Both the position numbers and the translations under genes were made by a program. Below, piece by piece: positions 1-64,000 of a stretch of 64,000 bases of DNA. Position 1 is the stretch's first letter, and each line of letters opens with the position of its first letter. The notes below the pieces were generated by a model that worked only from the letters and a program-made list of their open reading frames with translations, did not search any database and had not been told where the DNA came from. This DNA is from Mayamaea pseudoterrestris. Taxonomy: Eukaryota. The stretch is from positions 434,001 to 498,000 of the forward strand of contig BROI01000011.1 in the NCBI GenBank assembly GCA_027923505.1, written 5' to 3'.

Positions 1-755
1 GGAGCCGACTCGCTGTAGACTCGATGTTTCGCCGGATCGGCACTGACGCAAAGGTTTGCCACCAATGTACTTCCGCATCGCGATTCGTGAAAGGCGACGG
101 CCGTCAAATTTAAGACTTTGGGGACTTGAGTACTCATATCTGATACAGAATCTCCATGGTCTTGGTGCTTGGAATCATATTCTCGGACAGCTTCCGCGGC
201 AACTTTGAGAGGCACCGTTCGTGGATGCGCACAATCAGGCGACTTGCTGACGAGGTCACGGAACATTGGAGTTGCACTCGGATCTTGCTTGTGTATTGAC
301 CAGTCTAGTCGACAAAAAGAGCCATAGACGCCACTGTAATCGCCCTTGGCTGCCGTTGACAAGGACGAAGTGTCGCTGCGAATGTCGACGAGATGCAATC
401 TGGCTTGCACAATTTGCTCCAAGACTTCTTCCGTATCTGACTTCCACGCATTCGTACCTGAAGAGTCATGACTACCTAATTTTTGTTGCATAGCGTGTAT
501 TGGATTCGCATTGACAGCTTCACTTGCAAATTTTCGAAGACGCTGAGCAAGTTCCTGCCGACGTTGCCGATGCTCCTCAGCCTTGCTGCCTCCGCCAAAT
601 GGTTTGAACAAAATTATAAGAACGACTAGAAAAGCCACAGCGATCCATCCTATTCGATGCATCGTCTTGCGGCGAGCAGCCCGGCCATTATTTTCCTTCA
701 AGCCCATGCTATCTTGAGTGTCGATCGAGAAATGATCGGTTCGTGCTGCCGCCAT
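1..755 (-). CDS. Sulfotransferase-like type II membrane (Golgi-type) protein, 3' end runs off the window
   Basis: Not in the ORF track because there is no stop in the window. Manual translation from ATG at 755 is open to base 1: MAAARTDHF...RIGWIAVAFLVVLIILFKPFGG (single N-terminal TM)...FCRLDWSIHKQDP...PMFRDL...AVAFHESRCGSTLVANL...HRVYSES. FHESRCGSTL resembles the PAPS 5'-phosphosulfate-binding loop of sulfotransferases. Confidence 0.7.
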   Translation of the reverse strand, partial: MAAARTDHFSIDTQDSMGLKENNGRAARRKTMHRIGWIAVAFLVVLIILFKPFGGGSKAEEHRQRRQELAQRLRKFASEAVNANPIHAMQQKLGSHDSSGTNAWKSDTEEVLEQIVQARLHLVDIRSDTSSLSTAAKGDYSGVYGSFCRLDWSIHKQDPSATPMFRDLVSKSPDCAHPRTVPLKVAAEAVREYDSKHQDHGDSVSDMSTQVPKVLNLTAVAFHESRCGSTLVANLCVSADPAKHRVYSESA

Positions 756-1031
756 GAATCTCGCTCGCAAGTCGACGGTTGGCGACGACGACCGAATGCG
801 CTTGAAATGACCGATGGAACTCGAATGAACCACGATTAACAGAATGACCTTTTTACTTAACAAAATTGAATGAGGAAGGCGCTTTTCAAGAAATACGAGT
901 TCTGGATCTTCTCAAAAAGACATTCTGACAAAATAGACTGAGACATGAAGTGTACGCGGTCAAATCGCTTCTGCGCCAAGCTCGACGGAAACATCACAAC
1001 TCCCGTGCACCAAGAAGGAGGAGACAGCATT

Positions 1032-2027
1032 ATGAACTACCCTGCCACCGGCAAGTTCCAAGCCATGCTGTTTCTAAAGGATGCAGCTCGAGAGGCTGCG
1101 TTAGTGACTCCACCAGCGGCAAAGTCGGTTGCTGACAAAGCACGAATGCCTCGACCACGTTGCCGCACGCCCGTGGTTCGTTTCTCGCCCGACACCAAAC
1201 CAGAAGGACAAATTCGAACAGCACAGAAACGAAAATCCAATGCGTTGCTACAATCTGATCAGAAAAGCCAAAGTCCAGTCAAACAAAAAACGGTGCCAAA
1301 GGCTCGATCACCCAAGCAGCCCGTGGTTCTTTCCAAGCCAGCGCTCCAAGACACCGCCAGTCTGGACGTACTAACAAAGCTCGTTTTACAAAATGTCCGT
1401 ATTCTAAAGGAAATGGAAGCGTCTATTGATAGTAATTCTAAGCGGCGGGATAACATTGAAGCCGCCAATCCGTTTCGCCGACTAGCATTTCTTGCTCGCC
1501 ATGGCCGTCAGCCCAAGTTTTCCGATTACTTGCACGCCATGTCGGAATACAAATCAATGCACGGTCATTTGCGCGTCAAGCGCCACGAAGACTCTCGTCT
1601 CTATGAATATATCTTGGAGCTCCGGAGCGACCTCATGCAGCGCGCTAGCTTGCCACTGAGTGTAAATCGAATCCAACGCATTCAAATTCTGAAACAGCTT
1701 GGTTTGGCAGCCGAAATCGTCAGTTTTCACGGCAAACGCAAGCAACCTATGCGGCAACGAAGTAATCTAGAGTCGCTGCCGGAACAGCGCTGGTCAGACG
1801 AGTTCATGCACTTTGTTGTGGAGCCGACACTTGAAGATTATGTTCCCACGTTCGAAAGTCAGGCCAGTCGTTTGCAATGGTTACATCAACAGCAAGTCGA
1901 GTACTTTGCTGTCAAAGCAAAGTCCGACGACCCTTATACAAATATTCTGGCAAACTTTCGATATATTCTACTGAATAGTGCGGAAGAGGAAGCGAAGGCC
2001 GAAGGTTGCAAAAGTAGCGCGGACTGA
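1032..2027 (+). CDS. Helicase-associated (HA)-domain-like protein
   Basis: ORF 945..2027; likely start is ATG 1032 (945 is possible). FSDYLHAMSEYKSMHGHLRV...LYEYILELR...RIQILKQLG matches a degenerate HA repeat pattern (L..YK..HGH..V...R...L..LG). Confidence 0.6.
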   Translation: MNYPATGKFQAMLFLKDAAREAALVTPPAAKSVADKARMPRPRCRTPVVRFSPDTKPEGQIRTAQKRKSNALLQSDQKSQSPVKQKTVPKARSPKQPVVLSKPALQDTASLDVLTKLVLQNVRILKEMEASIDSNSKRRDNIEAANPFRRLAFLARHGRQPKFSDYLHAMSEYKSMHGHLRVKRHEDSRLYEYILELRSDLMQRASLPLSVNRIQRIQILKQLGLAAEIVSFHGKRKQPMRQRSNLESLPEQRWSDEFMHFVVEPTLEDYVPTFESQASRLQWLHQQQVEYFAVKAKSDDPYTNILANFRYILLNSAEEEAKAEGCKSSAD

Positions 2028-2131
2028 CCCCACTGTGTAAGGTCTACTGTATTCTGACATTATAACAGTAGCACATCGAATATATAGTATTTGTAATCCC
2101 CACATAAATTATTGTACTTAGCATTATACTT

Positions 2132-3415
2132 TTATCGCGAATAGACAGCCGGGAGAAAGAACTCGTCAGCGATTGCATCCATTTCCTCCAGGACAGCAAG
2201 TGCCGCAAACCGAGCAACGCAGTGTTTCCATCGTGTCATGATAACGTTACGTTCGTCAGAAGAGCTGGCTTGAAAGAGGTAGTTTGTACCGTCGGCCGTT
2301 TTAATCCAAAAGCAACAAGGAGCTTGAGCAAAAGGATAATGAGATCGGTCAAGTGGCTTGTCAACGCTCTTGATGCGGCAAATGTTAAGCAAGCGAATCG
2401 CATTGGGCGGTTCTTCAAAAACGGTTCCAGTATGGATCGAGGGTCTCCACATGAAAGTGGGTTCCAGCATACGACTATTGTTGTCGATGAGTGTCCCACG
2501 CTCCATCCAACACCTGGCCACAACTGGCGTGTGCACTACCCCTTTGGGAGAGTGATAGGTCAGCGTCCACACCATGTTTAAAGTCTCTTGGACGCTTGAT
2601 GGGCGGAGAGTTTCATAATTCTCCCCAGTTGGGTCTGCAGAAACACATGTCGGAGGGGGCAGCTTGAGGTCGGTAAACTCTGGGTCCGAGTCGTAGCCGT
2701 CGTCGGCAACGTTCAGCTTTATTGGTCGGCCCCACTGATCCAGACTGCGACTTCGTAACGCTACCGATGTAGGGCTTCCTGCCAAGCCAGCATACGATTT
2801 GGGAAGTTGCCTTTCCTGTCTCAGCCTGTCCAATAATGTTGCGCGTTGCTTGAGGTTTTTCCTTTGCGCTCGCGCAACAACCACAGGCGTCTCCGCATGG
2901 AAACGATGCAAAATGGTGCTCTTGTCCCAGCGAAGCTCGTCTTCTGTTGGATGGCTCGCGCACCCCAATACCTGGAGTATGTTGTCTTGTACAGCTCCGC
3001 GATAGCCGTCTGTCATGTCGACTGCATTTGGTGCACCGCAAAGATTATCGAGAATCCGTTCCAGAATACTCGTGCGAGCTAAGTTGTAGTAGCAACACAC
3101 TCCACTTTTTGGACGGTAGTCTTCGTCGACTGACTGCATTCGAATATCTGCAGACCTCATTGATGGAGTGTCATGGGGTGACAGAACATATTCTTCGTCA
3201 CCTTCCTCGTCATCCTCAATGTTAAGAATGGATAAATGAGTGTTGACCCCAGAAGTTTGATTAATGTCGTCAAGCTGCAACGTAGATGTGATTTGAGTGT
3301 CTTGCTGCCCCTGCCTGTAATCATCGAGATTGGCGACATCAATTTTAGGCGCATGTCCATGGTCAGTGCGAGCGTCAAATATAGAGCTGCCCATATCGTT
3401 CGAGTGGAGCTCCAT
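2132..3415 (-). CDS. Hypothetical protein with probable C-terminal PH-like domain
   Basis: 465-codon ORF 2132..3529; likely start MELHSN at 3415. Acidic low-complexity N-terminus, then a beta-rich region ending CFWIKTADGTNYLFQASSSDERNVIMTRWK, typical of the C-terminal strand and helix of PH folds. Confidence 0.6.
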   Translation of the reverse strand: MELHSNDMGSSIFDARTDHGHAPKIDVANLDDYRQGQQDTQITSTLQLDDINQTSGVNTHLSILNIEDDEEGDEEYVLSPHDTPSMRSADIRMQSVDEDYRPKSGVCCYYNLARTSILERILDNLCGAPNAVDMTDGYRGAVQDNILQVLGCASHPTEDELRWDKSTILHRFHAETPVVVARAQRKNLKQRATLLDRLRQERQLPKSYAGLAGSPTSVALRSRSLDQWGRPIKLNVADDGYDSDPEFTDLKLPPPTCVSADPTGENYETLRPSSVQETLNMVWTLTYHSPKGVVHTPVVARCWMERGTLIDNNSRMLEPTFMWRPSIHTGTVFEEPPNAIRLLNICRIKSVDKPLDRSHYPFAQAPCCFWIKTADGTNYLFQASSSDERNVIMTRWKHCVARFAALAVLEEMDAIADEFFLPAVYSR

Positions 3416-4044
3416 GGCTATAATATATATTGCTTTCAAGGCTGCTAATCGCTTCACGACAAAATATCGGTCTACGGTTTTCGGCAACAAAGAAGACGCT
3501 GCAGCAATGTGCGATTTTTGAAGGAACAATGATGCGAGAGTCGAGCCACTCCGTGGAAGGTGCGAGATGCGATGTTGTGAAGATGTGTGTGACGCGGTCC
3601 GCTTGGTTACATAGAGCTCGTTAGGAGGCCTCGCTCGTCGGTGATAAATTTAGCGCACGCTCTGGAGTAGTTTAGACAAGCCGAAAAGTGAATAAAGCTA
3701 CTCACTAGCGGACTTCTGATTGGCGTCATCCGTTGGCGCCGGTTGCGAACTTCCGTTCATCAAGTCTTCGCAGTCACAATTTGAATTGGAAGTCGTCGAT
3801 CTCATAATTGCTCTCAAGCCCGTATTCTAGCTACTGTAACGCAATCGATTAAGTTGTAACGCTAAGTCTGGGCCAAATACGCTTCACTGTCGTGTCCTTA
3901 ACCTTGCAGCCCAGAGAGTGATTTGTACTGCGATCATTCATACAGGTGCTGGTGTCTGGCATTGAAACCAGTAAGTTAGTCTTTGGCGTCACTTCAGCTG
4001 CCGCAAAAACTCGATGACGAAATTACAGCTACAAGCCGTAACAA

Positions 4045-5121
4045 TCATGGATGGTAGGAGTCTGCTGAGCAGTTCCGCCAATCGGGATTGATCATTGGCT
4101 CGACATGGTCCGTGTCGTTAAGCCATGTCGGATTCTCGAGTTCATCCAGATAGCAATTCAAATACGGGCATCGCATGTGCGCACTTAGCCAATACGAGTA
4201 GCCGCACGTCAACACTGGATCTCTGCCATAGGCTGCAATGCCATTAACGTACAAGCCCCAGCACCATGCCATGGCTGCTCGGCTCCACCAAACATCAACG
4301 TTAAAGTGCATGCCAATCAACCAGCCCAAGTACCAATGATGCATATGTAGATATTCCGACGAAAGGTAGGGCACCAGAAATAGTGTAATGCATAGTATCA
4401 GCTCCATCAACTTGACGAAAAAGACTCGCTCCTGAAATGCCTTGTGCACGTGCATTAATATCAACCCGACGACGATTGGCGCTGCCAGCAAGACAAAGGC
4501 AAACAACTGCCACGGCCATCGACAATGAATTTCGTACAAGGTGAATGCATGTTGAAGGAACTGAAATCGAGTCAAATTGATTGAAAAGACATTGGCTGCC
4601 AAGCACCAGCCAATCCATGCCAAGTGGTCAATGCCTTGTTGCTTGTAGAGCCGCCCGACCATGAAATACACTAGAGCATCCTGAACAATCAGATTGGATT
4701 CAAATGTATACAAGTCGGATAGTTGCAAGTGTGGATTGTGCTCATAGTCCATGATGCGAACCAAGTGGTAGACCACGACAATGAGTAGAGCCGTTGCAGT
4801 GATGAACTTTAGAAACTTGACAATGGCTGGACTTTCAACCAGTCTAACGTTTAGGTAGTGCATTGGTTCATCTGGTAGCAGTGTCGAGTGGAGTAGCTTG
4901 GTCAAACTGAGCATGCTTGGAGTCGTGACAATCTCATGGAGCAACGATTGACTTTCGGCGTCGCCATTTTCATCGTCGTCGTTGTCATCTCCGGTTGGAT
5001 AGTGCAAAAGTGAATCAGTACGTTCAACGTCATTATTGATTTGCTTGTCGGTGAGGCCCTCTGTATCGTTGAATAGTTCGTCCTCTGGATCGGTTGTCGC
5101 GACAAGGTCATAGTCATTCAT
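4045..5121 (-). CDS. Multi-pass membrane protein of unknown function
   Basis: Single-exon ORF of about 358 aa (ATG 5121). Acidic N-terminus, about 6-7 hydrophobic segments, HMHHWYLGW..GMHFN His motif and a Cys-containing C-terminal tail. Confidence 0.75.
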   Translation of the reverse strand: MNDYDLVATTDPEDELFNDTEGLTDKQINNDVERTDSLLHYPTGDDNDDDENGDAESQSLLHEIVTTPSMLSLTKLLHSTLLPDEPMHYLNVRLVESPAIVKFLKFITATALLIVVVYHLVRIMDYEHNPHLQLSDLYTFESNLIVQDALVYFMVGRLYKQQGIDHLAWIGWCLAANVFSINLTRFQFLQHAFTLYEIHCRWPWQLFAFVLLAAPIVVGLILMHVHKAFQERVFFVKLMELILCITLFLVPYLSSEYLHMHHWYLGWLIGMHFNVDVWWSRAAMAWCWGLYVNGIAAYGRDPVLTCGYSYWLSAHMRCPYLNCYLDELENPTWLNDTDHVEPMINPDWRNCSADSYHP

Positions 5122-5622
5122 TTCCAAAGAACATGCGGCGATTGGCGATTATCGAGGCAGCAAGAAGCAAGCGGTCACAGTTGGATAAATTGCTTTCTCG
5201 ACGTGCAGATTGCTAGTAAACGATTCTGCATTTGTAAGAAGCGAGGCTTTTCTTTGACCTTGTTCATGGTTGTCGGTCGAGCCATTGCAAATTCGCGATG
5301 CACACGCGAACGCGTGCCGTTTATGGGCGAAGGAACCCGCAAATGTGACGTGGCAGATGTCGCTCCGGTGCACTACTCTTCGACTGAGACTCCACGTTCC
5401 GCCAGAACTTTTTCAGTGACTCGCAGAGAACGGGTCGTCAACCCCCTTCGAACATGCTCCTTGCGCACAACGTTCGTTTAAATACGCGCCTCTACTCTTG
5501 ATAGTGCGCAGTCGCCTTGACGTTACTCGACAGATTATTTCATCCGACAAGGTATTTTAATCCGAGCAGCCAGCGCGAATCGTTTCGTTCAGTCATTTCC
5601 CAAGTCATCGCTCGCCTCTAGC

Positions 5623-7567
5623 ATGGGAAATCAGCCTTCGCAGCAGGAAGGTGCGCGGCCATTGGCCAACTCGATCAACCAAAACATTCGCAACCTTTTG
5701 CGGCCTCCTGGGACATTGGGATTGAACAAGACGGAGTTGGATAAGCGATGCCAACCGAGTGGGTACGTGCATGTACTGCAGTCATGAGAGCGAATACTGA
5801 TGTAGCTTTTGACAGAATTCGTCAAAGACGAGACAAACATCATGACTTCATGATGAAACAGCATTATATTACGTACATACTCACTTATTATTACAATTTT
5901 TCAGTCTCTATCCAACTTGCAAATGGGAAGACAAGGCCATTCGTCGATTGATTGCGGATGGGAAACTCGCCAGTCGCCTGCGCGGCAAGGAGCTTCGAAC
6001 GTCTCCAGCCGACACGGAATGTCCCATTTGCTTTCTTCATTATGGAGAAGTCAATGTCACAAAATGCTGTCAGGCAAGCTTGTGCACCGAGTGTTACCTC
6101 CAAGTGCGACCGCAGCGTGTACAAGCGCCTTGTCCCTTTTGCAACGCGAGCAAACTTTACATTGCAGTAGCAAAGACTATGGACCCAAAGGCTATTCAAA
6201 AGCGAGCCGAGGAGGAGCAATTAGTAATTGAGGCTACCATTCGTGCCAGGGCAGAAGTGAAGCAAGACAAGGCGTACGAAGATTTTGCCGTCGACGACGA
6301 TGAGGGCGATGACGAAAACGAGCGTCGTGGAGGTGACATTGTTCCGCAAGTCGACGGCAAGGAACTTTCGTCGCCATCCCGCGGTGAATTCGGCTCCTAC
6401 TTGGCGCAAGACAAGCGCCTCGCTTCCATTCGAGCTCGGTCCGAAAGTTTCGCGTCGGCCGAGTCATCGTCGCAAAATACCTCGAGCGAACACTTGGTGT
6501 CCGACATTACGGCGCTTGCCATGACGCCAGAGGAACGAGCCTTGCTGGAGCAGGAGGTTCGTGTGCAGCATTCGCATCCATTGGCGCAACGCATGGAACA
6601 GGAGCAAATGGAGCGTCGTTTGCAGAATGAGCGAGACTACTACAGGACGCAGGCTGGTCGGTTGCGTGAATTGCGGGCGCGGCGTGAATTGATGGGACGA
6701 ACTTTGGGAATGGTGCCACCTGATGCGGTTCGGTCGGGGTCTGCGCGAGATTGGTCGCTGCGCGGCTCTCCGGAATGGAATCGAATGATTAGCGCACATG
6801 ATAATCCTAGTGGTCGGGGACAACACTTGGATGATTTGGTGGTGCTTGAAGCAGCAATTTTATTGAGCATGGAGGAAGAGGCTCGGCGATTACAGAGCAG
6901 TAATGCTTCTGATCTGGACGGTAGCGAGACTGGGTCGGGACGCGATACGAACGGGTTGTTGCGACGGCTCGGAGAGATCAGCAACCTTCCCAGTTCCAGC
7001 AATGGCACTGCAGAGCTTGCGGCTCATTTGAGCAATGTAATGCGGTCACTTCAATCAAGTCGACAAGAACAAGAGCTTGTTAGAAGCGCTGGGGCAAGCT
7101 CTGATGCGCCTGAGAACGAGTCTTCTTTGGATATTGGTTCGATTTTGTTGCGAGGAATTACCGAAGAGGAACAAATTGCCATGGCCATTGCTGCAAGTCT
7201 GACCGAATCTGGTGGTACTACTCCAGTGGAGAGCAACTCTTCAACAGCCCTTGACACTTCACAAATGGATTCGTCGGTGATAGATCCGATAATCAATGGA
7301 GCAAATTCTGGAAGTTACTTGCGACCTCCATCTTTTCGAGAATATAGCGACGATGACCATGACGAGGAAATCTGTCGATCAACACCTGCTACTCACATTC
7401 CCGACGGCGTGAAAGAGGAATTATGTGTACCTGATACTGACGATTCAAGTTCTGGAAACAATGTGGATCGAGATGGATTGCCCGATGGTAATAAAGAAGC
7501 ATCGTCGGGCGCTGACGATTTGTGTGCAGGAGGTCATGCCGTCGACCGTGGAGCGTCAACCGCTTAA
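5623..7567 (+). CDS. RING-type E3 ubiquitin ligase, DA2/GW2/SIP5-like, 2 exons (5623..5762, 5905..7567)
   Basis: Exon 1 MGNQPSQ...DKRCQPSG, intron GTACGT...TTTTCAG (5763..5904), then in-frame GLYPTCKWEDKAIRRLIADGKLA...ECPICFLHYGEVNVTKCCQASLCTECYLQV...CPFC. This is the DA2/GW2/SIP5 pattern. Also has an N-myristoylation-type MGN start and UIM-like helices LEAAILLSMEE and EEEQIAMAIAASL. Confidence 0.85.
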
Positions 7568-8087
7568 GAAATGTCGCGAGAACAGAAACGAAAGCACCGC
7601 ACCAGACTACGCCTTGGCAAGGCTGAGTCTTGCTCTATCTTTTGCCTTGATTTGGAATTCAAGACGTTGGATCAGGCTAAGTCGCGTTTGCGCTTAGGTG
7701 GCCGAACAATTTTTGCTCTTTTTCGAGCCATTTTTCGACCTGGTTTCACAGCTTCTATGAGTAGCTCTACTAGCATTGCGTGAGAGCTTCGCGCCTGAAA
7801 TAAGTTAAGACGTCACGAGGAGGGCGCACGATTGTTTAGAGCTTGGTCTGCATTTTTGTCAGCAATTGGGGTTGCACAAGGATGCGATAAATTAGCTGTA
7901 GGCTGCAGTAAATTACAATCCATTAAAAGCTACTGGTCGATTGTTCCAGCAACAAACAAGATAGCATCATTACAGTGGTCGCCCTGCATCGTCGATAGTC
8001 TAGCCACAACCCGAAACTCTTCGCAGCGGTAAGAAAAACCATAGCACGGACAACTCGGTTTTGATTCGAATGAACTGCTGATCACGC

Positions 8088-9426
8088 TCACAATTGGAAG
8101 TCGGGACAGTCCACGAATTCTGCAGCTACATTGTCCGCCAGTTCATTCTTCTTGACATGTTCTAGCTCCAATTCTTGCTTCAAACGTTTGCGGGGCTGCT
8201 CCGTAGTCGTACCAGCCTCCGCCGTCGACGCAGTCGCTGTTGAAGTCGAATTACTCCACGTAAACCCCAAGTTGTTGAGCTTATCGAGTCGTTCCTGCGT
8301 CATGCGACTCTTTCTGCCCTTCTTCTGCCGAACACTGTACTCGAGTCGTTGATTGCGTCTGCGAAAAGAAAGGATATAAGCAGTTGTAGACATATTAGCG
8401 ACAGCTTTGCTTGCGCTAACACTTACACCCAATTCGCCAACTCTGGATCTTGGCTCCAATTCTTGGGAACTCGACAATGTGCATGGTCGCGATGAAACAA
8501 TACCAGCTTATCAAAGTTGCTATTCCATTTCTCCCGCTGCGGATCCCATTCAAATTCAATATCATTGAGCCGTTTGATGCGTTCGGGTGTAATCTTGCCT
8601 GTGCCCGAGGCTTGAAACAGCCAATACTCGACGCGCTGATAATGCACCCATCGTCCGAGGCGAGGATCGTCATGGTAGCATTGCGGAACAAGCGTATGTC
8701 CATGTTTCTTCTGATAGCTGGCGATTCACGATGAATGATTATGTAAGTAACATGCCACTACCTGGTATATTATTGTAAAAAGCGGCAGACAGACTTACTC
8801 GGCAAGCTTCTGAAACATGGCGTTCCATTTTTCGTCTGCAAGAACGACATAGGATGAATGAGCAACATGGCGAAAGTTATATATGAAGTAAAATTTCTCT
8901 TCTACTCACCATGTTTCGAATAAATTACTCCTGCTCCAGCAATTTCGATTGCCAGGGAATCATCAGCGCCGCTAAGAACTGCCTTTGCGGCTGCTTCAAT
9001 CAGTTCTTCGTGACGCTGTCGGTCTGTTCGACCGACTCGACGAGTCCGACCTTTGGATGTAGTTGGTTGAGTTTTATTTTGTACAATGGCTGTGCCTAGG
9101 TTCAGTTTGCTGGGAGAAAGCAGCTGCTGCGACTGATTTTGATTATTGTTCATTGTCGCGGCAGCTGCGGCGATGGAAGCTGATGGATCCAAAGGCTGCT
9201 CCGTTATGACGGACTCATGATTTTCAAAATTTACTCCATGAAGTTGCTGAGTATCATGCTGCGCAACATGATCATTCTGATTTAAAACGTCGTCGTCCAG
9301 CATGCCTTCACCGTGCTGAACAGCTGCAACAGCAAACGCAACGGCGTCGTCCTCGGGAACAGCGTCGAGGTCATCATCATGGCCCATGGGCGGCAAGGCA
9401 CTGGAAGCGTCTTCTGCAATACTCAT
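8088..9426 (-). CDS. Protein with two helicase-associated (HA) domains, 4 exons (9426..8910, 8835..8799, 8717..8427, 8358..8088)
   Basis: Canonical GT-AG introns join KHDEKWNAMFQKLADYQKKHGHTLVPQ...LGRWVHYQR...ITPERIKRLNDIEFEW and EKWNSNFDKLVLFHRDHAHCRVP...LANWVRNQR...MTQERLDKLNNLGFTW, two clear HA repeats. This family is expanded in diatoms. Confidence 0.88.
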
Positions 9427-9775
9427 ATCTATTTAATAGAGGATAAATGGATGCAGTAAAAAGTGAAGTGAAGTAGGCCGCGCAATGCAAGCGATGCTGT
9501 CCAATGGCGGCCGACTGTCGCATTGAGTCGTGGTGCGATACCGGTAGTATCTACACCGCCGCAAATTCGACCAAGGCATTCTAACTCCGGTGGACATGCC
9601 ATACATCTAGCAATGAAAGAGCGTCTCGTCAGCCAGCGCAATAAAGACCACAATAATATCGCTCTGACTTTGATCGACTAATCCCAAGGCTACTTTAATG
9701 ACGTCGCTTGTGGCAGTCCAAATTAACGGACACGAAGCTGTACTACCTAACCCGGTAAATCACAACATACTTCTA

Positions 9776-12700
9776 TTAATCCCACAATTCTTCAAAACCT
9801 CTAAACATTGCCTTTTCTTGCTCTGTAATTTCGCCAAACTCTTGAATTGTAATGTCTTGCAAATGGCTCCAGTCCTCAAAGCACGACGTATCGAAGGCGT
9901 CCTTTAACGTTGGTACCCAAGGCGCTTTCACCTGACGTCGGCGAATCTCGTTCAAATCATAATTCTGGAACCAGGGATGCTCCTCTATTTCTCGCTCGCC
10001 GCGCGCCAAAGATCCAAGCCGTCGGGTTGGGTCCTTGACCAATAGTCGCATGATGAGATCGGCAGCTTCGACCGAGCAATCAGTTGGCTTCGTAACTGGA
10101 TCCATGACAATGCTGTGAAACAGTGCAATCTGATCCATGCCTTCGTAGTAAAAGGGATTGGTACCGAGCACCATTTCGTGGATTAAAATGCCAAGTGACC
10201 AGTGGTCGGCGCTGCAATCGTGACCGCGAGTCGTAATGGATTCTGGCGGCAGATATCCAGGCGTACCGCAAAGAGTGTACGTCTTATCTGGGACGTATTT
10301 AGCAAAGCTAAAGCAAAGCAAGAGCCAAGAACGGGGTTAGTGTAGGTCGCGCCGTACATTTGAAAGGTACGCCGATGCTGTACTTACCCAAAGTCTATGA
10401 GAATTGGGTAGCCCAGGTGGTCGATCATAACATTTTCTGGCTTCTATGCACAAAAAGGAAGAACGAGCATCAGCAAAAAAACTATGATTATGCGGTGAGA
10501 AGCGACAATGAACGGCGAAATTAAGCTTACCAGATCGCGGAATACAATTTTGGATCGATGAATGTAGGCAAACACATCCGCCAGACAAAACGCATAAAAC
10601 TTGGCTTGCTCCTCCGGAAAGCCCCTGTCATGGTGCTCGTCGCTGTGAAGAAGACTGAATAACTCTCCGCCTTGAATATATTCCATCAGCAGGTAGACGA
10701 ACATGCTGTCTTGAAATGCCTTCACCAATTTGCACGTAAAAGGGTGTTGAATTTGAGCTAAGATCTTCTTCTCTTCCATGACAGCCTTAATTTGTCCCTC
10801 CTGAGCCAAGTCACACTTGGATTGGATCTTCAGCGCAAATGGGCGTGCCTCTTTGATGTCTGGAAGTGGTTCGGATACGAGCCATACCTGCGCGATGTGA
10901 TTGTGGAAATTAGCGGGGTGACGATATAAGTTCTTTTACAGACGATGAAACAAATCACATACCTGTCCAAACGACCCTTCGCCCAAGATACAGTTCTTTA
11001 TCAGGTCCTCCAAGTCGGCATCGGTGTCCACTCGAGCAAAATTTAGATTAAATGACTCGGACATGGCACTGGGCTCGGCGAGTAGAGCCGTGTCAAACAC
11101 GTTCCTAGCATCTTGTAACGTTAAAATTCCACAAACAACCGGTGAGAGGGCCTTGGCAGAGAACGGCGGCTTCCAATAAATGGAAGCATCGAAAGTGCCA
11201 TCGTCCTTGAAAGCAGTGTCGCCAAAGTAGCCTCCAGCCTTGACAACCTCCACCTTTCCTCTCGACGATATTTCGACTTCGCCCTTTCGAACAAAGAAAA
11301 TGGCAATTTTGGTCTTCAATCCCTGTGCCAAAATTAGTTGCATGTGCATATACTTTTTCTCGACAAACACGGAAGCCAGCGACGCTAGCTGACGACCATT
11401 CAGTTTTGCATTTTGTAGACACTTCATACCTGCAAGGCGTTGAGCGTCTTGCGCTTTCAGTACTAGATCTTTGAATTTGCCGAGAACCGAGTCAAATTGT
11501 TTCCTATCAATGGAATAGAGCATCCCTCTTGCTTGCGCAATAACATTCATATGAAGCGACTCGTTGGAAATAAGCGAGCTTTCGCCAAACCATTCACCGG
11601 GACCAAGGACTTGATCCGTGTAATCCGTTTGCCCAGCCGTGACATCTTTGCAGATAACAGATCCCTCTTGAATTATGTAAAAGCTATTTGAGCTCGCAGC
11701 GCCTCTCTCCACTATCAGCTGGTCCTTTCCAAAAGGGACTGGCGTCATACACGAAGCGAGTTTCTTGAGATCTGCTTCACACAACTCCTTCAGAAAGCGG
11801 ACACCTTGCAATAAATTCAGCCTGTCGTCCTCGGATTTCGTCTGCTGAGATTTAAGAGTCAGGCGGACAGTTTTTTGGTCGACGCGAAACAAGGTCACGT
11901 CGGTAGCTGCAATGGCTGTCGAACCTGAGGTCGTTTGCTGTGATTGCAATTGGCTTGCAAACTGGAAGCAAAGAAAGTGTCAGAGAGTCATAGGTAATTT
12001 AAAAAACGAACAATTCGAGGTGACTTACCGCATAAACGAGACTGAGTTCTCCAAATGAATCGCCACCATGCGCTTGCGTAGCCGGCTTGCCATCCATTAT
12101 AACGTCCACTGTCCCCTTCTTTACTATATAGAAATGCTCTCCAGGATTGTTGGACGCCACAATCGTTTCTTTAGCCTTAAATGAGCATTCTTCAAAAGCA
12201 TTGCACATTTCCTCGAGCTCGCGCTCTGGCAGACTCGAAAAGACAAAATTCTTCAGTAAGGCATCTCGAATAATTGTTCCATCTCCCTCAACGCGCTCAT
12301 GAACCGGTGGTTTATAGTCGGGAGCGTCATCCAAGGCCTTACGAAAGCTCATTCGAGTTGTCATTCGGACAGACTCTTTACGTGTCGCTAGCGGCGACTT
12401 GGTCGTTGCCATGAATGACTTCATGTTGTCGGCCTTGGTCCGCTTCGTTGGCGATATTGGCATTGATGTAGCAGGTTGCTGCTCAGGGACAACAAGCTTA
12501 GCTGTTGGTGGAGTCAGCGGCGCAACTGGAAGTGTTGCCTGATCGTTCGTCGCTTGTTCCGGCGAGGCTGGTGGTGACGAATTCGGCGGCGCTTTGGGTA
12601 GTACCTTGGGTGATGCATTCGTCGTAACCTGCTTATCGCCTGTAATTTGCGTTTTACTGTGCTTCGGCGAGAGTGCTTGCTTTCCTCTCTCTTCAAATAC

Positions 12701-13570
12701 CTTTTTGGCTGATTTTGGCGAAACTGTAAGCGGAGCTGCCTCGTCAAATGTCTTGTATTTGCCGTATGTAGGCGTTTTTGACGGTGACATGCCTTCCTCT
12801 CGCTCAGACGAACTTGCTTCCTCCACTATGGAAGGCTCACGATTCGCATTCGATCTCTCCAGTGGCTGCATGAGAGAAGCCATTTGTACCTTTGGCTTTG
12901 AAACCGTTGGCGCTGTATGCGGTGCAATATTTGATCGAAGAGTGGTCTTTGGCGATGTCGCGGCTGGCTTGAAGCCTAGTCCTTTGCTGACGAACATGGT
13001 TGGAACGGCAGCGCCTCCGAAAGCAGTAGTTCCGTTGAACTTCCGTCTAACATCGGATGGCTTTGGTGATAAGGCACTGTCTATACTGTTTGATCCGCCA
13101 ATGGTAGTCAAGTTGTCGCCACTAGTGTTGGATTCGCGCTCGAATTTGGAGTTGCTGTCTTGCAGTGATGGATCGTGGACATCGTCAGAAGATGCTTTCA
13201 CGTCTTCTTTGCTTTTACCGTTCCAAAATGTGAAACTGCTTCTCCTTCCGTGATCTGTCGCTCCCACTCTTCCACGACTTTGCTCCCCTTCCGTCGGAAG
13301 TGAGTCGATTGCATCGCTGGTCGACGAGGTGCGAGCGCCATCACCTTCTGCACACTCCTCTGAAAGTTTGTGAAAACTTCCATCAACCTGCTTATCAGGA
13401 CTAGCTGAAACTTTCAGTGATTTCTCTGGACTTGGTTTCGAGCTGGTCGTGTTTGCAGGCTTGTATCGCCCTCCTAGCTTCTGTAGGTCATTCTGTTGAT
13501 CGCGGCCTTTCTCTTTCCATTTTGAAAGAATTGAGCCAAATCTTGGCGCTGCCTCCTCTGAATCTTCCAT
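9776..13570 (-). CDS. Cyclic-nucleotide-regulated AGC kinase (PKG-like): long Ser/Pro-rich N-terminus, three cNMP-binding domains, kinase domain; 5 exons (13570..12029, 11961..10963, 10887..10531, 10443..10388, 10307..9776)
   Basis: Three cNMP motifs: FYIVKKGTV..SFGELSL, FYIIQEGSV..WFGESSL and FFVRKGEV..YFGD. Spliced kinase motifs: LGEGSFGQV, FALK, FRDLKPEN, IDFGFAK, TLCGTPGYLPPE, DHWSLG and the AGC tail HPWF...APWVP. All introns are GT-AG and in frame. Confidence 0.92.
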
Positions 13571-13725
13571 TCGTATTCACAACACTTTTCTATCAAATAT
13601 ATCTCGGACGCAAATAGTTAGGGGTCTCTAGACAACCCTGTGCAGTAGAAGGACCACGATCTGGTCGTTGTCCATCTCATGGCAGCAAGACAAGATGCAC
13701 CTGCGAGCTTGTGGAAGAATGACTG

Positions 13726-13733
13726 TGACGTCA
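13726..13733. promoter_or_regulatory. Palindromic TGACGTCA (CRE/bZIP-type, contains the aureochrome TGACGT box) about 160 bp upstream of the kinase ATG
   Basis: Exact TGACGTCA at 13726..13733; function is inferred only. Confidence 0.3.
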
Positions 13734-13805
13734 TAATCGAGTCATAACTCACTAATGTCTTAGCGTTACTTCGTTTCCGTCTTATCGTTACCCAATTTTT
13801 TGCTT

Positions 13806-13841
13806 TCGTATCGTACGTCGTACGTCGTACGTCGTAGACGA
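13806..13841. repeat. Short 7-bp tandem repeat (TCGTACG)n
   Basis: tcgta tcgtacg tcgtacg tcgtacg tcgtagacga, upstream of the kinase gene. Confidence 0.7.
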
Positions 13842-14898
13842 AAGTTGCTTCCAAGGTTCCAATCAATCCATCTCGCGAAATACTGTACGTCGTGTTTATT
13901 CGTCTCATTCAGTCATATGAAAGCATCTTTCTACTATAAAAGGCTGGTTTTAGCTGCTGCTAGTCTAGTTCAATCATCAGTTCTAGAACGACGTTGAGAG
14001 GACTCAAAACATGAACGAACCAAACGAACATGAAAGGAGCTGCGACAAGCAACAACATACAAGCTACAAGTACCAGCCAGCCGCGCGAACAATGCCTTAT
14101 TGAATGTAAAATACCGCACGAAACAGCAGAAATGGATCTTTGAAGATACAGCTTTAGAGCTCTGTAGCTGAAAAGCAAGCTACATCAACGCCTTCATGCG
14201 TCCCCCATGAAAGGAAAATGAAGCCATCATGGAGTGAAGCGGGAAGCGAAGATGCAACATAATGTGGATGCTATGGCGGTTATTTCTTTTCAAGGGCAAC
14301 ACTCATATCAGCCGCAAGACCTCTATGCTTTTGCATGCCCTGCATGCTTTTTGCCGTGTCAGTTTCGTTGGTTAACGCTGGAATGCTGGATGTACAGTAA
14401 ATCGATACTCGCGACGAAATTGTGCAGTGCAGTAGATCAGTATTGCAAACATCGTGAAATAGATCGTTTCCGTCTAGTATGAAGTATGAACGTCGTGGCG
14501 AAGCAGGAGAGAAGCCTAAAAGAACCTCTGTGCCGGTTTAGACGCTTCAACGGCTTTCAGCGATGTATAGCGAATGTTTTGCAGCTTATAGTGCGGCCAA
14601 GTGTGTCCCTAGGCGAAATGTTCTCCCATGAAATCGTTGCAAATAATTGTCACTCTAACAGGTAACGTGTGCGGATAGAAACTTCCGGCCAACGTGTGGC
14701 TTTCGTGCAATAAGCTGTCATATACGTTTTGATATCAACAACAGGTATCTGTTAACTTAACCAAACTATAATGTGAAAGCTATAGTGCAACAGACGTAAT
14801 GCCTGATGCACCAAACTCTTAGTAGAACTAATCATAAAGCATGTAGCAAGCGCTCTTTCAACATTCATCATCGACCAACTGCATCCAAACAAACAGAT

Positions 14899-15303
14899 TT
14901 AATAGTATCGGTCAAAATCCTGACGGGGTGCTGGAGGAGCTCCTTGAACATTAGCACCGCCTGGCCCAGTAACTTGAGTCGCCTTGCGTTTGCCATTCTG
15001 GTCGGTCTCAAGCTTGAACTCGACGGCTTCACCTTCCGCCAAGCTGCGGAATCCAGCAGCTTGAATTGCTGACTGGTGCACAAAGACGTCGGGACCGCCA
15101 TTATCGGGAACTACGAATCCAAACCCCTTGGTAGAGTCGAACCACTTGACTGTTCCAGTCTCAACATCACCGCCACTCATGTGCAGCTGCTGAAGCGATT
15201 GTCGGGAAGTTGAAGCTAGCGGCTGAACTACAAATGCCGATGCCGAAACAAGAGCAAAGATCAGGACGAGAATGGGAGACTTGAGGAGTTGACGAAAAGA
15301 CAT
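14899..15303 (-). CDS. Plastid-targeted cold-shock domain (CSD) protein
   Basis: [28 protein letters not shown] is a signal peptide with an ASAF-type cleavage motif followed by a transit peptide. Then [15 protein letters not shown] (RNP1), DVFVHQSAI (RNP2) and [13 protein letters not shown]...[10 protein letters not shown]. Confidence 0.93.
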
Positions 15304-15650
15304 GTTCAAGAAAAGTGCAGAGAGTAATGCAAACTAATGGCTACTAACAAGAGAGAGAAGTGGCTTTGCCGTCTGTCCCATTGAGGGTGAAGCTGATGGC
15401 AGTTTTCCGTCTCGCGAGAGACGCATGTCCTTTGTGTGGCCGTCGACAACGCAACGTCTGTATGCGTCCGTAGACAGCTGCTCTTGAGCTTTCACTACCT
15501 GTATTGGCTATGGTGTACTCCGTACATGTTCCTACCGGAACAAACATCATAGTTCTTTTGTGTGCTTGTAGTTTGTCAAAATTTGATTTGTACATAATGG
15601 TACTTTATTGAAGAATACATATTGCGTGTTTCTATGTACTAATGAGTTGT

Positions 15651-18600
15651 TTAAGGCAACCACATGGCAATAGCCAGTAAGTATGATCGGAACCGACCTG
15701 AGGTTTTGCTCTTCTTGTGAATTTGAATATTTTCACTCTTGCTTGTGCTTTTAAAATGCTTTGGAGAACTCTTATGTGGTATCCTCATCCCATTGTTTTC
15801 CTTCTCACCTTTGTGGATAAAGTAGCTAGATGCAAAATATCCTTTACCACCTTTTGATCCATGTCCACTGATACCAATGCCTTTGGATCCCTTCATGCCT
15901 CTTGGGCCTGATGTGTTGCCTTTTCCTTTGTGACTGTAAGCCCATCCATTAAAACCTTTTGAGTGCTTTGCCCTCTTGACACCTTTTGAGTGCTCAGACC
16001 ACTTGCCCCCTTTTGAGTGCTTGTAGCCCTTTGAACTCTTTGACCCTTTAACATCCTTGATGCCCATGCCCATGGCCATGCTCATTTTCATTACCTGCAT
16101 CATCTTCATTGTGTTCATCCGCATCATGTTGTGTGATGGCCGCAAGCCTGGAGGCCTGCGGACAGGGGACATGGGGGGTCTCATCATACGCATCATATTC
16201 ATCATGTTACCCATACCACCCATATTCATATTCATGGACATTTCATTACTAGATGGTCTTCTGCTTGGTTGAACCGGCTGTACTGGTGTTGGTTGTAGAA
16301 CAGGCACAGAGCTTGGTGAATTTGTGAAAGGTGACCTAATGCTGGGTTGTCCACTGGATGTAATTGTTGGAACAATAGACAAGTTAAGCAAAGTGGTAGA
16401 AGGAGCAACGCTGGATGGTCCATTGAGTGCTGCACTAGGTAAAATGCTTGGAACCTTGCTTGGCAAGGCACTGGGAGCATTCACAGCGGGTTGGGCGCTT
16501 GGCACCTTGCTCGGCAAGGCACTGGGAGCATTCACAGCGGGTTGGGCGCTTGGCACCTTGCTCGGCAAGGCACTGGGAGCATTCACAGCTGGTTGGGCGC
16601 TTGGCACCTTGCTCGGCAAGGCACTGGGAGCATTCACAGCTGGTTGAGCGCTTGGCACCTTGCTCGGCAAGGCACTGGGAGCATTCACAGCTGGTTGGGC
16701 GCTTGGCACCTTGCTCGGCAAGGCACTGGGAGCATTCACAGCTGGTTGGGCGCTTGGCACCTTGCTCGGCAAGGCACTGGGAGCATTCACAGGTGGATCG
16801 CTTGGCACCTTGCTCGGCAAGGCACTGGGAGCATTCACAGCTGGTTGGGCGCTTGGCACCTTGCTCGGCAAGGCACTGGGAGCATTCACAGCTGGTTGGG
16901 CGCTTGGCACCTTGCTCGGCAAGGCACTGGGAGCATTCACAGCTGGTTGGGCGCTTGGCACCTTGCTCGGCAAGGCACTGGGAGCATTCACAGCTGGTTG
17001 GGCGCTTGGCACCTTGCTCGGCAAGGCACTGGGAGCATTCACAGCTGGTTGGGTGCTTGGCACCTTGCTCGGCAAGGCACTGGGAGCATTCACAGCTGGT
17101 TGGGCGCTTGGCACCTTGCTCGGCAAGGCACTGGGAGCATTCACAGCTGGTTGGGCGCTTGGCACCTTGCTCGGCAAGGCACTGGGAGCATTCACAGCTG
17201 GTTGGGCGCTTGGCACCTTGCTCGGCAAGGCACTGGGAGCATTCACAGCTGGTTGGGCGCTTGGCACCTTGCTCGGCAAGGCACTGGGAGCATTCACAGC
17301 TGGTTGGGCGCTTGGCACCTTGCTCGGCAAGGCACTGGGAGCATTCACAGCTGGTTGGGCGCTTGGCACCTTGCTCGGCAAGGCACTGGGAGCATTCACA
17401 GCTGGTTGGGCGCTTGGCACCTTGCTCGGCAAGGCACTGGGAGCATTCACAGCTGGTTGGGCGCTTGGCACCTTGCTCGGCAAGGCACTGGGAGCATTCA
17501 CAGCTGGTTGGGCGCTTGGCACCTTGCTCGGCAAGGCACTGGGAGCATTCACAGCTGGTTGGGCGCTTGGCACCTTGCTCGGCAAGGCACTGGGAGCATT
17601 CACAGCTGGTTGGGCGCTTGGCACCTTGCTCGGCAAGGCACTGGGAGCATTCACAGCTGGTTGGGCGCTTGGCACCTTGCTCGGCAAGGCACTGGGAGCA
17701 TTCACAGCTGGTTGGGCGCTTGGCACCTTGCAGGCACTGGGAGCATTCACAGCTGGTTGGGGCTGCTTGCTCGGCAAGGCACTGGGAGCATTCACAGCTG
17801 GTTGGGCGCTTGGCACCTTGCTCGGCAAGGCACTGGGAGCATTCACAGCTGGTTGGGCGCTTGGCACCTTGCTCGGCAAGGCACTGGGAGCATTCACAGC
17901 TGGTTGGGCGCTTGGCACCTTGCTCGGCAAGGCACTGGGAGCATTCACAGCTGGTTGGGCGCTTGGCACCTTGCTCGGCAAGGCACTGGGAGCATTCACA
18001 GCTGGTTGGGCGCTTGGCACCTTGCTCGGCAAGGCACTGGGAGCATTCACAGCTGGTTGGGCGCTTGGCACCTTGCTCGGCAAGGCACTGGGAGCATTCA
18101 CAGCTGGTTGGGCGCTTGGCACCTTGCTCGGCAAGGCACTGGGAGCATTCACAGCTGGTTGGGCGCTTGGCACCTTGCTCGGCAAGGCACTGGGAGCATT
18201 CACAGCTGGTTGGGCGCTTGGCACCTTGCTCGGCAAGGCACTGGGAGCATTCACAGCTGGTTGGGCGCTTGGCACCTTGCTCGGCAAGGCACTGGGAGCA
18301 TTCACAGCTGGTTGGGCGCTTGGCACCTTGCTCGGCAAGGCACTGGGAGCATTCACAGCTGGTTGGGCGCTTGGCACCTTGCTCGGCAAGGCACTGGGAG
18401 CATTCACAGCTGGTTGGGCGCTTGGCACCTTGCTCGGCAAGGCACTGGGAGCATTCACAGCTGGTTGGGCGCTTGGCACCTTGCTCGGCAAGGCACTGGG
18501 AGCATTCACAGCTGGTTGGGCACTTGGCACCTTGCTCGGCAAGGCACTGGGAGCATTCACAGCTGGTTGGGCGCTTGGCACCTTGCTCGGCAAGGCACTG

Positions 18601-21600
18601 GGAGCATTCACAGCTGGTTGGGCGCTTGGCACCTTGCTCGGCAAGGCACTGGGAGCATTCACAGCTGGTTGGGCGCTTGGCACCTTGCTCGGCAAGGCAC
18701 TGGGAGCATTCACAGCTGGTTGGGCGCTTGGCACCTTGCTCGGCAAGGCACTGGGAGCATTCACAGCTGGTTGGGCGCTTGGCACCTTGCTCGGCAAGGC
18801 ACTGGGAGCATTCACAGCTGGTTGGGCGCTTGGCACCTTGCTCGGCAAGGCACTGGGAGCACACTGGGGCGAGCATTCACAGCTGGTTGGGCGCTTGGCA
18901 CCTTGCTCGGCAAGGCACTGGGAGCATTCACAGCTGGTTGAGCGCTTGGCACCTTGCTCGGCAAGGCACTGGGAGCATTCACAGCTGGTTGGGCGCTTGG
19001 CACCTTGCTCGGCAAGGCACTGGGAGCATTCACAGCTGGTTGGGCGCTTGGCACCTTGCTCAGCACTCGGGCTGCTCTCGGCAAGGCACTGGGAGCATTC
19101 ACAGCTGGTTGAGCGCTTGGCACCTTGCTCGGCAAGGCACTGGGAGCATTCACAGCTGGTTGGGCGCTTGGCACCTTGCTCGGCAAGGCACTGGGAGCAT
19201 TCACAGCTGGTTGAGCGCTTGGCACCTTGCTCGGCAAGGCACTGGGAGCATTCACAGCTGGTTGGGCGCTTGGCACCTTGCTCGGCAAGGCACTGGGAGC
19301 ATTCACAGCTGGTTGAGCGCTTGGAACCTTGCTCGGCAAGGCACTGGGAGCATTCACAGCTGGTTGAGCGCTTGGAACCTTGCTCGGCAAGGCACTGGGA
19401 GCATTCACAGCTGGTTGAGCGCTTGGAACCTTGCTCGGCAAGGCACTGGGAGCATCCACTGGTTGAGCGCTTGGAACCTTGCTCGGCAAGGCACTGGGAG
19501 CATCCACTGGTTGAGCGCTTGGAACCTTGCTCGGCAAGGCACTGGGAGCATCCACTGGTTGAGCGCTTGGAACCTTGCTCGGCAAGGCACTGGGAGCATC
19601 CACTGGTTGAGCGCTTGGAACCTTGCTCGGCAAGGCACTGGGAGCATCCACTGGTTGAGCGCTTGGAACCTTGCTCGGCAAGGCACTGGGAGCATCCACT
19701 GGTTGAGCGCTTGGAACCTTGCTCGGCAAGGCACTGGGAGCATCCACTGGTTGAGCGCTTGGAACCTTGCTCGGCAAGGCACTGGGAGCATCCACTGGTT
19801 GAGCGCTTGGAACCTTGCTCGGCAAGGCACTGGGAGCATCCACTGGTTGAGCGCTTGGAACCTTGCTCGGCAAGGCACTGGGAGCATCCACTGGTTGAGC
19901 GCTTGGAACCTTGCTCGGCAAGGCACTGGGAGCATCCACTGGTTGAGCGCTTGGAACCTTGCTCGGCAAGGCACTGGGAGCATCCACTGGTTGAGCGCTT
20001 GGAACCTTGCTCGGCAAGGCACTGGGAGCATCCACTGGTTGAGCGCTTGGAACCTTGCTCGGCAAGGCACTGGGAGCATCCACTGGTTGAGCGCTTGGAA
20101 CCTTGCTCGGCAAGGCACTGGGAGCATCCACTGGTTGAGCGCTTGGAACCTTGCTCGGCAAGGCACTGGGAGCATCCACTGGTTGAGCGCTTGGAACCTT
20201 GCTCGGCAAGGCACTGGGAGCATCCACTGGTTGAGCGCTTGGAACCTTGCTCGGCAAGGCACTGGGAGCATCCACTGGTTGAGCGCTTGGAACCTTGCTC
20301 GGCAAGGCACTGGGAGCATCCACTGGTTGAGCGCTTGGAACCTTGCTCGGCAAGGCACTGGGAGCATCCACTGGTTGAGCGCTTGGAACCTTGCTCGGCA
20401 AGGCACTGGGAGCATCCACTGGTTGAGCACTTGGAACCTTGCTCGGCAAGGCACTGGGAGCATCCACTGGTTGAGCGCTTGGAACCTTGCTCGGCAAGGC
20501 ACTGGGAGCATCCACTGGTTGAGCGCTTGGAACCTTGCTCGGCAAGGCACTGGGAGCATCCACTGGTTGAGCGCTTGGAACCTTGCTCGGCAAGGCACTG
20601 GGAGCATCCACTGGTTGAGCGCTTGGAACCTTGCTCGGCAAGGCACTGGGAGCATCCACTGGTTGAGCGCTTGGAACCTTGCTCGGCAAGGCACTGGGAG
20701 CATCCACTGGTTGAGCGCTTGGAACCTTGCTCGGCAAGGCACTGGGAGCATCCACTGGTTGAGCGCTTGGAACCTTGCTCGGCAAGGCACTGGGAGCATC
20801 CACTGGTTGAGCGCTTGGAACCTTGCTCGGCAAGGCACTGGGAGCATCCACTGGTTGAGCGCTTGGAACCTTGCTCGGCAAGGCACTGGGAGCATCCACT
20901 GGTTGAGCGCTTGGAACCTTGCTCGGCAAGGCACTGGGAGCATCACCTGGTTGAGCGCTTGGAACCTTGCTCGGCAAGGCACTGGGAGCATCCACAGCTG
21001 GTTGAGCGCTTGGAACCTTGCTCGGCAAGGCACTGGGAGCATCCACTGGTTGAGCGCTTGGAACCTTGCTCGGCAAGGCACTGGGAGCATCCACTGGTTG
21101 AGCGCTTGGAACCTTGCTCGGCAAGGCACTGGGAGCATCCACTGGTTGAGCGCTTGGAACCTTGCTTGGCAAGGCACTGGGAGCATCCACAGCTGGTTGA
21201 GCGCTTGGAACCTTGCTCGGCAAGGCACTGGGAGCATCCAAAGCTGGTTGAGCGCTTGGAACCTTGCTCGGCAAGGCACTGGGAGCATCCACAGCTGGTT
21301 GAGCGCTTGGAACCTTGCTCGGCAAGGCACTGGGAGCATCCACAGCTGGTTGAGCGCTTGGAACCTTGCTCGGCAAGGCACTGGGAGCATCCACAGCTGG
21401 TTGAGCGCTTGGAACCTTGCTCGGCAAGGCACTGGGAGCATCCACAGCTGGTTGAGCGCTTGGAACCTTGCTCGGCAAGGCACTGGGAGCATCCACAGCT
21501 GGTTGAGCGCTTGGAACCTTGCTCGGCAAGGCACTGGGAGCATCCACAGCTGGTTGAGCGCTTGGAACCTTGCTCGGCAAGGCACTGGGAGCATCCACAG

Positions 21601-24600
21601 CTGGTTGAGCGCTTGGAACCTTGCTCGGCAAGGCACTGGGAGCATCCACTGGTTGAGCGCTTGGAACCTTGCTCGGCAAGGCACTGGGAGCATCCACTGG
21701 TTGAGCGCTTGGAACCTTGCTCGGCAAGGCACTGGGAGCATCCACAGCTGGTTGAGCGCTTGGAACCTTGCTCGGCAAGGCACTGGGAGCATCCACAGCT
21801 GGTTGAGCGCTTGGAACCTTGCTCGGCAAGGCACTGGGAGCATCCACAGCTGGTTGAGCGCTTGGAACCTTGCTCGGCAAGGCACTGGGAGCATCCACTG
21901 GTTGAGCGCTTGGAACCTTGCTCGGCAAGGCACTGGGAGCATCCACTGGTTGGTCGCTTGGAACCTTGCTTGGCAAGGCACTGGGAGCATCCACTGGTTG
22001 AGCGCTTGGAACCTTGCTCGGCAAGGCACTGGGAGCATCCACTGGTTGAGCGCTTGGAACCTTGCTCGGCAAGGCACTGGGAGCATCCACTGGTTGAGCG
22101 CTTGGAACCTTGCTCGGCAAGGCACTGGGAGCATCCACTGGTTGAGCGCTTGGAACCTTGCTCGGCAAGGCACTGGGAGCATCCACTGGTTGAGCGCTTG
22201 GAACCTTGCTCGGCAAGGCACTGGGAGCATCCACTGGTTGAGCGCTTGGAACCTTGCTCGGCAAGGCACTGGGAGCATCCACTGGTTGAGCGCTTGGAAC
22301 CTTGCTCGGCAAGGCACTGGGAGCATCCACTGGTTGAGCGCTTGGAACCTTGCTCAGCAAGGCACTGGGAGCATCCACTGGTTGAGCGCTTGGAACCTTG
22401 CTCGGCAAGGCACTGGGAGCATCCACTGGTTGAGCGCTTGGAACCTTGCTCGGCAAGGCACTGGGAGCATCCACTGGTTGAGCGCTTGGAACCTTGCTCC
22501 GGCAAGGCACTGGGAGCATCCACTGGTTGAGCGCTTGGAACCTTGCTCGGCAAGGCACTGGGAGCATCCACTGGTTGAGCGCTTGGAACCTTGCTCGGCA
22601 AGGCACTGGGAGCATCCACTGGTTGAGCGCTTGGAACCTTGCTCGGCAAGGCACTGGGAGCATCCACTGGTTGAGCGCTTGGAACCTTGCTCGGCAAGGC
22701 ACTGGGAGCATCCACTGGTTGAGCGCTTGGAACCTTGCTCGGCAAGGCACTGGGAGCATCCACTGGTTGAGCGCTTGGAACCTTGCTCGGCAAGGCACTG
22801 GGAGCATCCACTGGTTGAGCGCTTGGAACCTTGCTCGGCAAGGCACTGGGAGCATCCACTGGTTGAGCGCTTGGAACCTTGCTCGGCAAGGCACTGGGAG
22901 CATCCACTGGTTGAGCGCTTGGAACCTTGCTCGGCAAGGCACTGGGAGCATCCACTGGTTGAGCGCTTGGAACCTTGCTCGGCAAGGCACTGGGAGCATC
23001 CACTGGTTGAGCGCTTGGAACCTTGCTCGGCAAGGCACTGGGAGCATCCACCACTGGTTGAGCGCTTGGAACCTTGCTCGGCAAGGCACTGGGAGCATCC
23101 ACAGCTGGTTGAGCGCTTGGAACCTTGCTCGGCAAGGCACTGGGAGCATCCACTGGTTGAGCGCTTGGAACCTTGCTCGGCAAGGCACTGGGAGCATTCA
23201 CAGCTGGTTGAGCGCTTGGAACCTTGCTTGGCAAGGCACTGGGAGCATCCACTGGTTGAGCGCTTGGAACCTTGCTCGGCAAGGCACTGGGAGCATCCAC
23301 TGGTTGAGCGCTTGGAACCTTGCTCGGCAAGGCACTGGGAGCATCCACTGGTTGAGCGCTTGGAACCTTGCTCGGCAAGGCACTGGGAGCATCCACTGGT
23401 TGAGCGCTTGGAACCTTGCTCGGCAAGGCACTGGGAGCATCCACTGGTTGAGCGCTTGGAACCTTGCTCGGCAAGGCACTGGGAGCATCCACTGGTTGAG
23501 CGCTTGGAACCTTGCTCGGCAAGGCACTGGGAGCATCCACTGGTTGAGCGCTTGGAACCTTGCTCGGCAAGGCACTGGGAGCATCCACTGGTTGAGCGCT
23601 TGGAACCTTGCTCGGCAAGGCACTGGGAGCATCCACTGGTTGAGCGCTTGGAACCTTGCTCGGCAAGGCACTGGGAGCATCCACTGGTTGAGCGCTTGGA
23701 ACCTTGCTCGGCAAGGCACTGGGAGCATCCACTGGTTGAGCGCTTGGAACCTTGCTCGGCAAGGCACTGGGAGCATCCACTGGTTGAGCGCTTGGAACCT
23801 TGCTCGGCAAGGCACTGGGAGCATCCACTGGTTGAGCGCTTGGAACCTTGCTCGGCAAGGCAGTGGGGGCATCCACTGGTTGAGCGCTTGGAACCTTGCT
23901 CGGCAAGGCACTGGGAGCATCCACTGGTTGAGCGCTTGGAACCTTGCTCGGCAAGGCACTGGGAGCATCCACTGGTTGAGCGCTTGGAACCTTGCTCGGC
24001 AAGGCACTGGGAGCATCCACTGGTTGAGCGCTTGGAACCTTGCTCGGCAAGGCACTGGGAGCATCCACTGGTTGAGCGCTTGGAACCTTGCTCGGCAAGG
24101 CACTGGGAGCATCCACTGGTTGAGCGCTTGGAACCTTGCTCGGCAAGGCACTGGGAGCATCCACTGGTTGAGCGCTTGGAACCTTGCTCGGCAAGGCACT
24201 GGGAGCATCCACTGGTTGAGCGCTTGGAACCTTGCTCGGCAAGGCACTGGGAGCATCCACAGCTGGTTGAGCGCTTGGAACCTTGCTCGGCAAGGCACTG
24301 GGAGCATCCACAGCTGGTTGAGCGCTTGGAACCTTGCTCGGCAAGGCACTGGGATCATGCCCTGGTTGAGCGCTTGGAACCTTGCTCGGCAAGGCACTGG
24401 GAGCATCCACTGGTTGAGCGCTTGGAACCTTGCTCGGCAAGGCACTGGGAGCATCCACTGGTTGAGCGCTTGGAACCTTGCTCGGCAAGGCACTGGGAGC
24501 ATCCACTGGTTGAGCGCTTGGAACCTTGCTCGGCAAGGCACTGGGAGCATCCACTGGTTGAGCGCTTGGAACCTTGCTCGGCAAGGCACTGGGAGCATCC

Positions 24601-27600
24601 ACTGGTTGAGCGCTTGGAACCTTGCTCGGCAAGGCACTGGGAGCATCCACTGGTTGAGCGCTTGGAACCTTGCTCGGCAAGGCACTGGGAGCATCCACTG
24701 GTTGAGCGCTTGGAACCTTGCTCGGCAAGGCACTGGGAGCATCCACTGGTTGAGCGCTTGGAACCTTGCTCGGCAAGGCACTGGGAGCATCCACTGGTTG
24801 AGCGCTTGGAACCTTGCTCGGCAAGGCACTGGGAGCATCCACTGGTTGAGCGCTTGGAACCTTGCTCGGCAAGGCACTGGGAGCATCCACTGGTTGAGCG
24901 CTTGGAACCTTGCTCGGCAAGGCACTGGGAGCATCCACTGGTTGAGCGCTTGGAACCTTGCTCGGCAAGGCACTGGGAGCATCCACTGGTTGAGCGCTTG
25001 GAACCTTTGCTCGGCAAGGCACTGGGAGCATCCACTGGTGGAGCGCTTGGAACCTTGCTCGGCAAGGCACTGGGAGCATCCACTGGTTGAGCGCTTGGAA
25101 CCTTGCTCGGCAAGGCACTGGGAGCATCCACTGGTGGAGCGCTTGGAACCTTGCTCGGCAAGGCACTGGGAGCATCCACTGGTTGAGCGCTTGGAACCTT
25201 GCTCGGCAAGGCACTGGGAGCATCCACTGGTTGAGCGCTTGGAACCTTGCTCGGCAAGGCACTGGGAGCATCCACTGGTTGAGCGCTTGGAACCTTGCTC
25301 GGCAAGGCACTGGGAGCATCCACTGGTTGAGCGCTTGGAACCTTGCTCGGCAAGGCACTGGGAGCATCCACTGGTTGAGCGCTTGGAACCTTGCTCGGCA
25401 AGGCACTGGGAGCATCCACTGGTTGAGCGCTTGGAACCTTGCTCGGCAAGGCACTGGGAGCATCCACTGGTTGAGCGCTTGGAACCTTGCTCGGCAAGGC
25501 ACTGGGAGCATCCACTGGTTGAGCGCTTGGAACCTTGCTCGGCAAGGCACTGGGAGCATCCACTGGTTGAGCGCTTGGAACCTTGCTCGGCAAGGCACTG
25601 GGAGCATCCACTGGTTGAGCGCTTGGAACCTTGCTCGGCAAGGCACTGGGAGCATCCACTGGTTGAGCGCTTGGAACCTTGCTCGGCAAGGCACTGGGAG
25701 CATCCACTGGTTGAGCGCTTGGAACCTTGCTCGGCAAGGCACTGGGAGCATCCACTGGTTGAGCGCTTGGAACCTTGCTCGGCAAGGCACTGGGAGCATC
25801 CAGCGGTTGAGCGCTTGGAACCTTGCTCGGCAAGGCACTGGGAGCATCCACTGGTTGAGCGCTTGGAACCTTGCTCGGCAAGGCACTGGGAGCATCCACT
25901 GGTTGAGCGCTTGGAACCTTGCTCGGCAAGGCACTGGGAGCATCCACTGGTTGAGCGCTTGGAACCTTGCTCGGCAAGGCACTGGGAGCATCCACTGGTT
26001 GAGCGCTTGGAACCTTGCTCGGCAAGGCACTGGGAGCATCCACTGGTTGAGCGCTTGGAACCTTGCTCGGCAAGGCACTGGGAGCATCCACTGGTTGAGC
26101 GCTTGGAACCTTGCTCGGCAAGGCACTGGGAGCATCCACTGGTTGAGCGCTTGGAACCTTGCTCGGCAAGGCACTGGGAGCATCCACTGGTTGAGCGCTT
26201 GGAACCTTGCTCGGCAAGGCACTGGGAGCATCCACTGGTTGAGCACTTGGAACCTTGCTCGGCAAGGCACTGGGAGCATCCACTGGTTGAGCGCTTGGAA
26301 CCTTGCTCGGCAAGGCACTGGGAGCATCCACTGGTTGAGCGCTTGGAACCTTGCTCGGCAAGGCACTGGGAGCATCCACTGGTTGAGCGCTTGGAACCTT
26401 GCTCGGCAAGGCACTGGGAGCATCCACTGGTTGAGCGCTTGGAACCTTGCTCGGCAAGGCACTGGGAGCATCCACTGGTTGAGCGCTTGGAACCTTGCTC
26501 GGCAAGGCACTGGGAGCATCCACTGGTTGAGCGCTTGGAACCTTGCTCGGCAAGGCACTGGGAGCATCCACTGGTTGAGCGCTTGGAACCTTGCTCGGCA
26601 AGGCACTGGGAGCATCCACAGGTTGAGCGCTTGGAACCTTGCTCGGCAAGGCACTGGGAGCATCCACTGGTTGAGCGCTTGGAACCTTGCTCGGCAAGGC
26701 ACTGGGAGCATCCACTGGTTGAGCGCTTGGAACCTTGCTCGGCAAGGCACTGGGAGCATCCACTGGTTGAGCGCTTGGAACCTTGCTCGGCAAGGCACTG
26801 GGAGCCACTGGTTGAGCGCTTGGAACCTTGCTCGGCAAGGCACTGGGAGCATCCACTGGTTGAGCGCTTGGAACCTTGCTCGGCAAGGCACTGGGAGCAT
26901 CCACTGGTTGAGCGCTTGGAACCTTGCTCGGCAAGGCACTGGGAGCATCCACTGGCTGAGCGCTTGGAACCTTGCTCGGCAAGGCACTGGGAGCATCCAC
27001 TGGTTGTGCGCTTGGAACCTTGCTCGGCAAGGCACTGGGAGCATCCACTGGTTGAGCGCTTGGAACCTTGCTCGGCAAGGCACTGGGAGCATCCACTGGT
27101 TGAGCGCTTGGAACCTTGCTCGGCAAGGCACTGGGAGCATCCACTGGTTGAGCGCTTGGAACCTTGCTCGGCAAGGCACTGGGAGCATCCACTTGTTGAG
27201 CGCTTGGAACCTTGCTCGGCAAGGCACTGGGAGCATTCACTGGTTGAGTGCTTGGAACCTTGCTCGGCAAGGCACCGGGAGCATCCACTGGTTGAGCGCT
27301 TGGAACCTTGCTCGGCAAGGCACTGGGAGCATCCACTGGTTGAGCGCTTGGAACCTTGCTCGGCAAGGCACTGGGAGCATCCACTGGTTGAGCGCTTGGA
27401 ACCTTGCTCGGCAAGGCACTGGGAGCATCCACTGGTTGAGCGCTTGGAACCTTGCTCGGCAAGGCACTGGGAGCATCCACTGGTTGAGCGCTTGGAACCT
27501 TGCTCGGCAAGGCACTGGGAGCATCCACTGGTTGAGCGCTTGGAACCTTGCTCGGCAAGGCACTGGGAGCATCCACTGGTTGAGCGCTTGGAACCTTGCT

Positions 27601-30600
27601 CGGCAAGGCACTGGAAGCATCCACTGGCTGAGCGCTTGGAACCTTGCTCGGCAAGGCACTGGGAGCATCCACTGGTTGAGCGCTTGGAACCTTGCTCGGC
27701 AAGGCACTGGGAGCATCCACTGGCTGAGCGCTTGGAACCTTGCTCGGCAAGGCACTGGGAGCATCCACTGGCTGAGCGCTTGGAACCTTGCTTGGCAAGG
27801 CACTGGGAGCATCCACTGGTTGAGCGCTTGGAACCTTGCTCGGCAAGGCACTGGGAGCATCCACTGGTTGAGCGCTTGGAACCTTGCTCGGCAAGGCACT
27901 GGGAGCATCCACTGGTTGAGCGCTTGGAACCTTGCTCGGCAAGGCACTGGGAGCATCCACTGGTTGAGCGCTCGGAACCTTGCTCGGCAAGGCACTGGGA
28001 GCATCCACTGGTTGAGCGCTTGGAACCTTGCTCGGCAAGGCACTGGGAGCATCCACTGGTTGAGCGCTTGGAACCTTGCTCGGCAAGGCACTGGGAGCAT
28101 CCACTGGTTGAGCGCTTGGAACCTTGCTTGGCAAGGCACTGGGAGCATCCACTGGTTGAGCGCTTGGAACCTTGCTCGGCAAGGCACTGGGAGCATCCAC
28201 TGGTTGAGCGCTTGGAACCTTGCTTGGCAAGGCACTGGGAGCATCCACTGGTTGAGCGCTTGGAACCTTGCTCGGCAAGGCACTGGGAGCATCCACTGGT
28301 TGAGCGCTTGGAACCTTGCTCGGCAAGGCACTGGGAGCATCCACTGGTTGAGCGCTTGGAACCTTGCTCGGCAAGGCACTGGGAGCATCCACTGGTTGAG
28401 CGCTTGGAACCTTGCTCGGCAAGGCACTGGGAGCATCCACTGGTTGAGCGCTTGGAACCTTGCTCGGCAAGGCACTGGGAGCATCCACTGGTTGAGCGCT
28501 TGGAACCTTGCTCGGCAAGGCACTGGGAGCATCCACTGGTTGAGCGCCGGAAACTTGCCTCGCAAGGCACTGGGAGCATCCACTGGTTGAGCGCTTGGAA
28601 CCTTGCTCGGCAAGGCACTGGGAGCATCCACTGGTTGAGCGCTTGGAACCTTGCTCGGCAAGGCACTGGGAGCATCCACTGGTTGAGCACTTGGAACCTT
28701 GCTCGGCAAGGCACTGGGAGCATCCACTGGTTGAGCGCTTGGAACCTTGCTCGGCAAGGCACTGGGAGCATCCACTGGTTGAGCGCTTGGAACCTTGCTT
28801 GGCAAGGCACTGGGAGCATCCACTGGTTGAGCGCTTGGAACCTTGCTCGGCAAGGCACTGGGAGCATCCACTGGTTGAGCGCTTGGAACCTTGCTCGGCA
28901 AGGCACTGGGAGCATCCACTGGTTGAGCGCTTGGAACCTTGCTCGGCAAGGCACTGGGAGCATCCACTGGTTGAGCGCTTGGAACCTTGCTCGGCAAGGC
29001 ACTGGGAGCATCCACTGGTTGAGCGCTTGGAACCTTGCTCGGCAAGGCACTGGGAGCATCCACTGGTTGAGCGCTTGGAACCTTGCTCGGCAAGGCACTG
29101 GGAGCATCCACTGGTTGAGCGCTTGGAACCTTGCTCGGCAAGGCACTGGGAACATCCACTGGTTGAGCGCTTGGAACCTTGCTCGGCAAGGCACTGGGAG
29201 CATCCACTGGTTGAGCGCTTGGAACCTTGCTCGGCAAGGCACTGGGAGCATCCACTGGTTGAGCGCTTGGAACCTTGCTCGGCAAGGCACTGGGAGCATC
29301 CACTGGTTGAGCGCTTGGAACCTTGCTTGGCAAGGCACTGGGAGCATCCACTGGTTGAGCGCTTGGAACCTTGCTCGGCAAGGCACTGGGAGCATCCACT
29401 GGTTGAGCGCTTGGAACCTTGCTCGGCAAGGCACTGGGAGCATCCACTGGTTGAGCGCTTGGCACCTTGCTCGGCAAGGCACTGGGAGCATCCACTGGTT
29501 GAGCGCTTGGCACCTTGCTCGGCAACGCACTGGGAGCATCCACTGGTTGAGCGCTTGGGACCTTGCTTGGTTGAATTGATGGAGGGTTGCTTGGCTGCAA
29601 GGTAGGTAATATAGATGGCTCAAAGCTGGGTGGTAAACTTGGAGGAGTGCTTGGAGGTTTTGAAGGCAAGTTGCTTGGTGATTGACTTGGATCAGAACTT
29701 GGAATGATTGTTGGAGTTTGACTTGGTTGTCCACTGGGAATCGCTGATGGCATGCTTGATGGTATGTTTGAAGGTTGAGTACTGGGTGATAGACTTGGAG
29801 CATTAGAAGGTATTCCACTAAGAACACTGCTTGGATTTGTAGATGGAGCTGCGCTTGGCAAAAGTGTGGGGCTGAGGCTTGGGACTGTTGTTGGCGTCAA
29901 GCTTGGTGAAACTGATGGGAGGAGGCTGGGTGGAGAGCTTGGTTCATTTGAGGGGATGCTGGTGGGAGCCCTACTTGGCTGCGATGAAGGCACTGCACTA
30001 GGTTTCAAGCTCGGGAGAGTACTTGGTTGGCTAGAAATAGACGGACCAGAACTGGGTGACTCACTTGGCTGCAGGGATGGAAGTCCACTTGGGACAACAC
30101 TTGGGACATGGGATGGAGCAACAGATGGCAATTTACTTGGAAGCATTGATGGGGACAAACTGGGTAAGGCACTTGGTAGCTGACTTGGTTGCAGTGAAGG
30201 CAGTCCACTTGGTGCAAGACTGGGTTGAGATGATGGTTCTACACTGATGGATGGGCCAGCACTGGGTAGAGCTGATGGAATGCCACTGGGGTACAAGCTT
30301 GGTTGACCAGAGGGAATACCTGTGGGTGTTGTGCTTGGTTGTTGTGATGGGATGGAGCTTGGATTTGTACTTGGAAGCTCGCTGGGTTGTACTGAGATTG
30401 ATGGAGACAGACTTGGACTTGCACTTGGAATGTGAGAAGGAAATTGACTAGGTTGTTCGCTGGGAATTGCAGATGGTTCAATTGATGGTGAAGCACTGGG
30501 TGGTAGACTAGGAATCTTAGATGGCAATTTACTTGGGGTACTGCTTGGTTGGCCACTTGGTGGAGCAGATGGTGAATTACTTGGCTGCAAGGTGGGTAAC

Positions 30601-32972
30601 AGAGATGGCACAAGGCTGGGTGATAAACTTGGAGAAGTGCTTGGAGTCTGTGAAGGCAAGTTGCTTGGTGACTGACTTGGATCAGCACTTGGATGTCCAC
30701 TGGGACTTGCTGATGGCATGCTTGATGGTATGTTAGATGGTGGAGTACTGGGTGATAGACTTGGAGCATTGGAAGGTATTCCACTAGGAAGACTGCTTGG
30801 ATTCGTAGATGGAGTTGTGCTTGGCAAAAGTGTGGGGCTGAGGCTTGGGACTGTTGTTGGCGTCAAGCTTGGTGGAACTGATGGAAGGCGGCTGGGCGGA
30901 GAGCTTGGGTCATTTGAGGGGATGCTGGTGGGAGCCCTACTTGGCTGCAATGATGGCACTGCACTAGGTTTCAAGCTTGGGAGAGTACTTGGTTGGCTAG
31001 AAATAGACGGACCAGAACTGGGTGACTCACTTGGCTGCAGGGATGGAAGTCCACTTGGGACAACACTTGGGACATGGGATGGAGCAACAGATGGCAATTT
31101 ACTTGGAAGCATTGATGGGGACAAACTGGGTAAGGCACTTGGTAGCTGACTTGGTTGCAGTGAAGGCAGTCCACTTGGTGCAAGACTGGGTTGAGATGAT
31201 GGTTCTACACTGATGGATGGGCCAGCACTCGGTAGAGCTGATGGAATGCCACTGGGGTGCAAGCTTGGTTGACCAGAGGGAATACCTGTGGGTGCTGTGC
31301 TTGGTTGTTGTGACGGGATGGAGCTTGGATTTGTACTTGGAAGCTTGCTGGGTTGTGCTGAGATTGATGAAGGAGGCAAACTTGGGGATGATGATGGCTG
31401 TCTTGACGGAACATGGCTTGGTGTAAAACTTGGCCCAAATGATGGAGATTTGCTTGGCAGCAACGTTGGCCACCGGGAGGGAATTGAACTGGGTAATTCT
31501 GTTGGTTCAAGACTTGGCAGCTTACTGGGTGTCAAACTGGGTACAACGCTTGGTGAAGCAGTCGGTACAGCGCTCGGCAGTTCTGAAGGAAGCAGACTTG
31601 GTTGTGCGCTAGGACGGTTCGATGGGATGGCGCTCGGTCGATTTGATGGCGTGGTTGAAGGGGTAAGACTTGGCGCCAGACTAGGTGAGAGTGATGGAAT
31701 GGCACTAGGTTGTTTTGTTGGCGCTACGCTCGGAACTTGCGACGGACCGTTGCTTGGTGCCTGCGATGGTCCATTTGTTGGAGTCACACTTGGAAGCACG
31801 CTTGGGTTTCCACTTGGCAATTTTGATGGGACGTTTGACGGTAGTGTTGATGGCTGGGCACTGGGAGAAGTACTTGGAATCACGCTCGGCAGAGATGATG
31901 GTAAATTGCTTGGTACTAGAGTTGGCTGCAGAGATGGTAATGAGCTCGGCAATGCGCTCGGTGACAAGCTTGGCGTACGCGAAGGGGTGAAACTTGGGTG
32001 ATTTGATGGGAGAGACGTCGGTAGAGTGCTTGGAATCGAACTCGGCTGGCCGCTCGGAAGTGCACTCGGCAACAGAGATGGTGAAGAGCTCGGGAGTAAA
32101 CTTGGCGTTGTACTTGGTTCGATTGACGGCACAGTTGACGGTATGAGCGACGGCTTGGAGCTAAGCGATGGAGATGCACTAGGCTCAGTTCCACCTCCTT
32201 GCAGGGCGCGACTGAAGGCAGCTGTGGATTGTGATTGATGCATTGCGTTGTATTTTCTTTTCGCGGCGTCTAGATCCACTGCAATAGCTGTGTAAACTTG
32301 GCGTCGTCGCTTGGTCATGCTGAGTTGAACATAAAAGCACGACGCCTTTTTCGCAAACAAGCCAAAAGGATCGGCCCTCGCATCGACGCCGTTGTCTTTG
32401 CTTGCTAAATGCCGGTTAATATAAACTTTACGCGTATTTCTCCTCTCGGCATGATTCATGACTTGTCGATGCACCGACGGATGATTCCAATCGTTCAAAA
32501 AGTCGACGTCGGTAGCAACATGACCAAATTGATGGAGATGTTGATTGTGAGTTTCAAATTCGTCCAAAATAACGTAAATAGGTTGATACTGGCAAGATCC
32601 ACCACCTCGGCACTGGCGCAAGACTCCGTTTGGTTCACAATGACCTTGTTGTGTCCTTGGTCGAATGGAACGAAGGCAGACATACTTCAAGACGCTGCTT
32701 GCTTGCTGCGGCTGCTGCAACAGCCACCATGGAGGCATGCTTCGCTCATGTGTATTCAAAACAGAATCAAGCCTTTTATTAGGATCAAAGCTTATTTCCC
32801 TTGCTTTTTCCCATGCTTCTCGGCCATTGTAGGTGCGCGCTCGAAGGCACGACGCGTTCGAAGTGTTTTCCAAGTAAGGGTCGGTTCTCCAAAGCGGCGG
32901 CGCGCCAGGCCAGGCTTGCGAAATGCAGCAGAGAAGGAGAGTCGCAGTAGCGAGTTGGTTCAGTTTCGTCAT
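15651..32972 (-). CDS. Gene A: giant secreted Pro/Ser-rich mucin-like repeat protein (about 5,770 codons); four frameshifts in the array as assembled
   Basis: ATG 32972 MTKLNQLATATLLLCCISQAWP (signal peptide), Cys-patterned domain, RALQ, about 870 aa of degenerate PSxx tetrads, about 13 kb of 16/17-aa repeats, Met-rich segment, KxxK tail, stop at 15651. The PS frame passes through ORFs 27237..33113, 24355..28536, 20943..27236, 18812..23197 and 15651..18848. Start and stop are in the same frame (17,322 nt). Confidence 0.8.
16450..29570 (-). repeat. Coding minisatellite array A, about 270 units of 48 bp (PSALPSKVPSAQPVDA) and 51 bp (PSALPSKVPSAQPAVNA)
   Basis: Directly visible. 51-bp N-type units occupy about 16450-19420 and mainly 48-bp D-type units occupy about 19420-29570. 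The unit count is estimated from length. Confidence 0.97.
29575..31370 (-). repeat. Older ~0.8-kb internal duplication within gene A (about 29575..30405 vs 30565..31370; offset 966/990 bp)
   Basis: Near-identical alternate-frame ORFs 966 bp apart (30005..30217 vs 30971..31183). The peptide ...PSAGPSISVEPSSQPSLAPSGLPSLQPSQLPSALPSLSPSMLPSKLPSVAPSHV... occurs twice, and a 24-nt indel shifts the offset. Confidence 0.9.
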
Positions 32973-35900
32973 GATGGATTGGTATATGCTTGGCGGCGAC
33001 GACGATAGTCGTAGTCGAGTGTGAGATGGAAAAAAGTTGATGGCGCTGTCTGGCACCACACAAAACCTTGGACAGTCATTCGATGAGCGGAGTGCCGTGT
33101 TTGCTGGTGGCATCGATCGTGTTTGGACGAAATTTCTTTACTCTTAGGCGGTTCCAAAAATTCACAATGTCATTACATGTTGGTCGATCAAGAACGCTGA
33201 TGAGTACAAGGGTGAGCGGGTCAGTCATTTTCTCAGAAAATGACACTAACCCGGAAACTGAAAAGTCCAGCCCTCGGTTCAGCGAAGGCCCAAGCACGCA
33301 CGCTTGCTTCAAGACGACATCTTGGTGGAAACATGGATTCGTTTCATCAAGAAAAACCAGGCGAAAGTCCACCTTGATCAATCTCTATGTGCAGGAAACG
33401 GTGCAAGACGCTTTGTAACTGAGCGATAACTGAGAAATGAAATATGCTTGACGCTCGGTGTGGTCTTGCGCGTCGCTGTCGCACGACGTCCATTTAATCG
33501 ATTTTTTTGACACATTGCTGCTGCCGTTTAAGCGCACGATGATCAGTCGTTGTGGCCTATCCATTGACTCGACTAGGGGATAAGTATGTTAACTGGCAAT
33601 CTTTCCATGCAAAGCGTCATTTGCATGCTACCATCTTTGCTGTTTCCTTTGTCTTGGCAATTATCATTCATGAGCACTATAGCCACGCAAGTGCATCGTC
33701 AGTGTACACATTGAAACTGGAAGGCTTGCGAGCAAGGGCAGCAAACGAGCATCATGATAATTTTGCACAAGTAGAGGTGAACCTCATGCAGCCTGTTTAC
33801 TCAGAAATCAGAAAGCAGCTCCTGGCAAATGACGATATCGGTGCTCCAACTACCTGCACATATACGACGACGGGTGAACAATGCAACGCGCTGACTCGGT
33901 CGAATAATATTGATTTTGGTCAGCCATATGCAGTCTGACGAGGCAGACGGGCCGCAATATGTTGGCAAGTGTCGCATGCAGATAAATTCGATTACTTTAA
34001 GCCGCGTGCATTCATACTCGTATGCCATGTCGTTCGTTTCGTTCTTCGTTGCCACTAGTGTGAGGTGCAAACCGATCATGGCTGAAGCGAGGAGTCTTCT
34101 CGTGGTAACTCGCTGGTTCCGATGGATTCTATAGCGCCAATTGAAGCATGGTCAAATACTTATGGAGGCGTCGAATCAATCGCTTGGCAAGTGCCGTCCA
34201 GCACCTTGGTTATAGGAACAGGCGCATCGTCACAAAGCCCACATGTAGTCGATTCTTCAAGCGCCAAACTTTGACGCGCGTTAAAAGGAACTGAAAATGT
34301 GTATACTTCCGCTCCATCACGGCGCACTCTTCGGATCAAAAAATTTACAGTGAAACTGCTGCGAGGCGGACTGTGACGCCTCAAGTGGCTAGCCGATCGA
34401 CCGCACAAAATATATATGCGAGGGATTTTATGGCCAGCCTCAATACGCGCCCATACACAGTAAGAATGAACGGATGGGGTGGCACCAGTGTAGGCCTTTA
34501 CCATCGTCCGGTCGGTCGATGAGCCGCAGGTAGCGATTTTGGTTGATGAACTTGTTTGGCCGACTCTTCATGTCACCAAAGCTGTTGCTGACACTCGTAT
34601 TGTAGTACCGAAATTGTCGAGTGGTGTGCTTTGAATTGCTTGTACCGATCTGTCCCTCATCATGGGCTTGGCAAGCTACTTCGGCAACGAGCCTGCCTTT
34701 GGTCGCAGAAACTGGAACAGTGTTTGTTTGTAATGGTGCATTAGCTCGAACGAAATCCGTCACTTTGAGTGCTATGCCCTCGAAAATGTATTAGTTATTG
34801 ATTGCTGTTGTCAGTCGATGAGCAGCCTCTTCCAGGCGAGCAGGAGTCATTCACTCCATGTCAGCATGTCAGTGACTGTGCGTCCAGGCGTCAGTCTTTC
34901 AGTCAAAAACGCTTGCTGCTGTCTTAACTCACAAACTGGCTCACGAACTGGAAGAGTACGTGACGAAGACGGTGCTGTTGGGTGACCATGTGCCCATGGG
35001 GGTGCTGCCGCTTATCAAAGTTATAAAAAAAGCGACAACCATCGCGCCGCGAGTGAAGAGCCACGATTACTCGTCGCCTTTGACGTACTATACGAATCAT
35101 TGCATAACTATCGGTCGACTCGAATGTCATGTAGGACCTTTCCTCATACGCAATGAACATAGATCTTACTTCCGTCGGTTCACACATCGGGCATGTCGCG
35201 GCGTTGTATTGAGGCTGTGCTTATTCGCAACGCGAAGCTAAGGACGCCAGAGCTGAGATGGCTCAGTTTTTATTATTCAGTTTCTCATTGTTAGTTGTCG
35301 TCTTGTTCGTCCGTCCGATATCATACTTGACTGGTATGGGTGCAACTGCCACCTCGATTCGTCCAGAGTCGGGGGAGAGAAATGAATTCTTTTCCAAGTT
35401 AATCTCCTACTTCGCTGGAAAGTAAGTAACTCCGTTAAGTGACGCATTAGCAACTCCAACAAACAATATCGTTAGTTTGTTTGCGATGAGCAAATGGCGT
35501 CGGCGTGGAAGTAGGTGGGAGGTTTGTATTATGCTTGCCGAGCAGCTGTATGTGCGCCGGTTTATGTCGTTCGACGCGAAATTGTCGCGTTGTCGTGAAC
35601 ATACTATCCAAGTGACTGCGATTCTGGTCATTTAAAATACATGCGATTGTTGTGTGGTAGATCCTGAACTCTTGTCGCTTTTTCAAAAACTTCTGCTTTT
35701 CGCAAGGCGTGCAACGTCTGAATAAGTTTGCCCGAGCCTGGATTGCTGGTAAATGGCGCTGATAGCGACAGTCGCTTATGTCTCGGCGCTAAGCGATTAG
35801 TTGCCCCGTTTTACGACTTTGTAATACTGTCTCATTGGAACCGACCGGATTATGTTGCTTTCATTGCGCAAAAGCCGGGAAAACAGCGAAGTGAATGATA

Positions 35901-37668
35901 GAATGTGATACTCGATCAGCGGCAAGAGCCATCAATTCAAATCAGGAAATAATAACGAACGAGCAGATGCGGTGCTGAAAGCTTGGGCTAAATGCGTCCA
36001 TCTCGGATGGCATGAAGCAAAAATGTGCAAAGTGATGCGTAAAAAGCTGTCGCCGCATTTCATTTGCGCCGTCGCTCGCTCGTTCTTCTCGACCCTCCCA
36101 GATCAATTCGCGGCACACACATACTATTGGTGACGGAAACGTCTTCAGTTGTAGTAAAAATCTCAGCGACTGTCCCTCGCGTGACTGCTCCCTGTCGCTC
36201 CTTTACTTAAGATCAAGCACTGACGCTCAGTGTTTTCGATCCTGTCGCGGCCAATAAATGACAACGCATGTTTTCGCAAAGGCTGGCACATAAGAGCGAC
36301 CCACTTCATCGCTCAAGTGATGGCACAATTGATAAGGGTGTGTTGGTATAACGAACATGCAACTTGAACATGATACGTATAACGCTAGCGATTTCTTTGC
36401 GGTAGGCGAGGTCCGCCCTGGTTTCCGAATACCTAGACATGACCTTAATGGAGCGGACATAATCGAGCAGCCAATTTCGTCGCCACGCGCAGATTATGGC
36501 TCGGGACGGCCAATGCAAGCGTGTCGGCATGTCGACCTTCTTCGAACCGCCCTTCTCGCGTTTTGTCGTTCGCACAGGTAGACCTTACTTGTGTTTAAAG
36601 AGGTGTTGCGTTTTCGAAACGTCAGCGTCATCGTTACCATTGATTTATATTGTCCGGACACCATCAACGTCGGCGACATTTATTCAGACAGCACAAGGCC
36701 CAAAAGAGTTCGCTAACAGAATCTTTTCAGGTCATTTTAATTCCCTCAAAAAATAACGACGAGTTACATGAAGGAGGCGAAAACCTTGCAGTCCATGGTA
36801 CAGCTTTATACAGCAACAGCAGCAGATCAGAGGCTCAAAGAAGGCTCATCACGAAACGTAACAGTAAGCATTCGGCGGATGCTCTGTCGGCCAAGATGTC
36901 GCCGGCTAATAACGTCACCAGCATTGATGCGTTTCACATTCACGGAGCCATGGTGTATTGTATAGGTACATGTAGTCCGGTTAACACACTGCCCACCGAT
37001 CGAGGATGAGATGTGCTCAACTTATTTAGGAATCCACCATAGGCCTGGCAAGCCTTGAGAGCGCATCAGAATGTTTCACCGCACGTTGTTGTATGTCCCT
37101 TCCCTCTTGGCTTCGCCTCTTCATGTTGTCTCTGTCCGTATATCATCAACAACTGCTCAAGCCATGGCATGGTAACTCATGTTGATTGCCGCATAGTACT
37201 TTGCAGTTCCCAATATCAAGCAAGTGGCGCTAATCGAGGGAAGGGCGCATACATTGAAGTTACCCAATCCACGTTTTTTGCGTCGTTTTCCAAAGCCATG
37301 CTCATGCATTCGACAATTCAGTTTCTGCAAAAGCACGTTACTCGCTCGGCTTTAGCTGCAGAAACAATTTCTTCAGTCGGTTCGATGTAACGGCTACAAT
37401 CGGATTATAACTCCTCTTGCTCTTCCGTGCAAGCTTCACTTGCGGCGCAAAGTATTCCTCTGACTGGCTAAGCAAAAACTCTGGGTAGAACCGTACCTGC
37501 TGTAATGGATATCTGCAAGGCCTCAACATTTCCCACGGGCTTGACGTGTGACTCCAAAAAGCGCTGATCTTCCAGCAAATTATGAACCGCACACAGCTGA
37601 ACGACTAACACAAGCTACAGTACCTTGTCACAAGCCCCACCACAACGCGACTTGACTTGGTTCCAACG

Positions 37669-37756
37669 AAAACAAATCTTGGCAGTGTGCAGCGTACGTC
37701 AGAGGCGCCTAACAAAAACAAATCTTGGCAGTGTGCAGCGTTCGTCAGAGGCGCCT
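37669..37756. repeat. 46-bp tandem duplication (2 copies)
   Basis: aaaacaaatcttggcagtgtgcagcgt(a/t)cgtcagaggcgcct occurs twice; GGCAGTG starts at 37681 and 37727. Confidence 0.9.
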
Positions 37757-39778
37757 TAATCAAGCTGCCAAGTTTGTTTTAAGCGAAGCAAAGATCGTCA
37801 CATTGGTGAACCAATCTCGCTTCCCACATTGTGTACTTCGAAGATCGGCTGTCGGTCGCACTAATACAGAGAGGGAAAGTCGTCTGATGTTCCAACTTCA
37901 TCGTTCGTAATAGCGCCATCATTTATTAAGACTGGACTTTAACAGATGACAGTAGAGACACGATTACATCCACCACTTTCCATGTCGGCGCGTGTCAAGA
38001 CGTAACTGCTACCCGAGCCAATCCAGGCAATTCTTTATTCAGAGCAATTGCGGCGACAGTACAATCGCTTTCATAAATAATTCGCTGCGGAATAGGCCCC
38101 TCTGCCTGTGGAGTTAATTACGCGCCTCGGGTGGATGTTACGAGCGTATAGTGCAGGCGCCACTCAGCAGGATGTTGCAATCAGAAGGTCGTGATTCGTA
38201 AAAACATACGTTGCCTCTGTAAAAAGTCAGCTGCGTTAATCCACCTCGTTCGTTGAAATGTTATCACTGCGACCGCGAAGCGTCTGTTTGTCGGTACTGC
38301 TTGCTTGCTGTCATGCACAAGCATCATCCGACATATCGATGTGAGAAAGGCTTTCGTCTTGTCACCGTCGTCGGCAGCAATCGCAATTTAGTAAAGGCCT
38401 TGCGCAGACATGACCAATATACTACGGTGCGAGTGCTTCATCATTATACCTTAAAATTCCACGCAAGGCAGTCACGTTGTGGCTTCCCGACAAAGTCAAC
38501 ATTTGCCATGCCGTACCGGTACGGTTTTTGCATCATGAGCAGCGCCTTATTCGGTATGTGTGAACTCCCAGACGAATCGTATGTCAAGCACACCAACGCC
38601 CCGGCGCACACTGTAGACGTAAAATGCATTGTGCCGAGACTGAAAAGGCATACTCTAACGCGTCGTCAAGAACCTCGCAGCAGTATATACATCGTTCCAA
38701 AATATTGTCAACCGTATCCGAATTCGCCGCGATGTTGGGAACGGGGCGACGGCGACGTAGTTGCCCATTCGTCTTCTAACTGAAGAACCTTAAAACGAGT
38801 ATTTTTTCATCCAATACTCTCCTTGGTCGTCAACTTTGCCTTTGGTAGGCCCTGTCATCATCATTTAAATCGCGCAGCTGGCATCTTCATTGTATTGTAA
38901 CGAAATGTGGTATATTGCTGGATTACCCTTGTTTGGATGCCATGCCATGCAGTTCACTTCTATCGCTTGCATATGTAATGTTGCCAAAAGCGAATGAAAG
39001 ACTACAGCACTGCGATGCGTCAAAACTTCGAAGAATGAATAACGTAAATGGCTGCTATGTTGAGTTTTGCACCATAGGCTTCTGCCGGCTGCTGTCGACA
39101 GATTACATCTCCAAATCAGGACATCTTAAATCGATCGCTTCATTTGGCATCGCGACATCGAGACTGCACAGTGGGAGTATGTGCTCGTTACCCAAGTTGC
39201 GATTGTCAAAGCTGCATACCAATCTGAATTTGCTTCTTGGCAAGCATTGTAGTAGCGATTGGAGCCGCAGTAGCCGTCGTTGTAGATGAGCATATAGGTG
39301 TCGTTCATAGTTCAGCCGTCAAGAAAGTAGCGTATTGCCGCTGTTGGTGCTGCTTAAACCAATTCGGCACATTCGATTTTGTTCAATTCGAAGTTGTTGC
39401 CGACGGAGAGACAAGGCACCATTCACACCTAGCTGCTTTGCGCCATGCCTGCACAGCAATTTGATTCGGCATCCATTATAAAGCAGTCTGTAGCTCGATG
39501 TAGCGACTCATCAGCGCTAGTCCAAATGTTTAGGGCCAGCGGCAAATTTATTGGGTATGGCAAAGAGACGACGCTTTTAACATGATGCTTTGAAAAACGC
39601 GATGAACTAGACCAGGCAATTTTAACGTCAACCATGCAAATTTTGCGAGGCAATATCAGCATCGCCACACCTTTTGCTAAATACGGTGAATCTATTAGTC
39701 TTCCATGTGGCGGCAGCTGCTCCAGCCCACCAGATCTGCAAAACACCGCTAGCGGAACTAGTATGCACTCAAGTGCCT

Positions 39779-39886
39779 TCTTGAAGTAATAGGCTGACGT
39801 TGGCCGCACAACAAGTTTCTCAGCTGTGTTTCTCTTGAAGTAATAGGCTGCCGTTGGACGCACATCAGATTTCGCAGCTGTGTTTT
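39779..39886. repeat. 54-bp imperfect tandem duplication (2 copies)
   Basis: tcttgaagtaataggctg(a/c)cgttgg(c/a)cgcaca...cagctgtgttt occurs twice; TTGAAGTAAT starts at 39781 and 39835. Confidence 0.85.
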
Positions 39887-41835
39887 TTTAACCTTGTTTG
39901 TTGCTCTCGTCCTTTCGCCTGCAGCATGTTATAAGGAAGAAACCGCGTGGCCATAGTTTGCGCCACGGCGAAATCACGCCAGCACTGCAGAACATAATAT
40001 CCAAATCTATAGATCATTGCGACTTCCATAGCATGGGCCAGAAGAACGGAATATAGAGTGCAGAGACGGCATTGTTGTTGGTAAAGCGTGGCGTAGCGGC
40101 GTAACCGCTGGTGCTTTGGCAGTCAACTGTATCCCGACATCAAGTAACATTCGCGCAGCACCCGTCCCAACATGGAAAAAGCATTGCCACTTTGTTTGAT
40201 TGATTCATGCCTCTCCGCTTGTAGCAACGTCAGCGAGTGAAACGTCCTCCACAGTGTAGCAAGCTTGCGCAAACTTGAACTTGGGCGAATCGCTTGCCCC
40301 CAAGACACTGTCGCGCTTGACTTTAGACAGCGACGAGAATGACTGGAGTAAGAAATAGCCATTCTCTCTTGATTCAATGACTTGGATTGCGAGCCGATGT
40401 ATATAAAGGACCGGCAGCGAAGATGGGAAATGATGAGTTGTGAATTGTCGTATTTTCTGTGTTTTGCAACACTCTTCCGTCTTCATCCTCGTTCTGACTT
40501 TTATCGCATCCCATTACATTCACGAACGACATGAGACTAGGCGTCTTGCAATCACTTCCACTGTTTTATTGATACGCAGGGATCTAAAAGGAATGATGTT
40601 TACGCAGCGAACGTTTCTGCACAGCCAGTGCTTGTATAATACTCCGGAAGTACGACGACACTTGTCGTCTTGACTTGCAATCAGGATCGCTGCAAGTCAT
40701 CTATAGCGTTTTTCAGTTCCTACGAGACCTTCAAGGTATTACTCTCCGACGGTGTCGATACAAGATCATGCTGCTTGGTGATGCTCGCACTCGCATTCGT
40801 CGGCTGAAGGCTGATGGCTGAGAGTGTTGTTTGCACGTTGCACCACACGAATTTGATGACGTTTCCAACTTAATGTATACGATCGTCACATCCGGCATAT
40901 ATTACGTGTCGGACAATATTGCATACTTGTACAAGTATCATAGTGATAGTAGCTTTGTGTGAAGTTGATTTTTTGTCGTCGGAGGATGATCGGTCGTTGC
41001 GACAATTTTCTCAGACCCGGTATGACACGAGGAAACATCCGAGACCTTGACGGCTACCCTATGCATACCGGTAAGGTAGCGGTAAATAATAAGAAAAGTT
41101 GACTTTACAACATGAGCAGCTGAGTCTCACTTAGTACTATATATTTTTAACTATACAGGAAACGATGGATCTGCTCTCCCTAGCAAGGGTAAGTGGATCG
41201 CGTTGCAATTACTGGCAGATCCATGATCCATGATCCACGATCCGTTTGCACTTGCTTGTTGCATCTTGCTCTTGATCGCATCTCTCATCCAGATATATAC
41301 ATGAGGCTGCGTTAGTTGTATGAAGTAGTTGTTTATGTATGTATCGGGACGGTACACTGTGCCTTGCAACTGTCGCAGGCACTGCTGCGGCATTAACAGG
41401 CCCAGAGATATTAGGAGTCGATCGTGCATTCATTGGGATAGAAATGGACGCACATGACAAACCCGTACCGGTATATGCAAGACCCCGCCTACCATTGGTT
41501 GGCACAATGTCTTGGATGGCATGGTTTCTGGATGACGAAGTGCAAGGCTGGCGCACGTTTTATTATGTGACCAAAATTACTTAGAATGATGGATGCTTGA
41601 ACGTCGATTTTTCTCCGTTCACTCAAATTTGACACGACTTATCAGCCAATCAATGACTGCGTGACGCCACATTCCTTTCAATGACCGCACCTTTCTATCA
41701 ACGAGGAGCGCCTCGTTAAGCCTCGACGACACGGTCATTCGAGTGGATGACTCCGTCCACCCACTGCTTTGAACTGTCAAAGAAGTTGTGGCCTTGCGCA
41801 TGCACTATCTCCTCTCCAAGCCGATCACCATGACC

Positions 41836-44800
41836 ATGACGAAAAGTTTCATCATCGCGACACTCCTTCTCGGAGCCTCGCAGACGTTCACTGACGGCAA
41901 ACATTTCCCTTCGCCGCATTCCGCTTGGAAAGGTTTGCTCCAAAATCGCGCACCTCGCGAGCGCGCCTCGTCGTTCGGAGCTGGATCAACGAGAAACGTC
42001 TTTTGCCCTCGGTATCCAATCCTGTGTCAGCAAGAGGAGCATGTACTACATTCAACACTAAGTTCGCAGCCAGGAACGCCGTATATCGAGTCTGCAGCTG
42101 GTGATGAATTGAACATTCGTTACAATCGGCGTGCGCCGTCAACCGATAGCACCACGGAGTTAAAGCTTTTCTGTCTTGTTTCAACATGGAATGAAGTAAT
42201 GCATCATCAACAGTGTCGAAGCAACGGAGTGGTGCGCAGATGCAGAAGTGGCTCTTGCCAGGATCGACCGGTGTTTCTACTTTCGAAATGTCGAGACAGG
42301 AGTCGACCGAAAGTGAACGACGGTCAGACACGTGACGGCGTCATGGACAAGAGCAACTACATCATTCAGCAGAAGGGATTGCTGAACACCCGTGATTTAT
42401 TGTACGAATTTAAAGATAAAGCCGACGACAACATTTTCTGCAACACAAAACCAATCGTTGGCCAGAGGAGCGACGATAAGGAGCGTCGCCACTTGGAAAA
42501 AGCTGAACGATGTTTCTACATCCACGTCAGCAATTCAAGAATACGACAACATCACCAAGTAGTTGTTCATGAGCAATGTAATCAAAAGCAAGCATTATTG
42601 GCACCCAAGATAATACAACGTCAACTGCAAGAAACAAGTCCTAGTGCCTTGCCGAGCAAGGTTCCAAGCGCTCAACCAGTGAATGCTCCCAGTGCCTTGC
42701 CGAGCAAGGTTCCAAGCGCTCAACCAGTGAATGCTCCCAGTGCCTTGCCGAGCAAGGTTCCAAGCGCTCAACCAGTGAATGCTCCCAGTGCCTTGCCGAG
42801 CAAGGTTCCAAGCGCTCAACCAGTGGATGCTCCCAGTGCCTTGCCAAGCAAGGTTCCAAGCGCTCAACCAGTGGATGCTCCCAGTGCCTTGCCGAGCAAG
42901 GTTCCAAGCGCTCAACCAGTGAATGCTCCCAGTGCCTTGCCGAGCAAGGTTCCAAGCGCTCAACCAGTGAATGCTCCCAGTGCCTTGCCGAGCAAGGTTC
43001 CAAGCGCTCAACCAGTGAATGCTCCCAGTGCCTTGCCGAGCAAGGTTCCAAGCGCTCAACCAGTGAATGCTCCCAGTGCCTTGCCGAGCAAGGTTCCAAG
43101 CGCTCAACCAGTGAATGCTCCCAGTGCCTTGCCGAGCAAGGTTCCAAGCGCTCAACCAGTGAATGCTCCCAGTGCCTTGCCGAGCAAGATTCCAAGCGCT
43201 CAACCAGTGAATACTCCCAGTGCCTTGCCGAGCAAGGTTCCAAGCGCTCAACCAGTGAATGCTCCCAGTGCCTTGCCGAGCAAGGTTCCAAGCGCTCAAC
43301 CAGTGAATGCTCCCAGTGCCTTGCCGAGCAAGGTTCCAAGCGCTCAACCAGTGAATGCTCCCAGTGCCTTGCCGAGCAAGGTTCCAAGCGCTCAACCAGT
43401 GAATGCTCCCAGTGCCTTGCCAAGCAAGGTTCCAAGCGCTCAACCAGTGAATGCTCCCAGTGCCTTGCCGAGCAAGGTTCCAAGCGCTCAACCAGTTATT
43501 GCTCCCAGTGCCTTGCCGAGCAAGGTTCCAAGCGCTCAACCAGTGAATGCTCCCAGTGCCTTGCCAAGCAAGGTTCCAAGCGCTCAACCAGTGAATGCTC
43601 CCAGTGCCTTGCCGAGCAAGGTTCCAAGCGCTCAACCAGTGAATGCTCCCAGTGCCTTGCCGAGCAAGGTTCCAAGCGCTCAACCAGTGAATGCTCCCAG
43701 TGCCTTGCCGAGCAAGGTTCCAAGCGCTCAACCAGTGAATGCTCCCAGTGCCTTGCCGAGCAAGGTTCCAAGCGCTCAACCAGTGAATGCTCCCAGTGCC
43801 TTGCCGAGCAAGGTTCCAAGCGCTCAACCAGTGAATGTTCCCAGTGCCTTGCCGAGCAAGGTTCCAAGCGCTCAACCAGTGAATGCTCCCAGTGCCTTGC
43901 CGAGCAAGGTTCCAAGCGCTCAACCAGTGAATGCTCCCAGTGCCTTGCCGAGCAAGGTTCCAAGCGCTCAACCAGTGAATGCTCCCAGTGCCTTGCCGAG
44001 CAAGGTTCCAAGCGCTCAACCAGTGAATGCTCCCAGTGCCTTGCCAAGCAAGGTTCCAAGCGCTCAACCAGTGAATGCTCCCAGTGCCTTGCCGAGCAAG
44101 GTTCCAAGCGCACAACCAGTGAATGCTCCCAGTGCCTTGCCGAGCAAGGTTCCAAGCGCTCAACCAGTGAATGCTCCCAGTGCCTTGCCGAGCAAGGTTC
44201 CAAGCGCTCAACCAGTGAATGCTCCCAGTGCCTTGCCGAGCAAGGTTCCAAGCGCTCAACCAGTGAATGCTCCCAGTGCCTTGCCGAGCAAGGTTCCAAG
44301 CGCTCAACCAGTGAATGCTCCCAGTGCCTTGCCGAGCAAGGTTCCAAGCGCTCAACCAGTGAATGCTCCCAGTGCCTTGCCAAGCAAGGTTCCAAGCGCT
44401 CAACCAGTGAATGCTCCCAGTGCCTTGCCGAGCAAGGTTCCAAGCGCTCAACCAGTGAATGCTCCCAGTGCCTTGCCGAGCAAGGTTCCAAGCGCTCAAC
44501 CAGTGAATGCTCCCAGTGCCTTGCCGAGCAAGGTTCCAAGCGCTCAACCAGTGAATGCTCCCAGTGCCTTGCCGAGCAAGGTTCCAAGCGCTCAACCAGT
44601 GAATGCTCCCAGTGCCTTGCCAAGCAAGGTTCCAAGCGCTCAACCAGTGAATGCTCCCAGTGCCTTGCCGAGCAAGGTTCCAAGCGCTCAACCAGTGAAT
44701 GTTCCCAGTGCCTTGCCGAGCAAGGTTCCAAGCGCTCAACCAGTGAATGCTCCCAGTGCCTTGCCGAGCAAGGTTCCAAGCGCTCAACCAGTGAATGCTC

Positions 44801-47800
44801 CCAGTGCCTTGCCGAGCAAGGTTCCAAGCGCTCAACCAGTGAATGCTCCCAGTGCCTTGCCGAGCAAGGTTCCAAGCGCTCAACCAGTGAATGCTCCCAG
44901 TGCTTTGCCGAGCAAGGTTCCAAGCGCTCAACCAGTGAATGCTCCCAGTGCCTTGCCGAGCAAGGTTCCAAGCGCTCAACCAGTGAATGCTCCCAGTGCC
45001 TTGCCGAGCAAGGTTCCAAGCGCTCAACCAGTGAATGCTCCCAGTGCCTTGCCGAGCAAGGTTCCAAGCGCTCAACCAGTGAATGCTCCCAGTGCCTTGC
45101 CGAGCAAGGTTCCAAGCGCTCAACCAGTGAATGCTCCCAGTGCCTTGCCGAGCAAGGTTCCAAGCGCTCAACCAGTGAATGCTCCCAGTGCCTTGCCGAG
45201 CAAGGTTCCAAGCGCTCAACCAGTGAATGCTCCCAGTGCCTTGCCGAGCAAGGTTCCAAGCGCTCAACCAGTGAATGCTCCCAGTGCCTTGCCGAGCAAG
45301 GTTCCAAGCGCTCAACCAGTGGATGCTCCCAGTGCCTTGCCGAGCAAGGTTCCAAGCGCTCAACCAGTGGATGCTCCCAGTGCCTTGCCGAGCAAGGTTC
45401 CAAGCGCTCAACCAGTGAATGCCCCCAGTGCCTTGCCGAGCAAGGTTCCAAGCGCTCTACCAGTGAATGCTCCCAATGCCTTGCCGAGCAAGGTTCCAAG
45501 CGCTCAACCAGTGAATGCTCCCAGTGCCTTGCCGAGCAAGGTTCCAAGCGCTCAACCAGCTGTGAATGCTCCCAGTGCCTTGCCGAGCAAGGTTCCAAGC
45601 GCTCAACCAGTGGATGCTCCCAGTGCCTTGCCGAGCAAGGTTCCAAGCGCTCAACCAGTGAATGCTCCCAGTGCCTTGCCGAGCAAGGTTCCAAGCGCTC
45701 AACCAGTGAATGCTCCCAGTGCCTTGCCGAGCAAGGTTCCAAGCGCTCAACCAGTGAATGCTCCCAGTGCCTTGCCGAGCAAGGTTCCAAGCGCTCAACC
45801 AGTGAATGCTCCCAGTGCCTTGCCGAGCAAGGTTCCAAGCGCTCAACCAGTGAATGCTCCCAGTGCCTTGCCGAGCAAGGTTCCAAGCGCTCAACCAGTG
45901 AATGCTCCCAGTGCCTTGCCGAGCAAGGTTCCAAGCGCTCAACCAGTGAATGCTCCCAGTGCCTTGCCGAGCAAGGTTCCAAGCGCTCAACCAGTGAATG
46001 CTCCCAGTGCCTTGCCGAGCAAGGTTCCAAGCGCTCAACCAGTGAATGCTCCCAGTGCCTTGCCGAGCAAGGTTCCAAGCGCTCAACCAGTGAATGCTCC
46101 CAGTGCCTTGCCGAGCAAGGTTCCAAGCGCTCAACCAGTGAATGCTCCCAGTGCCTTGCCGAGCAAGGTTCCAAGCGCTCAACCAGTGAATGCTCCCAGT
46201 GCCTTGCCGAGCAAGGTTCCAAGCGCTCAACCAGTGAATGCTCCCAGTGCCTTGCCGAGCAAGGTTCCAAGCGCTCAACCAGTGGATGCTCCCAGTGCCT
46301 TGCCGAGCAAGGTTCCAAGCGCTCAACCAGTGGATGCTCCCAGTGCCTTGCCGAGCAAGGTTCCAAGCGCTCAACCAGTGAATGCTCCCAGTGCCTTGCC
46401 GAGCAAGGTTCCAAGCGCTCAACCAGTGGATGCTCCCAGTGCCTTGCCGAGCAAGGTTCCAAGCGCTCAACCAGTGAATGCTCCCAGTGCCTTGCCGAGC
46501 AAGGTTCCAAGCGCTCAACCAGTGAATGCTCCCAGTGCCTTGCCGAGCAAGGTTCCAAGCGCTCAACCAGTGAATGCTCCCAGTGCCTTGCCGAGCAAGG
46601 TTCCAAGCGCTCAACCAGTGAATGCTCCCAGTGCCTTGCCGAGCAAGGTTCCAAGCGCTCAACCAGTGAATGCTCCCAGTGCCTTGCCGAGCAAGGTTCC
46701 AAGCGCTCAACCAGTGAATGCTCCCAGTGCCTTGCCGAGCAAGGTTCCAAGCGCTCAACCAGTGAATGCTCCCAGTGCCTTGCCGAGCAAGGTTCCAAGC
46801 GCTCAACCAGTGAATGCTCCCAGTGCCTTGCCGAGCAAGGTTCCAAGCGCTCAACCAGTGAATGCTCCCAGTGCCTTGCCGAGCAAGGTTCCAAGCGCTC
46901 AACCAGTGAATGCTCCCAGTGCCTTGCCGAGCAAGGTTCCAAGCGCTCAACCAGTGAATGCTCCCAGTGCCTTGCCGAGTTTCCAAGCCCAACCAGTGAT
47001 GCCCCAGGTTCCAAGCGCTCAACCAGTGAATGCCCCCAGTGCCTTGCCGAGCAAGGTTCCAAGCGCTCAACCAGTGAATGCCCCCAGTGCCTTGCCGAGC
47101 AAGGTTCCAAGCGCCCAACCAGCCGTGAATGCCCCCAGTGCCTTGCCGAGCAAGGTTCCAAGCGCTCAACCAGCGAATGCTCCCAGTGCCTTGCCGAGCA
47201 AGGTTCCAAGCGCTCAACCAGCGAATGCTCCCAGTGCCTTGCCGAGCAAGGTTCCAAGCGCTCAACCAGTGAATGCTCCCAGTGCCTTGCCGAGCAAGGT
47301 TCCAAGCGCTCAACCAGTGAATGCTCCCAGTGCCTTGCCGAGCAAGGTTCCACGGTTCCAAGCGCTCAACCAGTGAATGCTCCCAGTGCCTTGCCGAGCA
47401 AGGTTCCAAGCGCTCAACCAGTGAATGCTCCCAGTGCCTTGCCGAGCAAGGTTCCAAGCGCTCAACCAGTGAATGCTCCCAGTGCCTTGCCGAGCAAGGT
47501 TCCAAGCGCTCAACCAGTGAATGCTCCCAGTGCCTTGCCGAGCAAGGTTCCAAGCGCTCAACCAGTGAATGCTCCCAGTGCCTTGCCGAGCAAGGTTCCA
47601 AGCGCTCAACCAGTGAATGCTCCCAGTGCCTTGCCGAGCAAGGTTCCAAGCGCTCAACCAGTGAATGCTCCCAGTGCCTTGCCGAGCAAGGTTCCAAGCG
47701 CTCAACCAGTGAATGCTCCCAGTGCCTTGCCGAGCAAGGTTCCAAGCGCTCAACCAGTGAATGCTCCCAGTGCCTTGCCGAGCAAGGTTCCAAGCGCTCA

Positions 47801-50800
47801 ACCAGTGAATGCTCCCAGTGCCTTGCCGAGCAAGGTTCCAAGCGCTCAACCAGTGAATGCTCCCAGTGCCTTGCCGAGCAAGGTTCCAAGCGCTCAACCA
47901 GTGAATGCTCCCAGTGCCTTGCCGAGCAAGGTTCCAAGCGCTCAACCAGTGAATGCTCCCAGTGCCTTGCCGAGCAAGGTTCCAAGCGCTCAACCAGTGA
48001 ATGCTCCCAGTGCCTTGCCGAGCAAGGTTCCAAGCGCTCAACCAGTGAATGCTCCCAGTGCCTTGCCGAGCAAGGTTCCAAGCGCTCAACCAGTGAATGC
48101 TCCCAGTGCCTTGCCAAGCAAGGTTCCAAGCGCTCAACCAGTGAATGCCCCCAGTGCCTTGCCGAGCAAGGTTCCAAGCGCTCAACCAGTGAATGCTCCC
48201 AGTGCCTTGCCAAGCAAGGTTCCAAGCGCTCAACCAGTGAATGCTCCCAGTGCCTTGCCGAGCAAGGTTCCAAGCGCCCAACCAGCCGTGAATGCTCCCA
48301 GTGCCTTGCCGAGCAAGGTTCCAAGCGCCCAACCAGCCGTGAATGCTCCCAGTGCCTTGCCGAGCAAGGTTCCAAGCGCTCAACCAGTGAATGCTCCCAG
48401 TGCCTTGCCGAGCAAGGTTCCAAGCGCTCAACCAGTGAATGCTCCCAGTGCCTTGCCGAGCAAGGTTCCAAGCGCTCAACCAGTGAATGCTCCCAGTGCC
48501 TTGCCGAGCAAGGTTCCAAGCGCTCAACCAGTAAATGCTCCCAGTGCCTTGCCGAGCAAGGTTCCAAGCGCTCAACCAGTGAATGCTCCCAGTGCCTTGC
48601 CGAGCAAGGTTCCAAGCGCTCAACCAGTGAATGCTCCCAGTGCCTTGCCGAGCAAGGTTCCAAGCGCTCAACCAGTGAATGCTCCCAGTGCCTTGCCGAG
48701 CAAGGTTCCAAGCGCTCAACCAGTGAATGCTCCCAGTGCCTTGCCGAGCAAGGTTCCAAGCGCTCAACCAGTGAATGCTCCCAGTGCCTTGCCGAGCAAG
48801 GTTCCAAGCGCTCAACCAGTGAATGCTCCCAGTGCCTTGCCGAGCAAGGTTCCAAGCGCTCAACCAGTGAATGCTCCCAGTGCCTTGCCGAGCAAGGTTC
48901 CAAGCGCTCAACCAGTGAATGCTCCCAGTGCCTTGCCGAGCAAGGTTCCAAGCGCTCAACCAGTGAATGCTCCCAGTGCCTTGCCGAGCAAGGTTCCAAG
49001 CGCTCAACCAGTGAATGCTCCCAGTGCCTTGCCGAGCAAGGTTCCAAGCGCTCAACCAGTGAATGCTCCCAGTGCCTTGCCGAGCAAGGTTCCAAGCGCT
49101 CAACCAGTGAATGCTCCCAGTGCCTTGCCGAGCAAGGTTCCAAGCGCTCAACCAGTGAATGCTCCCAGTGCCTTGCCGAGCAAGGTTCCAAGCGCTCAAC
49201 CAGTGAATGCTCCCAGTGCCTTGCCGAGCAAGGTTCCAAGCGCTCAACCAGTGAATGCTCCCAGTGCCTTGCCGAGCAAGGTTCCAAGCGCTCAACCAGT
49301 GAATGCTCCCAGTGCCTTGCCGAGCAAGGTTCCAAGCGCTCAACCAGTGAATGCTCCCAGTGCCTTGCCGAGCAAGGTTCCAAGCGCTCAACCAGTGAAT
49401 GCTCCCAGTGCCTTGCCGAGCAAGGTTCCAAGCGCTCAACCAGTGAATGCTCCCAGTGCCTTGCCGAGCAAGGTTCCAAGCGCTCAACCAGTGAATGCTC
49501 CCAGTGCCTTGCCGAGCAAGGTTCCAAGCGCTCAACCAGTGAATGCTCCCAGTGCCTTGCCGAGCAAGGTTCCAAGCGCTCAACCAGTGAATGCTCCCAG
49601 TGCCTTGCCGAGCAAGGTTCCAAGCGCTCAACCAGTGAATGCTCCCAGTGCCTTGCCGAGCAAGGTTCCAAGCGCTCAACCAGTGAATGCTCCCAGTGCC
49701 TTGCCGAGCAAGGTTCCAAGCGCTCAACCAGTGAATGCTCCCAGTGCCTTGCCGAGCAAGGTTCCAAGCGCTCAACCAGTGAATGCTCCCAGTGCCTTGC
49801 CGAGCAAGGTTCCAAGCGCTCAACCAGTGAATGCTCCCAGTGCCTTGCCGAGCAAGGTTCCAAGCGCTCAACCAGTGAATGCTCCCAGTGCCTTGCCGAG
49901 CAAGGTTCCAAGCGCTCAACCAGTGAATGCTCCCAGTGCCTTGCCGAGCAAGGTTCCAAGCGCTCAACCAGTGAATGCTCCCAGTGCCTTGCCGAGCAAG
50001 GTTCCAAGCGCTCAACCAGTGAATGCTCCCAGTGCCTTGCCGAGCAAGGTTCCAAGCGCTCAACCAGTGAATGCTCCCAGTGCCTTGCCGAGCAAGGTTC
50101 CAAGCGCTCAACCAGTGAATGCTCCCAGTGCCTTGCCGAGCAAGGTTCCAAGCGCTCAACCAGTGAATGCTCCCAGTGCCTTGCCGAGCAAGGTTCCAAG
50201 CGCTCAACCAGTGAATGCTCCCAGTGCCTTGCCGAGCAAGGTTCCAAGCGCTCAACCAGTGAATGCTCCCAGTGCCTTGCCGAGCAAGGTTCCAAGCGCT
50301 CAACCAGTGAATGCTCCCAGTGCCTTGCCGAGCAAGGTTCCAAGCGCTCAACCAGTGAATGCTCCCAGTGCCTTGCCGAGCAAGGTTCCAAGCGCTCAAC
50401 CAGTGAATGCTCCCAGTGCCTTGCCGAGCAAGGTTCCAAGCGCTCAACCAGTGAATGCTCCCAGTGCCTTGCCGAGCAAGGTTCCAAGCGCTCAACCAGT
50501 GAATGCTCCCAGTGCCTTGCCGAGCAAGGTTCCAAGCGCTCAACCAGTGAATGCTCCCAGTGCCTTGCCGAGCAAGGTTCCAAGCGCTCAACCAGTGAAT
50601 GCTCCCAGTGCCTTGCCGAGCAAGGTTCCAAGCGCTCAACCAGTGAATGCTCCCAGTGCCTTGCCGAGCAAGGTTCCCAGCGCTCAACCAGTGAATGCTC
50701 CCAGTGCCTTGCCGAGCAAGGTTCCCAGCGCTCAACCAGTGAATGCTCCCAGTGCCTTGCCGAGCAAGGTTCCAAGCGCTCAACCAGTGAATGCTCCCAG

Positions 50801-53800
50801 TGCCTTGCCGAGCAAGGTTCCAAGCGCTCAACCAGTGAATGCTCCCAGTGCCTTGCCGAGCAAGGTTCCAAGCGCTCAACCAGTGAATGCTCCCAGTGCC
50901 TTGCCGAGCAAGGTTCCAAGCGCTCAACCAGTGAATGCTCCCAGTGCCTTGCCGAGCAAGGTTCCAAGCGCTCAACCAGTGAATGCTCCCAGTGCCTTGC
51001 CGAGCAAGGTTCCAAGCGCTCAACCAGTGAATGCTCCCAGTGCCTTGCCGAGCAAGGTTCCAAGCGCTCAACCAGTGAATGCTCCCAGTGCCTTGCCGAG
51101 CAAGGTTCCAAGCGCTCAACCAGTGAATGCTCCCAGTGCCTTGCCGAGCAAGGTTCCAAGCGCTCAACCAGTGAATGCTCCCAGTGCCTTGCCGAGCAAG
51201 GTTCCAAGCGATCAACCAGTGAATGCTCCCAGTGCCTTGCCGAGCAAGGTTCCAAGCGCTCAACCAGTGAATGCTCCCAGTGCCTTGCCGAGCAAGGTTC
51301 CAAGCGCTCAACCAGTGAATGCTCCCAGTGCCTTGCCGAGCAAGGTTCCAAGCGCTCAACCAGTGAATGCTCCCAGTGCCTTGCCGAGCAAGGTTCCAAG
51401 CGCTCAACCAGTGAATGCTCCCAGTGCCTTGCCGAGCAAGGTTCCAAGCGCTCAACCAGTGAATGCTCCCAGTGCCTTGCCGAGCAAGGTTCCAAGCGCT
51501 CAACCAGTGAATGCTCCCAGTGCCTTGCCGAGCAAGGTTCCAAGCGCTCAACCAGTGGATGCTCCCAGTGCCTTGCCGAGCAAGGTTCCAAGCGCTCAAC
51601 CAGTGGATGCTCCCAGTGCCTTGCCGAGCAAGGTTCCAAGCGCTCAACCAGTGGATGCTCCCAGTGCCTTGCCGAGCAAGGTTCCAAGCGCTCAACCAGT
51701 GAATGCTCCCAGTGCCTTGCCGAGCAAGGTTCCAAGCGCTCAACCAGTGGATGCTCCCAGTGCCTTGCCGAGCAAGGTTCCAAGCGCTCAACCAGTGGAT
51801 GCTCCCAGTGCCTTGCCGAGCAAGGTTCCAAGCGCTCAACCAGTGGATGCTCCCAGTGCCTTGCCGAGCAAGGTTCCAAGCGCTCAACCAGTGGATGCTC
51901 CCAGTGCCTTGCCGAGCAAGGTTCCAAGCGCTCAACCATTGGATGCTCCCAGTGCCTTGCCGAGCAAGGTTCCAAGCGCTCAACCAGCGGATGCTCCCAG
52001 TGCCTTGCCGAGCAAGGTTCCAAGCGCTCAACCAGTGGATGCTCCCAGTGCCTTGCCGAGCAAGGTTCCAAGCGCTCAACCATTGGATGCTCCCAGTGCC
52101 TTGCCGAGCAAGGTTCCAAGCGCTCAACCAGTGAATGCTCCCAGTGCCTTGCCGAGCAAGGTTCCAAGCGCTCAACCAGTGAATGCTCCCAGTGCCTTGC
52201 CGAGCAAGGTTCCAAGCGCTCAACCAGTGAATGCTCCCAGTGCCTTGCCGAGCAAGGTTCCAAGCGCTCAACCAGTGAATGCTCCCAGTGCCTTGCCGAG
52301 CAAGGTTCCAAGCGCTCAACCAGTGAATGCTCCCAGTGCCTTGCCGAGCAAGGTTCCAAGCGCTCAACCAGTGAATGCTCCCAGTGCCTTGCCGAGCAAG
52401 GTTCCTCCCAGTGCCTTGCCGAGCAAGGTTCCAAGCGCACAACCAGTGAATGCTCCCAGTGCCTTGCCGAGCAAGGTTCCAAGCGCTCAACCAGTGAATG
52501 CTCCCAGTGCCTTGCCGAGCAAGGTTCCAAGCGCTCAACCAGTGAATGCTCCCAGTGCCTTGCCGAGCAAGGTTCCAAGCGCTCAACCAGTGAATGCTCC
52601 CAGTGCCTTGCCGAGCAAGGTTCCAAGCGCTCAACCAGTGAATGCTCCCAGTGCCTTGCCGAGCAAGGTTCCAAGCGCTCAACCAGTGAATGCTCCCAGT
52701 GCCTTGCCAAGCAAGGTTCCAAGCGCTCAACCAGTGAATGCTCCCAGTGCCTTGCCGAGCAAGGTTCCAAGCGCTCAACCAGTGAATGCTCCCAGTGCCT
52801 TGCCGAGCAAGGTTCCAAGCGCTCAACCAGTGAATGCTCCCAGTGCCTTGCCGAGCAAGGTTCCAAGCGCTCAACCAGTGAATGCTCCCAGTGCCTTGCC
52901 GAGCAAGGTTCCAAGCGCTCAACCAGTGAATGCTCCCAGTGCCTTGCCAAGCAAGGTTCCAAGCGCTCAACCAGTGAATGCTCCCAGTGCCTTGCCGAGC
53001 AAGGTTCCAAGCGCTCAACCAGTGAATGTTCCCAGTGCCTTGCCGAGCAAGGTTCCAAGCGCTCAACCAGTGAATGCTCCCAGTGCCTTGCCGAGCAAGG
53101 TTCCAAGCGCTCAACCAGTGAATGCTCCCAGTGCCTTGCCGAGCAAGGTTCCAAGCGCTCAACCAGTGAATGCTCCCAGTGCCTTGCCGAGCAAGGTTCC
53201 AAGCGCTCAACCAGTGAATGCTCCCAGTGCTTTGCCGAGCAAGGTTCCAAGCGCTCAACCAGTGAATGCTCCCAGTGCCTTGCCGAGCAAGGTTCCAAGC
53301 GCTCAACCAGTGAATGCTCCCAGTGCCTTGCCGAGCAAGGTTCCAAGCGCTCAACCAGTGAATGCTCCCAGTGCCTTGCCGAGCAAGGTTCCAAGCGCTC
53401 AACCAGTGAATGCTCCCAGTGCCTTGCCGAGCAAGGTTCCAAGCGCTCAACCAGTGAATGCTCCCAGTGCCTTGCCGAGCAAGGTTCCAAGCGCTCAACC
53501 AGTGAATGCTCCCAGTGCCTTGCCGAGCAAGGTTCCAAGCGCTCAACCAGTGAATGCTCCCAGTGCCTTGCCGAGCAAGGTTCCAAGCGCTCAACCAGTG
53601 AATGCTCCCAGTGCCTTGCCGAGCAAGGTTCCAAGCGCTCAACCAGTGGATGCTCCCAGTGCCTTGCCGAGCAAGGTTCCAAGCGCTCAACCAGTGGATG
53701 CTCCCAGTGCCTTGCCGAGCAAGGTTCCAAGCGCTCAACCAGTGAATGCCCCCAGTGCCTTGCCGAGCAAGGTTCCAAGCGCTCTACCAGTGAATGCTCC

Positions 53801-56800
53801 CAATGCCTTGCCGAGCAAGGTTCCAAGCGCTCAACCAGTGAATGCTCCCAGTGCCTTGCCGAGCAAGGTTCCAAGCGCTCAACCAGCTGTGAATGCTCCC
53901 AGTGCCTTGCCGAGCAAGGTTCCAAGCGCTCAACCAGTGGATGCTCCCAGTGCCTTGCCGAGCAAGGTTCCAAGCGCTCAACCAGTGAATGCTCCCAGTG
54001 CCTTGCCGAGCAAGGTTCCAAGCGCTCAACCAGTGAATGCTCCCAGTGCCTTGCCGAGCAAGGTTCCAAGCGCTCAACCAGTGAATGCTCCCAGTGCCTT
54101 GCCGAGCAAGGTTCCAAGCGCTCAACCAGTGAATGCTCCCAGTGCCTTGCCGAGCAAGGTTCCAAGCGCTCAACCAGTGAATGCTCCCAGTGCCTTGCCG
54201 AGCAAGGTTCCAAGCGCTCAACCAGTGAATGCTCCCAGTGCCTTGCCGAGCAAGGTTCCAAGCGCTCAACCAGTGAATGCTCCCAGTGCCTTGCCGAGCA
54301 AGGTTCCAAGCGCTCAACCAGTGAATGCTCCCAGTGCCTTGCCGAGCAAGGTTCCAAGCGCTCAACCAGTGAATGCTCCCAGTGCCTTGCCGAGCAAGGT
54401 TCCAAGCGCTCAACCAGTGAATGCTCCCAGTGCCTTGCCGAGCAAGGTTCCAAGCGCTCAACCAGTGAATGCTCCCAGTGCCTTGCCGAGCAAGGTTCCA
54501 AGCGCTCAACCAGTGAATGCTCCCAGTGCCTTGCCGAGCAAGGTTCCAAGCGCTCAACCAGTGAATGCTCCCAGTGCCTTGCCGAGCAAGGTTCCAAGCG
54601 CTCAACCAGTGGATGCTCCCAGTGCCTTGCCGAGCAAGGTTCCAAGCGCTCAACCAGTGGATGCTCCCAGTGCCTTGCCGAGCAAGGTTCCAAGCGCTCA
54701 ACCAGTGAATGCTCCCAGTGCCTTGCCGAGCAAGGTTCCAAGCGCTCAACCAGTGGATGCTCCCAGTGCCTTGCCGAGCAAGGTTCCAAGCGCTCAACCA
54801 GTGAATGCTCCCAGTGCCTTGCCGAGCAAGGTTCCAAGCGCTCAACCAGTGAATGCTCCCAGTGCCTTGCCGAGCAAGGTTCCAAGCGCTCAACCAGTGA
54901 ATGCTCCCAGTGCCTTGCCGAGCAAGGTTCCAAGCGCTCAACCAGTGAATGCTCCCAGTGCCTTGCCGAGCAAGGTTCCAAGCGCTCAACCAGTGAATGC
55001 TCCCAGTGCCTTGCCGAGCAAGGTTCCAAGCGCTCAACCAGTGAATGCTCCCAGTGCCTTGCCGAGCAAGGTTCCAAGCGCTCAACCAGTGAATGCTCCC
55101 AGTGCCTTGCCGAGCAAGGTTCCAAGCGCTCAACCAGTGAATGCTCCCAGTGCCTTGCCGAGCAAGGTTCCAAGCGCTCAACCAGTGAATGCTCCCAGTG
55201 CCTTGCCGAGCAAGGTTCCAAGCGCTCAACCAGTGAATGCTCCCAGTGCCTTGCCGAGCAAGGTTCCAAGCGCTCAACCAGTGAATGCTCCCAGTGCCTT
55301 GCCGAGTTTCCAAGCCCAACCAGTGATGCCCCAGGTTCCAAGCGCTCAACCAGTGAATGCCCCCAGTGCCTTGCCGAGCAAGGTTCCAAGCGCTCAACCA
55401 GTGAATGCCCCCAGTGCCTTGCCGAGCAAGGTTCCAAGCGCCCAACCAGCCGTGAATGCCCCCAGTGCCTTGCCGAGCAAGGTTCCAAGCGCTCAACCAG
55501 CGAATGCTCCCAGTGCCTTGCCGAGCAAGGTTCCAAGCGCTCAACCAGCGAATGCTCCCAGTGCCTTGCCGAGCAAGGTTCCAAGCGCTCAACCAGTGAA
55601 TGCTCCCAGTGCCTTGCCGAGCAAGGTTCCAAGCGCTCAACCAGTGAATGCTCCCAGTGCCTTGCCGAGCAAGGTTCCACGGTTCCAAGCGCTCAACCAG
55701 TGAATGCTCCCAGTGCCTTGCCGAGCAAGGTTCCAAGCGCTCAACCAGTGAATGCTCCCAGTGCCTTGCCGAGCAAGGTTCCAAGCGCTCAACCAGTGAA
55801 TGCTCCCAGTGCCTTGCCGAGCAAGGTTCCAAGCGCTCAACCAGTGAATGCTCCCAGTGCCTTGCCGAGCAAGGTTCCAAGCGCTCAACCAGTGAATGCT
55901 CCCAGTGCCTTGCCGAGCAAGGTTCCAAGCGCTCAACCAGTGAATGCTCCCAGTGCCTTGCCGAGCAAGGTTCCAAGCGCTCAACCAGTGAATGCTCCCA
56001 GTGCCTTGCCGAGCAAGGTTCCAAGCGCTCAACCAGTGAATGCTCCCAGTGCCTTGCCGAGCAAGGTTCCAAGCGCTCAACCAGTGAATGCTCCCAGTGC
56101 CTTGCCGAGCAAGGTTCCAAGCGCTCAACCAGTGAATGCTCCCAGTGCCTTGCCGAGCAAGGTTCCAAGCGCTCAACCAGTGAATGCTCCCAGTGCCTTG
56201 CCGAGCAAGGTTCCAAGCGCTCAACCAGTGAATGCTCCCAGTGCCTTGCCGAGCAAGGTTCCAAGCGCTCAACCAGTGAATGCTCCCAGTGCCTTGCCGA
56301 GCAAGGTTCCAAGCGCTCAACCAGTGAATGCTCCCAGTGCCTTGCCGAGCAAGGTTCCAAGCGCTCAACCAGTGAATGCTCCCAGTGCCTTGCCGAGCAA
56401 GGTTCCAAGCGCTCAACCAGTGAATGCTCCCAGTGCCTTGCCAAGCAAGGTTCCAAGCGCTCAACCAGTGAATGCCCCCAGTGCCTTGCCGAGCAAGGTT
56501 CCAAGCGCTCAACCAGTGAATGCTCCCAGTGCCTTGCCAAGCAAGGTTCCAAGCGCTCAACCAGTGAATGCTCCCAGTGCCTTGCCGAGCAAGGTTCCAA
56601 GCGCCCAACCAGCCGTGAATGCTCCCAGTGCCTTGCCGAGCAAGGTTCCAAGCGCCCAACCAGCCGTGAATGCTCCCAGTGCCTTGCCGAGCAAGGTTCC
56701 AAGCGCTCAACCAGTGAATGCTCCCAGTGCCTTGCCGAGCAAGGTTCCAAGCGCTCAACCAGTGAATGCTCCCAGTGCCTTGCCGAGCAAGGTTCCAAGC

Positions 56801-59800
56801 GCTCAACCAGTGAATGCTCCCAGTGCCTTGCCGAGCAAGGTTCCAAGCGCTCAACCAGTAAATGCTCCCAGTGCCTTGCCGAGCAAGGTTCCAAGCGCTC
56901 AACCAGTGAATGCTCCCAGTGCCTTGCCGAGCAAGGTTCCAAGCGCTCAACCAGTGAATGCTCCCAGTGCCTTGCCGAGCAAGGTTCCAAGCGCTCAACC
57001 AGTGAATGCTCCCAGTGCCTTGCCGAGCAAGGTTCCAAGCGCTCAACCAGTGAATGCTCCCAGTGCCTTGCCGAGCAAGGTTCCAAGCGCTCAACCAGTG
57101 AATGCTCCCAGTGCCTTGCCGAGCAAGGTTCCAAGCGCTCAACCAGTGAATGCTCCCAGTGCCTTGCCGAGCAAGGTTCCAAGCGCTCAACCAGTGAATG
57201 CTCCCAGTGCCTTGCCGAGCAAGGTTCCAAGCGCTCAACCAGTGAATGCTCCCAGTGCCTTGCCGAGCAAGGTTCCAAGCGCTCAACCAGTGAATGCTCC
57301 CAGTGCCTTGCCGAGCAAGGTTCCAAGCGCTCAACCAGTGAATGCTCCCAGTGCCTTGCCGAGCAAGGTTCCAAGCGCTCAACCAGTGAATGCTCCCAGT
57401 GCCTTGCCGAGCAAGGTTCCAAGCGCTCAACCAGTGAATGCTCCCAGTGCCTTGCCGAGCAAGGTTCCAAGCGCTCAACCAGTGAATGCTCCCAGTGCCT
57501 TGCCGAGCAAGGTTCCAAGCGCTCAACCAGTGAATGCTCCCAGTGCCTTGCCGAGCAAGGTTCCAAGCGCTCAACCAGTGAATGCTCCCAGTGCCTTGCC
57601 GAGCAAGGTTCCAAGCGCTCAACCAGTGAATGCTCCCAGTGCCTTGCCGAGCAAGGTTCCAAGCGCTCAACCAGTGAATGCTCCCAGTGCCTTGCCGAGC
57701 AAGGTTCCAAGCGCTCAACCAGTGAATGCTCCCAGTGCCTTGCCGAGCAAGGTTCCAAGCGCTCAACCAGTGAATGCTCCCAGTGCCTTGCCGAGCAAGG
57801 TTCCAAGCGCTCAACCAGTGAATGCTCCCAGTGCCTTGCCGAGCAAGGTTCCAAGCGCTCAACCAGTGAATGCTCCCAGTGCCTTGCCGAGCAAGGTTCC
57901 AAGCGCTCAACCAGTGAATGCTCCCAGTGCCTTGCCGAGCAAGGTTCCAAGCGCTCAACCAGTGAATGCTCCCAGTGCCTTGCCGAGCAAGGTTCCAAGC
58001 GCTCAACCAGTGAATGCTCCCAGTGCCTTGCCGAGCAAGGTTCCAAGCGCTCAACCAGTGAATGCTCCCAGTGCCTTGCCGAGCAAGGTTCCAAGCGCTC
58101 AACCAGTGAATGCTCCCAGTGCCTTGCCGAGCAAGGTTCCAAGCGCTCAACCAGTGAATGCTCCCAGTGCCTTGCCGAGCAAGGTTCCAAGCGCTCAACC
58201 AGTGAATGCTCCCAGTGCCTTGCCGAGCAAGGTTCCAAGCGCTCAACCAGTGAATGCTCCCAGTGCCTTGCCGAGCAAGGTTCCAAGCGCTCAACCAGTG
58301 AATGCTCCCAGTGCCTTGCCGAGCAAGGTTCCAAGCGCTCAACCAGTGAATGCTCCCAGTGCCTTGCCGAGCAAGGTTCCAAGCGCTCAACCAGTGAATG
58401 CTCCCAGTGCCTTGCCGAGCAAGGTTCCAAGCGCTCAACCAGTGAATGCTCCCAGTGCCTTGCCGAGCAAGGTTCCAAGCGCTCAACCAGTGAATGCTCC
58501 CAGTGCCTTGCCGAGCAAGGTTCCAAGCGCTCAACCAGTGAATGCTCCCAGTGCCTTGCCGAGCAAGGTTCCAAGCGCTCAACCAGTGAATGCTCCCAGT
58601 GCCTTGCCGAGCAAGGTTCCAAGCGCTCAACCAGTGAATGCTCCCAGTGCCTTGCCGAGCAAGGTTCCAAGCGCTCAACCAGTGAATGCTCCCAGTGCCT
58701 TGCCGAGCAAGGTTCCAAGCGCTCAACCAGTGAATGCTCCCAGTGCCTTGCCGAGCAAGGTTCCAAGCGCTCAACCAGTGAATGCTCCCAGTGCCTTGCC
58801 GAGCAAGGTTCCAAGCGCTCAACCAGTGAATGCTCCCAGTGCCTTGCCGAGCAAGGTTCCAAGCGCTCAACCAGTGAATGCTCCCAGTGCCTTGCCGAGC
58901 AAGGTTCCAAGCGCTCAACCAGTGAATGCTCCCAGTGCCTTGCCGAGCAAGGTTCCAAGCGCTCAACCAGTGAATGCTCCCAGTGCCTTGCCGAGCAAGG
59001 TTCCCAGCGCTCAACCAGTGAATGCTCCCAGTGCCTTGCCGAGCAAGGTTCCCAGCGCTCAACCAGTGAATGCTCCCAGTGCCTTGCCGAGCAAGGTTCC
59101 AAGCGCTCAACCAGTGAATGCTCCCAGTGCCTTGCCGAGCAAGGTTCCAAGCGCTCAACCAGTGAATGCTCCCAGTGCCTTGCCGAGCAAGGTTCCAAGC
59201 GCTCAACCAGTGAATGCTCCCAGTGCCTTGCCGAGCAAGGTTCCAAGCGCTCAACCAGTGAATGCTCCCAGTGCCTTGCCGAGCAAGGTTCCAAGCGCTC
59301 AACCAGTGAATGCTCCCAGTGCCTTGCCGAGCAAGGTTCCAAGCGCTCAACCAGTGAATGCTCCCAGTGCCTTGCCGAGCAAGGTTCCAAGCGCTCAACC
59401 AGTGAATGCTCCCAGTGCCTTGCCGAGCAAGGTTCCAAGCGCTCAACCAGTGAATGCTCCCAGTGCCTTGCCGAGCAAGGTTCCAAGCGCTCAACCAGTG
59501 AATGCTCCCAGTGCCTTGCCGAGCAAGGTTCCAAGCGATCAACCAGTGAATGCTCCCAGTGCCTTGCCGAGCAAGGTTCCAAGCGCTCAACCAGTGAATG
59601 CTCCCAGTGCCTTGCCGAGCAAGGTTCCAAGCGCTCAACCAGTGAATGCTCCCAGTGCCTTGCCGAGCAAGGTTCCAAGCGCTCAACCAGTGAATGCTCC
59701 CAGTGCCTTGCCGAGCAAGGTTCCAAGCGCTCAACCAGTGAATGCTCCCAGTGCCTTGCCGAGCAAGGTTCCAAGCGCTCAACCAGTGAATGCTCCCAGT

Positions 59801-62800
59801 GCCTTGCCGAGCAAGGTTCCAAGCGCTCAACCAGTGAATGCTCCCAGTGCCTTGCCGAGCAAGGTTCCAAGCGCTCAACCAGTGGATGCTCCCAGTGCCT
59901 TGCCGAGCAAGGTTCCAAGCGCTCAACCAGTGGATGCTCCCAGTGCCTTGCCGAGCAAGGTTCCAAGCGCTCAACCAGTGGATGCTCCCAGTGCCTTGCC
60001 GAGCAAGGTTCCAAGCGCTCAACCAGTGAATGCTCCCAGTGCCTTGCCGAGCAAGGTTCCAAGCGCTCAACCAGTGGATGCTCCCAGTGCCTTGCCGAGC
60101 AAGGTTCCAAGCGCTCAACCAGTGGATGCTCCCAGTGCCTTGCCGAGCAAGGTTCCAAGCGCTCAACCAGTGGATGCTCCCAGTGCCTTGCCGAGCAAGG
60201 TTCCAAGCGCTCAACCAGTGGATGCTCCCAGTGCCTTGCCGAGCAAGGTTCCAAGCGCTCAACCATTGGATGCTCCCAGTGCCTTGCCGAGCAAGGTTCC
60301 AAGCGCTCAACCAGCGGATGCTCCCAGTGCCTTGCCGAGCAAGGTTCCAAGCGCTCAACCAGTGGATGCTCCCAGTGCCTTGCCGAGCAAGGTTCCAAGC
60401 GCTCAACCATTGGATGCTCCCAGTGCCTTGCCGAGCAAGGTTCCAAGCGCTCAACCAGTGAATGCTCCCAGTGCCTTGCCGAGCAAGGTTCCAAGCGCTC
60501 AACCAGTGAATGCTCCCAGTGCCTTGCCGAGCAAGGTTCCAAGCGCTCAACCAGTGAATGCTCCCAGTGCCTTGCCGAGCAAGGTTCCAAGCGCTCAACC
60601 AGTGAATGCTCCCAGTGCCTTGCCGAGCAAGGTTCCAAGCGCTCAACCAGTGAATGCTCCCAGTGCCTTGCCGAGCAAGGTTCCAAGCGCTCAACCAGTG
60701 AATGCTCCCAGTGCCTTGCCGAGCAAGGTTCCAAGCGCTCAACCAGTGAATGCTCCCAGTGCCTTGCCGAGCAAGGTTCCAAGCGCTCAACCAGTGGATG
60801 CTCCCAGTGCCTTGCCGAGCAAGGTTCCAAGCGCTCAACCAGTGGATGCTCCCAGTGCCTTGCCGAGCAAGGTTCCAAGCGCTCAACCAGTGGATGCTCC
60901 CAGTGCCTTGCCGAGCAAGGTTCCAAGCGCTCAACCAGTGAATGCTCCCAGTGCCTTGCCGAGCAAGGTTCCAAGCGCTCAACCAGTGGATGCTCCCAGT
61001 GCCTTGCCGAGCAAGGTTCCAAGCGCTCAACCAGTGAATGCTCCCAGTGCCTTGCCGAGCAAGGTTCCAAGCGCTCAACCAGTGGATGCTCCCAGTGCCT
61101 TGCCGAGCAAGGTTCCAAGCGCTCAACCAGTGAATGCTCCCAGTGCCTTGCCGAGCAAGGTTCCAAGCGCTCAACCAGTGGATGCTCCCAGTGCCTTGCC
61201 GAGCAAGGTTCCAAGCGCTCAACCAGTGGATGCTCCCAGTGCCTTGCCGAGCAAGGTTCCAAGCGCTCAACCAGTGGATGCTCCCAGTGCCTTGCCGAGC
61301 AAGGTTCCAAGCGCTCAACCAGTGAATGCTCCCAGTGCCTTGCCGAGCAAGGTTCCAAGCGCTCAACCAGTGAATGCTCCCAGTGCCTTGCCGAGCAAGG
61401 TTCCAAGCGCTCAACCAGTGAATGCTCCCAGTGCCTTGCCGAGCAAGGTTCCAAGCGCTCAACCAGTGAATGCTCCCAGTGCCTTGCCGAGCAAGGTTCC
61501 AAGCGCTCAACCAGTGAATGCTCCCAGTGCCTTGCCGAGCAAGGTTCCAAGCGCTCAACCAGTGAATGCTCCCAGTGCCTTGCCGAGCAAGGTTCCAAGC
61601 GCTCAACCAGTGAATGCTCCCAGTGCCTTGCCGAGCAAGGTTCCAAGCGCTCAACCAGTGAATGCTCCCAGTGCCTTGCCGAGCAAGGTTCCAAGCGCTC
61701 AACCAGTGAATGCTCCCAGTGCCTTGCCGAGCAAGGTTCCAAGCGCTCAACCAGTGAATGCTCCCAGTGCCTTGCCGAGCAAGGTTCCAAGCGCTCAACC
61801 AGTGAATGCTCCCAGTGCCTTGCCGAGCAAGGTTCCAAGCGCTCAACCAGTGAATGCTCCCAGTGCCTTGCCGAGCAAGGTTCCAAGCGCCCAACCAGCC
61901 GTGGATGCTCCCAGTGCCTTGCCGAGCAAGGTTCCAAGCGCCCAACCAGCCGTGAATGCTCCCAGTGCCTTGCCGAGCAAGGTTCCAAGCGCCCAACCAG
62001 CCGTGAATGCTCCCAGTGCCTTGCCGAGCAAGGTTCCAAGCGCCCAACCAGCCGTGAATGCTCCCAGTGCCTTGCCAAGCAAGGTTCCAAGCGCCCAACC
62101 AGCCGTGAATGCACCCAGTGCCTTGCCGAGCAAGGTTCCAAGCGCCCAACCAGCCGTGAATGCACCCAGTGCCTTGCCGAGCAAGGTTCCAAGCGCCCAA
62201 CCAGCTGTGAATGCTCCCAGTGCCTTGCCGAGCAAGGTGCCAAGCGCCCAACCAGCTGTGAATGCTCCCAGTGCCTTGCCGAGCAAGGTGCCAAGCGCCC
62301 AACCAGCTGTGAATGCTCCCAGTGCCTTGCCGAGCAAGGTTCCAAGTGCCCAACCAGCCGTGAATGCTCCCAGTGCCTTGCCTAGCAAGGTTCCTTTGCT
62401 GACAATTCGACCCACTGCGCGGCAACAGCCTACGCGCAAACCATTGGCGAGTACCATGTCAATGAATATGAATATGGGAGGCAGTGGAGTACCAACAAGA
62501 CAGCCCGTTGCACCGTCTTTAACCAAAAAACCAACAACCAAGCCCATCAAGATACCGAGTTCATCGCCACAGGTAAAGACTCCCACAGTGGAGGGCATGA
62601 AAATGGGCATGAGTAATCCAACAGCTACTCCGGCTGCCTTCAGTAAAGGTAATGGAAGCAAGGCAGGAGGAAAGGGTGGAGTTAGCAAGCTACCAGTAAA
62701 AGGCGGCAGCAACGCTGGAAAAGCTGGAGGTGGCAATTCAGAAGGAAAGGGCAGCAATAGCAGCTTAAGCAAAGGCGGTAGCAAGAGCACTCCAAAAGGA

Positions 62801-63643
62801 CCATGGAAAGGAAGCAAAAAGGTTGCTGAAAGTAAGATGATGAAAGGAGGCTCAGGAGGTGTTGTCAATAATTTGGGAGGAAAAGGCAGCAAAGGTAATT
62901 CGATAGAAAGTGGCAACAAAAGCTTTTCGGTGGGAGCGAGTAAAGGAAAGACAAGAGATGGTGGAAGTAAGAACGCAAAAGGATCGAAAGGAGATGGAGG
63001 AACAAGCGCCACGGTTACAAAGTCATTAATTCAGTCAATCATTGACGGCAAGAATAATTGGGACGGAATGGCTAAAGGCAAGATGATGTTCACTGGAAGT
63101 AAAAACGTTAAACGTGCAACCGGGGGAGTTGAAGACGCAAGAACGAAGATTACGAATTCAGTAATCCAGTCAATAGTTGGCAACATGAACATACGACCAA
63201 TTAAAAGTGCAAATAACTATGCACAAAAAGGAAAAGGTGTGAAAGGTTCCAAGGCAAATACATCGAAAGGGAGTGCTGTGCAATATTTTGCTGGTGTTTA
63301 TATTGTTCCAGAGAATAGACTTGCCTCGTCTTCAGCACTGAAGCCGCCGGTGTCAATCGTTCCGAAACCATCGAAAGATCAGTCTCCCGCTAAAGTGGCG
63401 ACAAATTCGCGCGAACGAGGCCGCGAGCAAGCAGAGTCCACTCGAGCCACCAACTATTCCTCTGCTTCGTACGAAGACAGCAAAAGCACCATTGCTGGAT
63501 ATCAGTCCATCTTGGTTGCACTTGCAAGTGTTTTTGGCGTGCTGAGCGTTGCATTGTGGCGCAGCCATCGATCGCACAACGGCAAATGGAAGCGCCAGGC
63601 TTCACGCAAGCGCAAGGCTGTCCAGTCCGTTTACCTAGAGTAA
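41836..63643 (+). CDS. Gene B: giant type I membrane-anchored Pro/Ser-rich mucin-like repeat protein (about 7,260 codons as assembled, about 4,490 if the 8.3-kb duplication is collapsed); two frameshifts as assembled
   Basis: MTKSFIIATLLLGASQTFTD signal peptide (upstream ATGs at 41800 and 41830), Cys-patterned domain, RQLQ, about 19.7 kb of 16-aa repeats, MSMNMNMGG, K/G/S-rich tail, TM helix YQSILVALASVFGVLSVALW, basic cytosolic tail, TAA 63643. The PS frame runs through ORFs 41788..47376, 47373..55703 and 47321..63643. Confidence 0.82.
42641..62395 (+). repeat. Coding minisatellite array B, about 410 units, mainly 48 bp (PSALPSKVPSAQPVNA), with 51-bp units at the 3' end
   Basis: Directly visible and the reverse complement of array A. 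51-bp PAVNA units cluster at about 61870-62395. The unit count is estimated from length. Confidence 0.97.
44078..60731 (+). repeat. 8,327-bp higher-order tandem duplication inside array B (about 44078..52404 and 52405..60731)
   Basis: Rare variant units recur at a constant offset of 8,327: 44111/52438, 44701/53028, 45457/53784, 46981/55308, 47351/55678 and 51211/59538. A truncated junction unit KVPPSAL lies at about 52405. Confidence 0.93.
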
Positions 63644-64000
63644 CATTGTTCATGTTATACATATTTTACAAATAATATCCTGTACATAATCATATAAACA
63701 ACATGCTGTATTAACAATATGGTGCGTACTATGTAAAGTCGACGGTTTTAGTTGATTCTGCAATGTGCTTGCTTGCTAGTCGACAACCGAGGACGAGGCT
63801 CTTGCGTGTCAAAAAGAACCTACGGCAAGGTGCATGGAAGAGTTTGATTCACATTTTAAGGTCGTTTTTGGCTCTCGTTCCGTCCATTCGCGAGCATTGC
63901 GGATCGCCAAACGATCCAGTCAAAGAGTTTCTTTGGTACTTAAGTTGGCGACCATTTCCCCCCGTGATTTTGCAACAAGCGAACGAATGCTCCGCCGCTC

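Follow-up and report, generated by a model that had tools for sequence, protein, structure and literature searches.

Two very long arrays of Pro/Ser-coding repeats lie in opposite orientation within the 64,000-nt stretch of DNA analysed here (the window). The locus raises the question of whether these arrays are the stalks of two giant, paralogous surface proteins of a diatom, as a first-pass annotation had proposed, and, if so, to which known class such proteins would belong. We addressed the anatomy of the two genes, the history of the repeats, the integrity of the reading frames and the resemblance to described systems.

Two divergent genes with the same order of modules

Gene A occupies positions 15651..32972 of the minus strand (ATG at 32972, TAA at 15653-15651) and gene B positions 41836..63643 of the plus strand (ATG at 41836, reading MTKSF; TAA at 63641-63643; further in-frame ATGs upstream at 41800 and 41830). 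The divergent orientation is thus as originally described. Both genes present, in identical order, a signal peptide (MTK..ATLLL), a Cys motif, R.LQ, the repeat, MSMNMNMGG and a K/G/S-rich tail with YFAxxY. All six motifs named earlier are real and occur in both genes; the six-module scheme falls short in A, which carries a seventh, unlisted stretch of 873 degenerate PSxx residues.

The region between the genes (32973..41835, approximately 8.7-8.9 kb) would serve as a common upstream region. Its longest open reading frame is at most 186 codons; Rfam, tRNA and Pfam scans of the region gave zero matches and a repeat scan found no transposon-like repeats in it. The interval 32000-42645 is evenly covered by DNA-like contigs from four sequencing runs, and the upstream region by DNA contigs belonging to runs of two studies; a look-up of sequencing runs turned up no RNA run.

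The putative signal peptide of A (MTKLNQLATATLLLCCISQA; 32913..32972, minus strand), recognised by eye from its form, precedes a head domain (32199..32912, minus strand) that contains CEPNGVLRQCRGGGSCQ at 32589-32639 and ends in RALQ at 32199-32210. In B, signal peptide (MTKSFIIATLLLGASQT, 41836-41886) and head together cover 41836..42639 of the plus strand, with CRSNGVVRRCRSGSCQ at 42214-42261 and RQLQ at 42619-42630. The two heads are 25% identical, have six cysteines in common and share the pattern C..NGV.R.CR.GSCQ. R.LQ occurs once per gene, at the head-stalk border directly before the stalk and approximately 240 residues after the signal peptide. Other alleles or strains have an in-frame 3-bp deletion in the A head; among the allelic differences listed (40 of 69), eight fall in the first 46 codons of B, six of them changing a residue and two not. 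An AlphaFold model of head A, built from a two-row alignment, was unusable (mean pLDDT 32.6).

The tail of A (273 aa; 15654..16472, minus strand) includes MSMNMNMGG at 16215-16241, which starts a Met-rich stretch (23 Met in 62 residues), and YFASSY at 15822-15839. The idea that this stretch represents a copper-binding "Mets" motif was set aside. The tail of B (424 aa; 62369..63640, plus strand) carries the common motifs in the same order, with MSMNMNMGG at 62456-62482 and YFAGVY at 63284-63301. A predicted membrane helix at 63506-63559 of B (SILVALASVFGVLSVALW; best 19-residue window QSILVALASVFGVLSVALW, mean Kyte-Doolittle hydropathy 1.97) is followed by a basic, presumably cytoplasmic tail of 27 residues (63560-63640). 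Gene A ends in YLLAIAMWLP (15654-15683, minus strand), which aligns to this helix and looks like a relic of it; no exon for a membrane helix was found downstream of the A stop codon. The claim that a transmembrane helix with a basic tail is confined to B is therefore borne out, A being without a full helix. A GPI signal at the A C terminus was also considered and discarded, the hydrophobic end measuring only some 10 residues.

Wall-protein motifs were defined after the excerpted texts of PMC9650480, PMC4557024 and PMC5647440, the first of which supplied the definition of a lysine cluster (5 Lys within 12-14 residues). Such clusters occur at tail residues 139-157 in A (KDVKGSKSSKGYKHSKGGK; 16002-16058, minus strand) and at residues 139-159 and 287-300 in B (62783-62845 and 63227-63268, plus strand); aromatic residues sit between the lysine clusters in the A tail. 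KxxK is found 14 times in the A tail against 3.0 in shuffled sequences (none of 2000 shuffles as high), and 10 times in the B tail against 6.5, a difference that is not significant (185 of 2000 as high). Hence, of the wall-precursor motifs invoked at first, RXL stands in both genes, together with the lysine clusters, and KxxK enrichment in A only. A putative ER signal peptide followed by RXL, and a pentalysine cluster or clustered KxxK as PMC9650480 describes them in the part consulted, are thus found in A and in B. Lysine clusters of the silaffin/cingulin type in the predicted tails of such stalk proteins are new here.

Repeat arrays and their homogenization

The homogeneous array of A (16446..29567, minus strand) measures 13 kb and that of B (42639..62394, plus strand) 20 kb. 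Tandem Repeats Finder reports 269.3 copies of period 48 in A and 410.6 copies in B, each with 97% matches. Both consist of 48- or 51-bp units encoding PSALPSKVPSAQPV[N/D]A. Splitting at unit anchors yielded 266 units in A (188 of 48 bp, 71 of 51 bp and 7 odd) and 409 in B (386, 18 and 5, respectively), in line with the hundreds of units announced by the first-pass annotation. The 48-bp D variant makes up most of the A array, with 51-bp N-variant units nearer the 3' end; in B the 48-bp N variant predominates. The 51-bp unit differs from the 48-bp one by an additional codon and two synonymous substitutions.

At the protein level the unit reads as four tetrapeptides, PSAL-PSKV-PSAQ-PVNA, three of which fit PSxx and one of which is PVxA; the 17-residue variant disrupts the period of four. 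The additional tract of A (29571..32189, minus strand) contains 213 P[ST] dipeptides, spaced by exactly 4 residues in 204 of 212 cases, the longest run being 66 tetrapeptides. It includes an internal 842-nt duplication (29578-30416 versus 30568-31385, 91.7% identity). The Pfam PT-repeat model PF04886 scores 169.2 bits on this tract (E 1.2e-50) and 193.3 bits on the first 400 residues of the B array (E 3.5e-58) with a curated cut-off of 26.2 bits, as members of a compositional repeat class that says nothing on common descent. The predicted stalk accounts for more than 90% of each protein and, at 12.4 Å per tetrapeptide, would extend over about 1.6 µm in A and 2.0 µm in B. Substitutions among units indicate that the PSALPS frame is under coding bias: 24 of 49 distinct changes are synonymous in this frame (24.5% expected, p = 1.8e-4), as compared to 8 and 9 of 49 in the other two.

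The commonest 48-bp units of A and B differ at 1 of 48 bases. Outside the repeats, blastn aligns only 26 nt of the two genes, at MSMNMNMGG (disregarding the last array bases left on the tail ends). The alignable heads and ordered motifs identify A and B, at the level of sequence, as diverged paralogues. Arrays that are nearly identical, next to heads and tails that have diverged beyond recognition in DNA, point to concerted evolution confined to the repeats of otherwise strongly diverged paralogues. This pattern is new here, and the locus would represent a clean case of it. Unequal exchange within the arrays, combined with gene conversion between them, could keep both inverted arrays alike. 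The surface adhesin families FLO of yeast and ALS of Candida also have tandem repeats under concerted evolution: they too are coding minisatellites in surface glycoproteins, alike between paralogues and variable in copy number. In contrast to these, the A and B arrays are inverted neighbours and far longer.

The inverted arrays lie 13 kb apart, so that an in-register crossover between them would invert a 13-kb cassette comprising both heads and both promoters. Geometry and homogenization are observed and the inversion is hypothetical; that it works as a recombination-driven switch for the heads of surface fibrils strikes us as improbable. If it did, head A would be joined to the membrane-anchored tail of B, and head B to the anchorless tail of A. 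Should the organism be a raphid diatom, a further role would be conceivable for the anchored form, as a candidate for the component that spans the membrane and connects the actomyosin motor with the adhesive strands.

Interrupted frames and a perfect duplication

The picture of two continuous giant genes does not hold for the assembled sequence, since neither A nor B is a single open reading frame. The PSALPS frame shifts four times in A, near 28619 (-1), 25023 (+1), 22511 (+1) and 18919 (+14), and twice in B, at 56-bp units carrying an 8-bp insert (47329 and 55656). Consequently, the frames starting at the ATG end after approximately 1,911 codons in A and 1,846-1,858 codons in B, and the "rods of 4,000+ residues" of the first-pass annotation would require all six breaks to be errors of assembly. 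Programmed frameshifting was set aside, as nothing points to a slippery site, and so were introns, since single bases and inserts of 8 or 14 bp do not resemble them. We infer that the breaks are either assembly errors or recent lesions.

One possibility, which we rate as doubtful, is that the breaks are real. Translation would then cover just the first 1,850-1,910 codons or so of each gene, giving two tailless secreted Pro-Ser proteins with the remainder recently disabled; or both genes would have become pseudogenes only recently, with the arrays surviving as a minisatellite. The number of breaks, four in one gene and two in the other, speaks for this, as do the garbled units and the insertions of 8 and 14 bp, none of which is typical of a single-base consensus error. 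The genes beyond A and B have intact open reading frames, which indicates good base accuracy outside the repeats, and the listed differences in the B head mostly change residues. However, two of the A breaks (+1) lengthen a short run by one base (AA to AAA, G to GG), as consensus errors commonly do in regions to which reads cannot be assigned for polishing. Furthermore, the unique tails continue the frame of the final array segment without a stop for 273 (A) and 424 (B) codons, which by (61/64)^n would occur by chance with probabilities of approximately 2e-6 and 1e-9; any disabling must therefore be very recent. The synonymous bias argues in the same direction, the greater part of the A array lying beyond the first break.

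The B array also contains a perfect tandem duplication (44078..60732, plus strand). Its two 8,327-bp copies show no mismatch: the segment 44078-52405 recurs at +8,327 bp over 8,328 consecutive identical positions. Part of the length of B may thus be very recent or an artefact. Each copy holds one frame-breaking unit, so that the break either predates a real duplication or belongs to the artefact. It is conceivable, if again rather unlikely, that the lengths of the arrays and some of their inner structure, this duplication in particular, were created by assembly, the genes being real and the true arrays shorter or different. Such an origin would account for exactly two identical copies within an array of otherwise variable units, and short-read contigs, a few hundred bases long here in the sequencing runs, are unable to span arrays of this kind. 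Yet the junction, a 27-bp unit at 52383, is out of unit register and still in frame, which is unexpected from overlap-based joining and would better fit a mutational event, as real breaks would have it. Moreover, the window contains no N and no sign of a contig join.

Relation to known proteins and proposed function

Searches for relatives were consistent with the initial statement that the family is not recognised, the databases searched holding few diatoms. Head B matched a single entry among 1.84 billion cluster representatives, a 3,261-aa repeat protein with 18 weak stretches at 29% identity that we judged spurious. No match was obtained for head A among longer proteins, for tail B among proteins of similar length, or for four open reading frames by exact look-up in the collection searched. 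Scanning metagenomes with the head alignment gave 174 pattern matches, of which none was confirmed; the scan with a unit fragment of 36 bases gave 0. ESM Atlas returned no usable match for head B and tail B; a PDB sequence search returned 0 matches for the head alignment and 2 for the tail alignment (E 0.38-0.68). Pfam scanning of both heads and both tails (E <= 0.01) identified no family. In the same databases an ordinary flanking gene, encoding a cNMP-binding protein, found only one relative (34% identity), so that the blank searches are weak evidence. The literature searched by motif held no mention of PSALPSK, VPSAQPV, SAQPVNAPS or MSMNMNMGG.

The label "undescribed" consequently applies to the head/tail family and not to the stalk class, which is already in print: giant Pro/Thr/Ser-rich extracellular proteins of diatoms have been published (10.1101/2023.03.06.531300, in part), and PSxx tetrapeptide-repeat proteins are enriched in diatoms, according to the excerpts of PMC11725842. 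The same excerpts describe TLP-4 as a linear P(S/T)xx chain in which 3,4-dihydroxyproline bears two glycans and Ser/Thr one, the fibril being held by glycan packing, and give Nitzschia inconspicua KAG7367681.1 as an example of a P(S/T)xx protein. Long consecutive repeats of this type occur in the A tract and in three of the four tetrapeptides of each 16-aa array unit. They are uninterrupted over long stretches, and the expected chemistry and rod length fit; in contrast to TLP-4, PV[N/D]A takes every fourth place among the array tetrapeptides, and units of 17 residues are off register. The placement is by pattern only, TLP-4 having no gene assigned.

Both A and B have the appearance of proteins of the secretory pathway that carry very long Pro/Ser stalks, a reading of the first-pass annotation that gains support for both genes. 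With a probability of roughly 0.55, we favour the view that A and B are diverged diatom paralogues, each a secretory protein with a micrometre-scale PSxx Pro-Ser stalk that is modified into a glycan-coated rod. The genes flanking them, which are ordinary eukaryotic genes and include a weak match to the HA domain, agree with this view. Their products would probably form sugar-coated stalks at the cell surface, the products of A and B being meant. The modification, processing and location that we infer are as follows. The signal peptide would direct the products into the ER. The P-S dipeptides would acquire hydroxyl groups, 3,4-dihydroxyproline being made by diatoms, and O-linked glycans, turning the stalk into an extended, protease-protected rod resembling the TLP-4 glycofibril. 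Processing would likely take place at the RxLQ that precedes the stalk and may detach the cysteine-bearing head. At the C terminus, a module composed of the Met motif, the lysine clusters and the aromatic motif could fix the rod at the wall or silica; B would additionally be held in the membrane through its one helix, and A, having apparently lost most of it, would be released or held by the wall only. The further suggestion of a "two-component system" goes beyond the data, drawing as it does only on adjacency and paralogy.

Among the nearest known systems, CaTrailin4 and Ca5609, the giant adhesive-trail proteins of Craspedostauros australis (10.1101/2023.03.06.531300 and PMC11420354, as excerpted), share with A and B a signal peptide, a very long and apparently intronless gene (28,951 bp for CaTrailin4), a repetitive Pro/Thr/Ser-rich bulk, six-cysteine modules and a length near 2 µm; their gene models, too, required long reads. 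This comparison is with published descriptions. The cysteine module of A and B is one N-terminal head, not an interspersed repeat, and the Choice-of-Anchor-A domain typical of trailins (PF20597) was absent from the Pfam scan of heads and tails. B is predicted to be membrane-anchored, unlike CAA proteins as portrayed in the excerpted preprint, where the C-terminal region of trailins and Ca5609 is said to be conserved among raphid pennate diatoms. CaFAP1, a frustule-associated mucin-like glycoprotein in the same two sources, likewise combines Pro/Thr/Ser-rich and cysteine-rich parts at the diatom cell surface. There, these parts are described as alternating domains with repeats making up approximately 23%, as opposed to one head and one stalk in A and B.

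A distinctly less probable reading places A and B among the wall components that form silica or are embedded in it, in the sense of silaffins, cingulins or SAPs, rather than primarily among adhesion or coat fibrils; B would then sit in the membrane of the silica deposition vesicle, and its lumenal lysine clusters would become part of the silica. Signal peptide, RxL, KxxK and Ser/Gly-rich five-lysine clusters are indeed common to A, B and the silaffins and cingulins (PMC4557024 and PMC9650480, as excerpted), the clusters being close to lysine-enriched regions of cingulins such as KSGKGSSSKGSKGSSKSSK (PMC9650480). The parts of B, and of B only, also follow the order of SAP1-3 as outlined in the consulted part of PMC5647440: a type I layout with signal peptide, RXL, Ser-rich lumenal region, a single membrane helix and a short cytoplasmic part. 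Silicanin-1 (PMC5525289) is grouped here with SAP1-3. However, a Pro-Ser stalk filling more than 90% of the protein is absent from silaffins, cingulins and SAPs in these descriptions, which present silaffins and cingulins as small to mid-sized; no sequence homology of these to A or B was found, and KxxK is not enriched in the B tail. The 28-residue conserved cytoplasmic segment that directly follows the helix and defines SAPs (PMC5647440, same excerpt) has as its counterpart in B 27 basic residues, and B is an order of magnitude apart in size. Plant-type extensins/HRGPs fit no better, the A tract containing no SPPP and the array unit no Ser-Pro(3-5) motif, nor do animal gel-forming mucins, whose VWD, C8 and cystine-knot domains were absent from the Pfam scan of heads and tails.

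Returning to the glycan-coated rod, if full-length proteins exist the locus would provide a genetically tractable gene pair for the PSxx glycan-coated fibril, a structure type known only from pond water and with no gene assigned. It would also unite such a stalk with lysine clusters of the silaffin/cingulin type in a single protein, to which B adds a membrane anchor, and would make the attachment of micrometre-long surface fibrils to the diatom wall or membrane testable. A minor point concerns annotation. The unit is free of stop codons in most frames of both strands, so that the other giant open reading frames at the locus are by-products, and gene callers will report spurious giant proteins here.

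Anatomy of the two genes

Translations of both genes confirmed that the six motifs named in the first-pass annotation are all present in A and in B. Gene A, on the minus strand, starts with an ATG at 32972, followed by the signal-like sequence MTKLNQLATATLLLCCISQA and a Cys-bearing head of about 240 residues that has RALQ at its end. A degenerate PSxx tract of 873 residues, a module additional to those named in that annotation, separates the head from the homogeneous array (16446-29567; Tandem Repeats Finder: period 48, 269.3 copies, 97% matches). The tract contains an internal duplication of 842 nt (29578-30416 versus 30568-31385, 91.7% identity), which predates the array. The tail, as read from the translation, has 273 residues with the stop at 15651. 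It comprises a Met-rich stretch (16056-16241; 23 of 62 residues are Met) opening with MSMNMNMGG, a lysine cluster KDVKGSKSSKGYKHSKGGK, the YFASSY motif and the end YLLAIAMWLP. By analogy, the Met-rich motif might bind metal. No membrane-helix exon was found downstream of A, where there is only a cold-shock-domain-like ORF (about 14650-14900, minus strand; judged from translation alone).

Gene B, on the plus strand, likely starts at 41836 (MTKSFIIATLLLGASQT), with in-frame ATGs upstream at 41800 and 41830. This region is highly polymorphic: a 432-base contig of public-run DNA, placed at 41587-42018, shows 15 differences. The head has RQLQ at its end and the array begins directly after it (42639-62394; 410.6 copies, 97% matches by Tandem Repeats Finder). 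Within the tail of 424 residues, MSMNMNMGG is followed by lysine clusters, YFAGVY and the helix SILVALASVFGVLSVALW, and 27 basic residues come last. Hydropathy over the helix peaks in the 19-residue window QSILVALASVFGVLSVALW, at a mean Kyte-Doolittle value of 1.97.

The two heads are 25% identical and have six cysteines in common; identity rises to 37% across the 46 residues of the core (C..NGV.R.CR.GSCQ..P). Tail motifs occur in identical order. MSMNMNMGG, at 16215-16241 in A and 62456-62482 in B, is followed by a second common motif, MKMSMAMGMG in A against MKMGMS in B. The C-terminus of A (FRSYL-LAIAMW) aligns with the helix of B with a nine-residue gap. Thus, judged from the alignment, A looks like a derivative that would have lost most of the anchor and the entire cytoplasmic tail.

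Reading frames and coding status of the arrays

Because most frames of the repeat unit, on either strand, contain no stop codon, the region lists many giant overlapping ORFs, and ORF length is therefore not evidence of coding here. Spurious giant ORFs lie on both strands at 42595-62425; those overlapping the B array, such as 45457-55680 (minus strand, 3,407 aa) and 47321-63643 (reading SKRSTSECSQCLAEQG), were rejected as genes and treated as by-products of the stop-free unit.

We followed the frame reading PSALPS along each array. As assembled, this frame changes four times in A: at a garbled 47-bp unit near 28619, at 25023 and 22511 (one extra base each) and at 18919 (a 14-bp insert). The four shifts total a multiple of three, so the head and tail of A are in the same frame. 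In B, the frame changes at 47329 and 55656, within two identical 56-bp units carrying an 8-bp insert, and head and tail are in different frames. The B array contains a segment, 44078-52405, that is repeated 8,327 bp further on with zero mismatches; a 27-bp unit forms the junction of the two copies, and there is one frame break in each copy. ORFs assembled from the start codons stop after about 1,911 codons in A and 1,846-1,858 codons in B. The paired giant genes reported at first pass thus have real features, but their continuity was overstated. The frame breaks are either consensus errors or real lesions.

Evidence for coding was sought in the variants of the 48- and 51-bp units. In the PSALPS frame, nearly half of the distinct single-base variants (24 of 49) are synonymous, whereas 24.5% would be expected to be so (p = 1.8e-4); the counts for the other two frames are 8/49 and 9/49. 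Relative to the 48-bp unit, the 51-bp unit has one additional Ala codon and two synonymous changes and is otherwise the same. Both tails are open, across 273 (A) and 424 (B) codons, in the frame of the last array segment. Public-run DNA contigs from two studies, covering 32000-42645, show an in-frame 3-bp deletion in the head of A. However, of the eight differences listed for the first 46 codons of B (among 40 of the 69 differences on this stretch), six alter the residue, which counts against coding. The other observations favor arrays that code for protein now or did so until very recently.

Homogenization of inverted arrays

The commonest 48-bp units of the two arrays are one base apart. The D variant (named, like the N variant, after its [N/D] residue) is the commonest in A, accounting for 155 of 261 anchor-delimited units, and for 37 of 405 in B; the N variant makes up 300 of the 405 units in B and none in A. 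In both arrays, 51-bp units take over near the 3' end. The longest exact stretch common to the two arrays is 236 bp. When the non-repeat parts of A and B were compared by blastn, only 26 nt matched, at MSMNMNMGG, besides the last array bases at the tail ends. Since selection at the protein level cannot keep synonymous sites identical, the arrays must be homogenized by conversion or exchange between the genes, heads and tails being free to diverge, a pattern indicating concerted evolution of the arrays. The A array carries on the PSxx tract in register and B is without such a tract, which suggests that the unit may have originated when a 16-residue piece of such a tract was amplified.

The arrays form inverted repeats flanking a 13-kb cassette made of both heads and an ORF-free spacer of about 8.7 kb. 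On a bolder reading that follows from this geometry, a hypothetical crossover between the arrays would invert the cassette, swapping heads between the anchored and anchorless tails. As part of this bolder reading, and if the diatom is raphid, B would be a candidate for the protein type required by the model of a membrane-spanning link from adhesive strands to the actomyosin motor. The region between the start codons (32973-41835; about 8.9 kb) has no ORF longer than 186 aa and gave no Pfam, Rfam or tRNA match; its only repeats are two small two-copy tandem repeats (37665-37756 and 39779-39885). It seems long for a two-promoter region otherwise flanked by closely spaced genes. Public-run DNA contigs skip 144 bp at 37000-37145 (two runs, two studies) and 123 bp at 40516-40640 (two runs, one study); these are probably indel alleles.

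Stalk type, possible processing site and known giant diatom proteins

The degenerate tract of A contains 213 P[ST] dipeptides, spaced by 4 in 204 of 212 intervals with a longest unbroken run of 66, and three of the four tetrapeptides of the array unit (PSAL-PSKV-PSAQ-PV[N/D]A) are PSxx. Pfam PT disordered repeat was matched at 1.2e-50 and 3.5e-58; heads and tails matched no family in the Pfam scan. The pattern, known in A and B from sequence, is that of the TLP-4 glycofibril, described as a linear chain built from P(S/T)xx repeats that rise 12.4 Å each; a 3,4-dihydroxyproline carries two glycans and the following Ser/Thr carries one (PMC11725842). The same source reports such repeats as frequent in diatoms, the longest protein it gives being one of 6,077 residues with 667 PSxx repeats in Nitzschia inconspicua. 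If that rise applies, the stalks would measure about 1.6 µm (A) and 2.0 µm (B), or 1.2 µm for B without the duplicate. Other giants, CaTrailin4 (an intronless gene of 28,951 bp) and Ca5609 (>1 MDa), are reported from adhesive trails in which dihydroxyproline and carbohydrate are abundant, their gene models having required long reads (bioRxiv 10.1101/2023.03.06.531300; PMC11420354). It is reasonable to read A and B, as the first-pass annotation did, as stalk proteins outside the cell; since giant Pro/Thr/Ser-rich extracellular proteins of diatoms have been published, the class is known rather than undescribed. New are the head/tail family, the homogenization of arrays between inverted paralogues, and the occurrence of lysine clusters and a membrane anchor alongside a PSxx stalk.

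RXL is reported as a processing site in silaffins, cingulins, silacidins, frustulins and SAPs (PMC4557024, PMC5647440). Each head has a single R.LQ, a few residues ahead of the stalk, and this position suggests that the head might be a pro-domain or a shed part. Silaffins and cingulins are described as being targeted to silica by pentalysine clusters, defined as five K in 12-14 residues, and by lysine-enriched regions, for example KSGKGSSSKGSKGSSKSSK (PMC9650480). By the same definition, there is one cluster region in the tail of A (139-157) and there are two in that of B (139-159 and 287-300). KxxK occurs 14 times in the A tail against 3.0 in shuffles (0 of 2000 as high); in the B tail, with 10 against 6.5 (185 of 2000 as high), enrichment is not clear. 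SAPs are defined by a cytoplasmic segment; the likeness of B to them is one of part order.

Relatives and neighboring genes

Protein, metagenome, ESM Atlas and PDB sequence searches with heads and tails gave only empty or spurious results, and the peptides PSALPSK, VPSAQPV, SAQPVNAPS and MSMNMNMGG are absent from the searchable literature. An ordinary flanking gene likewise found one relative only (34% identity), so the blanks show how thinly diatoms are covered and do not mark the proteins as orphans. For the A head, the AlphaFold model was unusable.

The window is eukaryotic DNA with a GC content of about 48%; most of its ORFs look intronless, and it has two GC-rich blocks of opposite GC skew. 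In the Pfam scan, flanking ORFs matched cNMP-binding domains and, weakly, PH, RING and HA; the weak HA match is consistent with a diatom. Two neighboring ORFs at 10936-13570 (minus strand), 50 bp apart, each have a cNMP-binding domain; since the upstream member terminates in a partial domain, the pair may be a single gene with a short intron.
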